Shown here one piece after another: positions 1 through 64,000 of a stretch of 64,000 nucleotides of DNA (positions are counted from its first letter, which is position 1; the number at the start of each line of letters is the position of its first letter). The stretch is taken from the NCBI GenBank assembly GCA_951406725.2, contig OX597821.1, forward strand, positions 76,570,001 to 76,634,000. Direction: 5' to 3'. Under the pieces are notes generated by a model, which saw nothing but the letters and a program-made list of their open reading frames with translations, was not told where the DNA came from and did not search any database. The DNA is from Octopus vulgaris (lineage: Eukaryota). The position numbers were made by a program, and so were the translations under genes.

Positions 1-408
1 TTGCGCATTTATATATACATATTCTTACGAAAGATACAGACCATATAGCAGTGTTCAAGTCGAACCTGAGACGTTAGACCAGTATAATAAATGGAATGGA
101 GAAAGTTCAAATCAGGCAAACTATGCTGAACACTTATGCATACGGGCTTAATTTAAGATAAAAATTGTCCAAAACACATGTATTGCTATATTAAAATTAC
201 ATGTAAAAATATAAAAATACATTAACATCGAAAATTTATAGGGACATATAATATACGAATCTACAAACATTGTAATAATATAATAACGTATAGGATTATA
301 GATAAAGACCGTTTTTATAAAAAGGATTAAAAATATAGAAAAGAGAAAGTAATAGGCATCAAAACAGGTTTTAGGTTACATATTAAAAGTTTTAGATTAC
401 ACACACAT

Positions 409-446
<38 letters not shown>

Positions 447-463
447 ACACACATATATATATA

Positions 464-685
464 TTGGGTTGGTGCATAATTATTGCGGCTTTTCTTCAAC
501 AAATTTTATTCAACAAAAACATCTTTAAATGACGGTCTGCCAAGCAAATGGAGGAGCAGTAATTGAAGTAGATGGTGAATATGCTCCGGAATAATAATTT
601 AAAGATGTTTTTGTTACATGTTGTTATTGTTTTTGTTAAATAAAATTTGTTGAAAGAAAGCCGCAATAATTATGCACCAACCCTA
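464..685. mobile_element. mariner-type MITE
   Basis: TIRs TTGGGTTGGTGCATAATTATTGCGGCTTT / AAAGCCGCAATAATTATGCACCAACCC, resembling the Hsmar1/MADE1 TIR; TA flanks; non-coding. Confidence 0.8.
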
Positions 686-971
686 TATATATATGTGTGT
701 GTTTGTGTGTGTGTGTGTGTGTGTATGTGTGTGTGTGTGTGTATATATATATTCTTTGTTTTTCTGTTTAGCTATACTTTAAACAATTTAATATTTTTCT
801 AAAGTATAAACTTATTATTCTTAAACAAGAATATCATTGACAGTGACTTCGAAGTTTCAGACTTCCGCACTGTTTCCACCAGCCAAATTCACTCATAAAG
901 CATTGGTTGATCCTGGAACTATAGTTGAAGTTCAGTTTATTTCTACAGATATTCTATAGAAATTATAACTC

Positions 972-1378
972 TTTACTCTTTTACTTGTTTCAGTCATTTG
1001 ACTGCAGCCATGCTGGAGCACCGCCTTTAGTCGAGCAAATCGACCCCGGGACTTATTCTTTGTAAGCCCAGTACTTATTCTATCGATCTCTTTTGCCGAA
1101 CCGCTAAGTTACGGGGACGTAAACACACCAACATCGGTTGTCAAGCAACGCTAGGGGGACAAACACAGACACACAAACATATACACACACACTTATATAT
1201 ATATACATATATACGACAGGCTTCTTTCAGTTTCCGTCTACCAAATCCACTCACAAGGCATTGGTCGGCCCGGGGCTATAGCAGAAGACACTTGCCCAAG
1301 ATGCCACGCAGTGGGACTGAACCCGGAACCATGTGGTTGGTTAGCAAGCTACTTACCACACAGCCACTCCTGCGCCTA
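972..1378 (-). mobile_element. tRNA-derived SINE, family A (full length)
   Basis: Minus-strand head GGCGCAGGAGTGGCTGTGTGGTAAG...GGTTCAGTCCC (A/B-box-like), internal TA/TG microsatellite, GAGTAAAA-type tail; about 10 copies in the window. Confidence 0.9.
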
Positions 1379-1732
1379 TAACTATAATTTCTATGGAATA
1401 TTTGAAGAAATAACCTTAACAAAATAATGTAAAGTGCTCTGCTAACGCAGTAGAATGTGGTATTGATTTATAAAAACCTTTAACAAATAAAGCACGACGG
1501 GCCACGATCATGGCCGTCAGGCACAGGTCAACAGGCCACGATCGTGGCCTAGATAGATGCATTTAATTTATGGGTGTTTGTTGGGGTCTAATGTCGCTCA
1601 AACGCTCCGATACCCACCAGAATGCAAGAGGACTAATAGTTCAACTAATGACTTTTCAGATGATGTAAAACTTGCCACCATTATATACTAAGAAGATATT
1701 TTAACTAATTTTTGTTTTTTATGTGTGCATGT

Positions 1733-2070
1733 AGGCGTAGGAGTGGCTGTGTCGATCAGTCCCACTGTGTGGTACCTTGGGCAAGTGTCTTCTACTATAG
1801 CCTCAGGCCGACCAAAGCCTTGTGAGTGAATTAGGTAGACGGAAACTGAAAGAAGCCCATCGTATGTGTGTGTGCGCGTGTCTGTATTTGTCCCCTACCA
1901 TCACATGACATCCGATGCTGGTATGTATACGTCTCTGTAACTTAGCTGTTCGGCGTAAGAGACTGATAGAATAAGTACTAGGCTTGCAAAAAATGAGTCC
2001 TGGGGGTCGATTTGTTCGTCTAAAGGCAGTGCTCCAGCATGGCCACAGTCAAATGACTGAAACGAATAAA
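1733..2070 (+). mobile_element. SINE family A, head partly deleted
   Basis: Reverse-complement similarity to 972-1378. Confidence 0.85.
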
Positions 2071-3111
2071 AGAATGGTAGACTCATTTTCATAAAATGTA
2101 CTCAGCAATCCATGCTATGTAAGTGCAAATCCCAGGGCTTTATAAGTTGATATACTTTATTCTATATCATGGTTGCATAACGAAATACCAGGTACCTACA
2201 AACCATTACTATACTTGAAGGTACTAGCAAGGTGCCCGAAACCATGTGGTGACGAAATGAACTGCTTAACCACGTTAAATCATTTATTTTTGCAGAGAAT
2301 ACCAGAAAGTTACAAAATGTCTGAAGTATTCTACAAAGACCCTGCAGGATATCAACTCCGTGTTTACGACTACAATGGATTCTTGGTGCCACCATTCCCA
2401 AATGTTCAGGAAATTCTTGAAAAAATTCCCAGCATGCCAATAAGAGAAGATGATGTCTTACTTCTCGGTTACATGAAAACTGGTAACGTATTCAGTTGCT
2501 AAAGTGGAGGGGGACTCCATGGCAACGCATTTATTTATTATTATCTTTTACTTGTTTCAGTCATTTGAGTGCGGCCACGCTGGGGCAACGCCTGAAGAAT
2601 TCTTAGTCGAATGAATCAACCGCTTCGTTCGCTGAACTGCTATATATCGGGGACATAAACGCAACAACACCGGTTGTCAAGCAGTAGTGCCTTTCATTTT
2701 TTCGAGGCCAATGAAATAAGTACCAGTGAAATACTGGTGTCGATGCAATCGACTTACTCCCACCCACGGAATTGCTGGCCTTGTGCCAAAGTTTGAAACC
2801 AATATATTAGTTGTTGTTGCTGTTGTTCGCATTGTCGTCGTTGTCCTTATTGTTATTTTTGTTGTTTAACCAAAGAAAGGTCCTCAATGTACAAACCTAT
2901 GAAGAGAGATTCTATTCATGTCATACCCACTTTGTCTTACTCTTTCTGACGCAGTGTCCTTAGGCCTTCCTCATCCAATGTGTCCTTCATTTTTTGCAAC
3001 AATGAATGCATGAGTTGAAAGAGACTTGGCTGTTATTTCTCACAGGTCAAGCAACCATACAATGACTCCTTCATAGGTTCCAAATCCTGTGCTAATTTAT
3101 GTAGGCCTACA

Positions 3112-3497
3112 CTTTTACTTGTTTCAGTCATTTGACTGCGGCCATGCTGGGGCACCGCCTTTAGTCGAGCAAATCGACCCCAGGACTTATTCTTTGTAAG
3201 CCTGGTACTTATTCCATCGGTCTCTTTTGCTGAACCGCTAAGTTACGGGGACGTAAACACACCACCATCGGTTGTCAAGCGATGTTGGGGCCACAGACAC
3301 AGACACGCAAACACATATATATATATATATATATATACAGGAAGGGCTTCTTTTAGTTTCCATCTACCAAATCCATTCACAAGGCTTTGGTCGACCCGAG
3401 GCTATAGTAGAAGACACTTGCCCAAGGTGCCACACAGTGGGACTGAACTCGGAACCATGTGGTTGGTAAGCAAGCTACTTACCACACTCCTGCACCT
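3112..3497 (-). mobile_element. SINE family A (in SULT intron)
   Basis: Near-full-length match to 972-1378. Confidence 0.9.
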
Positions 3498-4910
3498 ATA
3501 TTTTGATTCTTTTTTTAATTTTAAATTCCACTCCAGAGATTCCAATATAGGAACCCACTGGATATGGGAAATCTGTGTAATGTTACTCAATGGTTCCAGC
3601 TGAATACTATCCAGGAAGCAAAACTGCTACCATGATGGAAAAAAACAGACGAAACCGGCTTAAACCAGCTTCCATCACCCAGAGTGTTTAATACTCACCT
3701 TTACTTACACCATTTACCAAAAGAGATATTTACTAAAAAACCTAAAATGATTTTCCTAACTGCTGTCTCTGCGTACCATCATATATTCCAGTTAAAGGCA
3801 TTCCAATACGATGGAGATTGGAAAGGATTCTTCGAATTGTTTTTTGATGGCAAAGGTAAGAACACTTTCACTGACACTGGTTGTCTTTTAGCTGCTGTTT
3901 CTTACTTGTTTCACTCATTAGATTGCGACCATGCTGTAGCACTGTCTTTTTGCCGAACCTCTAAGTTACGGGGATGTAAACACACCAACACCGATTACCA
4001 AACCGTGATGACGGATAAACACAGACAAGAACACTCACACACACATACACACACACACATGGCTCATTTCACTTCTGTCATTATTATTGATCAGTTCGTT
4101 AACATTTAACCAGTTAACTGATCGACTAGTTGATTAATCGCTCTATCACTCAATCAATCATTTAAGCCTGTCAAAGTCTTAATCAATCGCCATTTGTTGA
4201 TCTCATCAATGATATGCCCTTTCTTCTCCAGATCTGCTTCACGGTTATCTGCCTACCTTTTCACCTAAAGACAGCACCAGTAATAAAAGTGTAATGTCAT
4301 TGACTCATCTCTATCAGAGGATTAGAGAGACTCTCCCATTTATTTTGCCTCTAAGTTCCTCTGCATTTATTTGCAGGGTCAGAAAGAAGGGGTAATGCTT
4401 TCAACCCCAGGTGGCCCTCTGAGATCGATGAGATTGATATCGTTCTGTTCTTTTACGAACCATTGCAATTCAACAGTTGCGGGCAAGATATGAACTGGAA
4501 TGGAGATCCAGAACAAAAATGGGTTTTTTTTAGCAAGAAAGGACGCTGGAAACATTGTTTCCCTGATCCAACGCTACAACTGGGAAAGAGATAAAACAAA
4601 CCTACACAGATACAATCCCACTTGCCAACCTGCAGCTGTCAAAAATCCGTCCATATGTTTGCTTTGAGGATCCTATTTCTCTAAACAAGTCAAACACCCA
4701 GCTACATCCGAGTGACATTGAAAGGAACTGCTCGAGTTTAGGAGTCAAGCAGTTGTCGCCTCCATTTTGAATAGAATTTATAACATCTCTTCACTCTGGA
4801 TCAGAAGCATTTCTTTGTGGCCGACAGAGCTCTTGAAAAACTTCCAAAATACTTAGGCTCTGGTACACCTCAACTCATAAAAATCACCGTGTATGTCTCT
4901 TCTATTTTTT

Positions 4911-5600
4911 AATTATTATAAATCATCCACTGAGGAGGGAGCTGGTTTCCAACAAACATACAAGGTTCCATCTCTGGGATATAGTTAACTCAGACAAATT
5001 CACATTTGGACCTTGAAAAAAGTCTTGCATATTTTTACTGTTCCACTCACAGATTGCACTTGTAATGTACGAATCAGCAGGTCGATTTCTCTTTCTGAAA
5101 ATCCTAGTTTATCCAAAGTCTCCTTTAAGCATTTACTAATGAAACCTAGTGCTCCCATTATTGATATGAATACGAATTGATATAGAAGCTGGCGGGTTCA
5201 GAGCAGTTGTCCATAGATATCCTCTTTTTCATTGATTTTCAAAGAGATATTTATATCTGCAGGGCAGCTGACTTTTATGATGGTACATATCTTTGCCCTT
5301 CTGTCCAAAACAACGATATCTGGCCTGTTATGTTCGCATTTGACAGAAGTTTTGATGGGAATATTCCACCAGTATTCCATGAGTTGGTGTTTATGGATGA
5401 ATTCCATAACAGAGGGATTTTCTAAGTTTATTTCAGGACAGTCTTTTTCGTGGATGGCATCGTAATTTGTTTTAGCAACAACATCGTGCTGCATGGGGAG
5501 GTAGTACCGAGGATGAGATTTTAGGACAGCTCCAATCACATGCGTGATGTCTTCCACAGAAACATGACATGTATGCATGTACATAGAGGAGGAGAGAGAA
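4911..5600 (-). mobile_element. 3' fragment of R4/Dong-like non-LTR retrotransposon (restriction-like endonuclease)
   Basis: C..C..VEDITH zinc knuckle remnant, QHD (RHD), HNRPDIVV...IIKVSCP...K; ends at a short TAA run. Confidence 0.75.
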
Positions 5601-5766
5601 AGAGAGTTGTCCAATAACTTTTCATAAGTCAGAAAACGGCTGCCGTATACAGAGCTGCAATGTTGATGGTTATGAATTTATCTCACCACAACAGGAATGG
5701 TCTAACAGCATGTAACCATTCGGTAACATATATTGGCTGTTACAAGACTATAGGTAGAGGTGTAGG

Positions 5767-5799
<33 letters not shown>

Positions 5800-6090
5800 A
5801 AAAAACCGTAAACACCCTTTTTTCTTTTGGTGGGATTAGTTATTTCACAATGTCGTCAGCTTAGATTCTGTGAATCAATATTGCATTATTTCAGTATGTT
5901 ATGGCAACTGGTTTCAATATATGCTACAGTGGGAGAAAGATATCAGAGACCACCCTGAACTACCCATCCTTATACTAAGGTATGAAGATGTCAAAAAGGT
6001 AAACTATTCCATCTCGCTCCCGTCATTTATTCTTCTATGGAGAAATTATTTTCACTATTTATGAAGTATTTCATATATATATATATATAT

Positions 6091-6295
6091 ACTCTTTTAC
6101 TTGTTTCAGTCATTTGACTGCGGCCATGCTGGAGCACCGCCTTTAGTCGAGCAACTCGACCCCGGGACTTATTCTTTTGTAAGCCCAGTACTTATTCTAT
6201 CGGTCTCTTTTGCCGAACCGTTAAGTAACGGGGACATAAACACACCAGCATCGGTTGTCAAGTAATGCTAGGGGACAAACACAGACACTCACACG

Positions 6296-6332
<37 letters not shown>

Positions 6333-6458
6333 GACGGGCTTCTTTCAGTTTCCGTCTACCAAATCCACTCACAAGGCTTTGGTCGGCCTGAGGCTATAGT
6401 AGAAGACACTTGCCCAAGGTGTCACGCAGTGGGACTGAACCCGGAACCATATGGTTGG
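6091..6458 (-). mobile_element. SINE family A, head cut off at the Penelope fragment
   Basis: Match to 972-1378 stops abruptly at about 6458. Confidence 0.85.
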
Positions 6459-6459
6459 C

Positions 6460-7230
6460 AGACTACAACAAAATTTTATAGAGAGTTACCCAAGGTTTCG
6501 CACCTACAAAACCAAACCCTTGTGGACAGCTCGTCAGACTCTATATGAACACAAAATTTTAAAATATCTACCTCGCAGACATGAGGAAACACTCGAGGAA
6601 TATGAAAAAGTGTTAATGAATATGGGTTATTTCCCCTTAATCAGATGGGGCGGGGAAACTTTTATAGACTTGGAATGGCCTAATGAGCAAACGGGAGATA
6701 AGATTTTTCTAGTATGTAGCGCCTGAAGTGGATGCATTTAGAAAACTCTTCTTTACGGCTGTTTAATGCGCCAGGCTTTTTATAGTCCTTAAGAAACTGG
6801 GTTCTCTCCGTGATGCAGCTCTTGCAATGGTCAATTCCATTAATATACAGGCCCGGATAATCAATTAATTTCCACTTGACATCACACCGTGTCCCTTGAT
6901 CTTTGAGGTGCCTCACATGGCGGGCTAAGGAAGTGACAAGCCGTCTTTTTGGGACTCTGGAGGATAACTAGCGGTTAAGAAAACGTTTCTTGAACGAAGT
7001 ACTTGCCAAACCAACATATTTATACACATGCAATGTGACCCTATTCGCAATCCTGGTAACACATGGCACGGGGCTGGTCATCCCATCGATGTCAAAGATA
7101 AATGTTTGGTCCTCATCTGAGGTGGCGGAACTGGGAACGGCAGATGCCTCCAAGTCGTTTGTCCTAGATAAGTCATTACTTCTAGGTGCGGTGAGGGAGC
7201 CCTCCCCGCCTAACCTCTTGAAATTTTGAT
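6460..7230 (-). mobile_element. Penelope-like element 3' fragment (GIY-YIG endonuclease plus 3' repeat region)
   Basis: YVGLASTSFKKRF, LARH, C..C..E, LNSRKEEFSKCIH motifs; hammerhead downstream on the same strand. Confidence 0.75.
6482..6542 (-). ncRNA. Type I hammerhead ribozyme
   Basis: AGAGU-CUGACGA-GC...GC-GAAA-CCUUGGG-UA-ACUCU. Confidence 0.8.
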
Positions 7231-7547
7231 ATAAGCTACAGAGTTTGTCTCTTCCAACTTGTATGAAGTGTTACCTATGTCCTTCATTCACAGACCAACC
7301 ATGTGCAATAAATAAAGCTTCTGTTAATTGTTTGCGATTGTTTTTTCACGATTTACATGCAGCTAGAAACCCTACACTACCATCAGAGAAGAAACAGCAC
7401 CTCGTGACAATGTGTGTGTGTGTGTGTGTGTGTTACTGTAATATACAAAGCAATATCAATGCGTCATTTGGCGTCTTTCCCGCTTCACTGAGAGTCTGCG
7501 GATTCTCTACAATCATTTATTCCTCCAACCATCACTCACTCACTCAC

Positions 7548-7578
<31 letters not shown>

Positions 7579-8279
7579 ATGCATGTGTGTGAGAGAGAAA
7601 GAAAAAAAAAACGAGAGACGAGAGAACGAAAAAGAGGGGAAGCGCTCGCGTGTCCCCTCTCCTTCCTTCTTTCTTTCTGTAGTGTGTGTGTGTCCGTGTG
7701 ATCGAGCGAGACATGAAGTCGAGCCAGACTAACCCAGAAGCCAATTCACACTTGCTTTAGAAGATAACGTTATTTACTGGAGAAATTTGGTTTCAGAACA
7801 ATAATTACTTTTTACATAAAAAAGGAAGACAGATCCGCCTTGTCAGTGCAGTTCGGTCAACAGATTTGTCTGATAATGATAACACTTGAATATTCATTAC
7901 AACCAACGTCGTTGTTCTTCGAGTGCTTTCTTTACAATTATTCTGTTTACCCACGAATGTTTGGACTGCATTAGTCACATGTGTTTGCATTATCATTTCT
8001 TTAATATTAGCTTTAGCATGCGTGCATTAAACCAATAAAGTACGCTTGGAATCGATAGTCTACCTTAATTGATATCGTCATATCTAAATGACTAGGTGAA
8101 TTGGAGACAGGATCGTTAGAGCTACGAACTAATTGCTTTGTGGTCTATAGTTACGTTTCTTCAATTTGTTAGTTCGAATCCCGCTCACTTACATTTTGTC
8201 GTTCTGGGGTAGGTTATTCAAACAAAAATCACACCAGACATAAGCTTGGAATACAACTCAAGAATAAAAACAAACAAAA

Positions 8280-8636
8280 GGTCAGTTTTGGTTATCTCCC
8301 CGAGTTTTACGAGAAATATCGGTACTTTCGGCTAACTCCCTCAACATGAAAAAAATTGTTTAACCCTCTATAAAACAAAACAAAAAAGGATAAAAAAACT
8401 TAATAAACATGAAAACGGAAAAAAATAAATTTATTGAATCCTGATAATATTTTTGTAACAAATCATGCCATTCCTATTGAGGGGACCAAATGTCAACAAT
8501 GTTTTGAAGTATTGAATCAAAAAGATCTCTTTTATTCCAATCTCTTGTCGCCACATTAACTCGAATTTTTAGCAGGGAGATAACCTAATTTTTTAATGGC
8601 AATTTTTTAATACGGGTGAAATAACCAAAACGTACC
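8280..8636. mobile_element. Non-autonomous TIR element (GG...CC ends)
   Basis: GGTCAGTTTTGGTTATCTCCCCG versus CGGGTGAAATAACCAAAACGTACC; A-rich flanks. Confidence 0.65.
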
Positions 8637-8786
8637 AAAAAAAAAAAAATGAATAAATAAAAGCTACTTGGAACATTATCAGAAAATATTAGCTGTGGTT
8701 GTTTAGCTTGTAGGGAATACGACCGTACGTAAGGAGTTGGTGACAAATGTCTCCTTTAGTCGCCCCTAACAAAATAAGAAGCCAAA

Positions 8787-9126
8787 TCTCTATATATAAA
8801 ACTTAACTTGTGTATCTGTGTGTGTGTGTATGTGTGTTTGACTTCCCGGCACATCTCCTGGCCAACAAATCGTAGAACCACCAAAAATGGGTCACTTAAA
8901 GTTTAGGCGAATGAAAATTGAACTGCGTTATTTCTGTCCCGAAATTAATTCTCGCAAGTGCAAAAATCGATAATGTGTTTGTTTAGGCCGTATCCCATGC
9001 ATTGAATAGTGAACTTTACTCAGTCAACTGTTTGACGTGAACTGTGTTCACCACGCGTGCCAGCATGTGTAAATTGCATGAAAAATAAAAAAATCAAGAT
9101 ATAAAAACGAATCGCCGTAAACATTG
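8787..9126 (+). mobile_element. Helitron-like 5' end
   Basis: A|TCTCTATATATAAAA followed by a TG tract; same style as the Helitron 5' ends at 63149 and 63545. Confidence 0.55.
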
Positions 9127-9371
9127 TAGAAATTCGGCAAAGAATTTTTGAAGGATTCGGTTGTGTTTTTTCACGTGAGCTAAAATATTGTTAAAATTGT
9201 GTTGAAATTGTTTGTTTAAAAATTGTTTGTTAAATTGTTATACTGAACTTTAACTGGTTTTTGAACCAGGAAAACTTTGTTATTCCCCTCCTTTAAGGAG
9301 GGGAAATAGTGTGAAATATATTGTGTGTTTTGACACAATCTAACAAAAAAAAAAATCCATTTGTGTGAAAA

Positions 9372-10857
9372 TGGAAAAAACAGTTGAACATTTTGCCAAT
9401 GAAGGTTCACCTTCAAATAAAAGAAAATATTGTAGGTTCACCTACAAAGGAAAAAAATATGATGAAAGCAGAAAATTCGGAAACAAGTGTACCAGCAGTT
9501 GAAAACGTGAAAAAAACGGTTAACTTCGCAACCGCAGCCGGCAGAAAAACCGAACATATTTTACCAGAGGACATTGATTACGACAAATACAAGGACAGGT
9601 ACAAAAGGGAGGGGAACAACATAAAAGCCACCCTCCCACAAGAAATAAAAACCAGCACCATGAAGAAAACGGTAATTTTTAAATCTTTTGTAATTAAGGA
9701 AAGAAAAATAGAAAAAATAACAAAGGAGCAGGCCGAAAAGTGTCTCAAACCAATATGGACAGACATTGATTTCGTTACATGGGGTAAGAAGTATGCAACC
9801 ATAATGGTTTACTTTAAAGAGGAGGAACAGGCGAGGAAACACTCGATCAACCCTCTAAAATCAACAGATATAATTCTTCTCCCCTCGTATATGGGAAGAA
9901 GAACAATAAAAATCAAAATAGACGACATACTACCAGAAATTGAGGTAGAAAGCCTCATTCCAGCCCTATTTATGGGACTGAAAGAAAAAATTAATATCAT
10001 AAACATCGTCAGAACCCAGAAGGAGAATTGGAAGGGACAAGCTTTACAGATAATAGTGCAAGCGGCGCCGGAAACGTTAGGAGGTGCCCGAGTTTATTAA
10101 TTTCGACGACGAAATAAACTTGCGGGTGGTGGTCGAAGGGCGTAAGCCCAGATGCTACGGGTGTGGAGAAAAGGGCCACATCCGAGCAGAATGCCCCACC
10201 CGCAAGAAAGAAGAAGAAGAAGCAAGGAAAAAAGCTGAAGAAGAGGAGAGGAGGAAGAAAACGACAAACAGAAGAAGGAAAAAAACAAGAGGGGGATGAC
10301 GATTTCGTGATACCCAGAAAAATGAAAAAAGGAAAAATACGGACCTAAATATACCCAACAATAGCACAAAAAAGAGTAACACCCAGGAGGGGAAACCCAC
10401 CCCACCCAAACACGGTTCCTCCACAAAAGGAAAAAAAGATAAGACCCCCCCAGACCAACACGAATCACCCCCACCCCACAGTACCATACATTACCCTCCC
10501 CTCCAAATGACCTCCCCGTGCTCCTCCCCTACATACTCCCCAAACTCCTCATTCCCCTCCTCCCCATCACCCCCACAAAGCCCCCAAAAGAAAATCACGG
10601 AGTTCCAAGTAGTTTATGCAGCCATCAACAAAGACAACGACAGTGTAAGCAGCGGGATGGGAAACATCCCAACCGCTGAAAAAATACAAACACACAGAAA
10701 AGTTTTAAAAAATGTAGAAATATACAAAATGGATTTGCTAAACTTTAATATTTTAAATGCGCAGTATTCAGGGGACATAAGGGGTCCGCGGCTCGATGTG
10801 GACGAGTCACTTATTAAAGCGGACTTCAACCCCCGACCAACAGGGACACCGACATAA
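9372..10857 (+). pseudogene. Tx1 ORF1 (gag-like, CCHC knuckle), frameshifted
   Basis: ORF pieces 9384-10100, 10084-10299 (CYGCGEKGHIRAEC) and 10507-10857 are collinear with ORF1 of copy 2. Confidence 0.85.
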
Positions 10858-10867
10858 AGGTAAGTAA

Positions 10868-13800
10868 ATGTCTCGTATTTGTGTAGGATGCGTAAATGTG
10901 CGTGGCCTGATGGCGAGCTGGAAGCAAGGGCGCTTCCTAAATGACATCAGGTCACGGGATTTAGATGTTGTTGCCACAGAAACCCGGTTAAAGGGGCCAA
11001 GAGATCTGCTCCCGCTGTTCGACGGTTACGAGAGAATTATCTCTCCGAACCCGTCGGTCGGTGGAAGTGGGGTGTTGGTCCTGGTGAAAAAGAACCGGGT
11101 TTCTGGGAAAAAGTTGATTTTTGCAGATCCAGAAGGTAGGCTGGTCGTCGTTGATTTGACGTTCAGCAGTCGTAAGACAATCAGACTGGTAGCGGTTTAC
11201 GCACCCAATAATAAGGGGAATAGTGAGTATTTTCGGAACCTGGAGAAGTTTCTCAGTACATCGTGCCCTTTAGTAATGTTAGGAGACTACAACACAATCT
11301 GCAATGTGCGGGTAGACTGTGTAGGCTCGCAAACAGACAGGAAAGGAAATGCTTGCTTCCTGGATCTACTAAGACGTTTTGAGCTGGTAGATCCATATAG
11401 ACTGGAACATCCGGACGCTCCATTGTGGACATGGACAAACAGCGACGGATCGTCAAGGTCATACATAGACAGGATTTTAATTAGGAAGGTAGATAGAAAC
11501 CTAGTTAAGAGTCCACAGCTCCACAGTCAGCTACAGTGACCACAAGATGGTCACTTGTAAGCCAGACGTAGATAAGATAAATAGAGGTCCTGGTTACTGG
11601 AAACTTAATACGTCCCTTTTGGCGATTAAGGAGTAGAGTGACAGGATTAGGTTAACGATCCAGAGGGCCATGACCGGCTCCATTATCAATAACAAATGGT
11701 GGTATGCCCTCAAGCGAGCCATAAGATATGAGTCTATTAGATATAGTATAGATCTCGTAGCTAGAGAGGCTAGAAAAGAAACTACTCTAGTTAAGGACCT
11801 AGAGGAAGCAATGCGAACTGGCAACGCGGTTCAGGTGAAGGCCAAGAGACTGGTTTTAAACCAGCACCTCGAAGCCAAACACATGGGTTGTATTGTCAGA
11901 GCTAGACAACGTACAATGGGGAGCGAAGGAATTAATGCCGCGAGATGGGCCCGAGTGGTGGAAGCCCAACGTGGCAACGATGACACAATTCGATCTCTGA
12001 CGAACCAACAAGGTAAGTTGACAGACGAGCCCGAGGAGATGTGTCAAGCTTTTCAGGACCACTTCGCCCAGCTCTTTGGGGGTGGCGGCGGGCCGGATGA
12101 GAGGAGGGACCTTACGGACCTCCTTGACGGACTGCCGCGGCTCTCGGGGCAGGATGCGGAGTGTAGTGAGAAGCCGATCACGCCTGAGGAGGTAATAGAG
12201 GCCATGGCAGACTGCGGTGCGGGTAAGGCGCCGGGGCTGGATGGTCTGCCCTACGAGCTTTATAAAAGTGTGCCGGACTTGTTCGGGGACTTACTGGCGA
12301 ACGTCTACGCGAACTGGCAGCAGAATGGGTTCATACCCAGATCTGTGCGCCGGGGAGTGGTGACACTAGTCAGGAAGGACCAGAGCAAGGGGGACGTCAT
12401 TGATAATTTCAGGCCCATCACTCTGCTTAACGCAGAGTTGAAGATTATGGCCAAAGTGTTATCGAACAGATTGGCGCATGTCGCGAATGGACTGATCTGG
12501 AAAGCGCAAACGTGCGCCGTACCGGGCAGAACCATTCAGGATAATCTCCATCTAATTAGATACACGATAGAGGGAATGGGTAACGATCCCGGCGTGGGAG
12601 GGGCAGTGGTCCATTTAGACCAGTCAAAAGCTTTCGATAGGGTCGACCATCGTTACCTGGTGTCCGTCCTGGCTCAGTTCGGCCTGGGTCTTGGCTTCCT
12701 CAGGTGGATCATACAATTGTATGACAACGTCGACTCGGTAGTTCGGGTGAACGGCTTTATTTCTAAGCCGTTCAAGGTCAAACGCTCGGTCCGTCAGGGA
12801 TGTCCGCTCTCCCCGCTTTTGTATGTAGTGGCTCTCGAGCCGCTGCTGCGAAAACTGAGTGGCATCCCGAGGCAGCCAGGTCGTGGAATGTCGGTTTCGG
12901 CGTACGCGGATGACATCACTATCATCGTGACCGAAATGGACCTCCTACGTAAAGTAGGCAAGGCCATAGAGGTTTACGAGACGGTGACAGGAGCAAAGGT
13001 TAATCGTGAAAAGTCAGTCGGCTTGCAACTCGGCACCTGGAGAGGCAAGTCGATGCCTCCAGACAGCGTCGTGGGACGTTGGACGGAGGGCCCGATTAAG
13101 TTGCTCGGGGTCTGGTTCGGACCAGGCCTCCAAATAGAGAAGAACTGGAGCGAGGTATCGAGCAGGGTGACCGCAGTAGTCAAGACCTGGTCTTGGCGGT
13201 GGTTATCCCTGAAAGGTAGGGCGGAGGTAGCCAATGTGTTCATCGCATCGGTGATCACCTACCGCCTTGCCGTCGTGCCTTGCCCGGATTCGTGGTTGAA
13301 CAAGTTGGAGAGACAGCTCTTTCACTTTTTGTGGAAGGGCTCGAAACCACTTGTGAAACGCTCTATTTGTTGTCAAAAACCGTTACAGGGTGGACTAGGG
13401 ATGCCGTGGCTAATGATGCGCAGAAATGCGCTGAGGCTAAGGCATCTGTGGCTCCATCTGGATGGTGAACGGGTGTGGTCTCCGCTGGCGAAGCAGATGT
13501 TCCCCAGGTTCACCAGTTTCGGTGGACGGGAAGACTGGTATAATCGTAGATCAAAGTTGGGTACATGGTACACGGAGTGCCGTAAGGCACTCCGACTATT
13601 CCGTCGCTCGGGCAATGCCTGCGGCAGTGGTTCTACCGCTGTGTTTTACAGAGGTTTTGTAGAGGCCGGTAACGATGATACGCTAGGGGAAACCCTAGGT
13701 TTCGACGATAATCAGCTGGCCAGTCTGTTCCAACGTACATTCGGGCCGAAGGCACTGGATAATTTCCAGAAGTCTTTGGCTTGGCAGTGTTACCGAGGAG

Positions 13801-14255
13801 CCTTACCTGTTCGAGATAAACTCGCAAGGCATGGTGCCCCAGTCAGCCCGACCTGCGCGAGATGTGGGCGAGATAGGGAAACCGTCTCGCACGCGATCGT
13901 GCAGTGCCCGGAGGTGACAGACATGTGGGTTTATGCCGAACAACTGATGTCAAGTGGAGGAAGAGTACAGCTATCAGCCGAATCCATTGTGAAAATCAGC
14001 CCACCTGATTTCTTAACGAAAGAAGGTAAGAATTGTTTTCTCTCTCTGGTTTCAATTGCGAAACAGGCAGTATGGAAGACGCGGGTGAAAGGGATGCTAA
14101 CAGGCGACTTCATCTCCGGTTCTAGTCTGGTGGAATACTTCAAATTCCACCTGAAAAGACAAATAGAACTGGAGAGGAGGAGCCTGAGTAAGAAAGTGTT
14201 CGATGAAAGGTGGAAGAATGTGGCGAATAAAAGGTCCCTCACAAATGCGAGATAG
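10868..14255 (+). pseudogene. Tx1 ORF2: APE endonuclease + reverse transcriptase + zinc finger; small frameshift near 11525 and a stop near 11633
   Basis: NVRGL, VYAP, GDYN, IDRIL, SDH; PGLDG, FRPITLLN, LDQSKAFDRV, RQGCPLSP, AYADD; CARC...H...C; 861-aa open stretch. Confidence 0.92.
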
Positions 14256-14506
14256 ACCTGGAAAAAAAGTAAACACAAGTCTAAGTGTCGTGGCGGGGAG
14301 CGTGGGGTCCGCGGACCCGCCCCACTGCATTCTGTCAATTTGTAAATGTGTCTTTGTAATTGTAATTGTAATTTCATTCGATTTTATTGTTCAGTCAAAT
14401 TTTTAAATTGATCCCACAAAGCATCTTATTGTATCATCATTCGTGATTGTCATGTTCTTGTCTATGTCGCCCCTAGTGGGTAATAAAGAATTTTGCTTTG
14501 TCTTTT

Positions 14507-17500
14507 GGAGGTCGGTTGTGTGTTGAAAGTAAGCTAAAATATTGTTAATAATTGTGTTTGATTTACCTTGTTGAAAATTTGTTGTTAAAACGTTGTTTTG
14601 AAAATTTGACTGGTTTGTGAACCAGAGAACTTTGTTATTCCCCTCCTTTAAGGAGGGGAAGTATTGTGAAATATATATTTTGTGTGTTAACACAATTTAA
14701 CAAAAAAAAAAAAAAAATACATATATCCATTTTTGTGAAAATGGATAACAAAAAAGTAATTACCAATGAAGGTTCACCTTCGAAGGAAAAGAATGTAGGT
14801 TCACCTACAAAAGGAAAAATTGTAGGTTCACCAAAAGAAAACAAAGCAGGAGAACCTGAAACAATTTCACCGACAATTGAAACGGAAAAAAAAAACGTTC
14901 AACTTTGCCGCCGCAGCAGGCAGGAAGACAGGACATCGACCCAGAAGAAATAGACTTCGAAGAATACAAGGAAATGTATAAGAGGGAGGGAAACAGCATA
15001 AAGGCTACCCTCCCCAAAGAAATCAAAACAAACACGATGAAGAAAATAGTGACTTTTAAATCGTTCCTAATCAAGGAGAAAAAAATAGGAAAAATTACAA
15101 AAGAACAGGCAGAAAAATGCCTAAAACCAATTTGGGCTGACATAGAATACGTTACATGGGGAAGGAAGTATGCCACAATTGTGGCATACTTCAAAGAAGA
15201 AGAAAAAGCGAAGATTCATTCAATCAACCCCATTAAAACGAATGAAATTATTCTTCTCCCCTCCTATATGGGGAGGCGTACATCGAGGATCAAAATAGAA
15301 GAGATCCCGATTGAAATTGAAGTAAAGAGCCTCATCCCAGCCCTATTCATGGGGCTGGAAGGAAAAATAAAAATTATCAACACAACCAAGATTAAGATGG
15401 AGAATTGGAAGGGACAGGCGCTGCAAGTAATAGTGCAGGCAGCGCCAGAGACGTTAGAGGAGGTCCCCGAAAGTATCGACTTCGATGACGACATAAACTT
15501 GCGGGTGGTGGTGGAGGGGCGTAAGCCCAGATGCTACGGGTGTGGCGAAAAGGGCCACATCCGAGCAGAATGCCCCGCCCGCAAGAAGGAGGAAGAAGAA
15601 GAGAAAAACAGAAGAAGAGGAGAGGAGAAAAATATAACAGAAGAAGAGAAAACACAAGACGATTTCGTAACGCCAAGGAAAGTAAAAAAAAGGAAAAACA
15701 CAGACATGAACACACCAAACCCTGGCATAAAAAAGACCAACACCCAGGGAGGGAAACCCACCACCCCCAAACACGGTTCCCCACAAAAAGGAAAAAATAT
15801 AGGACCCCCCCAGACTAACCCGAACCACCCCACAGTACCCAGCATTAGCCTCCCCTCCAAACGTCTTCGCCGTGCTCCTCCCCGGTCTCCCCCTCCTCCC
15901 CATCACCCCCACAAAGGCCACAAAAAAGAGTTACAGAATTTCAAATAGTATATGCTGCAATAAATAAGGACAACGACAGACTTAGAAACACAATTGGAAA
16001 CATACCAAGCGCGGGAAAAATAAAAACCCATAGAAATCTACATGAAAATGTAGGAATTTACAAATTGGACCTTTTGAACTATAACATAATAAACGCACAG
16101 TTTGCAGGGGACATAAGGGGTCCACGACTCGGATTGGACGAGTCACTGATTAAAGCGGACTTCACCCCACGACCAACAGGGACACCATTGTAAGGTAAGT
16201 AAAATGTCTCGTATTTGTGTAGGATGTGTAAATGTGCGTGGCTTGATGGCGAGCTGGAAGCAAGGGCGCTTCCTAAATGACATAAGGTCACGGGATTTAG
16301 ATGTTGTTGCCACAGAAACCCGGTTAAAGGGGCCAAGAGATCTGCTCCCGCTGTTCGACGGTTACGAGAGAATTATCTCTCCGAACCCGTCGGTCGGCGG
16401 AAGTGGGGTGTTGGTCCTGGTGAAAAAGAACCGGGTTTCTGGGAAAAGTTGATTTTTGCAGATCCAGAAGGTAGGCTGGTCGTCGTTGATTTGACGTTCA
16501 GCAGTCGTAAGACAATCAGACTGGTTGCGGTTTACGCACCCAATAATAAGGGGAATAGTGAGTATTTTCGGAATCTTGAGAAGTTTCTGAGTACATCGTG
16601 CCCTTTAGTAATGTTAGGAGACTACAACACAATCTGCAATGTGCGGGTAGACTGTGTAGGCTCGCAAACAGACAGGAAAGGAAATGCTTGCTTCCTGGAT
16701 CTACTAAGACGTTTTGAGCTGGTAGATCCATATAGACTGGAACATCCGGACGCTCCATTGTGGACATGGTCAAACAGCGACGGATCGTCAAGGTCATACA
16801 TAGACAGGATTTTAATTAGGAAGGTAGATAGAAACCTAGTTAAGAATCCACAGCTCCACATAGTCAGCTACAGTGACCACAAGATGGTCACCTGTAAGCT
16901 AGACGTAGATAAGATATATAGAGGTCCTGGTTACTGGAAACTTAATACGTTAGATTAAGGAGTACAGTGACAGGATTAGGTTAATGATCCAGAGGGCCAT
17001 GACCGGCTCCATTATCAATAACAAATGGTGGTATGCCCTCAAGCGAGCCATAAGATACGAGTATTAGGTATAGTATAGATCTCGTAGCTAGAGAGGCTAG
17101 AAAAGAAACTACTCTAGTTAAGGACCTAGGCACTGGATAATTTCCAGAAGTCTTTGGCTTGGCAGTGTTACCGAGGAGCCTTACCTGTTCGAGATAAACT
17201 CGCAAGGCATGGTGCCCCAGTCAGCCCGACCTGCGCGATATGTGGGCGAGACAGGTAAACCGTCTCGCACGCGATCTTCCAGTGCCCGGAGGTGACAGAC
17301 ATGTGGGTTTATGCCGAACAACTGATGTCAAGTGGAGGAAGAGTACAGCTATCAGCCGAATCCATTGTGAAAATTAGCCCACCTGATTTCTTAACGAAAG
17401 AAGGTAAGAATCGTTTTCTCTCTGTGGTTTCAATTGCGAAACAGGCAGTATGGAAGACGAGGGTGAAAGGGATGCTAACAGGCGACTTCATCTCCGGTTC

Positions 17501-17860
17501 TTGTCTGGTGGAATACTTCAAATTCCACCTGAAAAGACAAATAGAACTGGAGAGGAGGAGCCTGAGTAAGAAAGTGTTCGACGAAAGGTGGAAGAATGTG
17601 GCGAATAAAAGGTCCCTCACAAATACGAGATAGGCCGTAAAGGAAAAACACAAGGCTAAGTGTCGTGGCGGGGAGCGTGGGGTCCGTGGACCCGCCCCAC
17701 TGCATTCTGTAATTTTGTAAAACTGTCTATGTAATTGTGTAATCCTTCGATTTTATCTATCATTCAGATTTTTAATTCACCCCAAAAAGCATATAAATGT
17801 ATTTCATCATTCGTGATTGTATCGTAAGTTCTGTGTCGCCCCTAGTGGGTAATAAAGAAA
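14507..17860 (+). mobile_element. Tx1 LINE copy 2 with the RT domain deleted
   Basis: ORF1 (about 14741-16193, frameshifted) and endonuclease (from 16204); junction CCTAG|GCACTGG near 17130 joins the equivalents of copy-1 positions about 11802 and 13752; same 3' tail. Confidence 0.9.
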
Positions 17861-17883
17861 TAGAAATTCGGCAAAGAATTTTT

Positions 17884-18628
17884 GAGGACGTCGGTTGTTA
17901 TTATTTGAACGCGCGTGAAATTGTAAGTTGCAAAAATTGTTGTTGAATTGTTGTACGTTTGTTGATACGGTTTCTTGTTATACTGTTTCTGTTCTGGTGG
18001 CCGTTGTATGTCTGTGTTGAGACAGACAAAAGGATATGGACCACCCCTCCCTAATGGAAGAGTCGGAGGAGGAATGGTTATTCGAGACCTTGTCAGAAGC
18101 ATCGACCTCTGAGGACGAGCTGATCGGCGCTGTGAATATTATGGATATTAAAACCGGGAAAACGTACGCTGGAGCAGCAAAAAAAAAAAAAACCACAGAG
18201 GAAAAGGAGATAAACCTAGAAAAATTGCCAGGTTTTCAAGCATACATAACTAAAGGTGATGAGGTAGAACTACTTCCAGAGAAACGAGAAGACTGGTTTA
18301 TGAAGATAATTATAAAATACCGGACATATGGAAAAGATAAAGTAGAAATAATAAAAATGGAAGATATTGAGGAGGCGCTAAGGAGAGGAGGAAGAAATCA
18401 CATTCATGGCAAGAGGAAACGAGTTCGGAACTATAATAGCGCAATTTGAAAACAAAAATATAGCAAGGAAAATGGCAACGAAGACAATAAAAACTGAAAA
18501 AGTAATATTATTACCATCTTACATGAACCAAAGAATAAATAGAATAAGAGTTGAAGGGATACCCCCCCCCCCCCACATAGAGGGTGAATGGATCGTCGCG
18601 GCGATAATAAAAGATTTGGAAGAACCAA
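17884..18628 (+). mobile_element. 5' part of a third Tx1-related element (ORF1 family of 25518-27145), 3'-truncated
   Basis: LFETLSEASTSEDEL...TYAG...LEKLPGFQ...LLPSY aligns with ORF 25687-27048. Confidence 0.8.
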
Positions 18629-18629
18629 G

Positions 18630-19272
18630 TCATCCGCAACCAAGTAAGCCCCTCTGAAATCAACAACTGGAGATCTCATCAAGGACCAAAGCAAGAAAAT
18701 GGATACATGGGTGGAGTACTACCAGGATCTGTACTCACGGGGTCCACGGCAGCTGAGGCTGCAATCGAGGGTGTCAAGATCTTGCCAGTCATGTATGAAC
18801 TTGGCAGTCTGCCATCTATAGCAGAGCTCACCAAGGCGATTGACTCTCTAGCAAATAACAAGGCTCCGGGAAAAGACGGCATCCCCTTAGATATCATCAA
18901 AACCGGCAAAAAACACCATCCTGCGTCGGCACCTTCATGAGCTTCTGTGTCTGTGCTGGGAAGAGGATACAGTCCCTCAGGATATACGGGATGCAAACAT
19001 TACGCTTTAGAAAAACAAAGGTGACCATGGTGATTGTAACAATTACCATGGAATATCTCTCCTAAGCACTGTTGGAAAGGCCTTTGCTCCCATTATCCTG
19101 TCCAGGCTACAACTGCTTGCTTCTCGAATTTATCCAGAATCGCAGTGTGGCTTTAGAAGAAGCAGATCAATTATTTACATGATATTCTCCATACGCCAAC
19201 TTCAGGAGAGGTCCAGAGAGCAGAAAATGCCGTTATATATGGCCTTCATTGATCGGACAAAGGCCTTTGACT
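18630..19272 (+). mobile_element. RTE-clade LINE reverse transcriptase fragment
   Basis: KAPGKDGIP, KNKGD..DCNNYHGISLLS, PESQCGFR, IFSIRQLQE, LYMAFID..KAFD. Confidence 0.85.
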
Positions 19273-20765
19273 TGGAATGGGAGGTTGTCCCACCCAAGCA
19301 GTGGATTGAAAGTCTTGAGAAGAGGACGGTGGTCCTACGAACCTATTCTAGGTCGCGTGGAGCTATCGCCCTCTTCGACAGGAGCACCATTGAGAAGGAG
19401 TTGGGGGTACCACCTACCAACGATAAAATTTATTTCTCGGGGGAATAAATTTGCAACGGTGTGGTTGCTATTTGATACCCCCGAGGAAGCTAGCAGATTT
19501 GCTAGCGAGCCACTGGAGGGAGAGGAAATTTTGTTCCTCCCCTCGTATTGTGGCAGAAAAGTGAAAGAGCCTGGGTGTGTGGGCTGCCCCCGGGCACGGA
19601 GGCGGAATGGATCGAGAAGACCATCCGGTGAGGCCTGGGGGATAGCGGACCCACACTACTGAGTGTGAAAATGGCTCCCGCGGTCGCTTGGGAGGGGTCA
19701 AAGGCTACTTTGACCCTGTGGACGCCGGTGGCCGTGGGAGAAATGAAATTCCCGGACTTCCTGAGAATGGCTGGGCACAGGTACCCGGTGATACTCGAGG
19801 GTCGCTCCCCCCCCCAAGTGTCACCTGTGCCTGAAGCCCGGACACATCAGGAAGAATTGTCCCGGGGGCCGTGGTGGTGCCCCGGAGCAGAAAGGGGAAA
19901 AGGCGCCCGCCGCCCCCTCATTGGAGGGGGAGACGGTGGAAATCGTGGAGGAGGTTGCCTCCACGAAAAGAAAGAGACAGGCGAGCAACAATGGTTGCCC
20001 GCCAAAGAACGCTCAGGTGGCGGAGGGGGATAGCAATCCCCCGTGTCTGGTGACGGAGTCCCCTGGGTCAGCAGTCTCCCCCAAAAGAAGGAGGAGAAAA
20101 AGGAGAGGTCGGACGACTGACGTTTCTGTGTCGCCGACGGAGCCGCGGGTGGGATGTGTGCCACCCGCGGACAAGGCTCCGCCAGTAGGAAGTGTGCCAC
20201 TGACGGAGAAGTGTGAGGTCCCTTCCTGTGAAGAGGAGATGCTTCTCCTCCTTTACCACAAGGGAGAGGAGGTGGAAAGATTTTTGAATGGCTTGGGTGA
20301 CCGAGAACGCAAGGGCACGGTCGGCTCAAGGAGTCCGTTATGGCCTCCGCGGGTAGCTTCGGAAAAAGTAACGGAAGATATTTTGTCAAGGGTCGCAGAG
20401 ACCTTTGAGAGGAAAGATTTTACTTTTCTCTTTGCAGGCCCCGACTTGTCGTCGCAGAGTTGTCTGCAGGTGGCAAGACAATTTGCTTCGGGGACCTGAC
20501 GAGGAGAATTGTTGAACATTTTTTTGTAAACATGTTGAAGAGGAGGGTTATTGCCTCCTCTAAAATATGTAATTTGAATCATTGTGAACATTTTATTAAA
20601 TGTATTTATTGAAACATTGTTTTAGAGAAGCGATAGTCGGCGGGCGCTTTCGACTTCTCCCATCACCATCTTCATCCACCACCACCATCATCATCCATTA
20701 ATGTCCTTGTCCAGCCCGTAGCTACTATGTGTGCTGCCCTAGTGGCAAATTATATAAAATAAAGT
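19273..20765 (+). mobile_element. 5'-truncated ORF1-only Tx1-derived element (second family), frameshifted
   Basis: ISRGNKFATV, FLPSYCGRK, VILEGR..KCHLCLKPGHIRKNC; stop at 20499, short UTR with hairpin, tail GCCCTAGTGGC...AATAAAG; no ORF2. Confidence 0.7.
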
Positions 20766-21594
20766 AGAAAAAGCCTCTTCATCCTGCTCAAAAAATCGGA
20801 TGTAAAAGGTTCAGAGGATCACCAGAGCCCTGGGCGACTGTCCACAGTCGACGCTATGGCTTGGCTTGGCATGGCAGAAAGAAAGAATTTAAATTATATA
20901 TAGAGAACTATAGTGCGAAGGCAGCATAAAAAACAACCCTTCCTCAGTTGTTGGCAGTTTTACCTACTCCGTGTTGTGAGCATTGCAACGAGATGTCTTC
21001 GTCAAAGCAATTGCTCCCCCAAAGCAAATAAAATAAAATTTGAGATACGTGGAACGTCAAAGCTGCTAACAAAAACAGGACAGTGAAAACATTCGGTAAG
21101 GGCTGTTTAACCCTAACGAGGTGAAGTGGTGACCGCTGGAGAAAAAAAGCTTTGTCAAGAGAGACAAGAATGCGTGTTATAGTTATAAACTGAACGAGAA
21201 GAAAGAGAATTACACTTAGAAATAAAGATCTATAATTATTGAGGACAGAATTTCAGTTAGAAATAGAGAACTATAAATATTGAATTATGCATAAAGTGGT
21301 GGCTTACATTCGGGGCTTCAAATTTCCCTGTAAAATAGAAGATAATCGCAAAATCATCGCACATGTCACCATCGATTACAAACACCGGTGGAAGATAAAA
21401 GTTCCAGAGGACATTCTTGTTCTTTCACTCGTACAAGGATCGTATTATGTTTCGGCTTAAAATAAATTATAGATACAAATATAATGTATAGAAATATATA
21501 AAAACCAGAATAGAAAATAAACGTCTTAGACATATAAAATGAGATATCAAGCTGTAATAAACTTGAAACCTACTAGAATATCATAGATTATAAA

Positions 21595-24135
21595 TCATGT
21601 CATCCAATCAGTTCTGTCCGATTTTACCTTTTTTAGATTTGAATGAAATTTAATAGTATTTTCAAATATCTAATTCAATTAAAAATTACTTTTATGCATT
21701 TGTGTACGTTTAAACTAATTCAATATTGTTTTACGTACATGGGGATTAACACATACTTTTAAAACAATACAATTCTATTTAATTATAATGTTAATAAATA
21801 ATATTTTCAAAGTGATTTCCATCATTTTCAATGCATAACTTGATGAGCCTGGCAAAATTCAGTTGAACTTGATTAAATAAGTCTACATTGCCATCAATTT
21901 CAGCACACTGACTGGTAATGCGTTCTCGTGTGTTTTAAATCTGTAATCTTTATTGAGTAAACTTTCTCTTTCAACATACCCCAGAAAAAGAAATCAAGGG
22001 GAGAAAGTTCTGGTGAACGAGGGGACCATTCCAAACGACCCCTTCTTCCAATCCAGTGAGGAAAAGTGTCATTAAGCCAATCTAACATTTGTGGCAAAAT
22101 GGGTAGGGGCCGCATCCTGCTGAAACCAATTCGGAAAGCCCTCGCCTAGGCACCCAATTTGAGATATTAATTTGTCTCAATATGTTTACACAAGTCTCAT
22201 CCGTTACATGTTCAATGAAGAAGGGTCCTAGAACATGAGCTTTCCGCAAACCAGACCACCCTATCACCTTTTTTGCTGCCTTGCTGTTTGGATGGATCCA
22301 TCTAATGTGGATTACCTCGAGACCAGTATAGAAGATTGTCTGTTGACCTCACCATTTACATAAAACGTAGTTTTGTGAGTGAACAACTCGAAGTTTTTCG
22401 TAAAATTGATATTTTCATCCAATTTATTTGAAAACCATTCGCACGTCTACATTCGTCTATCAGGGTCGTCTTCATTTAAGTGATGCAATATATGTAGGTT
22501 GTATCGATGAAACTTTTCCTCAACCAGCATTTTGTGGATCGTTGGTTTTGGAACACCTAACACCGTGGATGTCCGACGAAGTGATTTCTTTGGGCTAGCA
22601 GAAACTTTAGCCATGACAGCCTCTTTCGTTTCATCTAAAGTCTTGGGTCGCCCGGAACGGGGTTTATCCAAAACACTGCCTGTTTCTTTAAATTTCTTGA
22701 TCAATTTCCCGACGGCAGTAAAATAAATAAATTGCCTTTAAGGGTGTCGAAGATTAAATTCTTCCGCAATTTTGCGATAAGACCATCCCTCTCGTTCACT
22801 TAATTATACTAACTCGATTCTTTCTTCTTTAGACAGATCCATCATTCGATCTGGGATTCTTTCTTCTTTAGATAGAGCCATCATTCGATCATCTGTAGAA
22901 AAAATAAATAAATTTATAAAAGTAAAGTATTTTTTTAAAAATTTAAACAAAAGTAAAAAAGGAAAATTATTATTTCTTCTATTTATTTGTTTATGTTATG
23001 ATTTTATTCCATGAACCCAGACTTCGTGGACACCCTAAAATTGCCTTGATTAAAACCTTTTCAACATGGAAGTATCCAAGGAGCATTTAAGGAACATATA
23101 ATTCTTTATGAGTACAATAAAGTTAACTCTGCAGCCGAAGTGACTCGAAACATACACTCAGTTTATGGGAAAGTGCTTGAATGAACGAACTTGCAGGAGA
23201 TCGTTTGCAAAATTGAAGATGAAGATCGAACAGGACGTCCAGTTGAGTTTGATAAGCTCCTTGAGGCATTACTTGAAGAAAATCCGTCATTATCAGTTGA
23301 AGAATTGGCAATAAAGCTTACTTCAAACCATACAACAGTTCATCGTCATCTTCAACAACGTGGAAAGATTCCTAAACTTGGAAAATAGGTGCCTCATGTA
23401 TTGTCCGAAAGCAACCGCAAATCCCGAGTTGACATCTGCTCTTCTCTCCGTTCTCGCAAACTCATTTCACCCTTTTTCGACAGACTTGTGACGAAAAATG
23501 GATTTTCTATCGAAATGTTAAACGTCGTAAACAGTGGCTTGGTAAAATGGAAAATGCTCAACCATAAAGAGAAGGGAACCTTACGGGAAAAAAGGTTCTA
23601 CTCTATCTGGTGCGATTGCAAAGGCGTAATTCACTTTATATTGTTACCACCTAATGCAACAATCAATGCTTAAGTCTACTGTCAGCAATTAGAGCGTTTG
23701 AACCAAGCTTTGAAGGAAAAAAATGCAGCTTTAGTGAGTCGAAAACAAGTGATGTTTCATCAGGACAATGCGCAACACCACACTGCAAAGATTACATCAC
23801 AGAAGATCGAAGAGGTCGGCTTGGAAAAATTTCTTCATCCAACTTATTCTCCCGACCTTACTCCTTCAGGATACCATTTGTTGCATAGTTTACAGAATTA
23901 TTAGGGGGACACAACTTTCGCAAGCCAGGAGGAGGTCTAACCTGACATTTCAGAGTTCTTCGCTTTGAAGCCAAAAGAGTTTTACATTGATGGGATTAAA
24001 AAGCTTGTAAATAGATGGAAGTAAGTCATAGATAATCAGGGAAAGTACATTGATGATTAACTTTCAATTAAATATAACATTTGATCACTTATATTCTTTA
24101 TCCAAAATTCGGACAGAACTTATGGGATGACCTGA
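21595..24135 (+). mobile_element. mariner (DD34D) transposon, degenerate, with a nested insertion
   Basis: TIRs TCATGTCATCCAATCAGTTCTGTCCGA / TCGGACAGAACTTATGGGATGACCTGA; transposase remnants about 23067-24060 (GRP, VPHVL, QDNA, YSPDLTP..YHL). Confidence 0.88.
21735..23037 (-). mobile_element. Tc1/mariner transposon of DD41D (rosa-like) type, degenerate, nested in the mariner 5' UTR
   Basis: KFKETGSVLDKPRSGRP, QQDAAP, WIGRRGRLEWSPRSPELSPLDFFFWG; one TIR clear at about 23010-23037, the other partial. Confidence 0.8.
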
Positions 24136-24735
24136 GATATATACACTGGTGAAAATATATTTAAGACCGACGATAAAAGTTCTATTTCTTACAAAGTATT
24201 TTGTTACTAAACACCATACAAATTATTTTTATCTTTTACACCGTATGCAAAATTTATTTCTCTTTCGAATGATGCAGACAATAACTATTTTGATACAACT
24301 TGAAGAATTTTAATGCTAAATATAAACGTTTCAAATTTAACGGCAAAATTAGTTTAAGACAATGTAATATGTATGCAATTTTTTTGGCCAAAATGGGTGG
24401 TCACACAACGAGCCTAAATGCACCATATAAAGTTATAATTTAATGTTATTATACAATTTATTAATAATGGGAAAACAACGTAGCCTTAGTCCAGTCACGA
24501 GAGCAAAATTCGTATATTACAGCAAAAAGTTTCCTTTTAAGAACATCAGCAAGCAACAAAAGTGCAGTAAACCGGCTTGCGCGCAAGCGTGGAAGTTAAA
24601 ATGTGTTATACGATAAAAATTTCGGCTATTTGTCTTAAAACATTCAGACAAGAAAATTCAGATGTAGCACATGAGGTATTATTCCATACGAATATCCACA
24701 TATGTTAAGAGTTTCATGATAAAAATATAGAAATA

Positions 24736-25302
24736 TTGGGTTGTCCGGAAAGTTCGTGCCGATTTATAGTAGCTTAACTTTCGACTTATTTTAGAACATG
24801 TTTGAGTCAATAAAATAGGATTTGACTACATCTCCATTTAGAGCACAGTTTAAGCTATCTTTTCGTGGAAGAAGTTTTATGTTCCTATAACCTGTATTAA
24901 TTCTGTAACCCTTTAAAATAAAAGATGAGAAAGTTCATTTTCGGCACTTGATGCTTTGGGAACCAGACATAAATTGCTGCTGCTCGGCTGGGATGCGTTA
25001 TCCCCATCCTCCTTATTCCCCAGATATTACTCCTTCGGATTTCCACTTATTCAGGTCTCTGCAGAATAGTCTTCATGGTGAAAATTTAAATTCCTTAGAT
25101 GACGTAAAAAGATACCATGAAGAATTCTTTGCCTTGAAACCACCCCAATTCTGGGAAGAGGGTATTTTCAAGGTAAAGAAAAGATGGAGACGAATTGTGC
25201 AACGAAATGGTTCAGATTTGGTTCATTAAAAATGTAATGGCAAGTATTTATTGACCTTTTATTTTCCTTTAAAAATCGGAACGAACTTTCCGGACAACCC
25301 AA
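24736..25302 (+). mobile_element. Internally deleted mariner (non-autonomous), copy 1
   Basis: TIR TTGGGTTGTCCGGAAAGTTCGTGCCGATTT, TA TSD, residual HPPYSPDITPSDFHLFRSLQ. Confidence 0.92.
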
Positions 25303-25517
25303 TATAAACATAACAATGAAATACGAATATAAACATGAAAAATAAAAACCTAAATTGAAAGAGGCGATTAAAATTTTTTTCCTAACCTGCAGCCGTATCA
25401 GAAAAGTGGTTGTACGAAGTATTCGAAATTCAGCCCTCCTTCCTCAGGGTTCCTTTCTCGAGGTAAGATCCAGCAAAAATCGTTAAGGCACTACATGGTG
25501 AAAGTTCAGTTTTCTGA

Positions 25518-27145
25518 TTTTTTTATTACTCACGAGGGGCTACATAGAGGGGACATAGAACATCAATTACATAAATATGGGTAAATGAATTAATGAAAAT
25601 GATATATGAAAGCGACGCTAACGGCCCCATCCGCTAGCATCACTTACCTGTCCTTTAGTTATTAGTCCCAAACGAATGCTCCTTGTTCAGTTCCTATAAA
25701 AAAATCCATCCATCTCCATCCTTCTCTCAAACGTCTCTTCCAAATCCCTCATGATTTTTTCGACCATTCTCACTTCACTTACTTCCCAATCCCCCCTTTC
25801 ACACATTACCATAAACTCGTCCATTCGTTCTTTTCCAATTACTGCATATCTGATCGGTCCTCTGTCACACCATTGATATTCTTCCATTGTCTTTTTAATC
25901 TTTTCTTTTCCCGTCATACATACAATGTTGGGCCTGGGTTCATTTTTTGTATCTTGGTATTGTGTGTCTTTTCTTTTCTGTTTTCTTGTTGGAGGGGAGC
26001 GGGTGGGTTCACTGTCTGCAGGGAGAGGGTGGGACTCAGAGGGTGTGGTTGGTGTTGGGGTGGATTGAGGTTCCGCACTGTTTACTTTTCCTCTTATTCT
26101 TCTCTTCCTCTTTTTCCGGGCTTCTTCCCATTCTTTTGAAACTTCTTCTGTTGTCTCTTTCTCTTCTGATTTCTGCACTTCTTCCGCCTCTCTTTGTGGT
26201 TCCGCATCCATATTTTTCTCTGGAGGAGGGCAGTTAGCTCTTATGTGGCCTCTCATGCCACACTTATAACAGCGCGGGGCTCTGCCCTCCACCCACACTC
26301 TCATGATGATGTTTCCCATTCTTATATTTTCTGTTAATCTTTCTAGCGTTTTGGTCTCTGCCTGTGCGTTCATATCCAGGGTAGCACCCCCCCAGATTTC
26401 ATAATTTATGGTGGCATGGAGGATGTCTACCTTTTCTTCATTTCCCTTAATTACAGCTGCTGCTATATATTCGCCCTCTAGGTGTGGGGATATTCCCTCC
26501 ACCCTGATTCGCGTGGTTTTCCTGTTTAGGTATGAAGGTAGCAGGTATACCTTCTCCGTTCTTACTGCCTTGGCTGTCATTTTTCTTGCGACGCTCTCGC
26601 TCCTATATTGAACCGTCACTGTCCCGTATTCCATTCCTCTTGTCAAATAAACAATTTCCTCCTCTGTCTGTTTTAGCGCCTCTTCAATAATTTCCATGCT
26701 TACTATTTCAATTCTTTTTCTTCCATTTGCGTACACTCTATATTTGACGGTCCTGCGATCGAACCACTCACCACGCTTTGTTGGAGGTGACAGTTCGACT
26801 TCACCGTCCTCCTCTTTCATAAATTCCTGGAAGCCTGGCAGTTTAACCAGGTCTACCTCTTTTTCTTCCGACTTCTTCTTCGTTACTCCTGCATACGTAT
26901 TTCCAAGCTTCTTATCCATTCTTTTCACTGCTCTTTCTAGTTCCTCCTCAGACGTCGACAATTCCGACAAACTTTCAAACAAATTATTCCTGGCCATCTC
27001 TCCCGTTAGGGAGGAGCAGTCCATTTTTCTCCTTGTCTGTCTCAACACAGACAGACAACAACCAAAATCCTCACACCTAAACGTTCAACAATAATAAATT
27101 CGACAATCAGCAAACAGTCAGCAGCTCACAAAAAAGTCAACCTAG
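25518..27145 (-). mobile_element. ORF1-only non-autonomous Tx1-derived retroelement ('half-Tx1')
   Basis: T/G-rich 5' UTR, single intact ORF1, about 170-nt 3' UTR ending GCCCCTCGTGAGTAATAAAAAAA; no endonuclease or RT. Confidence 0.85.
25687..27024 (-). CDS. Intact gag-like ORF1 protein with CCHC zinc knuckle (445 aa from the first ATG)
   Basis: Uninterrupted ORF; LLPSY, VEGRAPRCYKCGMRGHIRANC; homologous to ORF1 of the Tx1 copies. Confidence 0.85.
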   Translation of the reverse strand: MDCSSLTGEMARNNLFESLSELSTSEEELERAVKRMDKKLGNTYAGVTKKKSEEKEVDLVKLPGFQEFMKEEDGEVELSPPTKRGEWFDRRTVKYRVYANGRKRIEIVSMEIIEEALKQTEEEIVYLTRGMEYGTVTVQYRSESVARKMTAKAVRTEKVYLLPSYLNRKTTRIRVEGISPHLEGEYIAAAVIKGNEEKVDILHATINYEIWGGATLDMNAQAETKTLERLTENIRMGNIIMRVWVEGRAPRCYKCGMRGHIRANCPPPEKNMDAEPQREAEEVQKSEEKETTEEVSKEWEEARKKRKRRIRGKVNSAEPQSTPTPTTPSESHPLPADSEPTRSPPTRKQKRKDTQYQDTKNEPRPNIVCMTGKEKIKKTMEEYQWCDRGPIRYAVIGKERMDEFMVMCERGDWEVSEVRMVEKIMRDLEETFERRMEMDGFFYRN

Positions 27146-27785
27146 ATTTTCAAGTGACGTTTAAATAAGAAATGAAATTCATTGAAATGTTAACTTTAGT
27201 TAATCATGCAAAAAAAGCCAATTGGAATATTCCACTCTGTAATGATATATACTACAATAACAAAGAAATTATTTTAGATTTGTGCATAAGTATTCATTGG
27301 ATCTAATCCAGATAGTATTTTCAAAAAGCTTTACAGTTTTATATTTTAAAAATTTAATTTTAAAGTTTAAGAAAATCATAAGACGCTAAATATTTATGCT
27401 TACAACATACTAAAATGTCTGTAATTTTATTTAATTATATGTCTTTATTTCTATTACTAGCGTATAGTATGCTACTCGATTCCTTGATGCAAAGCCTATA
27501 CGATTTAGTATATTTGTTCTATGGTGTTGATTCGTTAATTATACTCAATGTTAGACTGTATGAGGTGGTTAATGTATGATGCTAAAGTCATGGAATTTTT
27601 TTATATAGGGGTGAATAAATGAACTCTTGTGTCCCATATATCTAATGTGTATACATGTATATACATGTATGTCTAGATGTATATATATAGATGTACATGT
27701 AATATGTACACATATATATATATGCATACATATATACACCCATACACACATACACACACACACACACACACATACATACATAAGT

Positions 27786-28100
27786 GCAGGTGTGGCTGTG
27801 TGGTAACAAACTTGGTTCCAAAACACATGGTCCTCAGTTCAGTCCCACTGTGTGGTAACTTGGCTTGTGTCTTCTGCTATAGCCTGAGACCAACCAAAGC
27901 CTTGTCAGTGGATTTTGTAGACAGAAACTGAAAGAAATCAATTGTATGTATATGTATGTATATATGTAAGTCTATGTGTGTGTCTTCGTGTTTCTCCCTC
28001 ATCACTGCTTCACAACTGGTGTTCGTTTATTTACATCCCCATAATTTACTGGTTTCACAAGAAGAAACTGATAGAATAAGTACCATGCTTATCAAAATAT
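27786..28100 (+). mobile_element. SINE family A, diverged
   Basis: Head and body similarity to other copies. Confidence 0.8.
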
Positions 28101-28169
28101 AAAACAGCACTACGAAGTGTCTCATATTTTTGTTTGCCCACTCAGTTGTATCTATCAATTTATCTTTGT

Positions 28170-28216
<47 letters not shown>

Positions 28217-28261
28217 TGTATGTGTGTGTATACATATATGTATACACACATATATATATAT

Positions 28262-28470
28262 AATGTGACCGTGTGTGTACCGTTGGCGATTTTTTTCCTC
28301 CGTCTTCCCTTCTCTGGATCTTTCCTTTTCCTATGTTTCTGACGAAGAGCTCCACTCAAAACGTTAAACCCTCCTTCTTCCCTTCCTTCCTGAGCGTCCA
28401 ATAATACTATATTTGTTCTATGTCCTCGCGTTGTTGTGTTTTCTCTTTGTGTTTTCATGTTTGGATTAAC
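28262..28470 (+). mobile_element. About 205-bp hammerhead-bearing element in (TA)n, copy 1
   Basis: Similar to 38666-38871; GUUU-CUGACGA-AGAG..CUC-AAAA(GAAA mutated)-CG-UU-AAAC at 28335-28369. Confidence 0.7.
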
Positions 28471-28472
28471 TT

Positions 28473-28532
<60 letters not shown>

Positions 28533-28759
28533 GTTCTTGAACCGGTACTTCAAGTAATGACTAGGGTAGGGTAATTGACTGCCTATTGTGATTATTCGTC
28601 TTTTGGTTTCCTGTAGCTTTGCTCTCTTTTACAAACCCAGTGAATATATATTTCCTATTTGAAAGAAATTCAAACAATAAATATAAGACCCAAGTTAAAA
28701 AGATTTTCAACAATTCAACTTCTCTGGTTGACATTAAGATGCCCACTCCCAACAGGTGC

Positions 28760-29048
28760 CTTAACTCTCACATTTTAGAGCTCCATGACCTTCATTTTTT
28801 AGGAGCAAAATCTTTTTAACAGGTTCAATAACACTGGAATTTTGGAATATGCGCATAAAAATAAGTAGTATGGGATACATGTGGCACGATTACAAATTTT
28901 TTTAGGGTGTATAAAGAGGGAAATAACCCTCATCTGCAATTTTGATGAAATTCGAAACATAGATATTCCAGTTCATTACAGAAAATATAACCGAAAAGTC
29001 TAATTCTTCAATTGAATGTAACCGGGCAACGCCGGGTATCTCTGCTAG
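28760..29048 (+). mobile_element. Helitron 3' end
   Basis: Hairpin CCGGGCAACGCCGGG, then CTAG|T at 29045-29049; left boundary uncertain. Confidence 0.75.
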
Positions 29049-29049
29049 T

Positions 29050-30057
29050 ACGATATAAAATACAGTGCCAAAGGGAATAATGAAGGACGACAATCGTTCT
29101 AATGTTTGAAGGAGAAGAAGACTTTATTTACAATGTGTACAAAGGGAATGTGTGTGAGTGCTAGAGGAGTGTAGTGTCTGGCCATGCGACAAGTGTTTGT
29201 GTCTGAGTGTTCGTGTATGCGACAGAAGGTACAAGCAATGGTGCATGCATATAAAGCAGAAATACAGAATACAGAGCATAAGATACGTTTCTCAGCATAT
29301 TGAGTTGAGATGGAATTTGTTTACCAGTTCGTAAGTGAGGTACACGACAGCAAGAGTTCTATAACAAGATGTTGAGGGTCACGTAGCAGAGGCCGGTTAC
29401 TACATGTGTAAAAGTTGTGGCTATCATGCTGTGCCGAGTCTCTTGATGCAGAAAGTTCTTTCAGGTAGACTGTAACTGTTTTACCTCGGTGAAATATTCA
29501 CAAACAGTGTGAGTTTAAACCTGTGTGAATGTTGATGTATACATATTGCTGAAGTCGACGGAGATGGAGACGATGCAGAGGTCAAGGACGAAGATGGTGA
29601 TGGCAGCGGCAGAGGGAGACGACGTCGAGAAGAAGGCGACGGAGATGTAGAACGTCCTGTCTGTCGCTGGTGTATAATAGCGTCTTCATGGCTGGCTGGC
29701 TGGCTGGCTGGTCATCTCTCGTTGGAACTGGAACACGGCTGAGTAGCTCTGTGGTCAATGACTAGACCTTAGAAGGTCTAGAGCCAAAGACCCGGAATAG
29801 TGAATGCTGGCCTTTTTATAGCGTGTGGTAGGCTCAAATGAAGGATCAGAAAAATAGTGTCACGAGACCTTATCCAAAGGCCGTGATTGGTTGGCTTACA
29901 CACTGGCGCGAAATAAGTCGAAAGAAAAACTGCGCCAAATGCCAACCAATCAGAGCAGTGGACACAAGACGGTCAAACTAGCCAAAGATGGTTGTAATCT
30001 CAAACGAGATCATTCGTAATGTGTCTCTCAAACAGTGAGGGTATCAATTACGCTACA
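29050..30057 (-). mobile_element. Probable solo LTR
   Basis: Minus strand starts TGTAGCG, then CCAAT boxes, TATAAAAAG near 29815 and AATAAA near 29125; no TSD found. Confidence 0.45.
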
Positions 30058-30120
30058 AGCTGTAGGTCGGGCATGATTGAAAAGAGTTATGATAAAAGGT
30101 ATTATGAGCTTGACTAATAC

Positions 30121-30161
<41 letters not shown>

Positions 30162-30642
30162 CTCCTCTCTAAGTTAGGCACATCCTTGACCACGTTATCC
30201 GGCGTCTTTCTCCTTTTAAGATAGTCCGGTATGACATGAACGAGATTTGGTTGTTATTTCGAGCATGTACAGCAACCATGGCACATGATAATATTGGAAT
30301 AATCGCTTAGTATATAAGTTCTTTCTCAATCAATGTTTCAAAACGTCGGTCAAGCAAAATGAGTTTCAGCATCCGGTGAGAACAAAACTGCAAGACGATA
30401 GAAAAAATCAAACAACCATCTCCATTTTAAGTGACAGCAGAGATAAACGTTAACCGGAGGAATCCATACATAATCGTTAATGCAAATGTTCGTATCGTTT
30501 GGTTGCTTCACTGCATGTATGAGATTAGACAATCAGACAGTTTTACTGATAAGAACAATTTTGTGAAGGAGTGAGTACGGCCTTATTCCATCGACCTTCG
30601 ATTCGATTCAATTTCAGAATAGCATAGAATTAGACAAAATAT

Positions 30643-31087
30643 TACTCTTTTACTTGCTTCAGTCATTTGACTGTGGCCATGCTGGAGTCAACCGCCTTTA
30701 GTCGAATGAATCGACTCCAGGACTTATTCTTTGTAAGCCTAGTACTTATTCTATCGGTCTCCTTTTTGCCGAATCGCTAAGTTACGGGGACGTAAACACA
30801 CCAGCATCGGTTGTCAAGCGATGTTGGGGGGACAAACACAGACAGACAAACATACAAACACACACATACATGCTCTTTACTCTTTCACTTGTTTCAGTCG
30901 TTTGACTGTGGCCATGCTGGAGCACCCCCTTTAGTCGAGCAAATTGACTCCAGGACTTATTCTTTGGAAGCCTAATACTTATTCTATCGGTCTCTTTTGC
31001 CAAACCGCTAAGTTACGGGAACGTAAACACACCAGCATCGATTGTCAGGTGATGATGGGGGAAAAACACACACACAAACATACACAA

Positions 31088-31152
<65 letters not shown>

Positions 31153-31783
31153 AAATATTAGGGAATAAATCCAAATTTACAGGGAAAAATCAGATTTAGG
31201 ATTGAATCCAATTTTATAGTAAAATATTATATAATATTAATTAGAGACAAAACCACTATTATGCAAATCAAACAAAGAAAGACTTAATCCAATACATAAA
31301 AATTTTATATAAATTAAATAAAATTAAGTTATCCACTACAATTGTTTCTTGTCACTTCTAAGGACATTCATCAGGTGGTTTTCAGACCTTCTATTCAATT
31401 TTAAATTATGAAGTTCATAATTTAAAATTGAATAGAAGGTCTGAAAACCACCTGATGAATGTCCTTAGAAGTGACAAGAAACAATTGTAGTGGATAACTT
31501 AATTTTATTTAATTTATATAAAATTTTTTATGTATTGGATTAAGTCTTTCTTTGTTTGATTTGCATAATAGTGGTTTTGTCTCTAATTAATATTATATAT
31601 ATATATATATACATATATGAGACGGGCTTCTTTCAGTTTCCGGTTACCAAATCCACTCACAAGGCTTTGGTCGGCCCGAGGCTATAGTAGAAGACACTTG
31701 ACCAAGGTGCCACGCAGTGGAACTGAAGCCGGAACTATGAGGTTGGTAAGCAAGTTACTTACCACACAGCCACTCCTACGCCT
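30643..31783 (-). mobile_element. Two SINE family A pieces; the second is split by a palindromic insertion in its (TA)n
   Basis: 3' halves at about 30643-30870 and 30873-31100; matching 5' half at about 31620-31783. Confidence 0.85.
31448..31493 (+). ncRNA. Type I hammerhead ribozyme (inverted copy at 31333-31378)
   Basis: CCAC-CUGAUGA-aUGUC...GACAa-GAAA-CAAUUG-UA-GUGG. Confidence 0.8.
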
Positions 31784-31829
31784 ATGTAAAGCATTTCAGA
31801 GAATATTCAGCTAATATTGCTTTCAAATT

Positions 31830-32562
31830 TTCGCACATGGCTAGCAAGATCGGGAATGATGTGGAGGATAGTCGATCACATCGATCTCTGTTGGAACCTG
31901 TTTTATCGACTCTGAAAGAATTAGTAACAAAGTCAACCATGGCGGAATTTGAACTCAGAACGTAAAGATGGACGAAATACCGCTGAGTATATTGACCGGC
32001 GTGCTTACGATTCCGCCAGGTCGCTGTCTTATATTCAGCTAACAATGGTTTCATATTTTGGCACAAGGCCAGCAATTTCAGGGAAGGGACTGATTCGATT
32101 AAATCGACCACATTGCTCAACTGGTACTTATTTTATCGACTCCTGAAAGAATGAAATGCAAAAACGACCTCGGTGGAATTTGAACTCTGAACCTAAAGGC
32201 GGACGTAATGCCACTAAGAATTTACTCAGTGTGCTAACGATACTGCCAAGCTCACTGCCTTATATTGAGCAAATATTCTTTTCTACTCTAGGCACAAGGT
32301 CCGAAAGTTTGAGAGAAGAGGCCAGTCGATTAAGTCAACCACAGTACGCGACTGGTACTTAAATCATCGACCCCGAAAGGATGAAAGGCAAAGCCGACCT
32401 CGACGGAATTTGAACTCAGTACATAAAGACAGACGAATATTGAGCAAATATTCTTTTCTACTCTAGGCACAAGGCCCGAAATTTTCAGGGAGAGGGCCAG
32501 TCGATTAGATCGATCCAAGTACGCAATTGGTGCTTAATTTATCGACCCCGAAAGGATGAAGG
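31830..32562 (-). mobile_element. Cluster of SINE family B copies and fragments
   Basis: Repeated reverse complement of GAGTTCAAATTCC...GCCTTTCATCCTTTCGGGGTCGATAAA. Confidence 0.8.
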
Positions 32563-32564
32563 CA

Positions 32565-33510
32565 AACTGGATCTGTTGACCAATCTAGGCTATTTTTTGT
32601 AAGTTTCTGCATCATTTGGTCCAGTTGGTTGCAGTATACTTCGGCCGTGATTGATGAACCAAGTTTAATGAAATCATAATGGATCACACCAGCGCCAAAC
32701 CACCAAACACACACCATCAGATTCTTTTGATGAAATTTGCTTTTTGGAGTGTTTTGGTGGCTCGTCTTTGTCCAACCAAATTGTGCTGAACGTTTACAGT
32801 TGTTATATTGGATCCATTTCTCATCACATGTTACAATTCAATTAAAAAATTATTCATTTTTTGGACGAGAAAGTAGCATAACGCAGGCTTCCAAACGTTG
32901 CTGTTTCTGATTTTTATTGAGTTCATATGGAACCCACTTATTCAACTTTTTAACTTTACTGATTTGAACTAAGTGAGTCAATATTGTTTGCTTGTTAACA
33001 CCAAACAACAACAATTATTTACGGGCACTTTGAGATGGATCTGACTCGACGGTGGCTTCAGTTCGTCATTATCCACCTTTGTTTCTGGTCGACTGCGTTG
33101 CTCATTTGTGGGATCAGTTACCAGAACGAAATTTTGCAAACCAACTGTCTGCTGTGTAATAACATTAGAATGAAATACTTCATTAACCTTCCGAGCTGTC
33201 TGTGATGCTGTATTTCCAAGAAAGAACTCATATTTCAAAACTGTACGAATTTCCGACTTATCTATCTTTAAACAGAAATAGCAAAAAACGAGTTATAAAT
33301 ACTTTTAATAAATACTATAAATACTATAAATACTACACATTTCTTTATTCTAACTCATTTTGTGCTTTATAAAGCACAAAATGAGTTAGAATAAAGAAAT
33401 GTGTCAGCTTTGTAACAAAAAATATTGTTAAACTATAATAATGGCGCAAAATGATCAGCTATCAAAGTTTACCATATACCTTACTATAAATTTCATACTT
33501 GACGACCTAA
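32565..33510 (-). mobile_element. 5' half of a mariner transposon
   Basis: TIR TTAGGTCGTCAAGTATGAAA at 33510; LKYEF..G.TA..TAR, WVPYEL, TCDEKWI, MVCVWW...GVIHYDF. Confidence 0.85.
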
Positions 33511-33554
33511 TATTTAAGCTAACGTCCATTCCTCAGTTTTGTATTTATAATAAA

Positions 33555-33800
33555 ACTAACTGGATCCGTGAAAACTTCACGGAAAACGTAAATGTAAGCA
33601 TCTATAAATAGTGACTTCATTTAATTACTATCGAATAATTAGGTATAAGCAGGATCCTGGGGGATTCTATGAAACACAAAAATGTAAGTATCTTTAGAAG
33701 TAACATCCAATTACAGTGTAGAAAAGTAAAAATAAAATCGAATATTGGCCGAGGACGCAGTATAGAGAATATGGTAATTAATTATATTGTAGGAAAGTAA
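33555..33800 (-). mobile_element. Possible Helitron 3' end
   Basis: Hairpin CCGTGAAGTTTTCACGG followed by TTAG|T (CTAG variant). Confidence 0.4.
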
Positions 33801-33900
33801 AAGCAACGTCCAATATTTGCTGTGATTATGTAATTGTTAATTCTGAAAATACGGATAAACATTTAAAAACACAAAACGAACGCCACCTTCCTTTCAGTCA

Positions 33901-33938
<38 letters not shown>

Positions 33939-34121
33939 TCACTTCTTCTCTGTCCCTCCTTCTCTCTCCTTCTTCCTCTCACTTCTACTGTACCTTCTCC
34001 GCTTAACACATTTCTCTTTTCCGTTCTACCTCTCCCTTCAATGTAAAAAAGAAACAGTAACATCCACAGTTATTTGCTGAGAGACAGACAGAGGCAGAGG
34101 CATTGGCAGACACAGACAGAG

Positions 34122-34179
<58 letters not shown>

Positions 34180-34509
34180 AACAGAGAGACAACCAGACAG
34201 AGGGAGAGAAGTGTATTAGAGAGAGAAGCAGACAGAAAAATTGTCAAACAGAGGGAGAGAGAGTGTGTGTGTTAGAGAGTGTTAGAGAGAGGGGCAGACA
34301 GAATAACTGTCAGATACAGAGAAGGAGAGAGAGTGTTAGAGAGAGGGGCAGACAGACAGACAGACAGCATTTCTTTTGGCAATTTCCATATTTTTTTCAA
34401 CGGCTTTATCACATATCGTCCAAAATGAAAAGTTTTCCAGCATTTTCTCTATAAACATGCTTTCATTTCCTTTCACTATCATTCTCTATCCTCTCTCTCT
34501 TCCTTCACT

Positions 34510-34548
<39 letters not shown>

Positions 34549-34844
34549 AATCTTACTTCCCCCCTTCCAACCTCTCTTCCTCCTCTTTATCTCCTTGCCT
34601 CTCTAACCGTCCACCTGTCTTTAACGCGTTATATTTCTCTTGCCTCTCAGCGCCATCAATCTCTCTCCCCCTCTCTCTCTCCCCCCTCTCTCTCTCTCTC
34701 TCTTTCTCTTACTTCCTCTTACTTCCTCCTCTTTGCCGCTTAGCCTCTCACTTCAACTATACTTCCTCTGCTTAACAAGTTTTATTTCTCTCTTTTTACC
34801 TCTTCCATTCAACTAAGTGTGAAACACACCACAGCAGTGAGCAG

Positions 34845-36130
34845 CCGGAAACGTTAGCACACCGGGCGAAATGCTTGGCGCTATTTCGTCTGTTCTAACG
34901 TTCTGAGTTCAAATTCCACCGAGGTTGACTTTGCCTTTCAGTTACGCACTGGGGGTCGATATAATCGACTTAATTCCTTTGTCTGTCCTTGTTTGTCCCC
35001 TCTGTGTTTAGCCCCTTGTGGGTAGTAAAGAAATAGCTATTTCGTCTGTTTTAACGTTCTTAGTTCAAATTCCACCGAGGTCGACTTTGCCTTTCATCCT
35101 TTCGAGGTCGATTAAATAAATACCAGTTACGCACTGGGGGTCAATATAATCGACTTAATTCCTTTGTCTGTCCTTGTTTGTCCCCTCTGTGTTTAGTCCC
35201 TTGTAGGTTGTAAAGAAATAGCTATTTCGTCTGTTTTAACGTTCTTAGTTCAAATTCCACCGAGGTCGACTTTGCCTTTCATCCTTTCGAGGTCGATTAA
35301 ATAAATACCAGTTACGCACTGGGGGTCAATATAATCGACTTAATTCCTTTGTATGTCCTTGTTTGTCCCCTCTGTGTTTAGCCCCTTGTGGGTAGTAAAG
35401 AAGTAGCTATTTCGTCTGTTTTAACGTTCTGAGTTCAAATTCCACCGAGATCGACTTTGCCTTTCATCCTTTCGAGGTCGATTAAATAAATACCAATTAC
35501 GCACTGGGGTTGATATAATCGACTTAATTCCTTTGTATGTCCTTGTCTGTCCCCTCTGTGTTTAGCCCCTTGTGGGTAGTAAAGAAATAGCTATTTCGTT
35601 GTTTTAACGTTCTGAGTTCAAATTCCACCGAGATCGACTTTGCCTTTCATCCTTTCGAGGTCGATTAAGTAAATACCAGTTACGCACTGGGGGTTGATAT
35701 AATCGACTTAATTCCTTTGTCTGTCCTTGTTTGTCCCCTCTGTGTTTAGCCCCTTGTGGGTAGTAAAGAAGTAGCTATTTCGTCTGTTTTAACGTTCTGA
35801 GTTCAAATTCCACCGAGATCGACTTTGCCTTTCATCTTTTCGAGGTCGATTAAGTAAATACCAGTTACTCGCCTTAATCGACTTAATTCCTTTGTATGTC
35901 CTTGTTTGTCCCCTCTGTGTTTAGCCCCTTGTGGGTAGTAAAGAAATAGCTATTTCGTCTGTTTTAACGTTCTTAGTTCAAATTCTACCGAGGTCGACTT
36001 TGCCTTTCATCCTTTCGGGGTCGATAAATTAAGTACCATTTACGCACTGGGGTCGATGTAATCGAATTAATCCCTTTGTCTGTTCTTGTTTGTCCCCTCT
36101 ATGTTTAGCCCCCTGTGGGCAATAAAGAAA
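34845..36130 (+). repeat. Tandem array of about 7 SINE family B units (period about 184 bp)
   Basis: Units restart with CTATTTCGT at about 34880, 35037, 35222, 35407, 35591, 35774 and 35950. Confidence 0.9.
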
Positions 36131-36491
36131 TATTATTGATGATGATGATGATGATGATGATAAATATATACAAACTATAAAAAAATATATACAGTACTGT
36201 TGTACTTCGCGGATTTTCACCTATCGCAGCGGTTGTGGGGTACGTAACACCCACGATAGTGGTGAGGTTACTGTAGTATCTTCTATCTTTGACTTGTTTC
36301 AATCGACTGCGGCCATGCTGGAGCACTACCTTGAATTTTTGATCGAATGGATTGATCCCTAGTACTTATTTCTATCTTACGCCTGGTACTTATTCTTTGT
36401 CGAACAGGGACGTAACCACACTAACTGGTTGTCAACCAGTAGTGGGGAACAAACGCAGACACAGACACACACACTCACATGCATACATGCA

Positions 36492-36526
<35 letters not shown>

Positions 36527-36907
36527 CCTCCATCACTGCTTGACAACCGGTGGTTGTTTGTTTATGTCCCTCTATCTCAGCGGTTCGTTAAAAGAGAATT
36601 AGTACCAAACTTTGTAAAATAAGTCCGATTTGTTCGACTAAAACCTCTCGTGGCGGTGCCCCAGCATGGCCGCAGTCCAATAACTAAAACAAAGAGAAGA
36701 TAAAATGCAAAAGATTTTATCCTACAAACAACAACAGGCTGAGTTCAGACTCGGTTGAATTCTAGATTAATTCTACAGCTTAATAGAAGTTAGTTCCATT
36801 CTCACCTTGTTTAACCTCATCAAATCTATATTATTTTGTCCAGTGATAAAGCAGTTAAATGAATAGTAAAGAGGTTAGTCACAGGAAGTAAGAATTAAAA
36901 CTAAAAC

Positions 36908-36955
<48 letters not shown>

Positions 36956-37389
36956 CATTATTATTATTATTCTTTGTCACATTTTGATACTGCGTCCGGG
37001 TTGTCATATCATTAAAATGTGGATGAGTGTATCCATTGTGTTGCATTGTTTTCTATATATACAAAGAACTTAAGTCAAAACCATACAATGAGGCAAGCGT
37101 GTATTAAGTAAGAGCTGAGCAGATATTAAAAGAGAGCGGCTAGCAAAAGATTAACGAACGGTAAAGAGTGAATGATAGGACGTTTTGAAGACAGAAGATA
37201 ACTAAAGACAGTCAAGGGGTTAATTAGAGACGAAAATAAAGTGATTGAAGGGATTGGTTGAGATAAGAGCAGGGAATGATTCCACTACATAGTATAGTAT
37301 AGTATAGTATAGTAAGGAAATAGGTTAACAAGGGGAAGAGAAGGGTTTAACTAAAACTGCAAGAAGTAAATAGAGATACAAGCCTAAAT

Positions 37390-37830
37390 CAGTGGTTCTC
37401 AACCGGGGACAATATGGCCCTTGGAGGCGGTGTCAATATGACCCTTCGTGGCGGGGTCAAAATGGCCCTTCGTAGCGGTGTCCATATAGCCCTTGGCAGT
37501 GGGGTCAATATGACCTTTAGTGGTGGGGTCAATATGGCCCTTGGTGGAGGGGTCCATATGGCCCTTCGTGGCGAGGTCAATATGGCCATTAGTGGTGGTG
37601 TTAATATGGCGCTTCGTGGCAGGGTCAATATAGCCATTGGTGGTGGTGTTAATATGGCCCTTGATAGTGGGATCAATATGACCTTTAGGGGGGCGTCTAT
37701 GTAATATTTGTGAGTTCATATAAAGTTACCTGCAATAAATCGGTTATACTTCTATAATACACAAAATGCTTAAAGAATTTTTTGTATATAATTCCTAATA
37801 ATATTCAATTATGAAAATATGATAGGATTG
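37390..37830. mobile_element. hAT-like MITE end carrying a 24-bp minisatellite
   Basis: CAGTGGTTCTCAACC start; about 12 copies of AATATGGCCCTTGGTGGTGGGGTC at 37411-37690. Confidence 0.65.
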
Positions 37831-37924
37831 GCGCTCGGGTAATATCCTTAGCCTTTGCAGCTCCACCACTGCCACCACCACCACCACCACCACAGCTGGT
37901 AAGCTTATAATATCAAGGTTATAT

Positions 37925-39650
<1,726 letters not shown>

Positions 39651-40069
39651 CTGTTTAAGTACTATGAATAAAATAGCGTGATTTCCTGACAATGGGGAAA
39701 ATAGAAAGAGATTGACACAATATCGAATAACGAGAGAGAATATAAGAAAGAAAAAGATTCTACCGTAACGAACAAGAATAATAAATGCATTGGTAACAGT
39801 GGTAAATAATAAGAGGAGGAGGAGGAGAGGAGGAGGAGGGAAGAGGAGGAGGAGGGGGAGGAGGGAATATTTATCATCTTCATTTTCCTCCTCCTTCTCA
39901 TCCTCCTCCTCCTCAACATCATCATTACATATGACCACATTCGTTTTTTGATTGCATGTCAACTTTGTATTACTAAAAAAATTTACTGCAAATCTCAAAT
40001 ATAGCAAATAAAAGATAAAAGAATGTAAAAGTAAAAGAACATACAAATATATATTAGTGGTGTGTATAT

Positions 40070-40340
40070 TCTTTTCGACTCTAGGCACAAGGCCCGGAAT
40101 TTTGGGGGAATAGTTGTGGGGGTCAGTCGATTAGATCGATCCCAGTACGCAACTGTTACTAAATTTATCGACGCTTAAAGGAAGAAAAGCAAAATCGACC
40201 TCTCTCTATATATATAGCGGTATTTCATCTGTCTTAACGTTCTGAGTTCATATTCCGCCAAGGTCGACTTTGCTTTTCATCCTTTCGGGGTCGATAAATT
40301 AAGTAACAGTTGCGTATTGGGGTCGATCTAATCGACTGCC
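40070..40340. mobile_element. Two inverted SINE family B fragments
   Basis: Minus fragment about 40070-40200; plus fragment about 40217-40340. Confidence 0.7.
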
Positions 40341-40349
40341 CCCCCCCCC

Positions 40350-40404
<55 letters not shown>

Positions 40405-40525
40405 TAAGAAAGTTGGTTTGTGAAAGCACGTGGTTGAATATATAGAAAATAGTAAAAAGTGAAAAAACTACAGAAGGCTTGTTTTAAAAGGTTAAAAAAT
40501 ATATATTTGAGTCAATATGTCTGAA

Positions 40526-40584
<59 letters not shown>

Positions 40585-40635
40585 TATATGCGTGTGTGTG
40601 TAAATGTAATGTGTGACAATTATTCGGTAGCCATG

Positions 40636-40806
40636 ATAAAACTCCGAGTTTCGGATGCCGGGGTGGAAATCCACGCCGCCATCTCTTCAGTTATCCGGCC
40701 ATCGGAAAAAACGCTTTGAAAAAAATGCTTTTTTTTTCCGATGGCCGAATAACTGAAGGGATAGTGGCGTGGATTTCCACCCCGCATCCGAAACTCGGAG
40801 TTTTAT
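40636..40806. ncRNA. Inverted pair of candidate type I hammerheads (40636-40694 minus; 40749-40806 plus)
   Basis: AUAA-CUGAAGA/G-GAU...AUCC-GAAA-CUCGGAG-UU-UUAU. Confidence 0.65.
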
Positions 40807-41206
40807 CATGGCTACCGAATAATTGTCACATATTACATTTACAGATAAATTTCTCTATTTATATAATATCGAGGTCTCTTTCATTCTTTTGTTATCTTAC
40901 CTTTTTTATCAATATATTATGTATATATATACAGGTATATATAGATATAATAAATATTAGGGAATAAATCCAAATTTACAGGGAAAAAATCAGATTTAGG
41001 ATTAAATCCAATTTTATAGTAAAATATTATATAATATTAATTAGAGACAAAACCACTATTTTGCAAAACAAACAAGGAAAGACTTAATCAATACATAAAA
41101 TTTTAATAAAAAGTAAAAAAAAGTAAAAAAAACCGCCACTACAATTGTTTCATGTCTTGAACGACAATCTTTCCTTGTTTGTTTTGCAAAATAGTGGTTT
41201 TGTCTC

Positions 41207-41255
<49 letters not shown>

Positions 41256-41270
41256 GCATGTATATATATG

Positions 41271-41315
<45 letters not shown>

Positions 41316-41367
41316 GATTTGTTTTGCTCCGCCTCTGTTCTGTTTTTGTTTTTTCCAACGGATTTCC

Positions 41368-41460
41368 TATTTCTTCCTGAAGAGAAAGACACAATATGGT
41401 CTCATTATTCAATCGGATTTTGGTAAATTGTGCCTTTCGAAACACGTGTAGAATGAAATA
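41368..41460 (+). ncRNA. Type I hammerhead ribozyme
   Basis: UUC-CUGAAGA-GAAAG...CUUUC-GAAA-CACGUG-UA-GAA. Confidence 0.8.
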
Positions 41461-41663
41461 AATCGATTTCTGTTCAATCTTCGTTCAGCCCCATTTCTTC
41501 AATTCACCAATAATATTTTAATTTCAATTATCCGCACCAACGCACGGTTGCAACACCATATGGTTGTACCTCCAACCGTGCTGTTTTCTGCTGTGATTTT
41601 TGCTACCAAGGTACCGGTTAAACTTTTGATTAATCTGCTACAAGATTATTCATCTTTCTATTT

Positions 41664-41714
<51 letters not shown>

Positions 41715-41806
41715 GTGTGTATATATATATACAAATGTGTGTATGTATGCTTGTATGTACACACATATATATATATACATATGTGCGTGTATGTATGCCT
41801 GTATGT

Positions 41807-41837
<31 letters not shown>

Positions 41838-41973
41838 ATAATAAATATTAGGGAATAAATCCAAATTTACAGGGAAAAAATCAGATTTAGGATTAAATCC
41901 AATTTTATAGTAAAATATTATATAATATTAATTCGAGACAAAACCACTATTAAAATAGTGGTTTTGTCTCGAA

Positions 41974-42008
<35 letters not shown>

Positions 42009-42865
42009 GTGTGAGTGTGTGTATAGGTTAATATAAAGATTGACTCCCGTTAACAAAAACAAAAAATCTCCAGCCTGCTGGGTGTTAAAAACTGTGTAGA
42101 AAACGAATATGAAAGAAAAATTTGTGCAAACGAACGTGGGTGGGGGAGAGGACTTTCGGAAAATTCACAAGATCCGATTTTTCCCTCATAACTTTCAGGA
42201 AAATGGATATATATTGATGAAATTTTACAGAAACGCCTTTCAAACCACATACCTAACGATTCTAAAGAAATTTGTGGGGAAAATGCTTTCTGAAGGGGTG
42301 GGGAGAGGAGTGTCGGAAAGTTTACACTGTAGGTTCTCAAAGTGGGTGCTACCGCCCCCAGTGGACGTTGAGACGGTCCAGGTGAGCGCTGGTCCCTAAG
42401 GGAGGCAGTGAAGAGGTGGCGGTAGAAAAAAAGGAGGTGTCGGATAACTGAAGGGATAGTGGCCGGATAACTGAAGGGATAGTGGATTGGGGGACGCTAT
42501 GAATCCATTATAATATTGTTACAGTATTGTATAAAAATTATATATTATATTAAATATCAAATGATTCATAGTATATATAAATTGGTAAAATATGTTTATT
42601 TATGCATAAAATAGGGGTGGGTGCTGTGGGCATTATATGTGGCCATGAGGGGCGATGGCCCAAAACATTTGAGAGCCTCTGGTTTACACGATCCGTTTTT
42701 TCCCCTCTTAACTTTCAGGATCTAGTTTAGCGCTCGGTCACTAAAACGTTTTTTTATTTTTTTAAACTTTTTTTTTCACCGGATCCTAAGTTTTCGATGA
42801 CGAAGATTCCGGATATGCAAAAAAAAAAAACAACAAAAAAACACGTTTTCAAAATTTTGTTTTAT

Positions 42866-43260
42866 TCTTTTATTTGTTTCAGTCATTTGACTGTGGCCAT
42901 GCTGGAGCACTGTCTCTAGTCAAGCAAATCGAACCCAGGACTTATTCTTTGTAAGTCTAGTACTTATTGTATCGGACTCTTTTGCTGAACCGCTGAGTTA
43001 CGAGGACGTAAACAAACCAACATCGTTATCAAGCGATGGTGGTGGGGGGCAAATACAGACTCACAAACATATATAAATAAATAAATATATGCGACGGGCT
43101 TCATTCAGTTTCCGCCTCCGTCTACTAAGTCCACTCACAAGACTTTGGTCGGCCCGAGGCCATAGTAGAAGACACTTGCCCAAGGTGCTACGCAGTGGGA
43201 CGGAACCCGGAACCATGTGGTTTGTAAGCAAACAACTTCCCACAGAGCCAAGCCTGCGCC
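42866..43260 (-). mobile_element. SINE family A
   Basis: Full-length match. Confidence 0.88.
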
Positions 43261-43741
43261 TATTTAAGTACAAACATATTGATATTTATATTAATATTTG
43301 ATCCAGGTTACACAGAATACAAACAACAGAGACAATTAAAGGGGTGGATGAAAGGCGTTATGAGTCCAACAGCTGTCTATTGGGGACTTGGAGAGCCATG
43401 GTAATATGTGGCAGTAATGGTTGTTATCAACTAAGGATAAGACGACCTCTTTAATTTTCTCTGTAGTTTGTAATCTGTGTACGTCGGATCTATTAAATAA
43501 ATATCTGTACATTTGTGCTTAAATATTCATCGTCTGAAAGTCTCCTTTCGTTATCTCTCGCTTTTCATGTCTGCATATATACATATATGCATATATACAT
43601 ATTTTGTGTTTCATGCTCAAATTACTATATTTAATATATCTAATTTATTTATATGCTTAATTGCCTCTCTCTCTCTTTCTATATATAGATATATGTGTGT
43701 GTGTGTGTGTGTGTGTGTACGCACACACATTACATATACCT

Positions 43742-43785
<44 letters not shown>

Positions 43786-43888
43786 ATAAAACGGTAAGAT
43801 AACAAAAGAAAGAAAGAGACCTCAATATTATGTAAATAGAGGAAATTTATCTATACAATATGTTATTGACTACCGATTAATGTAACAT

Positions 43889-43978
<90 letters not shown>

Positions 43979-44649
43979 TATATATATATATATACATGCA
44001 AACATATGTGTATGTATGTATGTATGTATGTATGTATGTATGTATGTATGTATGTATGTGTGAGAGAGAGCGAGGAGGAAGAGAAGGACGGAAATAAGTT
44101 GCGTTATATAAACAACACTGACTAACCCAGATAAAGAGAAGGTAGGGTATCGTCGAGTGAGATTTTCGAGACAATTAAAGCAGAAAATTAAACATAAAAT
44201 GAGAGACGACTAATATTAAGTTGGAGGAGGAGGAAGAGGGGGAAAGAATAAGGAGAGGAAGGATGACGGCACGCGCAGTAGAAATACACAAATCCCGCAT
44301 AAAATTTATGTATACATGGAAAATTTCATAAAGCGAAGTACAAAATGAAACTCAGCTGGCTATAGAGTTAAACTACATAATACTGAAACCAAAACCTTAC
44401 TAAGTATAGGAAGTGTATATCAAAAGTATATACAGCTGAGGACATGCTACTAATGACCAATGTAAATTTGACTGTAAAACTGAGAGTTGCTGTTATGTTG
44501 GACATTCTTCTACAGCATTCTCATGTAGGCTCACTATGCATTTACAACAAGGAGCTACCACAAAACAAAGTGAGATAAAATAAATACTAGAAGATAATAC
44601 TTACTCTGTGAAATGAAAGGCAAAAATAAGGAGTCTTTTATTTCGAGAC

Positions 44650-47150
44650 GAAATCATATCAGTGTCCACTTTTGCTTCACAAGATCAGCAGAAATCGTTG
44701 GTCGTACTTACAAGCGTACACTACCCCAACCTCTGTCCAGAAACTACTCTCCTTCCTCACGTCCCTTCAAAATTTAGCCCTCCAAAAGGATGAAATGCAC
44801 ATCTAGATTAGTTCATTGACATTCTCTCCAGATTTCCGCTGAGGTATAATATCAACGTCAGACCAAATGTTTCCAAACTAGAAAAGTCTGCCCTTCTACG
44901 TCTTAGAAATAACAACATAACTGTCATCAAACAAGTGGATAAAGGGGATGTCATTGTTATAATCGATAGGGAATATTACCTGGATCTAGCTGGAGATCAT
45001 TCGAAGGATACAGCATTTTACAACATTTTACCACGAAATACCTTCAAATATTGACCACCGCATCGGGATGGAACTCAATTATTTAGTCTTAAAACATTAT
45101 AACTCCCTCACTCCTAACGAAAGGGACTATATTAACACTTTCGAGTCGAAATCCAGCGACTTCTATGGCTTCTGTGTCAAAAGACATACAAAGCGCTACA
45201 CAGGAACAAGGTAGTGAATACATAAAACTACTTCAACCAAAATTCCCATTATAACTGGTCCAGCCTGTCCTACACATCATCTGAGCAACCTCATTGACAT
45301 TATACTAAAATCGCGATGTAGTCACAAACCGAGTTTCATTCGGGATGATATCAATTTACTATCACGCATGACCAAAATAACAGAATTCAATTCACTGTTA
45401 GTTTTGATGTAACAAACTTATATACGAACATTCCATATGATTTGGGAACTACTGCCATAAAATATTTGGGTCGAGAAACATAGAGAAGCGATCACCAATG
45501 GATTTACGGTAACCTTCATACTAGACGCGGTCAACCTCATCCTCGAAAACAATATATTCCTTTTCAACGGAAAAAAAAACTACCTCCAATTTCGAGGCAC
45601 AACTATGGGGACGGATTTGCTTCAGTTTCCGCCAGCTCAGTATTGAGGCACTTGGAACAAAACCTATGTACAAAAAATTGAAAAGAACTACGACATGACC
45701 TTTAAAAGACATATAGAGGATACATAGAAAAGATACCATGATGATTGTTTCCTAATTTGAACGAAATCCCTAAAAAATCTGGAACAATTCAGCACCCTCC
45801 TCAACAATCTATACCCTAGTCTCCAATTCACAAGATAAATGAGCAACATGCAATTACCATTTCTAGACATAATTATAATTAAAAACAACATCATAATCAC
45901 AACCGATATTTATTATAAAAGCACAGATACACACCAGTACCTAAATTTCAAATCATGCCACCCAACACACATAAAATGTAAAATCCCGCACTGTCTAGCC
46001 AGGAAAATTTTTACAATGATAGATGATCCAAATACCAGAAGCACACGACTTATAGAACTCAAAGGATTTCTGCTCAAGCAAAATTACCCTCTTCTATTAG
46101 TAGAAAATAGCATACAACAGGCAAAAGAAATACCTTTAGAACAGCTTAGATCAACACGAAAAAGACGAACCCAACAACGGAACACAATACCATTTCTAGT
46201 AAGACAATCCGCTTCACCAAAACTTTTATAACATCATCAAAACAAATTTGCCAATCATAAAACGAAGTGAAAAATTAAAAGACATTAATAACTAATCAAA
46301 CACTTATCTTAAGCAAAAGGCAACCACATAACCTAAAGAAATTATTATCAAAGGGAAAATTCAACATGAACAAACAGAATAAAACATTTGCAGTATCCAA
46401 GTGTAATGATAACAGATGTGGAACTTGTCAATACATGTACACGGGTAGATCTATTAGAACTAAAAAAAATAGACAGATTTTCGCAAATGTAGATATGAAC
46501 TACAAAAGCAGAAATTTGATCTACTGCATTAAATACCCGAATTGTGGGGAACTATTTATAGGCGAAACAGGGAATGCATTATTGGAACGCTCACGAGTTC
46601 ACAGACAACAAATCCGGAACGCCAATGTTCGCCAAATTCCATTGAGCGAACATATAGAAACGTGGTCAGAATATGTTTTTAATTTTTCTTTCAACAAACT
46701 ACATGACACAAGTAAGGTTGGATGAAAGATAAAAAGAAAACGGTTTATTAAAATGTTCAAACATGTTCTGAACGGAATTAACAACAATAATATAACAACC
46801 AGTTAATAATGTGAATTAAAAAACATCTTTAACATGTGAATATGAACAAATTACAGAATATCGGTACGCCCAGCAAACCGTGACGTTTAAGCTGCATGCA
46901 GAGTGGTCAAAACCGTATTCCAAAAATTCAGCTTGCTGGAGCGTTTTAAGAGGTACTACAGTTGTCAAGAACTCAACTGTCAGTTAAATGCATTTTGAAA
47001 TCTGATGATTACTACGAACATATGAAACGCTAGTTGAACTTAATGAACATTAGAAAAAATTTTTTAATATTAAAATACCATAATAAAAAACGTGAAAACC
47101 AGACCATGTTTTAACTTTATTCAACTGATATATTATTCTATACACATTTA
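44650..47150 (+). mobile_element. Degenerate Penelope-like element (RT + GIY-YIG)
   Basis: DKGDVIVI, FDVTNLYTNIP, GTTMGT, RYHDDCF, LPFLDI, YYKSTDTHQYL...SCHP, NLIYCI...FIGETG; decayed CTGATGA...GAAA at 47002-47027. Confidence 0.88.
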
Positions 47151-47164
47151 CACAATTCGGAAAA

Positions 47165-47227
<63 letters not shown>

Positions 47228-47379
47228 TGTGTGTGTGTATACACATACATACATACATACATACATACATACATACATACATACATACATACATGCATAC
47301 ATACATATACACTAGCATTGCTAGTGTGTGTGCCGCCCGGGGTGGACCGCCTCTACCACTCACCACTAGCTACACTTGC

Positions 47380-47459
<80 letters not shown>

Positions 47460-47506
47460 AACATATATAAGATTTATGCATGCATACATACACACACATA
47501 CATACA

Positions 47507-47587
<81 letters not shown>

Positions 47588-47678
47588 ATACTCGGTTTAC
47601 CGACCATTATAAACAATACCAAATGTTTTCTCTCAAACCTTTAATAATGTGATACAAGTCTTTGGTGTAGCAATTGCA

Positions 47679-47773
47679 TGCGGCTGAAGAGGGCTTTTGA
47701 ACTATCTGTTATGTCGATTGTGCATTGATGTAAGAATAAGTTGTTCTATAAAGCTCGAAACATATGTACCGCA
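47679..47773 (+). ncRNA. Type I hammerhead ribozyme
   Basis: UGCGG-CUGAAGA-GGGCUUU...AAAGCUC-GAAA-CAUAUG-UA-CCGCA; all three stems pair. Confidence 0.88.
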
Positions 47774-47817
47774 ACATCCTTTGTATCCTGTTTTTCATTT
47801 ATTTCATTTGATACATA

Positions 47818-47891
<74 letters not shown>

Positions 47892-48632
47892 ATAATAAAA
47901 GGGTAAAATTAATTATTATTAATTAATTTCACCAAGTAGTGTTCAGTATGTAAAAGGACCATTCAAGGTATATTCAAAATATTACGTTATATAATTAGGG
48001 CTCAGTAAAATAATTTACTTTACCACATACTGAAACTTTTAGAAATAGCAGCCAAAAAGTTTTTTTAGCCATTTCTTCTACTATAAGAAAAGTCTCCCAG
48101 ATAGTGTTTACTCAAAAATAATTCACGTAGATATGGAGGGAAAAAACAACAAAATATCACTTGTACAAAGATCATTTGAGAACGTTAACGTTTCTAGATT
48201 AGTCGAATTAAAACTCGACATTTCTATCGTCAGCTCAACATTTCTTAATTTGGATTTGAAAACACTAAAAATTGAACATACCCGTCTGATATGTGTACTG
48301 AGCCCTAATTATATAACGTAATATTTTGAATATACCTTGAATGGTCCTTTTACATACTGAACACTACTTGGTGAAATTAATTAATAATTAATTGATTTTA
48401 CCCTTTTATTATTGATAATACAATTCCTTTCTCCCTGTTCTTTACTGCGGTTCTCACCGTAATAATCTGTTTACTCTATAACTCACGTGGATGGAAGCGG
48501 GAAGAATACGAATCTTCACTCGTACTTTTTGAATTTGCTGGCACTGGCAGTTTGGAGATGGTTTGTCTGAGGTTACACATATCAGACGGGTATGTTCAAT
48601 TTTTAGTGCTTTCAAATCCAAATTAAGAAATG

Positions 48633-48695
48633 TTGAGCTGACGATAGAAATGTCGAGTTTTAATTCGACTAATCTAGAAACGTTAACGTTCTCAA
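48633..48695 (+). ncRNA. Type I hammerhead ribozyme (inverted copy at 48176-48238)
   Basis: UUGAG-CUGACGA-UAG...CUA-GAAA-CGUUAACG-UU-CUCAA. Confidence 0.85.
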
Positions 48696-48899
48696 ATGAT
48701 CTTTATACATGTCATATTTTGTTGTTTTTCCCTCCATATCTACATGAATTATTTTTGAGTAAACACTATCTGGGAGACTTTTCTTATAGTAGAAGAAATG
48801 GCTAAAAAAACTTTTTGGCTGCTATTTCTAAAAGTTTCAGTATGTGGTAAAGTAAATTATTTTACTGAGCCCTAATTATATAACGTTATATATATATAT

Positions 48900-49824
48900 G
48901 GCAATGTTTCGTTTGTCGTAGCACACGTTTCCGTCGATTTCCTCCGTCGATTTCCGTAAAAAAAATTTATTTTTTTACATATGGCTTTGCGGGAATATTT
49001 GAAGTAATGAGAGCGAAAGAGACTAAGAGGAAGCGATTTTATGACGAGGGAATTTCTTTTTGAAGTCCCCGTGTGTGTGTTTGATGGGGTGTGGGAGACA
49101 GACAGTATGTTGTGTAAGTGAAGTGCTTCTGTTAGTGTGTGCGAAGAGACAGAGAGAGTAATGTGTGAAAGAGAGATAACTGAATTTTTTTACTCGGTGT
49201 ATGTGTATATGTATGTGTGTGTGTGTATGTATCTATGTATGTGTGTATGTATGTGTGTGTGTGTGTAAGTATGTGTGTGTGTATGTATGTATGTATGGCC
49301 GATTCAGTGTAATTTTTTACTCGGTTTATGTGTATATGTATGTCTGCATGTATGTGTGTGTGTGTATGTATGTGTGTGTGTGTATGTGTGTATATATGTA
49401 TGTATGTATGGCCGATTCAGTGTAATTTTTTACTCGGTGTGTGTGTATATGTATGTCTGCATGTATGTGTGTGTGTGTATGTATCTATGTATGTGTGTGT
49501 GTGTGTGTAAGTATGTGTGTGTGTATGTATGTATGTATGGCCGATTCAGTGTAATTTTTTACTCGGTGTATGTGTATATGTATGTCTGCATGTATGTGTG
49601 TGTGTGTATGTATCTATGTATGTGTGTGTGTATGTATGTGTGTGTGTATGTATGTGTGTATGTATGTATGTATGTATGTATGTATGTATGTATGTATGTA
49701 TGTATGTATGTATGTATGTATGGCCGATTCAGTGTTTACATTTTTTACGGAAATCGACGGAGGAAATCGACAATCGACGGAGGAAATCGACGGAAACGTG
49801 TGCTACTACAAACGAAACATTGCC
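48900..49824. mobile_element. Non-autonomous TIR element (GG...CC, TIR about 60 bp) with internal tandem repeats
   Basis: GGCAATGTTTCGTTTGT..CACACGTTTCCGTCGA / TCGACGGAAACGTGTG..CAAACGAAACATTGCC; four ATGGCCGATTCAGTGT-anchored internal units. Confidence 0.8.
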
Positions 49825-49918
49825 GAAGAAATGGCTAAAAAAACTTTTTGGCTACTATTTCTAAAAGTTTCAGTATGTGGTAAAGTAAATTATTTTACTG
49901 AGCCCTAATTATATAACG

Positions 49919-50001
<83 letters not shown>

Positions 50002-50675
50002 GGAGAGATAAATAGACAGATAGATAGATATGTATGTACGTATGTATGTATGTATGTATGTATGTATGTATGTATACATATATGTATGTTAGTATGTATG
50101 TGTGTATGTATAAGTGTAACTGTATGCGGTAGCTGTGCGACAAAATTGCCGTATAGGCAGTATCTTCGTTAAACTCTTGTTACATTTCCCGGAAGAGTTT
50201 GTTACGTAGCATAAAGCGCACATCTAGTATGAAAGAAAGCATGACGCACGAAGATTGTATGTCATTTTTTTTTTTAATTTTTACATTCCTGTGTAGTATG
50301 AATGAATAATGGAAATCAAACTTGGTATTTTGTTAATTTACGAAATGAACTAATTACCCTCAACTCGCTTCCTGTTTTTATTCCATATTGTACGTTCTCT
50401 TTTAACTGCGCTGTTGCCATGTATTGTTGCAGATTCCTCAAGTGGGTCACGTCGCTGCGAGAGTTTAATGTGGAAATCATCCAGAGATACAATCTTACTC
50501 GGTAATTTGTCACGTGCCTGGCGCGTCCACTTCCGTTTGTATCCAATGTCATCGTGCATCCAGAGCTGGATTGAAAATTAAGCACCTGATTAGGGTGTCA
50601 AAAGAAATAGGGGAACCACAGAAATGGTAAACGGTTTACAGCACAAAAGAAATTACTCTAAAACTTGTTAACATA

Positions 50676-51241
50676 TTGGGTTGTCCGGAAAGTTCGTGCC
50701 GATTTATAGTAGCTTAACTTTCGACTTATTTTAGAACATGGTTGATTCCAATAAATAGGATTTGACTACACCTCCATTTAGAGCACAGTTTAAGCTATCT
50801 TTTCGTGGAAGAAGTTTTATGTTCCTATAACCTGTGTTAATTCTGTAACCCTTTAAAATAAAAGATGAGAAAGTTCATTTTCGGCACTTGATGCTTTGGG
50901 AACCAGACAAAAATTGCTGCAGCTCGGCTGAGATGTGTTACTCCTTCCTCCATATTCACCAGATATTGCTCCTCCGGATTTCCACTTATTCAGGTCTCTA
51001 CAGAATAGTCTTAATGGTAAAAATTTCAATTCCTTGGATGACGTAAAAAGATACCTTGAAGAATTCTTTGACATGAAACCACCTCAATTCTGGGAAGATG
51101 GTATTTTCAAGTTAAAGTAAAGATGGAGACGCATTGTGCAACAAAATGGTTCATATTTGGTTGATTAAAAAGGTAATGGCAAGTATTTATTGACCTTTTT
51201 CTTTCCTTTAAAAATCGGCACGAACTTTCTGGACAACCCAA
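50676..51241 (+). mobile_element. Internally deleted mariner, copy 2
   Basis: Same TIRs, TA TSD and deletion as 24736-25302. Confidence 0.92.
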
Positions 51242-51789
51242 TAATATTCGAAGTGACTGGTGAGGATTGAATTCAGAATGTGTAGTGCCGAAAGAAATGC
51301 CGTTAAGCATTTTGTCCAACGTTCAAAGGATTCGTGCGCTGCCTTTAAGAGCGAAGATGAGGACAATAAATACAGGCCTAATACTACGCAAATCTTGTGG
51401 GTGCCGCCGATATACGAAGTTCTCAGTCTTATCGTTAAGAGCATGAAGTTGAAAGAAACCTGTGTGTGTGTGTGAATAGTAAGCGTTAACTGATCATTTT
51501 TTTCTTTCACCTGAAAAAACTAACTTTCTGAGATATTCATCAACATAGCTAATTGTACTGATTATCGGCACAAATACAGGTTTCAGGAGTAGAACATTGT
51601 GTGTAAAAGACTTTTATGGGAATATAACACCTATGTACACGGTACATATATAATACAAGACCACATTGAAAATACTAATCCAAAAACCGGAAGAGAAAAA
51701 TAAATGGAAAAAGAGGAACAAAGATAGAAAATGAAAGAAAAATGAAAGAGAAATATAAAAGAAAAAGGTAAAAACATCAATTCAACACC

Positions 51790-52560
51790 AAGTGCCTCAA
51801 CTGGTCGCACACCATAAGGTTCAACGGAACCTACTGAAGCAAGCCAACATGCTCGCGGCATTACCACGGGTGATGGCGAGGCCAAGACGTTGGAACAGCC
51901 AAGCACCATAACAAGTATCACCTGACACCTCGAAAAGGCGAGCCGCCAACGATGACAAGAACTTCACCGTTAGCGGCCTAGCCTCGACAAACTTTTCAAA
52001 CCCCACGCACTGGAAGAAATGGTTCACTGACAGGTCCCGATACTTTTGTTCAGTTCGGCTACGGAAGCAATGACCCTCACATTTACCGCAGCATCCAGAA
52101 TGTGGCGTTCCAGATGAGGCACCTGCCTCTTACTAAGGAACAGAAGGTAAGACTATTTGGTATCTTCCCATCACTTCTGGATAATCCCGCCGGCTCCAGA
52201 ACTGATGAGATATTAACCCGAGTCAGGACCTTCTTAATGATTAAGTTTAGCTCGGCGTGACAAGCGAAACGGTCAGTATTTAGGCAGCGAAACAGACCGT
52301 GAAGACCTGTGGAGTCGAGAGACATAACACAGCGACATCTCAGTCACCCACAGACAGACTTCGGCTGCCACTCTGAATGCAATGGAGATGCGGAACTCAT
52401 CCAGACTGAGTAGAACACCAATTTTAACCACAGGCAACGTATCAATCTTGTCCCCACTGGAATTTTGCGCTAGCAGAAAGTGGGCGACACATTGGAAATT
52501 GATCAGATTGATCAATTTTCCGTTTATGCTCAACTGACAAGCCCCGTTCTAATTTATGTT
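51790..52560 (-). mobile_element. CRE-like non-LTR retrotransposon 3' fragment (restriction-like endonuclease)
   Basis: H.LFRC...CHAELN.IIK, LEPAGLSRSDGKIPN.LT...CLIWNAT, LFQRLGLAITRGNAASML. Confidence 0.7.
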
Positions 52561-53029
52561 ACAAATGGCGGCTCACGGCTGAACGTTTCACTCAGGAGGC
52601 GAGAACGAGGCTGTGCTCCAGCAGGATTTACATGACTTATGATGAAGTCTTTCTCTTATTCCGGAGAAGTTCCCAACGTATGAAATGGTCTGCAGTGTTT
52701 CATTGTTTTAGCCTTCGTTTTTTGTTCAAATGTTTGCAGATTCTCTTCTGTCGATATATCGATCTCATTCAAAATACCATTTTATTGAGTTGCTGCCCTA
52801 AAGGTAAAGAATAAGAAAATAAAAAATAGAAAAAAATCTCGTTTAAGTTCTTTTTCTTTTTTCTTTTTTTTTCTTCTTTTTTTTCGTCAATCAGTAATGA
52901 TCTCAAGTGTCATTTTGTGTAGAAATAGTGACTATAGGCATAGACATACACAAGGATAAACAATATGCTTATGCATACACACACGTACACACACATACAC
53001 CCATACACACGCATGTGTTTATGTATGTG

Positions 53030-53147
53030 TATGTATTTAATGTATGTATGTATGTATGTATGTATGTATGTATGTATTATGTATGTATGTATGTATGTAT
53101 GTATGTATGTATGTATGTATGTATGTATGTATGTATGTATGTATGTA

Positions 53148-53198
<51 letters not shown>

Positions 53199-53672
53199 AT
53201 GCATATGTATGACTGTATGTATTGAGTGAGAGAGAGAGGGGGAGAGAGAGGAGGGCAGTGGAGTACGGGAGAAGGGATGAATAATGATTAAAGAAGGAGA
53301 GGAATTGGTTAAGACGGGAATGGATGAGGGAAGGGGGTTGGTGGGGCTTGAGGTGGAAGAGAGCTTGAAGAGAGATTGGGGTGAAAATAGGAAAATAGAT
53401 GTTCAGGAAAGAAAAGGGGTTTTGAGAGAAAAAGAAAGAGAGAGAGGGGGGCAAGATTAGGGGTTGAATGAAAGAAAGGGAGAGATAGAGAATAGGGAGA
53501 GTGGGCAGAGGAGAGCGAAAGATTAAGAGGAATAGACATGTAATGGGAGTAGAAAGGGAAGTTCATAGAAAAGAAAAAGACGAAGAAATAAATGAATGAG
53601 AAAAACAGAGTAGGAGTAAGAGATTGAGAAAGGGAGAGGTGAGAGTAGAAAAAAATAGACAGAAAGAGGGAG

Positions 53673-53715
<43 letters not shown>

Positions 53716-54272
53716 AAAAGAGAGTGTGAGAGAGAGAGAAAGAGAGAGTGATAGAGAGAGAGAGAAAGAGTGAGAGAGAACATAGAGAGAGTGAGAAGGG
53801 TGAGTGGCAGACATGTAGAAAGTACAGAAACCTGAGAGAGAGAGAGAGAGAAAGAGAGGGGGAGAAAGAGAGAGAGAGAGGGGGGAAGAAAGAGAGGAGA
53901 ATATAGGAAATGATTGAAAGAAGAGGTGGAGATAAAGGGAAGTAGATCTGATGAGAGAGGGGTTAATAAAGAAAAAGAAGAAACGGTTGGAGGATAAAGT
54001 AAGACATCAAGGTATGAAAAGAAAGAGACAGAAAAGAAGAAGAAAGATTAAATAGGAGAGAGAAGGGGAGAGAAATTATACGGTGATAGTCAGAGCGTAA
54101 ACGGGAACAGAGAGAGGGTGGAAGGAAAGAGAGGGAGAGAGAAGGAAAGAGACAGAGAGAGAGAGAAGCTGTGAAGGAAGCAGAAAAAGAAAGACAGATA
54201 TCGTTTCAGGAAGTCATACAGAGAAAAAGTAAAAGTTTAAGAAAGGGATGGGAAAACAGAGACACAGTGTAT

Positions 54273-54324
<52 letters not shown>

Positions 54325-54427
54325 TGTGTGTGTGTTGAAATAGGGTGAGCAGAAGAGCGTTGATGGCGATGGGTATGACTGAAAAAGTGGAATAAAGAAA
54401 GAGTGAAAGAAGTAACAAGGATATGAA

Positions 54428-54476
<49 letters not shown>

Positions 54477-54600
54477 TAAAGGGAGATAAGGAGAGAGAAG
54501 GGGAGAAAGACGTAGGAAGATAAAAAAAAATGAGAAGGAGGAAGAGGGAATACGTGCAATTGAAAGAGAAGAATAAAAGGAGAAAATAAGGAAGAATGAG
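53030..54600. repeat. (TATG)n followed by GA-rich low-complexity DNA
   Basis: Direct inspection. Confidence 0.9.
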
Positions 54601-56506
54601 TGCAGAATACTAAAACAACTTGTGTAAACTGGAGTGTTAAGGAGTTAACGATGAATTTCGTCTTTCTTTAGTTTCTTCGATATCATTGTTAGATGAAGCA
54701 GCTGTAGACAGCACGTTTATCATACACCAGCTTATTGTCTGGGCATCCTCTACGTGGTCGCTGAACCTGTTGGAACTAGCAGCCAAATCTATCTTCAAAT
54801 CGCACCTTACCGTCTTGTTTGAGAAAAAGAAATAAGGGGTTCACTGGGTAATGTGAACCTAAACTAAACACATTAAATCGGATGAAGTCTCAGATAAGTA
54901 CCTCCAAAACATTTCGGATTTTGGTCATTGCTCTGCAAGAACAACGACAACAGCACAATAGCGAGTGAATTTATTGGATAAAAATCTTCCTGAATTTAAG
55001 GTCAGAGGTGATGGTCTACTGTGGACAATAATGAATCCAGATGGGATTTTGAGGAAATAGGAAGCTAACGTTTCGGACTGCGGCACTTCATCTGCGTCAG
55101 AGAATTACTTGGAAGTTTAATACGGCATTTTTTGTTGTTTTCTGAATAAGACAACAGTGAAATATGAATGAAAAAAAATCTTCATAGTCTCTCGACTTGC
55201 ATGAAACAACAGCTAAATTTCCCTTCAAATCATGCAGTAATTGTTCTTAAGGAAGAATATATTACATAAAGAAGTCTTAGATTTAGTACGTCCGAGGTTA
55301 AAAACTGGTTGGTCACGATTGGAACGCTTTTGTTCATTGGGATTCTTGTTAAAAACTGGCCCGGAGATAAATAATTATTACTACTTTTATGACCCATCCA
55401 AAAAGTTTCCTCAGTGCAACGTGATTGGCTAGAAATAGAAGCCAGGTCTCCTTTCAATTGCACATTTTTTCTTTTATTTTTAAGTGATCATACTGAACAC
55501 CATCAATCGATTCACAGAAAGTATAAATACATCAATCGATTCACAGAAAGTATAAATACATAAATACGTGAGAAATTATGAAGAACTTTTCAGAAGAACT
55601 TTAAGAACCAATATAACTTATTGATGAAATCATACTGAATTATATGAAGGAGAAAAAAAAACCTTATTGTCTAATTCCTGCATTCAAAAAAATTTTTGGT
55701 TAAACGAAGAGGTAACTTTAATCTATTTCGGTTATACTTTGCTAAATATTTATTTTCAGTCGAAAACTCTCAAAATATACAAAGACGAGTATTCACTAGC
55801 AACATGAGTTGAGTTATAAAACTGAAAACTATAGAAAATATTATTTTTTCTCTTTTTATTTCAAATATGAATTCGTCCTTAGTTCAAAATGGACATACGT
55901 CTGCATTTACGAATAGAAAATAAAACCAAGATGCAGCAACGAAAATTAGGGATATTAATAGTTTTTGCTTTGATATTTTGGGACTTTCTTTTTTCGTCAT
56001 CAAAAGTAATTTATTTTGGATTTGCTTCCCTTCAATAGTGTCAGCAACCATTTTACTATCAACATGATCATCTATCACGTTTTTTGCTAGTAAAAAGGTT
56101 TAAAGAAAAACTGGTTTAAGAATTCAACGAGAAAATCTTCATAGTTTCGTACCAACTGTAAATAAAATTTGGTGCTCTGATAATGATGAAACTATTTTGA
56201 AAATAAGCATCCATTCTAATACCACTGTCCAAATGAAATGAAATACCAGTTTAGTGAACTTTCATGGCTTTATTAACAACTGTCAAATTCCTTTTACACC
56301 AAAAGACTTATTCAAATTCTTGAAATAATTTATACTTCGAAATAGTTGACAGCCACCAACAATTATTTACAAAATACAAATACATTGATAAAAAAAATCA
56401 GATGCTCAATGTAACTAGGACGAAATTTTGGTAAACGAATGTTCGGGTGAGTATTCTTACTTTCATTCTTTTATACTACTTCCAAAATATCAATGAGAAA
56501 TTGTAA

Positions 56507-56559
<53 letters not shown>

Positions 56560-57985
56560 GTTATTTCCTTCTTTCTTCAAATTTTCTTCCGTTTCTCGCC
56601 GAGTGTTTTCCATACATCTAGGGCAGAGAAGGGCTTTGTATGCATTCCCAGATTACACGCGCAAATTCACAGATAAAATATGTATTTGAAAATTAATAAA
56701 TAAATAAATTCATGGATGGATGTTATTTTCACAGCGATAGTACTCTTCTCAGTACATGAGCCGTTCCAGTTAATACGATTTTTTGCACTTCCTGTAGGGA
56801 TGGTAAGCCTGGAATCATTTTCAAATAGGTTTCAGTACCTTTTTTATCATTCCTAGAGATCCTACAATCACTGGTATTGTAGTCGCCTTGAGAAGCCACA
56901 TTTTTTCAGTTTCCATTAGCAGGTCTTTATATTTACTAATCTTGTCAAATTCTTTCGCCGCTATATTGTGATCACAGGGAATACTCATGTCAATTAATAA
57001 ACACATCTTTTTTGTCTGATCTTTTATAATGATATCCGGTTTATTAGATTTTATAGTTTTGTCGGTCTCCCATAGAATCGACATATTTTCTCCCTCAGTC
57101 ACAGCTTCAAGATGATGTTTATACCATTTGTCATCGGTTTTGATTTTATAATGCCGACATATTGTCCAGTGTAAATACTGGCCGACTCTGTCATGTCTTG
57201 CTTTAAATTCTGCAGGTGCTAAGACTCTACACCCTGAGATTAGGTGGTCTATTGTTTCAATCTCATCGTTACAGAATCAGCATTTTGGATCAGCTCCATT
57301 TTTCATCACATTGGCTTGGTAGTTCCGGGTAAATAAGCTTTGGTCTTGAGCAGCTAATATGAAACCTTCACTCTCTGCTTTTAGCCCTGAACTTCGTAAC
57401 CATTGGTGCGTGTGTTTCTGGTCGACATCAGCTTGTTTGCTACGGGCCACATACTTGCCATGGAGAGGTTTCTGCTCCCATCTGCTACCTAAATTTTCAT
57501 GTTTTGTCTTTGCAATTAATTTTATTTTCTTTGCAGCTGCAGTTGGCGCATTTCCTTCAGCCTGCTCAATCAGGTGGGTATCTAAGAGATCAGCAGCGAA
57601 TTTTTTGCTCTCTTTGAGAATAGTGAGGTTTTTTAGGTCTTTCATGTTTTTCAACAAGTTTTAGCATCCAATCGTTGGTTGCTTCAAGGTATTTGGCCAG
57701 TCCGATTGTGGTGGTTTTGTATGTAAGTTCAAGCTGGATCAAACCTCGACCTCCCTGAGCTCTGGGAAGGTAAAGGCGATCCACGTCTGCCTTTGGATGG
57801 TGCATCTTATTACAAGTCAGTAGCTTGCGGATTTTCCTGTCAATTTTCATTATGTCACTAGTATTCCAGTTAAGCACATTGAAGCTATAAAGAACAACTG
57901 GTACTGCTAAGGAATTTATGGCTAAAACCTTATTATATGCATTCAGCTCAGACTTCAGGACTGCTCGAACTCTTCTATAACATTC
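56560..57985 (-). mobile_element. 5'-truncated R4/Dong-like retrotransposon in a (TAA)n microsatellite
   Basis: HHPKADVDRLYLPRAQGGRGL, LHGKY, ESEGFILAAQDQ, knuckle remnant, RHD, NKPDIII...LIDMSIP...K; TAA tracts on both sides. Confidence 0.88.
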
Positions 57986-58145
57986 TTATTATTATTATGT
58001 CAGTGTGCATATTTATATATATATAAATATATGGGCAGAAGAAAAATTCTAATGCCAGATATGCCGAAACAAAAAATTGTCGATAACCATTAAGTTTATG
58101 CGTCTCGAAACAAACCGATAGAAATCTCTAAAAAATTCGTTATTA

Positions 58146-58200
58146 CCGTATTGGTCCAATTTCGGGGTTAATTCACAAGAAATTTTCCCCTCTTCAGCGG
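58146..58200 (-). ncRNA. Type I hammerhead ribozyme in a direct repeat (58033-58197 / 58497-58661)
   Basis: CCG-CUGAAGA-GGGG...CCCC-GAAA-UUGGACCAA-UA-CGG; second copy truncated in the core. Confidence 0.8.
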
Positions 58201-58661
58201 CAAATACGCGAGATATAAATGAAATACTTACTCATACCCATGGAAGAAGCAAGCACCAAGTCCCGAGCAAACTTAAGTACCCCAAATATATCCAAAATAG
58301 AAAAATCTTCGGCGCACCTCGAGACACGTGTGATTCGAACTAGAAACTTCCACAGAGTAATAGAATCCGGAAGTTAACACTAATCTATTTATAATTGATA
58401 TAGGATAAAATTTTTTTCGGGAAAAATTTTTTATCAATGGCCAGCATATCAAAAAATGCCTTTAAAGGTAAAATTTATACATAATTTACGAGATAAGGGC
58501 AGAAGAAAAATCCTAATGCCAGATACGCCGAAACAAAAAAATTGCCGATAACCATTAAATTTATGCGTCTCGAAACAAACCGATAGAAATCTCTAAAAAA
58601 TTCATTATTACCGTATTGGTCCAATTTCGGGGTTAATTCACAAGAAATTTTCCCCTCTTCA

Positions 58662-59432
58662 ACTCTTTCAATCCTTACTTCGTTTTTATCAGCCCTAGGC
58701 TGGTCTATAATTATTTCCTCTGTATTATCTTCTTTAGCTGCAGCTTCGTTTATTTTATCCGTTACTGCTTGTCTAATTTGATCAATCTCTACTTCAGTCA
58801 GTATTTTTTTTTATAATGTTTCTTCTGACGTTGGCAAGTTTGTTACTGTTCATGTAGGGTCTTGCTTCAGTGTGTTTCTGTCTCCAGTTTAAGTATGTTT
58901 GTACAGTGTTAGATTTATCTGTGGGGAAATACATGGCATGGTAGAAGGCCGCAAGAACTTCTTTATTATCTTCCTTAGACCATTTTTCCTTCTTTTTCTT
59001 TTGATTATTTGGTGACGGGCATGGATGGCCATCTGTTGGAATATTCCGGTTGTGGGGTACGTCCAGCTCCTGTGTGTCGGGAAGATTTGATCCAGTAGCT
59101 GATTTTTCAATCAGAATTTGGTTCAATTTTCGGGTACGTGGTCTTTTGTAATCCGCTCGATGACCATTGCGGTTTGTAATTTGTTTTGTTGACATTAAAG
59201 CATGGCGAGCTTCGACTCTTACATTAGGAGACGGATCTGTCAGTTTAGGGTACTTTGCATGTAAACATTGTTCGTAGCGCCGCTTCTTAAGGCTAGCAGA
59301 TCTGTATTCGTCTATGTTTTTTGTTGATAGATTTATCTGCGAAAATTTTTTTTTTAAAACTTATGAAAGGTTCACTCTGCCTGTGTTAGTTCGAAAAAAC
59401 GAGAATAAAGTACGGAAAAAAAGGATCTGTCG
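58662..59432 (-). mobile_element. 5' end of an R4/Dong-like element
   Basis: KWSKEDNKEVL..FY...W...KLANVRRNIIKK resembles the R4/Dong N-terminus; abuts (TAA)n at 59433. Confidence 0.6.
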
Positions 59433-59482
<50 letters not shown>

Positions 59483-59798
59483 CACCATCACCATCATCAT
59501 CATCATCAATGATATTGTTTTATGTGTAGTCACAGCAGTAGCTTATTATTATTATTTTTATCATTATCACCATCACCACCACTACTACCATTGTTTGAGG
59601 GAATAGTTGGTCAGGATTTGGTAAAGAGGTCATGTTCTATAGGTCTATAAATAGATTCAGCAGATGGTGGAGAGGTCAGCCAAAGAGACAAAGGACATTT
59701 TAGGTCAGGAGAGGTCAAACCTGTTTACTAGTACCAGCGCTGCCTTGAGAAGCAATTCAGCTTGTTATATTTGTAATTAATGGTAGGAAGAGAAAAAA

Positions 59799-59845
<47 letters not shown>

Positions 59846-59884
59846 TAGCAGTATCGCCCGGCGTTGCTCGGGTTTGTAAGGGAA

Positions 59885-62231
59885 GATCTCTTTCGGCACC
59901 ATCTTTGATCTTTTTCGGCACACACTTTGATCTCTGTCGACACCCCCTTTGATATCTGTCGACACCCCTCTTTGATCTCTGTCGGCACCCCCTTTGATCT
60001 CTGTCGGCACCCCTCTTTGATCTCTGTCGGCACCCCTCTTTGATCTATGTCGGCATCCACTTTGATCTCTTTCGGTACCTCCTTTGATCTCTGTCGGCAC
60101 CCCTCTTTGATCCCTTTCGGCAACCCTTTGGTCTCTCTCGGCACCCCTCTTTGATCTCTGTCGGCACCCCTCTTTGATCTCTGTCGGAACCCCCTTTGAT
60201 CTCTGTCGGCACCCTCTTTGATCTCTGTCGGCACTCCCTTTGATCTCTGTCGGCACCCCATTGATCTTTGTCGGCACCCTCTTTGATCCTTGTCGGCACC
60301 CTTCTTTGATCTCTATCGGCACCCCTCTTTGATATCTTTCGGCACCCCTCTTTGATCTCTGTCGACACCCCATTTGATCTCTGTCGGCACCCCCTTTGAT
60401 CTCTGTGCATCCCTCTTTGATCTCTGTCGACACCCCCTTTGATCTCTGTCGGCACCCTTTTTGATCTCTGTCGGCACCCTTTTTGATCTCTGTCGGCACC
60501 CCTCTTTGATCTCTGTCGGCACTCTCTTTGGTCTCTGTTGGCACCCCCTTTGGTGTCTGTCGGCACCCCTCTTTGATCTCTGTCGGCACCCCTCTTTGAT
60601 CTCTGTCGGCACCTCTCTTTGATTTCTGTCGGCACCCCCATTGATCTCTGTCGATACCCTCTTTGATCTCTGTCGGCACCCTCTTTTATCTCTGTCGATA
60701 CCCCTCTTTGATCTCTTTCGGCACCCTCTTTGATCTCTGTCGGCACCTCTCTTTGATTTCTGTCGGCACCCCCATTGATCTCTGTCGGTACCCTCTTTGA
60801 TCTCTGTCGGCACCCTCTTTGATCTCTGTCGGCACCCTCTTTGATCTCTGTCGGCACCCCTTTGATCTCTGTCAGCACCCCTTTGATCTCTGTGCATCCC
60901 CTTTGATCTCTGTCGGCACCTCTCTTTGATCTCTGTCGGCACCCCTCTTTGATCTCTGTCGGCACCCCTCTTTGATCTCTGTCGGCACCCCCTTTGATCT
61001 CTGTCAGCACCCCTTTGATCTCTGTGCATCCTCTTTGATCTCTGTCGGCACCCCATTTGATCTCTGTCGGCACCCCTCTTTGATCTCTGTCGGCACCCCT
61101 CTTTGATCTCTGTCGGCACCCCTCTTTGATCTCTGTCGGCAACTTCTTTGATTCCTGTCGGCACCCCTCTTTGATTCCTGTCGGTACCCCTCTTTGATCT
61201 CTGTCGGTACCCCTCTTTGATCTCTGTCGGCACACTCTTTGATTGCTGTCGGCACCCCTCTTTGATCTCTGTCGGCACCCCTTTGATCTCTGTCGGCACT
61301 CCCTTTGATCTCTGTGCATCCCTCCTTGATCTCTGTCGGCACCCCTCTTTGATCTCTGTCGGCACCCCTCTTTGATCTCTGTCGGCATCCCTTTGATCTC
61401 TGTCGGCACCCCTCTTTGATCTCTGTCGGCACCCCCTTTGATCTCTGTCGGCACCCCTCTTTGATCTCTGTCGGCACCCCTCTTTGATCTCTGTCGGCAC
61501 CTTCTTTGATTCCTGTCGGCACCCCTCTTTGATCTCTGTCGGTACCCCTCTTTGATCTCTGTCGGCACCCTCTTTGATCTCTGTCGGCACCCCTCTTTGA
61601 TCTCTGTCGGCACCCCCTTTGATCTCTGTCGGCACTCCCTTTGATCTCTGTGCATCCCTCTTTGATCTCTGTCGGCACCCCTCTTTGATCTCTGTCGGCA
61701 CCCCTCTTTGATCTCTGTCGGCACCCCTTTGATCTCTGTCGGCACCCCTCTTTGATCTCTGTCGGCACCCCCTTTGATCTCTGTCGGCACCCCTCTTTGA
61801 TCTATGTCGGCACCCCTCTTTGATCTCTGTCGGCACCCTCTTTGGTCTCTGTCGGCACCCCCTTTGATCTCTGTCGGCACCCCTTTGCTCTCTGTCGGCA
61901 CCTCTCTTTGATTTCTGTCGGCACCCCAATTGATCTCTGTCGGCACCCTCTTTGATCTCTGTCGGCATCCCTCTTTGATCTCTGTCGGCACCCCTTTTTG
62001 ATCTCTGTCGGTACCCCTCTTTGATCTCTGTCGGCACCCTCTTTTGTCTCCGTAGGTACCCGTCTTTGATATCTGTCGGCACCCCCTTTGATCTCTGTCG
62101 GTACCCCTCTTTGATCTTAGTCGGCACCCTCTTTTATCTCTGTCAATACCCCTCTTTGATCTGTCGGTACCCTCTTTGATCTCTGTCGGCATCCCTCTTT
62201 GATCTCTGTCGGCACCCCTCTTTGATCTCTG
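59885..62231. repeat. Minisatellite, 21-23 bp unit TTTGATCTCTGTCGGCACCCCTC, roughly 100 copies
   Basis: Direct inspection. Confidence 0.97.
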
Positions 62232-62398
62232 AGGCCTTGAATGGTGTAAAGTAATCTTGTTATCAGATCTGACGTTCATCAAAACATATATTAATGAAAT
62301 ATTATAACCTAAGCAATTACCGTAAATACATTTACCGTAAATACATTTATTTATGCACATACACACTGCGAAATTGGGAAAGAATATATATATATAAT

Positions 62399-62790
62399 GG
62401 CGCAGGAGTGGCTGTGTGGTAAGTAGCTTGCTAACCAACCACATGGTTCGGGGTTCAGTCCCACTGCGTGACATCTTGGGCAAGTGTCTTCTACTATAGC
62501 CCCGGGCCGACCAATGACTTGTGAGTGGATTTGGTAGACGGAAATTGAAAGAAGCCTGTCGTATATATGTATGCGTATATATGTATATGTGTGTGTTTGT
62601 GTGTCTGTGTTTGTCCCCCTAGCATTGCTTGACAACCGATGCTAGTGTGGTTACGTCCCCGTTACTTAGCGGTTCGGCAAAAGAGACCGATAGAATAAGT
62701 ACTGGGCTTACAAAAGAATAAGTCCCGGGGTCGAGTTGCTCGACTAAAGGCGGTGCTCCAGCATGGCCGCAGTCAAATGACTGAAACAAG
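62399..62790 (+). mobile_element. SINE family A (full length)
   Basis: GGCGCAGGAGTGGCTGTGTGG head through the GACTGAAACAAG tail. Confidence 0.92.
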
Positions 62791-63149
62791 AAGAAGAAGA
62801 ATGTAAGCATTTTCAGAGATTTATAGCCAAAAAATAACAAAAAAATGCATTAAAATTGGAAAAAAAATTATCGTAAATTTTTTAAAAATTGTTGACTCAT
62901 CGTAGACATTTTTAGAGAGTTAGTTCCCTTATATAATAGCGAAAAAAATGCATTAAAATGGAAAAACATGATGGTAATTTTTTTTAAAATCGTAGACTCA
63001 TCGTAGACGCGCGCTAATACCCGGAAGGGCTCGATATGAATCACGACTATAAGATACCCGCTTTTGGTTACACTGCACCGCAAAATGTGGGAGTAGTTAG
63101 GAATCTAAATCGTAGGAGACAGACACACAACTTCACTTTTATATATAAA

Positions 63150-63512
63150 CTAGCAGTATCGCCCGGCGTTGCTCAGGTTTGTAAGGGAAATAACTATAAA
63201 GCATTTTTAGAGAGTTATAGCCAAAAAATAACAAAAAAATGGAAAAAAATTATGGTAAGTTTTTTTTTAGTTAAAAAAGGTGGAGTTGCGTCCCCTAGAC
63301 AGTTTGCGGTTTGTGTTTCTGATTCTCGACCCCATGTCGAATTTATCGATTTTTTTCAGAACTGGGGGAACTTTTCAAAATTTTCGCTGCGTTAGTTTTG
63401 AATTATGACATTGGGCTGTGTGTGTCAAGTTTCATCAGAATCGGTTGAAAGCCGTGGTCAGGGTGAGGGTACAAGCAAACAGACACACAGAAACACGCAC
63501 AGACAAACTGCC

Positions 63513-63545
<33 letters not shown>
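63150..63545 (-). mobile_element. Short non-autonomous Helitron, head-to-tail with the previous one
   Basis: Near-identical 3' hairpin + CTAG at 63150; TC(TA)n 5' end at 63545. Confidence 0.75.
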
Positions 63546-63549
<4 letters not shown>

Positions 63550-64000
63550 TTAAAATTACTAAGTCTCTATATATCATCCTCCTTTTTATTCTAAGAACAC
63601 AATCATTTCTCTCTGTGCAGTCATACAAAAGACCATATTTAGTAAATCTTAGAACTTTACTAGCCACAACTTGTTTTCTTTTCTTTTTGACTCTCCCTGA
63701 ACATTCGAAAAAGTAAACATTCTTCTTCCCATTGCAAAAGTCTTATTGTATTTTCCAAATGGACAGACAAACGAACATATACCCACACACATATGTATAT
63801 GTATACTCACACACATATATTATCTGATATTCACGTCGATGATTTTTTTAAATTTCTGACTTCAATTGTGTTGTTGCAATAAAAGTTGTGTTTACGTATT
63901 TGGGTAATATATCAAAGTTTTTAAGTATTCTTGAGATGTTCGTTTGTCTGTCCATTTGGAAAATACAATAAGACTTTTGCAATGGGAAGAAGAATGTTTA

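Follow-up and report, generated by a model that had tools for sequence, protein, structure and literature searches.

Two L1-group retrotransposons bracketed by a target-site duplication and stacked before a distant relative in Octopus vulgaris

How do several LINEs come to lie head to tail at one place, and can such an array move as a unit? The question is raised by a locus in Octopus vulgaris (assembly GCA_951406725.2, contig OX597821.1, positions 76,570,001-76,634,000, forward strand). We refer to this whole stretch of 64,000 nt as the window and number all positions from its first letter. A sequence-only reading had proposed that three Tx1 elements are stacked at each other's 5' ends and that two of them may have moved together.

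Anatomy of the array

The features discussed below are the following.

9127..9149, + strand: target-site duplication, left copy, 21-23 bp, exact match to 17861-17883
9139..9148, + strand: AAAGAATTTT, which recurs at 14485 and 17873; probably the left copy of a short duplication belonging to el1
9150..14490, + strand: el1, near full-length L1/Tx1-type LINE, 5.3 kb
14485..14494, + strand: AAAGAATTTT, made up of the final 6 nt of the el1 tail and TTTT; identical to the end of the 23-mer
14495..14506, + strand: 12 nt, GCTTTGTCTTTT, possibly extra 5' nucleotides of el2 or a donor-site relic
14507..17860, + strand: el2, of el1's family with another type of 5'UTR, ORF1 and 3'UTR, 3.35 kb
17861..17883, + strand: target-site duplication, right copy, exact match to 9127-9149
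17884..18640, + strand: el3, a distant relative represented by its head and the 5' part of its ORF1
18645..19275, + strand: RTE-like LINE fragment, resuming at 20762
19276..20761, + strand: el3b, relative with ORF1 only and the family tail, in high copy number, inside the RTE-like fragment
25519..27172, - strand: el4, solitary relative with the family tail and, as its only ORF, an ORF1 (open frame of 465 aa with a CCHC knuckle)
34820..36132, + strand: tandem array of seven SINE-like units whose tails match the LINE tail

The 5'UTR of el1 extends to 9370 and is followed by ORF1 (from an ATG at 9371, with a CCHC knuckle), ORF2 (10868-14255, with APE endonuclease, reverse transcriptase (RT) and zf-RVT domains) and a 3' tail ending in GCCCCTAGTGGGTAATAAAGAA. 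The element is damaged by at least four frameshifts and one in-frame stop. el2 lacks 1,949 nt, equivalent to 11801-13749 of el1; the edges of this deletion meet near 17128 at a microhomology of 2 nt (AG). Its ORF2 is the less complete of the two.

Pfam profiles match el1 ORF2 with E values of 4e-9 (Exo_endo_phos), 5e-29 (RVT_1) and 3e-10 (zf-RVT). The RT matches human L1 ORF2p at E ~1e-48 and R2 at ~1e-23, among 11 PDB matches from a library holding no other clades. By these predicted domains, the elements are L1-group non-LTR retrotransposons. Type I ORF1 proteins have RRM and/or CCHC motifs, as opposed to Transposase_22 (PMC5203782). The ORF1 profile search gave one CCHC knuckle, at 20.6 bits just below the Pfam cut-off of 20.8, and no match to Transposase_22 or RRM; look-alikes in the Atlas belong to CCHC and ZCCHC3-RBD-like clusters (0.89-0.93). 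The proposed Tx1 identity narrows to an L1-group element that would be Tx1-like by its putative CCHC-type ORF1. The only named relative among the best 120 matches is a hypothetical protein of Argonauta (58%), with no named Tx1 reference among them. A defined target has been taken, for Tx1 elements, as one found in >20% of flanks (PMC4494074, available in part); here el1 and el2 alone share a site, and el4 and el3b lie elsewhere.

el1 and el2 are 98% identical in ORF2 and 79-84% identical in ORF1 and both UTRs. The borders coincide with the start and stop of ORF2, with a difference of 2% inside and 16-21% outside, in this one pair. This was unexpected: judged from the alignment, the ORF2 is a cassette swapped between subfamilies. 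Local gene conversion as the source of the identity is not supported by position 16811, the sole site common to el1 and el2, since some contigs of run X5 also carry that letter.

The contig comparison, to which the small-share runs X11-X13, X17 and X21-X24 did not contribute, covered 14300-21100 of the window and lists 24 of ~11,970 contig pieces, a small number from assemblies that tend to lose rare variants; the raw reads of run X18 amounted to 40, all of low complexity. At six of the seven ORF2 sites listed, which were selected as sites where el2 differs, el1 agrees with the contigs while the letter in el2 is private, and the el1 3'UTR matches a high-depth contig at 190/190 positions. By these comparisons el2 looks older than el1, although formation of the pair at another place would likewise predict an older el2.

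Repeats at the three junctions

The 23-mer TAGAAATTCGGCAAAGAATTTTT occurs exactly at 9127-9149 and 17861-17883, as had been noticed before, and is absent elsewhere in the window on both strands. The match takes in the initial GA of el1 and el3 and so reaches 25 nt, and the chance expectation of such a pair in the window is ~1e-8. As also claimed, the repeat brackets el1 and el2 together and places the pair against the head of el3. The TA / AGAAAT at the start of the right copy is compatible with the family tail AAAGAAATA as well. All three heads (9150, 14507 and 17884) follow a run of four to five Ts and begin with GAAGGAT, GGAGG and GAGGACG, respectively, before TCGGTTG; they are similar over the first ~45 nt. 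TCGGTTG by itself is not diagnostic, having 12 matches in the window. The proposed stack of three Tx1 elements stands in its order and heads, but the third element is a distant relative and not a copy of the same family.

The idea that the T-run marks an snRNA Sm site was dropped, as Rfam gave no match of this kind within 7000-28000 up to an E value of 5. No tRNA or other RNA gene was found at the insertion site. The left flank (8786-9126), which may resemble a Helitron-type repeat, has no second copy in the window apart from simple repeats.

The 16-nt spacer between el1 and el2 had been described as foreign to the local flank. Its beginning is not: AAAGAATTTT at 14485-14494 is identical to the last part of the 23-mer (9139 and 17873). 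Six of these 10 nt also belong to the el1 tail, so that the independent part of the match is only the 4 nt TTTT. Across the window TTTT follows AAAGAA at 4 of 179 places, three of which are the three junctions; the remaining rate is 1 in 176. The left copy has five Ts and the middle copy four. For the 12 nt that follow (14495-14506), no nearby template was found at one mismatch or fewer in the window, and 25 places match at two mismatches. Counted from AAAGAA, the junction is AAAGAATTTTGCTTTGTCTTTT, 22 nt with a TTTT end, to be compared with the 22-23 bp of the outer duplication. Between the two 22-mers, 12 of 22 positions are identical, a level reached by 8% of window 22-mers ending in TTTT. 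A strict consensus common to both is thus not significant, and nothing points to one strict target for the two.

Order of arrival and alternative explanations

We think it probable, with moderate confidence, that el1 and el2 are separate, successive insertions into one site next to the head of an older relative. The repeats, the junctions and the anatomy of the elements are observed; from them we infer in which order the elements came, how they were primed and where the 12 nt originated, as follows. el3 would have been the first arrival. el2 would have followed through target-primed reverse transcription, with a duplication of 21-23 bp and 12 extra nt at its 5' joint. el1 would have been last, entering the surviving left copy with its RNA tail paired to the target AAAGAA and its 5' end joined at the T-run, giving a duplication of ~10 bp. 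Such pairing would account for the 3 nt by which the el1 tail falls short of AAAGAAATA, and the three occurrences of AAAGAATTTT suggest that el1 may own a short duplication within the left one of el2. After each insertion the upstream flank would still be intact and a tail-like, T-ended target would lie before the previous head, so that new copies would stack on the 5' side.

Sequential insertion is favoured by the presence of AAAGAATTTT at all three junctions, by the rarity of TTTT after AAAGAA elsewhere, by the apparently greater age of el2 and by the fit of the complete family tail to el2, with el1 stopping at AAAGAA, where the target matches. Extra 5' nucleotides are common in LINEs: in zebrafish ZfL2-2, ~40% of copies have them, and ~80% have 3' microhomology (PMC2666801, in part). 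Re-insertion that leaves a duplication between tandem copies has been reported for R1, for jockey and for P (10.1101/158386, in part) as well as for the Tx1-mobilised SINEU-3 (PMC4494074, in part). If a target duplicate in the tandem junction is taken as the mark of double insertion, the whole 23-mer lies between el2 and el3, and 10 nt (4 independent) followed by 12 unexplained nt lie between el1 and el2. Against reuse of the site, the independent match is this short and in a T-rich setting, the two duplications are unequal (~10 versus 21-23), and the 22 nt of the middle junction, running from AAAGAA to a TTTT end, would fit the duplication of a donor site.

This last point keeps alive the earlier proposal that the 8.7-kb pair moved as one RNA. 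A donor tandem would have been copied from the el1 promoter to the el2 tail and inserted whole, the outer duplication bracketing both elements and the middle 16-22 nt being the donor's duplication. The single 23-mer around both elements and the resemblance of the TTTT-ended junction to it are as expected, and the fuller ORF2 of el1 could act in cis. The premise of a foreign spacer is weakened, because 10 junction nt repeat the local target, as sequential insertion predicts. The donor target would have to share AAAGAATTTT by chance (~0.6-0.8% for 4 independent nt, by window counts), the 12/22 agreement gives it no help from a strict target, and an untruncated reverse transcript of 8.7-10.7 kb is required. 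In run X1, high-depth contigs of the el1 tail and el2 head stop short of the junction among the matches listed, and no second el1/el2 junction with other outer flanks was found among them (24 pieces, 15 joints, 24 loose ends). We regard the joint move as rather unlikely but, since only 4 matching nt are independent of the el1 tail, keep it as a candidate. One duplication around two subfamily members would arise without a donor tandem if, in a single event, el2 RNA was copied, 16 nt were added or picked up, and the RT then switched templates, to the tail of an el1 RNA packaged with the first. The R2 RT reportedly performs such end-to-end template jumping. The ORF2 mosaic shows that the subfamilies exchange sequence, and according to PMC2666801 extra 5' nucleotides probably stem from template jumps. 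This route leaves the TTTT match to the local target unexplained, and one event implies equal ages, whereas el2 apparently has more private changes, unless its template had already decayed; we consider it unlikely.

Part of the array could also be misassembled repeats. Among the contig pieces listed, none exactly spans 14482-14512, and the sole one over 17861-17883 has 18 other letters and 7 gaps; the best run contains a fraction of 0.53 of the words, and several frameshifts fall in base runs. However, a misjoin would not yield a precise 23-bp duplication with the ends of both elements whole, el1 and el2 differ by ~20% outside ORF2, and 20756-20931 is found letter for letter in X1, so the neighbourhood is real. 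A misassembly is therefore improbable. The same comparison revealed a diverged second tail-to-head junction in contigs of three runs (X1, X2, X5), and no el2-only allele among the 24 pieces listed. Finally, the 23-mer or its T-rich end might be the elements' conserved 5' terminus, or a host-repeat target of the kind that Tx1D is for Tx1L. The likeness of the three heads, the presumed Helitron character of the left flank and a depth-198 contig reaching 27 letters upstream of the el2 head, unlike the window, could be read in this way. Against the 23-mer being part of an element consensus, a possibility that the sequence-only reading had allowed for, el2 lacks it and el4 has nothing similar. With neither an RNA gene at the site nor a second window copy of the left flank, this explanation is very improbable.

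The suggestion that insertion is aimed at the T-run/5' junctions of relatives holds in so far as the stacking is non-random, but in this window it is not distinguishable from plain reuse of a duplicated target site. A broader reading, which we regard as doubtful, is that the lineage homes on the T-run/G heads of relatives, forms stacks that can move as dimers and passes one ORF2 cassette among many ORF1/UTR types. Distant ORF1-only relatives would then be targets as well, the whole forming a self-targeting, modular LINE consortium.

Known systems and relatives in the window

The closest parallel is SINEU-3 / Tx1-Mar of crocodilians, with Tx1 machinery, tandems that sandwich a duplication and a SINE sharing the LINE tail; these tandems were interpreted as sequential insertion (PMC4494074, in part). 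In that account a defined target, Mariner-N4_AMi, is documented over hundreds of SINEU-3 copies, whereas one octopus junction is a partial duplication plus 12 other nt. The Drosophila double-insertion dimers of R1, jockey, DMRT1B and P are likewise head-to-tail products of re-insertion at the same site with a target duplicate at the joint; in the available part of that study (10.1101/158386) the non-LTR dimers are mostly tail-to-internal (5' truncated), whereas the heads of el1 and el2 are both whole and the octopus stack involves three subfamilies or families. Tx1L (inserted in Tx1D of Xenopus), Keno, Kibi and Koshi (PMC4494074, in part) share the L1-group APE ORF2 and, putatively, the CCHC-type ORF1 and a site preference, but the octopus site showed no RNA gene or microsatellite target. 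The recombinant mouse L1 families Tf and Gf have traded segments of ORF1, ORF2 and the 3'UTR (PMC3600994, in part); unlike these, the octopus exchange has its borders at the ORF2 start and stop and is seen in one pair.

The literature searched, which left Repbase, subscription journals and bioRxiv supplements outside, listed neither a Tx1 stack in octopus nor a LINE dimer that had moved as a whole. Motif and protein scans of metagenome, genome and viral contigs gave no matches. A reused site would be another case of a known route to LINE tandems. If the family aims at the heads of relatives, the safe haven would be set by the element and not by a host gene, and the locus would matter more if a 9-11 kb dimer was copied whole. 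If the clean ORF2 swap were family-wide, octopus assemblies would allow a direct count of template switches between LINE subfamilies.

What remains of el3 is its head and ~750 nt of a distant ORF1 (64% nt identity to el4; 36-39% aa identity to el1/el2 ORF1 over short stretches), interrupted by a fragment that we take to be RTE from its translated motifs; no 3' end of el3 was found within the window. The fragment's joint 19275->20762 is present in X1, X2 and X5 contigs and keeps the reading frame. A TAGAAA at 20765 was discarded as a third duplication, of el3, because the RTE-like sequence there continues from 19275. Neither el3b nor el4 has a clear duplication or lies at a relative's 5' end; both are in unrelated places, el4 with no adjoining relative. 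HAL1 elements are ORF1-only 'half-L1' elements, which el4 and el3b would resemble in having ORF1 only and sharing the LINE tail. The tail is also shared by the SINE-like units, five of the seven ending in AAAGAAATA and two in AAAGAAGTA.

A stack of related LINEs at one site

The window has two exact copies of the 23-mer, at 9127 and at 17861, and no other (chance expectation, ~1e-8 for the window); they bracket two elements together, as the sequence-only reading had claimed.

Elements in the stack and their relatives
9150-14490: el1, LINE between the 23-mer copies
14507-17860: el2, LINE between the 23-mer copies
17884-18640: el3, distant relative of which the head and the 5' part of ORF1 are present
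19276-20761: el3b, ORF1-only relative with the family tail, splitting an RTE-like fragment
25519-27172, minus strand: el4, solitary ORF1-only relative with the family tail
34820-36132: seven SINE-like units, head to tail, ~184 nt each, with the LINE 3' tail
10868-14255 (el1) and 16204-17633 (el2): ORF2 regions compared, 98% identity

The only break in the end-to-end alignment of the two bracketed elements is a deletion of 1,949 nt in el2, joined at an AG microhomology. The shared start noted earlier is present in all three heads (el1, el2, el3): T4-5, a short G-rich stretch and TCGGTTG. The setting is animal DNA with many simple repeats and decayed mobile elements; the stack looks real and most likely reflects repeated insertion at one site.

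ORF2 contains APE endonuclease, RT and zf-RVT domains, its best relative of solved structure is L1 ORF2p, and ORF1 has a single CCHC knuckle; el1 and el2 are consistent with L1-group LINEs, probably of Tx1 type. L1-Tx1 is among the recently active groups in O. vulgaris (13 families, 421 insertions; PMC13282606, excerpt), and type I ORF1 with CCHC has been linked to Tx1 (PMC5203782, excerpt). The nearest named protein to ORF2 is from Argonauta hians (58%). The 465-aa open frame of el4 has one database relative only, and the nearest named protein to its ORF1, a short match, is from Octopus vulgaris.

el3, which is 64% identical to el4, is interrupted by the RTE-like fragment, itself split by el3b. 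The reading frame of this fragment continues from 19275 to 20762, and contigs of all three public contig runs join these positions (the former to within a few bases). We looked for the 3' end of el3 and did not find it in the window; TAGAAA at 20765 was wrong as its closing duplication, since the RTE-like fragment runs on across the joint. 3' of that fragment lies a high-copy region (20881-21480), a candidate further element, which contains a decayed reading frame and an imperfect repeat of 32 nt (20881, 21244).

Mosaic identity of ORF2

Identity between el1 and el2 is 83% in the 5'UTR and 79% in ORF1, where one segment differs at 84 of 175 third positions. It is 97.9% and 97.6% in the two parts of ORF2 that survive in el2 and again 84% in the 3'UTR; the borders lie close to where ORF2 starts and stops. 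Differing third positions in ORF2 number 7/216, 4/84 and 4/166. Because selection alone could not yield such a pattern, the alignment indicates that sequence was exchanged, with ORF2 as the apparent cassette swapped between the two types; in mouse, L1 families are known to exchange sequence (PMC3600994, excerpt). Summed contig depth, which is not copy number, is tens of times higher for ORF2 than for el2 ORF1 in 3/3 runs, and peaks in the endonuclease part in one of them (X1). One ORF2 lineage with several ORF1 types fits these data.

Origin of the tandem

The earlier proposal that el1 and el2 moved as one read-through RNA had as its main premise a foreign spacer at 14491-14506. This premise is weakened: AAAGAATTTT (14485-14494) equals the end of the 23-mer. 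The el1 tail ends in AAAGAA, and the target carries the same six letters at that point, as expected after priming by tail-target pairing. The part of the match independent of the tail is TTTT, which directly follows AAAGAA at 1 of 176 other places in the window. Twelve nucleotides are left over after AAAGAATTTT; extra 5' nucleotides occur in ~40% of ZfL2-2 copies (PMC2666801, excerpt). The 3' end of el2 fits AAAGAAATA, with a TA overlap with the target; the same sequence closes 5/7 of the SINE-like units. All units except the first share an internal start point, and the array is likely the partner SINE of the LINE, expanded in place.

We favour sequential insertion, of el2 and then of el1 into the left 23-mer copy. 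el1 would have been primed by pairing of its RNA tail with AAAGAA in the target; the left duplicate would retain the upstream flank and end at the resident's head, so that a reused site would stack copies 5'. Transposition of the dimer as a unit is possible but unproven. From AAAGAA onward the middle junction is 22 nt long with TTTT at its end, which is how a donor duplication would look; the four-nucleotide independent match to the local target is thin, and the T-runs at the two sites differ in length by one. The two 22-mers, at the middle junction and in the outer duplication, agree at 12/22 positions, a level reached by 8% of controls, so that they give no sign of a shared strict target. 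Movement of the whole dimer would require a tandem at a donor locus, read-through, and reverse transcription of 8.7-10.7 kb without truncation. The sequence evidence is close to even; we place sequential insertion ahead by judgement, not computation, given these requirements and its being a documented common route to tandems (10.1101/158386; PMC4494074, excerpts).

Chance falls far short of accounting for two exact insertions at a single spot. Of the suggested targeting to T-runs and 5' junctions of relatives, the non-random stacking stands, but el4 and el3b are placed elsewhere, and homing on heads is not needed, because reuse of the duplicated site alone yields 5'-side stacking. The conserved T-run/G head and a second junction in the contigs keep head targeting alive. 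No RNA gene was found at the insertion site. The left flank (8786-9126) starts with TCTCTATATATAAAA, followed by a GT run; it presumably resembles a non-autonomous Helitron, and may be a host repeat that supplied the target.

Public sequencing runs

Parts of 8700-18300 are contained in 16 of 24 listed runs (best, 0.53 of words). Four runs were compared with 14300-21100 only: three of contigs, and X18, of raw reads. Among the 24 contig pieces listed of ~11,970, the el1 3'UTR matches a depth-549 contig (190/190 letters to 14489), the el2 head matches a depth-198 contig from 14511 on, with 27 other letters upstream, and none spans the middle junction. A piece covering 17806-18046 or -18072 crosses the el2/el3 junction in 3/3 contig runs, with the identical 18 other letters and 7 gaps in each. 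Since X1 carries 20756-20931 without any difference, a separate locus that has a tail-to-head junction is a likelier source of this piece than the same allele. Among the pieces, joints and loose ends listed, there was no empty allele and none with el2 alone; a further 59 joints and 1,317 loose ends exist, so this does not amount to absence. X18 yielded 40 low-complexity reads; it bears the same species label as X1, has almost no reads even for very abundant repeats, and probably comes from a different organism.

Elsewhere in the window, a GC-rich tandem repeat (59885-62231; unit ~67 nt or multiples) has long open frames of 857 and 606 aa on the minus strand.

Follow-up and report, generated by a model that had tools for sequence, protein, structure and literature searches.

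A covarying 3'-terminal hairpin shared by an L1/Tx1-group LINE, ORF1-only elements and SINEs of Octopus vulgaris

In this study, we found that an L1/Tx1-group LINE, ORF1-only ('half') LINEs and three SINE families in a 64,000-nucleotide stretch of the Octopus vulgaris genome (contig OX597821.1; hereafter the window) carry the same kind of small hairpin. The hairpin lies at the 3' ends of the elements, its stem varies by double-sided changes, no poly(A) follows it, and the whole tail of one SINE family, B1, is shared in sequence with the LINE and a half element. That SINEs borrow the tails of LINEs is a textbook principle. We consider it probable, at roughly two chances in three, that an octopod L1/Tx1-group LINE lineage recognizes its 3' hairpin stringently and that this recognition serves ORF1-only elements and SINEs.

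Results

LINE copy 1 (9127..14492, + strand; 5' end approximate) is full length yet broken. It is composed of a frameshifted ORF1 (about 9369-10857), an endonuclease (10868-11539; Pfam Exo_endo_phos, E 4e-9), a reverse transcriptase (RT) with a C-terminal zinc motif (11637-14255; RVT_1, E 5e-29; zf-RVT, E 3e-10) and a 3' UTR (14256-14492), all on the + strand, and the UTR closes with a hairpin and an A-rich end without poly(A) (14469..14492; stem GCCC/GGGU, loop CUAGU, 14469-14481). LINE copy 2 (14493..17861, +) stands head to tail behind it, is 83% and 93% identical to it in self-BLAST, has a large deletion inside ORF2 (residues 56-705 of the RT frame are missing in tblastn) and carries its hairpin at 17838-17850. 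The APE endonuclease, the RT and the C-terminal zinc motif are all present, which places the LINE in the L1/Tx1 group. The RT scored 165-168 bits against human L1 ORF2p, 72-85 against R2 and 25 against a group II intron RT, a comparison that covers only the families among the PDB matches. Copy 1 is 58% identical to an Argonauta protein. ORF1 of copy 2 has a zinc knuckle (zf-CCHC, E 4.5e-4, slightly below the curated threshold), and the ORF1 look-alikes in the atlas are CCHC and ZCCHC3-like proteins; no literature report of a link between ZCCHC3 and Tx1 was found. The narrower label 'Tx1' is our assumption from the build of a zinc-knuckle ORF1 plus zf-RVT, and the top homologues carry no clade names. 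Among 47 candidates in viral and 131 in metagenome contigs, no relative of the C-terminal part of ORF2 was confirmed.

The ORF1-only half element (25517..27135, - strand; 5' end approximate) contains an open, intact frame of 465 codons with a zinc knuckle (27084-25687) and 172 nt of 3' UTR from the stop to the end. Its product is 55% identical to an Octopus sinensis protein and 33-34% identical to the LINE ORF1 (E 4e-21 to 7e-26). The ORF1/ORF2 junction motif, AGGTAAGT followed by ATG, is kept at 25638..25649 (-), as in both LINE copies (10858 and 16193); three of the four occurrences of the junction octamer in the window sit at these ORF1/ORF2 junctions. The element ends in a tail at 25555-25517, whose hairpin (25540-25528) has one C-A mismatch. 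Having a LINE-homologous ORF1, no ORF2 and a LINE-type 3' end, it is an ORF1-only non-autonomous LINE of the HAL1-like kind. HAL1 proper, which derives from mammalian L1, was rejected, the ORF1 homologues being found only in octopus. Contigs related to the half element, with about 85% similarity and a depth of 54-386, extend across the ORF1 stop codon in three of four runs and end about 10-13 nt past the junction ATG, short of the tail; one loose end in run X8 continues past the junction into UTR-like sequence.

A diverged relative, the 5' fragment of a second half-type element (17885..18624, +; ORF1 50-54% identical in tblastn), is interrupted by an RT fragment, and contigs diverge from the window at 18624. 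This RT fragment (18625-19275 and 20762 to about 21200), which we take to be RTE-like, is itself split by a second ORF1-only element (19276..20761, +), which is 5'-truncated and broken, with a weak zf-CCHC match (E 0.019), ORF1 similarity at E 1e-5 to 6e-5 and a hairpin at 20735-20747 (UGCC/GGCA, loop CUAGU). Its boundaries are set by empty-site contigs that join 19272/19275 to 20762 in three of four runs. According to these contigs, the last three bases of the 'AATAAAG' formerly ascribed to this element (20762-20764) belong to the host RT fragment.

SINE B copies occur at four separate places in the window, and the families B1, B2 and B3 have head and body in common. B1 (34834..36131, +) is an array of one head and seven tandem units with a tail on each, the last hairpin being at 36108-36120; the seven units represent one or two events, not seven, because diagnostic changes are common to them. 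B2 joins the B1 body to another tail (GGGC/GCCU, loop CUUGU) and is found as two 5'-truncated tandem copies (32270..32574, -; hairpin 32477-32465, mutated at 32302-32290) and as a third copy (40066..40202, -; hairpin 40095-40083). B3 (UGGC/GCCA, loop CUUGU) comprises two full-length tandem copies (31810..32268, -; hairpin 32071-32059, decayed at 31843-31831) and a 5'-truncated copy (2688..2801, +; hairpin 2776-2788). The Pol III B box is exact in three of three heads, and the A box is 1-2 mismatches from the consensus. In a search for tRNA homology, ARAGORN predicted no gene, and no tRNA was among the 127 Rfam matches, which were microsatellite-driven and sub-threshold. The body motif is present in SINEs of other animals too and had no match in prokaryote genomes. 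The name 'Meta-domain SINE' was discarded, since the published body of BivaMeta-SINE1 is by eye unlike that of SINE B.

The original prediction held that LINE, half-LINE and SINE share one 3' tail. The tails that it quoted are present in the LINE copies (14469-14481 and 17838-17850), the half element (25555-25517, -), the SINE (36091-36131) and the second ORF1-only element (20735-20747). The SINE B tail is indeed nearest to the half-element tail, with which it agrees in 34 of 41 aligned columns, versus 25/30 and 26/32 for the LINE copies. When the last 41 nt of the SINE were compared with 12,517 windows of 50 nt on both strands (SINE array left out), the half element (score 53) and the two LINE ends (40 and 39) were the three best, the next reaching 27 (mean 12.6, sd 2.9). 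With 20,000 dinucleotide shuffles per tail, such scores were never attained, so that the similarity exceeds chance, and BLASTN of the SINE against the window returned the half-element tail as the only non-SINE match (E 7e-6). A short motif that was defined post hoc would favor a chance likeness between short AT- and C-rich ends; nevertheless, the shuffles for the three tail pairs and the top three places in the scan refute this origin for the B1, half-element and LINE tails, and we give it hardly any weight. A common origin is supported for the tails of the LINE, the half-LINE and SINE B, as is conservation of the stem.

For the second ORF1-only element, which keeps the hairpin, the match of the tail to B1 is weak (score 23; 319 of 20,000 shuffles as high). 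This tail is narrowly the best non-SINE match of the B3 tail (31 versus 28 in 15,714 windows), and the links of B2 and B3 to other tails depend on the 13-nt hairpin. No LINE with the B2 tail is found in the window. The tail motifs had no match in the supplementary files searched (for PMC9115989, without files 5-8). Two matches of the tail pattern in viral contigs, which are near-identical and unrelated, were taken as chance.

The signal had been described as GCCC..GGGY plus AATAAAG, which is too narrow: neither part is present in B2, B3 or the second ORF1-only element. What is conserved is a 4-bp stem with a C-G closing pair, a CUNGU loop, an A-rich spacer and 10-20 nt to a poly(A)-free end. 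The LINE, the half element and the last of the B1 units have AAUAAA 3' of the hairpin. It is missing from B2, B3, the six earlier B1 units and the second ORF1-only element, all of which retain the hairpin.

The predicted hairpin received firmer support than before, since 12 tails from the window show double-sided changes at three of the four pairs and four stem types. Pairing is kept in 45 of 48 cells, covariation is 0.686 versus 0.177 in shuffled and at most 0.174 in slid alignments, and RNAalifold recovers the identical helix; these statistics lean toward the motif because the hairpin served as the anchor of the alignment and the motif was formulated with the tails already in view, and the independent evidence amounts to about four stem types in one window. 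A C-CUNGU-G loop on a stem of at least 4 bp occurs 12 times in the window versus a shuffled mean of 1.18 (maximum 5 in 100 shuffles), and all 12 are 3' ends of LINE, half or SINE B elements, corresponding to eight loci because five are array units. A pattern requiring just G or C in the stem also gave 12 matches (0.15 by chance), all complementary and of three stem types. A covariance model added no window tail beyond further array units and gave no match below E 0.98 when run on 45 of 120 control SINE loci from non-octopus-like animals. The motif was absent from the 87 of these 120 loci with the same body and at least 150 nt downstream, and from eight stretches of other retroelements in the window (five SINE A copies and three other RT elements). 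No hairpin-internal variant was among the variant rows listed for contigs of the runs. The folding energy is weak, being -3.4 to -5.1 kcal/mol in nine of the 12 tails and about zero in three, including the mismatched half element; when 50 nt upstream were included in the fold, the probability of the helix was at least 0.7 in only five tails and at most 0.05 in six.

The hairpin could be real and yet act in RNA 3'-end formation, stability or ORF1p binding, the LINE being relaxed and the SINEs gaining stability only. Such a role would fit the AAUAAA of some tails, the smallness of the helix and the report, in the accessible text of PMC3472496, that for most L1-clade LINEs there is no SINE with a partner tail. 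It is at odds with the hairpin being kept where AAUAAA is missing and with the lack of a poly(A) tract after any of the 12 tails examined. Moreover, SINEs with A and B boxes are Pol III transcripts, for which no cleavage signal is required. We regard this role as unlikely, though as the strongest of the alternatives.

The prediction had called for target duplications to be compared among the classes, and here the classes disagree. An exact 24-bp repeat of 9127-9150 at 17861..17884 (+) brackets the pair of LINE copies and is either a target duplication or a shared 5' terminus, whereas the second of the tandem B3 copies at 31810..32268 has a 12-bp duplication on its flanks. A target duplication was clear in one of four SINE B copies tested, being ambiguous or absent in the others. 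Neither the half element nor the B1 array showed one, and none was seen where the second ORF1-only element entered the RT fragment. Insertion at specific targets is common in the Tx1 clade. Here, the elements form a head-to-tail train with the 24-bp repeat, and the junction of the tail with the repeat and the element that follows is spanned by contigs from runs X2 and X3; the sites of other members are unrelated. This pile-up, and the statement in the available part of PMC4494074 that Tx1 elements often target other repeats, would agree with the tail being a shared landing site, with LINEs inserted in the 3' part of a SINE. However, on the 5' side of the two LINE copies and of the half element, BLAST found no SINE B head or body, and the hairpin of the second ORF1-only element lies inside the boundary set by the empty sites. 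A landing site is therefore largely refuted and very improbable.

It is also conceivable that B1 took the LINE/half-LINE tail once by template switching and carries it passively, that the SINEs were moved by another octopus LINE (RTE-like, R4-like or CR1), and that the B2 and B3 hairpins are drifted copies. The inconsistent target duplications agree with this, a single SINE ancestor of the tails is possible because B1, B2 and B3 have head and body in common, and RTE is reported to be greatly expanded in cephalopods in the accessible text of PMC10294476. On the other hand, drift would not preserve pairing through double-sided changes, the other RT elements of the window lack the motif, and the B3 tail resembles a different ORF1-only element. 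Passive carriage thus seems improbable, more so than a role in 3'-end formation or stability.

Discussion

The LINE described here has its tail in common with a SINE and ends in a stem-loop with compensatory changes, as stringent-type LINEs do. This suggests that an L1-type enzyme selects its passengers by RNA shape, which so far has been described mainly for plant and algal L1s. We propose the following scheme for stringent recognition by the octopod LINE lineage. The ORF2 protein would bind the small 3'-terminal stem-loop of the RNA (4-bp stem, C-G closure, CUNGU loop), and target-primed reverse transcription would begin 10-20 nt downstream, at the A-rich end without poly(A). Loss of ORF2 from such LINEs may have yielded the ORF1-only elements, in which the 5' region and ORF1 would have been retained along with the junction motif and the tail. 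A SINE of the tRNA type, whose body domain is widespread, may have taken tails from the LINE lineage more than once, presumably by template switching: the B1 tail from the half-element/LINE branch, the B2 tail from an unseen member of the lineage, and the B3 tail perhaps from the branch to which the second ORF1-only element belongs. A bolder version, which we put forward tentatively and with more doubt than belief, is that animals have an L1/Tx1 lineage with structure-based, poly(A)-free recognition, in which a matched SINE family accompanies each of several LINE/half-LINE branches; the loop with its closing pair would be the common handle, and the stem and spacer would mark the branch.

The contrast with mammalian L1 drawn in the original prediction is right, yet stringent L1-clade tails are known in maize/sorghum and Chlamydomonas, according to the accessible text of PMC3472496. 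These pairs are LINE1-1_ZM (monocot 1a L1 lineage) with ZmSINE2, ZmSINE3 and SINE2_SBi, and L1-1_CR with SINEX-3_CR (PMC3472496, PMC3747384, in part). As in octopus, an L1-clade LINE and a tRNA SINE share an end (about 45-50 nt there) with a conserved loop, a variable stem and compensatory changes; a conserved loop with a variable stem is described for stringent LINEs in the available sections of PMC3472496 and PMC4176376. The octopus case differs in the animal host, the much smaller hairpin (4 bp), the lack of terminal poly(A), the ORF1-only sharers and the three SINE tails. In Table 1 of a review of LINE-SINE pairs (58 pairs according to its text), there is neither an animal L1/Tx1 pair nor a mollusc (PMC3747384).

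HAL1, HeT-A and Ag-Sponge, as the available text of PMC5786205 and PMC5753468 presents them, resemble the half element in encoding ORF1p only and retaining 5' and 3' parts of the parent LINE; the half element differs in its octopod L1/Tx1-group origin, zinc-knuckle ORF1, poly(A)-free hairpin end and a tail nearest to a SINE tail. In crocodilian Tx1-Mar/SINEU, a Tx1-type LINE was likewise proposed to mobilize a SINE, with tandem insertions split by the target duplication. There, LINE and SINE are linked by common targets and by snRNA heads, and poly(A) is present in SINEU, whereas in octopus they are linked by the 3' tail and the SINE head is of the tRNA type; a LINE sharing the SINEU-1 3' end was not found by Kojima 2015 (PMC4494074, accessible text). 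UnaL2-UnaSINE, ZfL2-1/ZfL2-2 and bivalve CR1/L2 SINE tails, in the available parts of PMC4176376 and PMC4824008, also have a short 3' stem-loop and one SINE body that swaps tails between LINE partners. They belong to another LINE clade, and reading of the stem-loop by ORF2p was demonstrated there by assay, whereas for octopus we infer it.

In the O. vulgaris assembly, 11.6% is SINE sequence, 893 of 900 recently active SINE families are unclassified and 13 L1-Tx1 families are active (PMC13282606). The L1/Tx1 lineage is a candidate for the partner of octopus SINEs. As an animal case in which the hairpins covary and poly(A) is lacking, it allows a direct test, for which natural stem variants are available, and a 13-nt handle would rank among the smallest LINE recognition signals. 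If LINE and SINE branches are indeed matched, a major group of octopus SINEs would have this lineage as its engine, and the match would favor the view that the L1 group was ancestrally stringent in its recognition, in animals as in plants.

Conserved hairpin at the element ends

Six retroelement families in the window share a unit at the 3' end: a 4-bp stem with a C-G closing pair and a CUNGU loop. They are the LINE, the half element (an ORF1-only LINE derivative without ORF2), a second, diverged ORF1-only element and the SINE families B1 (SINE B), B2 and B3. In the original prediction the shared signal was GCCC-loop-GGGY; the hairpin is present in all six families, but this stem is restricted to the LINE, the half element and B1. 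The stem is UGCC/GGCA in the second ORF1-only element, GGGC/GCCU in B2 and UGGC/GCCA in B3. The hairpin motif, which was defined after the data had been seen, occurs 12 times in the window (1.18 expected), at 8 loci and always at an element end. The pattern without the pairing requirement also gives 12 matches (0.15 expected), all complementary. When 12 tails were aligned with the hairpin as anchor, 45 of 48 cells were paired, and RNAalifold returned the same helix. Stem covariation, checked in these window tails, appeared as double-sided change at three of the four pairs, with only about four independent stem types behind it. Five of 17 window tails deviate from the strict motif in at least one position: those of the half element, the last and second B1 units, one B2 and one B3.

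The elements end 10-20 nt beyond the stem, and no poly(A) was found behind the tails. Taken alone, the helix is barely stable (about -3.5 kcal/mol); when 50 nt of context are included, it is dominant in only 5 of the 12 tails. A role of the hairpin in 3'-end formation or stability is improbable, although it is the strongest of the alternatives that we considered.

The tails quoted earlier for the LINE, the half element, SINE B and the second ORF1-only element are all present at their positions. As predicted, the SINE B tail is nearest to that of the half element (34 of 41 columns over the last 41 nt, vs 25/30 and 26/32 for the LINE copies). These three score 53, 40 and 39, ranking 1-3 of 12,517 windows, with the next best at 27. 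None of 20,000 shuffles reached these scores, and mere chance resemblance is the least credible explanation. The second ORF1-only tail matches SINE B only poorly (319 of the 20,000 shuffles scored equally high), and empty-site contigs indicate that three bases of its 'AATAAAG' come from the host RT fragment. The B3 tail is closest, narrowly, to this second ORF1-only tail (31 vs 28), and for B2 no partner LINE or ORF1-only element is present within the window.

The motif was absent from eight stretches of other retroelements in the window and from all 87 usable loci of other animals' SINEs with the same body (120 taken; 33 with less than 150 nt downstream dropped). A model search of 45 of the 120 gave nothing below E 0.98.

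LINE copies and ORF1-only elements

LINE copy 1 (9127-14492) is full-length but broken and has two ORFs, with a zinc-knuckle ORF1, APE endonuclease, RT and a C-terminal zinc motif. Its RT has about twice the bit score against human L1 ORF2p as against R2, and an Argonauta protein is 58% identical to the RT frame. By sequence, the LINE is a member of the L1/Tx1 group, at group level. Copy 2 (14493-17861), with an internal deletion, lies head-to-tail behind it and is followed by the 5' part only of a half-type element, ending at 18624; 9127-18624 is a head-to-tail train at a single site. Next comes the RT fragment, into which the second ORF1-only element is inserted (19276-20761; boundaries from empty-site contigs in three of four runs). 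Contigs from two of the public runs, X2 at depth 51 and X3 at depth 240, also contain the tail-repeat-head junction at 17806-18137, which is compatible with several copies or one orthologous locus. The flank left of the train (8790-9126) is perhaps Helitron-like, judging by a short, weak match (29 bp, E 4e-4). Public contigs of four runs were aligned over 17130-27300; all other evidence comes from the window and the control loci.

The half element (25517-27135, minus strand) has a single open frame of 465 codons. Identity of this frame to the LINE ORF1 is 33-34%, and the element's 3' end lies 172 nt past the stop. Protein matches were found only in Octopus sinensis and O. bimaculoides; the source of the window is an octopod. 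The half element retains the LINE ORF1/ORF2 junction motif AGGTAAGT..ATG, as expected if ORF2 was lost from a full-length relative, and we infer such an origin. The octamer AGGTAAGT is found at 10858 and 16193 (plus strand), directly before the ORF2 ATG of both LINE copies, and at 25649 (minus strand); these junctions account for three of its four occurrences in the window. We take it to be a perfect 5' splice-donor consensus, and control of ORF2 via splicing or U1 is possible. Contigs related to the half element run across the ORF1 stop in three of four runs and stop short of the tail; it likely spreads as a family in ORF1-only form.

Longer GC-rich hairpins of unrelated sequence lie further upstream in every LINE and half-LINE 3' UTR (25641-25614, minus strand, folding as a long stem in the half element; 14290-14326, 20539-20561 and 20626-20660, plus strand). 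They are not part of the SINE tails.

SINE families and other repeats

SINE B carries motifs resembling A and B boxes, and its body is common to SINEs of other animals. The body motif was seen in abundant SINEs in metagenome contigs (about 10,000 stretches estimated); in loci L003-L122, other animals' SINEs with this body, downstream parts and tails differ. B2 and B3, found by searching for the loop instead of the stem sequence, have the SINE B head and body with different tails. The array at 34834-36131 comprises seven units of about 185 bp, and units 1-6 have common changes absent from the last; it is a tandem expansion of one SINE, not seven insertions. At 31790-32580 (minus strand), four B2/B3 copies stand in tandem, each followed by a near-identical 12-13 nt (TTWGCTSAATAT), pointing to repeated insertion into one site.

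Insertion signatures were mixed. Comparison of target duplications among the classes yielded, within the window, a 24-bp repeat flanking the LINE pair and 12 bp flanking one B3 copy; the half element, the B1 array and the second ORF1-only element showed none. That the tail was captured and is passive, with another LINE as driver, seems unlikely, somewhat more so than a role in 3'-end formation.

The window also holds a near-perfect palindrome (31354-31476), two inverted back-to-back SINE B pieces (40066-40348), an inverted pair of 319 bp at 98% (47887-48952), a decayed Penelope-like element (44700-46800, plus strand; GIY-YIG E 0.0025), a LINE 3' part ending in a TAA repeat (56500-57800, minus strand), presumably of the restriction-like endonuclease type, and a 2.4-kb minisatellite within a Helitron-like element (59835-62231). 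Two exon-like stretches (about 2300-2483 and 5915-5998, plus strand) resemble a sulfotransferase; a host gene may therefore contain or adjoin the repeats.

Discussion

Tail sharing in the octopus is a real feature. The sequences establish that the tail is shared, that its stem is conserved and that it stands at the element ends; we infer the RNA structure in vivo, the reading by ORF2p and which element is the partner of which SINE. The most likely mechanism, with a probability of about 0.7, is that ORF2p of the LINE lineage recognizes the loop together with the closing pair and starts reverse transcription from the A-rich end. The tail would have been retained by descent in the ORF1-only derivatives and acquired by the SINEs via template switching, more than once. 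If the tail were instead a shared landing site, SINE bodies might lie 5' of the LINEs; they are absent there, and this explanation is very unlikely.

SINE-LINE tail sharing is a known phenomenon. Hairpin reading and priming by ORF2p have been demonstrated by assay in L2-clade LINEs (PMC4176376). ORF1-only LINEs such as HAL1, HeT-A and Ag-Sponge (PMC5786205) and a SINE proposed to be Tx1-driven, SINEU (PMC4494074), have been described. Stringent L1-clade tails with compensatory changes occur in maize, sorghum and Chlamydomonas (PMC3472496), and the octopus tails likewise have double-sided stem changes. In Table 1 of a 2013 review, which lists SINE-LINE pairs (PMC3747384), neither an animal L1/Tx1 pair nor a mollusc appears. 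In searches of an open-access library, no account of an octopus SINE with an L1/Tx1 tail turned up; Repbase, Dfam or the 1994 octopus SINE paper could hold one.

A bolder interpretation, less likely than not, is that an animal L1/Tx1 lineage uses poly(A)-free hairpin recognition, with matched SINE partners for its branches.

Follow-up and report, generated by a model that had tools for sequence, protein, structure and literature searches.

Non-autonomous LINEs that keep a first open reading frame (ORF1) are known from several clades, and the accessible part of PMC5786205 names HeT-A (Jockey), HAL1 (L1) and Ag-Sponge (CR1), with no mention of Tx1 there. HAL1 of mammals, defined in the available portion of PMC5753468, is a non-autonomous LINE derivative that encodes the ORF1 protein (ORF1p) only and that has arisen several times (PMC5753468, PMC5786205); both properties recur in the ORF1-only elements of the octopus described here. 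However, HAL1 belongs to the L1 clade, whereas the octopus element has a Tx1-type ORF1 (two predicted RRMs and a CCHC knuckle) and a shared structured tail, and octopus elements, unlike HAL1, favor sites within repeats and form arrays. HeT-A of Drosophila is also ORF1-only, lies in head-to-tail arrays and has partners coding for reverse transcriptase (RT), with whose proteins its ORF1p is proposed to multimerize (PMC5786205). It is a telomeric element of the Jockey clade, whereas the octopus arrays are interstitial, lie in multi-copy repeats and have no evident host function. Ag-Sponge is likewise an ORF1-present, bipartite non-autonomous LINE, but of another clade, and the part of PMC5786205 at hand mentions neither a target preference nor arrays for it.

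Within the Tx1 clade, a preference for non-autonomous DNA transposons is described for Tx1L and Tx1D (Xenopus) and for Tx1-Mar and SINEU (crocodilians) in the accessible sections of PMC4494074, where a target preference is defined as more than 20% of flanks lying in one repeat type. As in the octopus, the SINEU passengers share the tail and target of their Tx1 helper, and transcription from the flank has been proposed for them; unlike the octopus passengers, which carry a selected ORF1 and fall into several deep lineages, they are non-coding and have snRNA heads.

Here, we analyze an ORF1-only element in a stretch of 64,000 nucleotides of the Octopus vulgaris genome (assembly GCA_951406725.2, contig OX597821.1, positions 76,570,001 to 76,634,000; hereafter, the window). 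By analogy, it appears to work like HAL1 and HeT-A and to target like Tx1-Mar. HAL1 had been put forward as its known analogue in a preliminary description made from the sequence alone, and the comparison holds as to the way of working, but HeT-A and Ag-Sponge are equally close. HAL1 was compared by description only, with Pfam finding only zf-CCHC in the octopus ORF1 and fold searches returning generic RRM proteins; we regard the element as one that probably works like HAL1 and do not file it as HAL1.

Results

The window copy is confirmed as a member of a multi-copy ORF1-only family that encodes a predicted RNA-binding protein and no copying enzyme. The 1.6-kb layout given in the preliminary description (5' UTR, ORF1, 3' UTR and Tx1-like tail, without endonuclease (EN) or RT) and its coordinates are right (Table 1). 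The open frame extends from stop to stop over 465 codons (25687-27084, minus strand), the 3' UTR between the ORF1 stop and the Tx1-type tail measures about 170 nt, and no EN or RT match was found anywhere on the element (25518-27145). Its tail, ending at 25518, resembles those at ~14490 and ~17860 of the local two-ORF elements, and its tail stem differs from that of most copies by one G-to-A change. No target-site duplication was detected at this copy (the best flank match is 7 nt), and the empty variant of the host repeat is compatible with a blunt insertion or a small target deletion. The CAG/GTAAGT motif in the 3' UTR has what we take to be the appearance of a 5' splice site. Reading GGTAAGT as the mere Gly-Lys-stop end of ORF1 is true for subfamily B1 but fails in the two-ORF elements, where the ORF1 stop precedes the motif.

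Table 1. Positions of the ORF1-only element, its parts and associated elements in the window
Feature	Position	Strand	Remark
ORF1-only Tx1-type retroposon copy (family A)	25518..27145	-	Without target-site duplication
5' UTR, ~120 nt	27025..27145	-	From sequence
Conserved inverted repeat within 5' UTR	27035-27056	-	Motif in 20 of 28 scored loci and in both loci set aside
ORF1, 445 aa plus stop	25687..27024	-	ATG at 27024
Approximate crossover between two subfamilies	26230..26330	-	100-nt identity windows
CAG/GTAAGT motif	25642..25650	-	In two-ORF elements, sits between ORF1 stop and ORF2 ATG
3' UTR hairpin with ATGGGG loop; possible pseudoknot with downstream C run	25610..25645	-	
Tx1-type 3' tail: short predicted stem-loop and A-rich end	25518..25562	-	Common to complete Tx1 elements
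Two-ORF Tx1 copy, candidate helper family member	9128..14490	+	ORF1 frameshifted; ORF2 broken between EN and RT
Second two-ORF Tx1 copy, in tandem	14491..17860	+	Internal deletion in RT
Host repeat X, unclassified composite, >4 kb, matched in pieces at 81-96%	20881..27428	.	Window element inserted within

Homology of the encoded protein to the neighboring Tx1 ORF1s, also claimed at the outset, is borne out by 32% identity over 277 aa to the frame at 14881-15945 (E 5e-33). Its portrayal as an uninterrupted zinc-knuckle ORF1 holds in part: there is a single open frame with a CCHC knuckle, but a T run one base longer than in copies L011 and L005 shifts the last codons by +1 out of the frame that those copies use, and the knuckle (PF00098; E 0.002, 18.5 bits) scores under the Pfam cut-off of 20.8. 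An RRM is predicted at residues ~81-168, followed by a second RRM-like domain to ~250, the knuckle at 251-266, a disordered linker and a small alpha/beta C-terminal domain (~362-445), for which the single-sequence fold reached a pLDDT of 43. The AlphaFold model built from 15 aligned ORF1s has a mean pLDDT of 67 and matches tandem-RRM proteins (best Foldseek E 2.6e-5; VIA match of residues 81-168 with Z 9.1, rmsd 2.4 and 81 aligned), and generic RRM proteins fill the lists of the whole-model fold searches. A search of public proteins returned a single partial match among 6408 candidates (271 aa, 14% coverage), which is an annotated O. vulgaris hypothetical protein.

The window copy is a mosaic of two subfamilies. 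Its 5' part is 91-99% identical to copies L002 and L003 in six of seven 100-nt windows, with one window at 85% for L003, and its 3' part (past ~26280) is 87-97% identical to L008, L011 and L016. Template switching between two half-element RNAs would be the simplest route to such a recombinant.

A DNA search of the same genome yielded at least 59 matches (40 scored of 702 candidates), the long ones at 75-85% identity, and a protein search gave at least 91 scored matches among 23,921 candidates, mostly to a sister group, B, at ~60% identity. The exact 37-base ORF1-to-tail junction occurs in 45 genome copies, and its reversed control in none. Thirty family A loci were fetched, of which two (L018 and L021) were set aside as interrupted; all 28 scored loci have the junction, and in 27 a tail was called 133-155 nt past it. 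Flanking duplications of 13-44 nt bracket 18 of the 28 loci, 4 of these (L010, L022, L029 and L030) in tandem or duplicated settings, and the other 9 loci with a called tail, the window copy among them, have flank matches of 7-12 nt only. Some of the C28 loci may be segmental duplicates. Many genome copies with the same junction and individual duplications show that the element is not a single-copy deletion product. For the core of ORF1 (residues 55-266, NG86, ten open ORF1s), dN/dS lies at 0.05-0.26 for 39 of 45 computable pairs; where dS is below 0.3, the range is 0.07-0.26. The comparison covers open frames only, and many of its pairs are saturated (dS > 1). The family ORF1 is shown to be under purifying selection.

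The A/B clade takes in 86 of 112 distinct stop-free ORF1 cores, and none of these 86 leads into ORF2 or EN: 66 end in a tail, and the remaining 20 are unresolved, with the locus ending or no motif found. Nine cores are followed by EN, all of them outside the A/B clade. Branch support is 92/93 for the A/B clade and 93/89 for the two-ORF branch, neither of them starred, and the tree shows the A/B ORF1s as a clade separate from all sampled two-ORF elements. The window ORF1 is only about 30% identical to that of any of these, and no two-ORF element with an A/B-type ORF1 was found among the four groups sampled; the autonomous parent of the A/B elements may have died out or may lie outside that sample. 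In a more distant RT group, 8 of 20 loci have an upstream ORF1, each scoring best to a two-ORF ORF1 and never to A/B. At L021, a mid-RT fragment without EN directly follows the hairpin and is joined to a half copy with an internal deletion. The multi-copy family with its fixed junction, together with the lack, among these cores, of any ORF1 of this clade followed by ORF2, supports the earlier interpretation of a non-autonomous family.

The tree holds three more ORF1-only lineages (C, D and E), ~25-30% identical to A and placed on long branches whose order is unsure. The window itself contains a second, frameshifted ORF1-only element of the distant lineage D (19200-20765, plus strand). This element has a hairpin and a tail of its own. 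It has two relatives at 83-84% on a different contig, and one of them (L137) has an open 413-aa frame. At 17860-18650 (plus strand), directly behind the second Tx1 tail, lies the 5' half of an A/B-like ORF1 element, which starts with the same ~25 bases as the Tx1 at 9128 and is cut off by a fragment reading like another LINE RT.

The candidate helpers encode in ORF2 an APE endonuclease, an RT and a C-terminal zinc-binding domain (PF03372, PF00078 and PF13966). Of 52 scored matches to the local RT frame, 37 are stop-free ORF2 frames of at least 1125 aa, so that a trans-mobilization assay needs no repaired ORF2. The Tx1 label of the helpers comes from the preliminary description and from target behavior that appears to match the available account in PMC4494074, rather than from RT phylogeny. 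Two-ORF elements also occur in tandem elsewhere (G000:C27, C30 and C22), with a period of ~5.27 kb. In the window, a 185-bp SINE-like unit is repeated 6.5 times in tandem at 34939-36132; it has the same Tx1-type tail and what is presumably a tRNA B-box-like motif, and is likely another passenger of the same enzyme.

Every family carries a 3' UTR hairpin whose loop is G-rich, and a run complementary to that loop lies close to the end. Loop and run can pair over 7 bp in two two-ORF groups, 48-49 nt from the end (18 of 19 and 10 of 11 ends), as CGGGGA/TCCCCG or longer in C (8 of 8 ends), as CGGGC/GCCCG in D (2 of 2) and over 4-6 bp in A/B, and the C and D loops pair best with the region of their own family. 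The shuffle fractions of three two-ORF groups lie at 0.001-0.03, and those of the ORF1-only lineages are 0.015 (C), 0.05 (E), 0.14 (D) and 0.17 (A/B), with 28 of 230 ends unclassified and 42 SINE-like ends left out. Since the controls give strong backing in the two-ORF groups but weak backing in A/B and D, we treat the pseudoknot as a hypothesis for which the pairings are suggestive only; the window copy lacks one of the two C runs.

Private substitutions in 76 B1 units include 45 A-to-G against 11 T-to-C changes, and three units have 9 private A-to-G changes apiece, with 0, 0 and 3 changes of other kinds. A-to-G changes are linked to ADAR editing, and the excess in B1 fits what would be expected of an edited RNA intermediate. 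Family A shows a weak excess over 20 copies (A-to-G 0.144 per site, G-to-A 0.165), except in L025 (17 against 13).

Target clustering is clear in two host repeats, X and H. Among 29 other loci of host X, 6 have a Tx1-type tail within ~65 bp of the same place, 3 of them with RT and 3 belonging to half elements, and one X copy contains four two-ORF elements followed by two half elements. Host X also includes mariner-like and SINE pieces, as a composite repeat of unknown class, and in its left arm (L184, ~1100-1170) a short stretch resembles what we take to be a GIY-YIG endonuclease motif of Penelope-like type. Host H is ~1 kb long, ends in a hairpin plus CTAG, a signature we assume to be Helitron-like, and is occupied within ~30 bp in 9 of 30 loci, the query having been taken from an occupied copy. 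It carries a captured, decayed Tx1-type ORF1 fragment (L152-L178), with the insertion hot spot at the start of that fragment. Judged by eye, family A also occurs in three other repeats and in unique-looking DNA, and is thus spread over at least four repeats and unique-looking sites.

Sister families form head-to-tail arrays of up to 17 units, which lie at fixed sites in repeats. In the 20 array regions fetched, 15 of them in host H, the junction lies no more than 200 nt from a tail in 119 units. In 12 of the 15 H arrays, a run of half units is closed by a two-ORF element; 3 have no Tx1. A view of the arrays as single concatemers pulled by a terminal Tx1 found no support: the outer ends have no joining duplication (longest match 10-11 nt in 4 of 4 arrays), and the H arrays without Tx1, as well as singly filled and empty host sites, speak against it. 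Sequential insertion, by which tandem copies arise according to the accessible text of PMC4494074, fits the octopus arrays better. Fragments of X or H target sequence often stand at the start of units, also where the unit sits at another site; this suggests that transcription begins in the flank, a mechanism put forward for SINEU and R2 (PMC4494074).

Discussion

As a whole, the family encodes ORF1 only, is multi-copy with a fixed structure and independent insertion marks, has an ORF1 under selection and shares its 3' end with an autonomous LINE, as do ORF1-present non-autonomous LINEs. The half element is probably mobilized in trans by the ORF2 protein (ORF2p) of complete Tx1-type elements, a reading to which the tail and the host repeat X, both common to half and complete elements, lend support. 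Pol II would transcribe the half element, often starting in the flank, where the 5' ends pick up pieces of other copies' target repeats; ORF1p would coat its own RNA; helper ORF2p would recognize the 3' UTR through the hairpin, the possible pseudoknot and the terminal stem-loop and prime reverse transcription at the target, so that the EN and RT of complete elements with the same tail copy the half-element RNA into new sites. Repeated insertion at one preferred site would then build the arrays.

It is very unlikely that the copies are instead processed products that splicing or recurrent deletion derived from an unsampled two-ORF element with this ORF1, and that do not replicate as a lineage. 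Two-ORF elements have the splice-donor-like GGTAAGT where ORF1 meets ORF2, and the half element has it at the corresponding position; this motif, the partial sampling of two-ORF families and the RT fragment right behind the hairpin of L021 would all agree with such an origin. However, the donor-like motif is retained rather than spliced out; EN follows none of the 86 A/B cores, and the 8 upstream ORF1s of the distant RT group all resemble two-ORF ORF1s best; the RT piece of L021 begins mid-RT, lacks EN and stands behind an internally deleted copy; and subfamilies without ORF2 differ by dS > 1 at low dN/dS. Least probable of the accounts considered is that the copies multiplied chiefly by riding along with their host repeats or through tandem DNA duplication, rather than by retrotransposition. 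The same 1-kb host flanks do recur in 15 of 20 arrays and junctions are near-identical in some (C5), but the site is empty in 21 of 30 host-H and 23 of 30 host-X loci, occupied host copies carry different elements at different offsets, family A copies are 15-25% apart where X hosts are ~95% alike, and several copies lie in unrelated flanks with their own duplications. Tandem duplication or passenger spread may explain local array growth, not the family.

The intact ORF1 of the window copy had been set against the frameshifted ORF1s of two-ORF copies, and both local two-ORF copies are indeed frameshifted. In the arrays, ORF1 is open in only 2 of 16 two-ORF copies against 7 of 16 for ORF2 (the junction pattern missed two more such copies), and 58 of the 119 half units are open. 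These counts could speak for mutual complementation, in which two-ORF elements, often without a working ORF1, use half-element ORF1p while the half elements use their ORF2p. Yet 61 of the 119 half units are broken too, and in 11 two-ORF copies with mapped indels, 25 of 33 frame-breaking ORF1 indels fall in homopolymer runs; the breaks are mostly one-base deletions in combinations that differ from copy to copy, and no single lesion is found in all of them. Such breaks more likely stem from assembly error or slippage, and the contrast between intact and frameshifted ORF1s therefore carries little weight. With one two-ORF copy having both frames open, and C1b looking open too by blastx, we consider complementation highly improbable, and one-sided borrowing of Tx1 ORF2p by the half elements remains the preferred reading.

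A wider scheme, that of a split and cooperative LINE, can be drawn as an unlikely extension of that reading. Four or more ORF1-only lineages (A/B, C, D and E), long-lived and deeply diverged, might coexist as a guild in this genome and retain a single RNA recognition fold, in which a G-rich hairpin loop pairs with a C run 34-50 nt from the end and which changes in a matching way in C and D. Template switching would let them exchange ORF1 halves, and they would provide two-ORF Tx1 elements with ORF1p while using the ORF2p of those elements.

No report of an ORF1-only Tx1 element was found in the openly accessible literature, and the accessible part of a 2026 octopus repeat paper (PMC13282606) has L1-Tx1 families only, with no ORF1-only Tx1. 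If our reading is true, Tx1 would join L1, Jockey and CR1 as clades with ORF1-only LINEs. In contrast to the old fossils of HAL1, many near-identical open copies and stop-free helper frames coexist in one genome, which makes it testable why a passenger that borrows ORF2 keeps its own ORF1 under selection. The 3' UTR comparison likewise provides a concrete candidate for the RNA structure recognized by a Tx1 RT. Elsewhere in the window, at 59885-62231, a 23-bp unit is repeated in 105 copies and gives rise to long spurious open frames.
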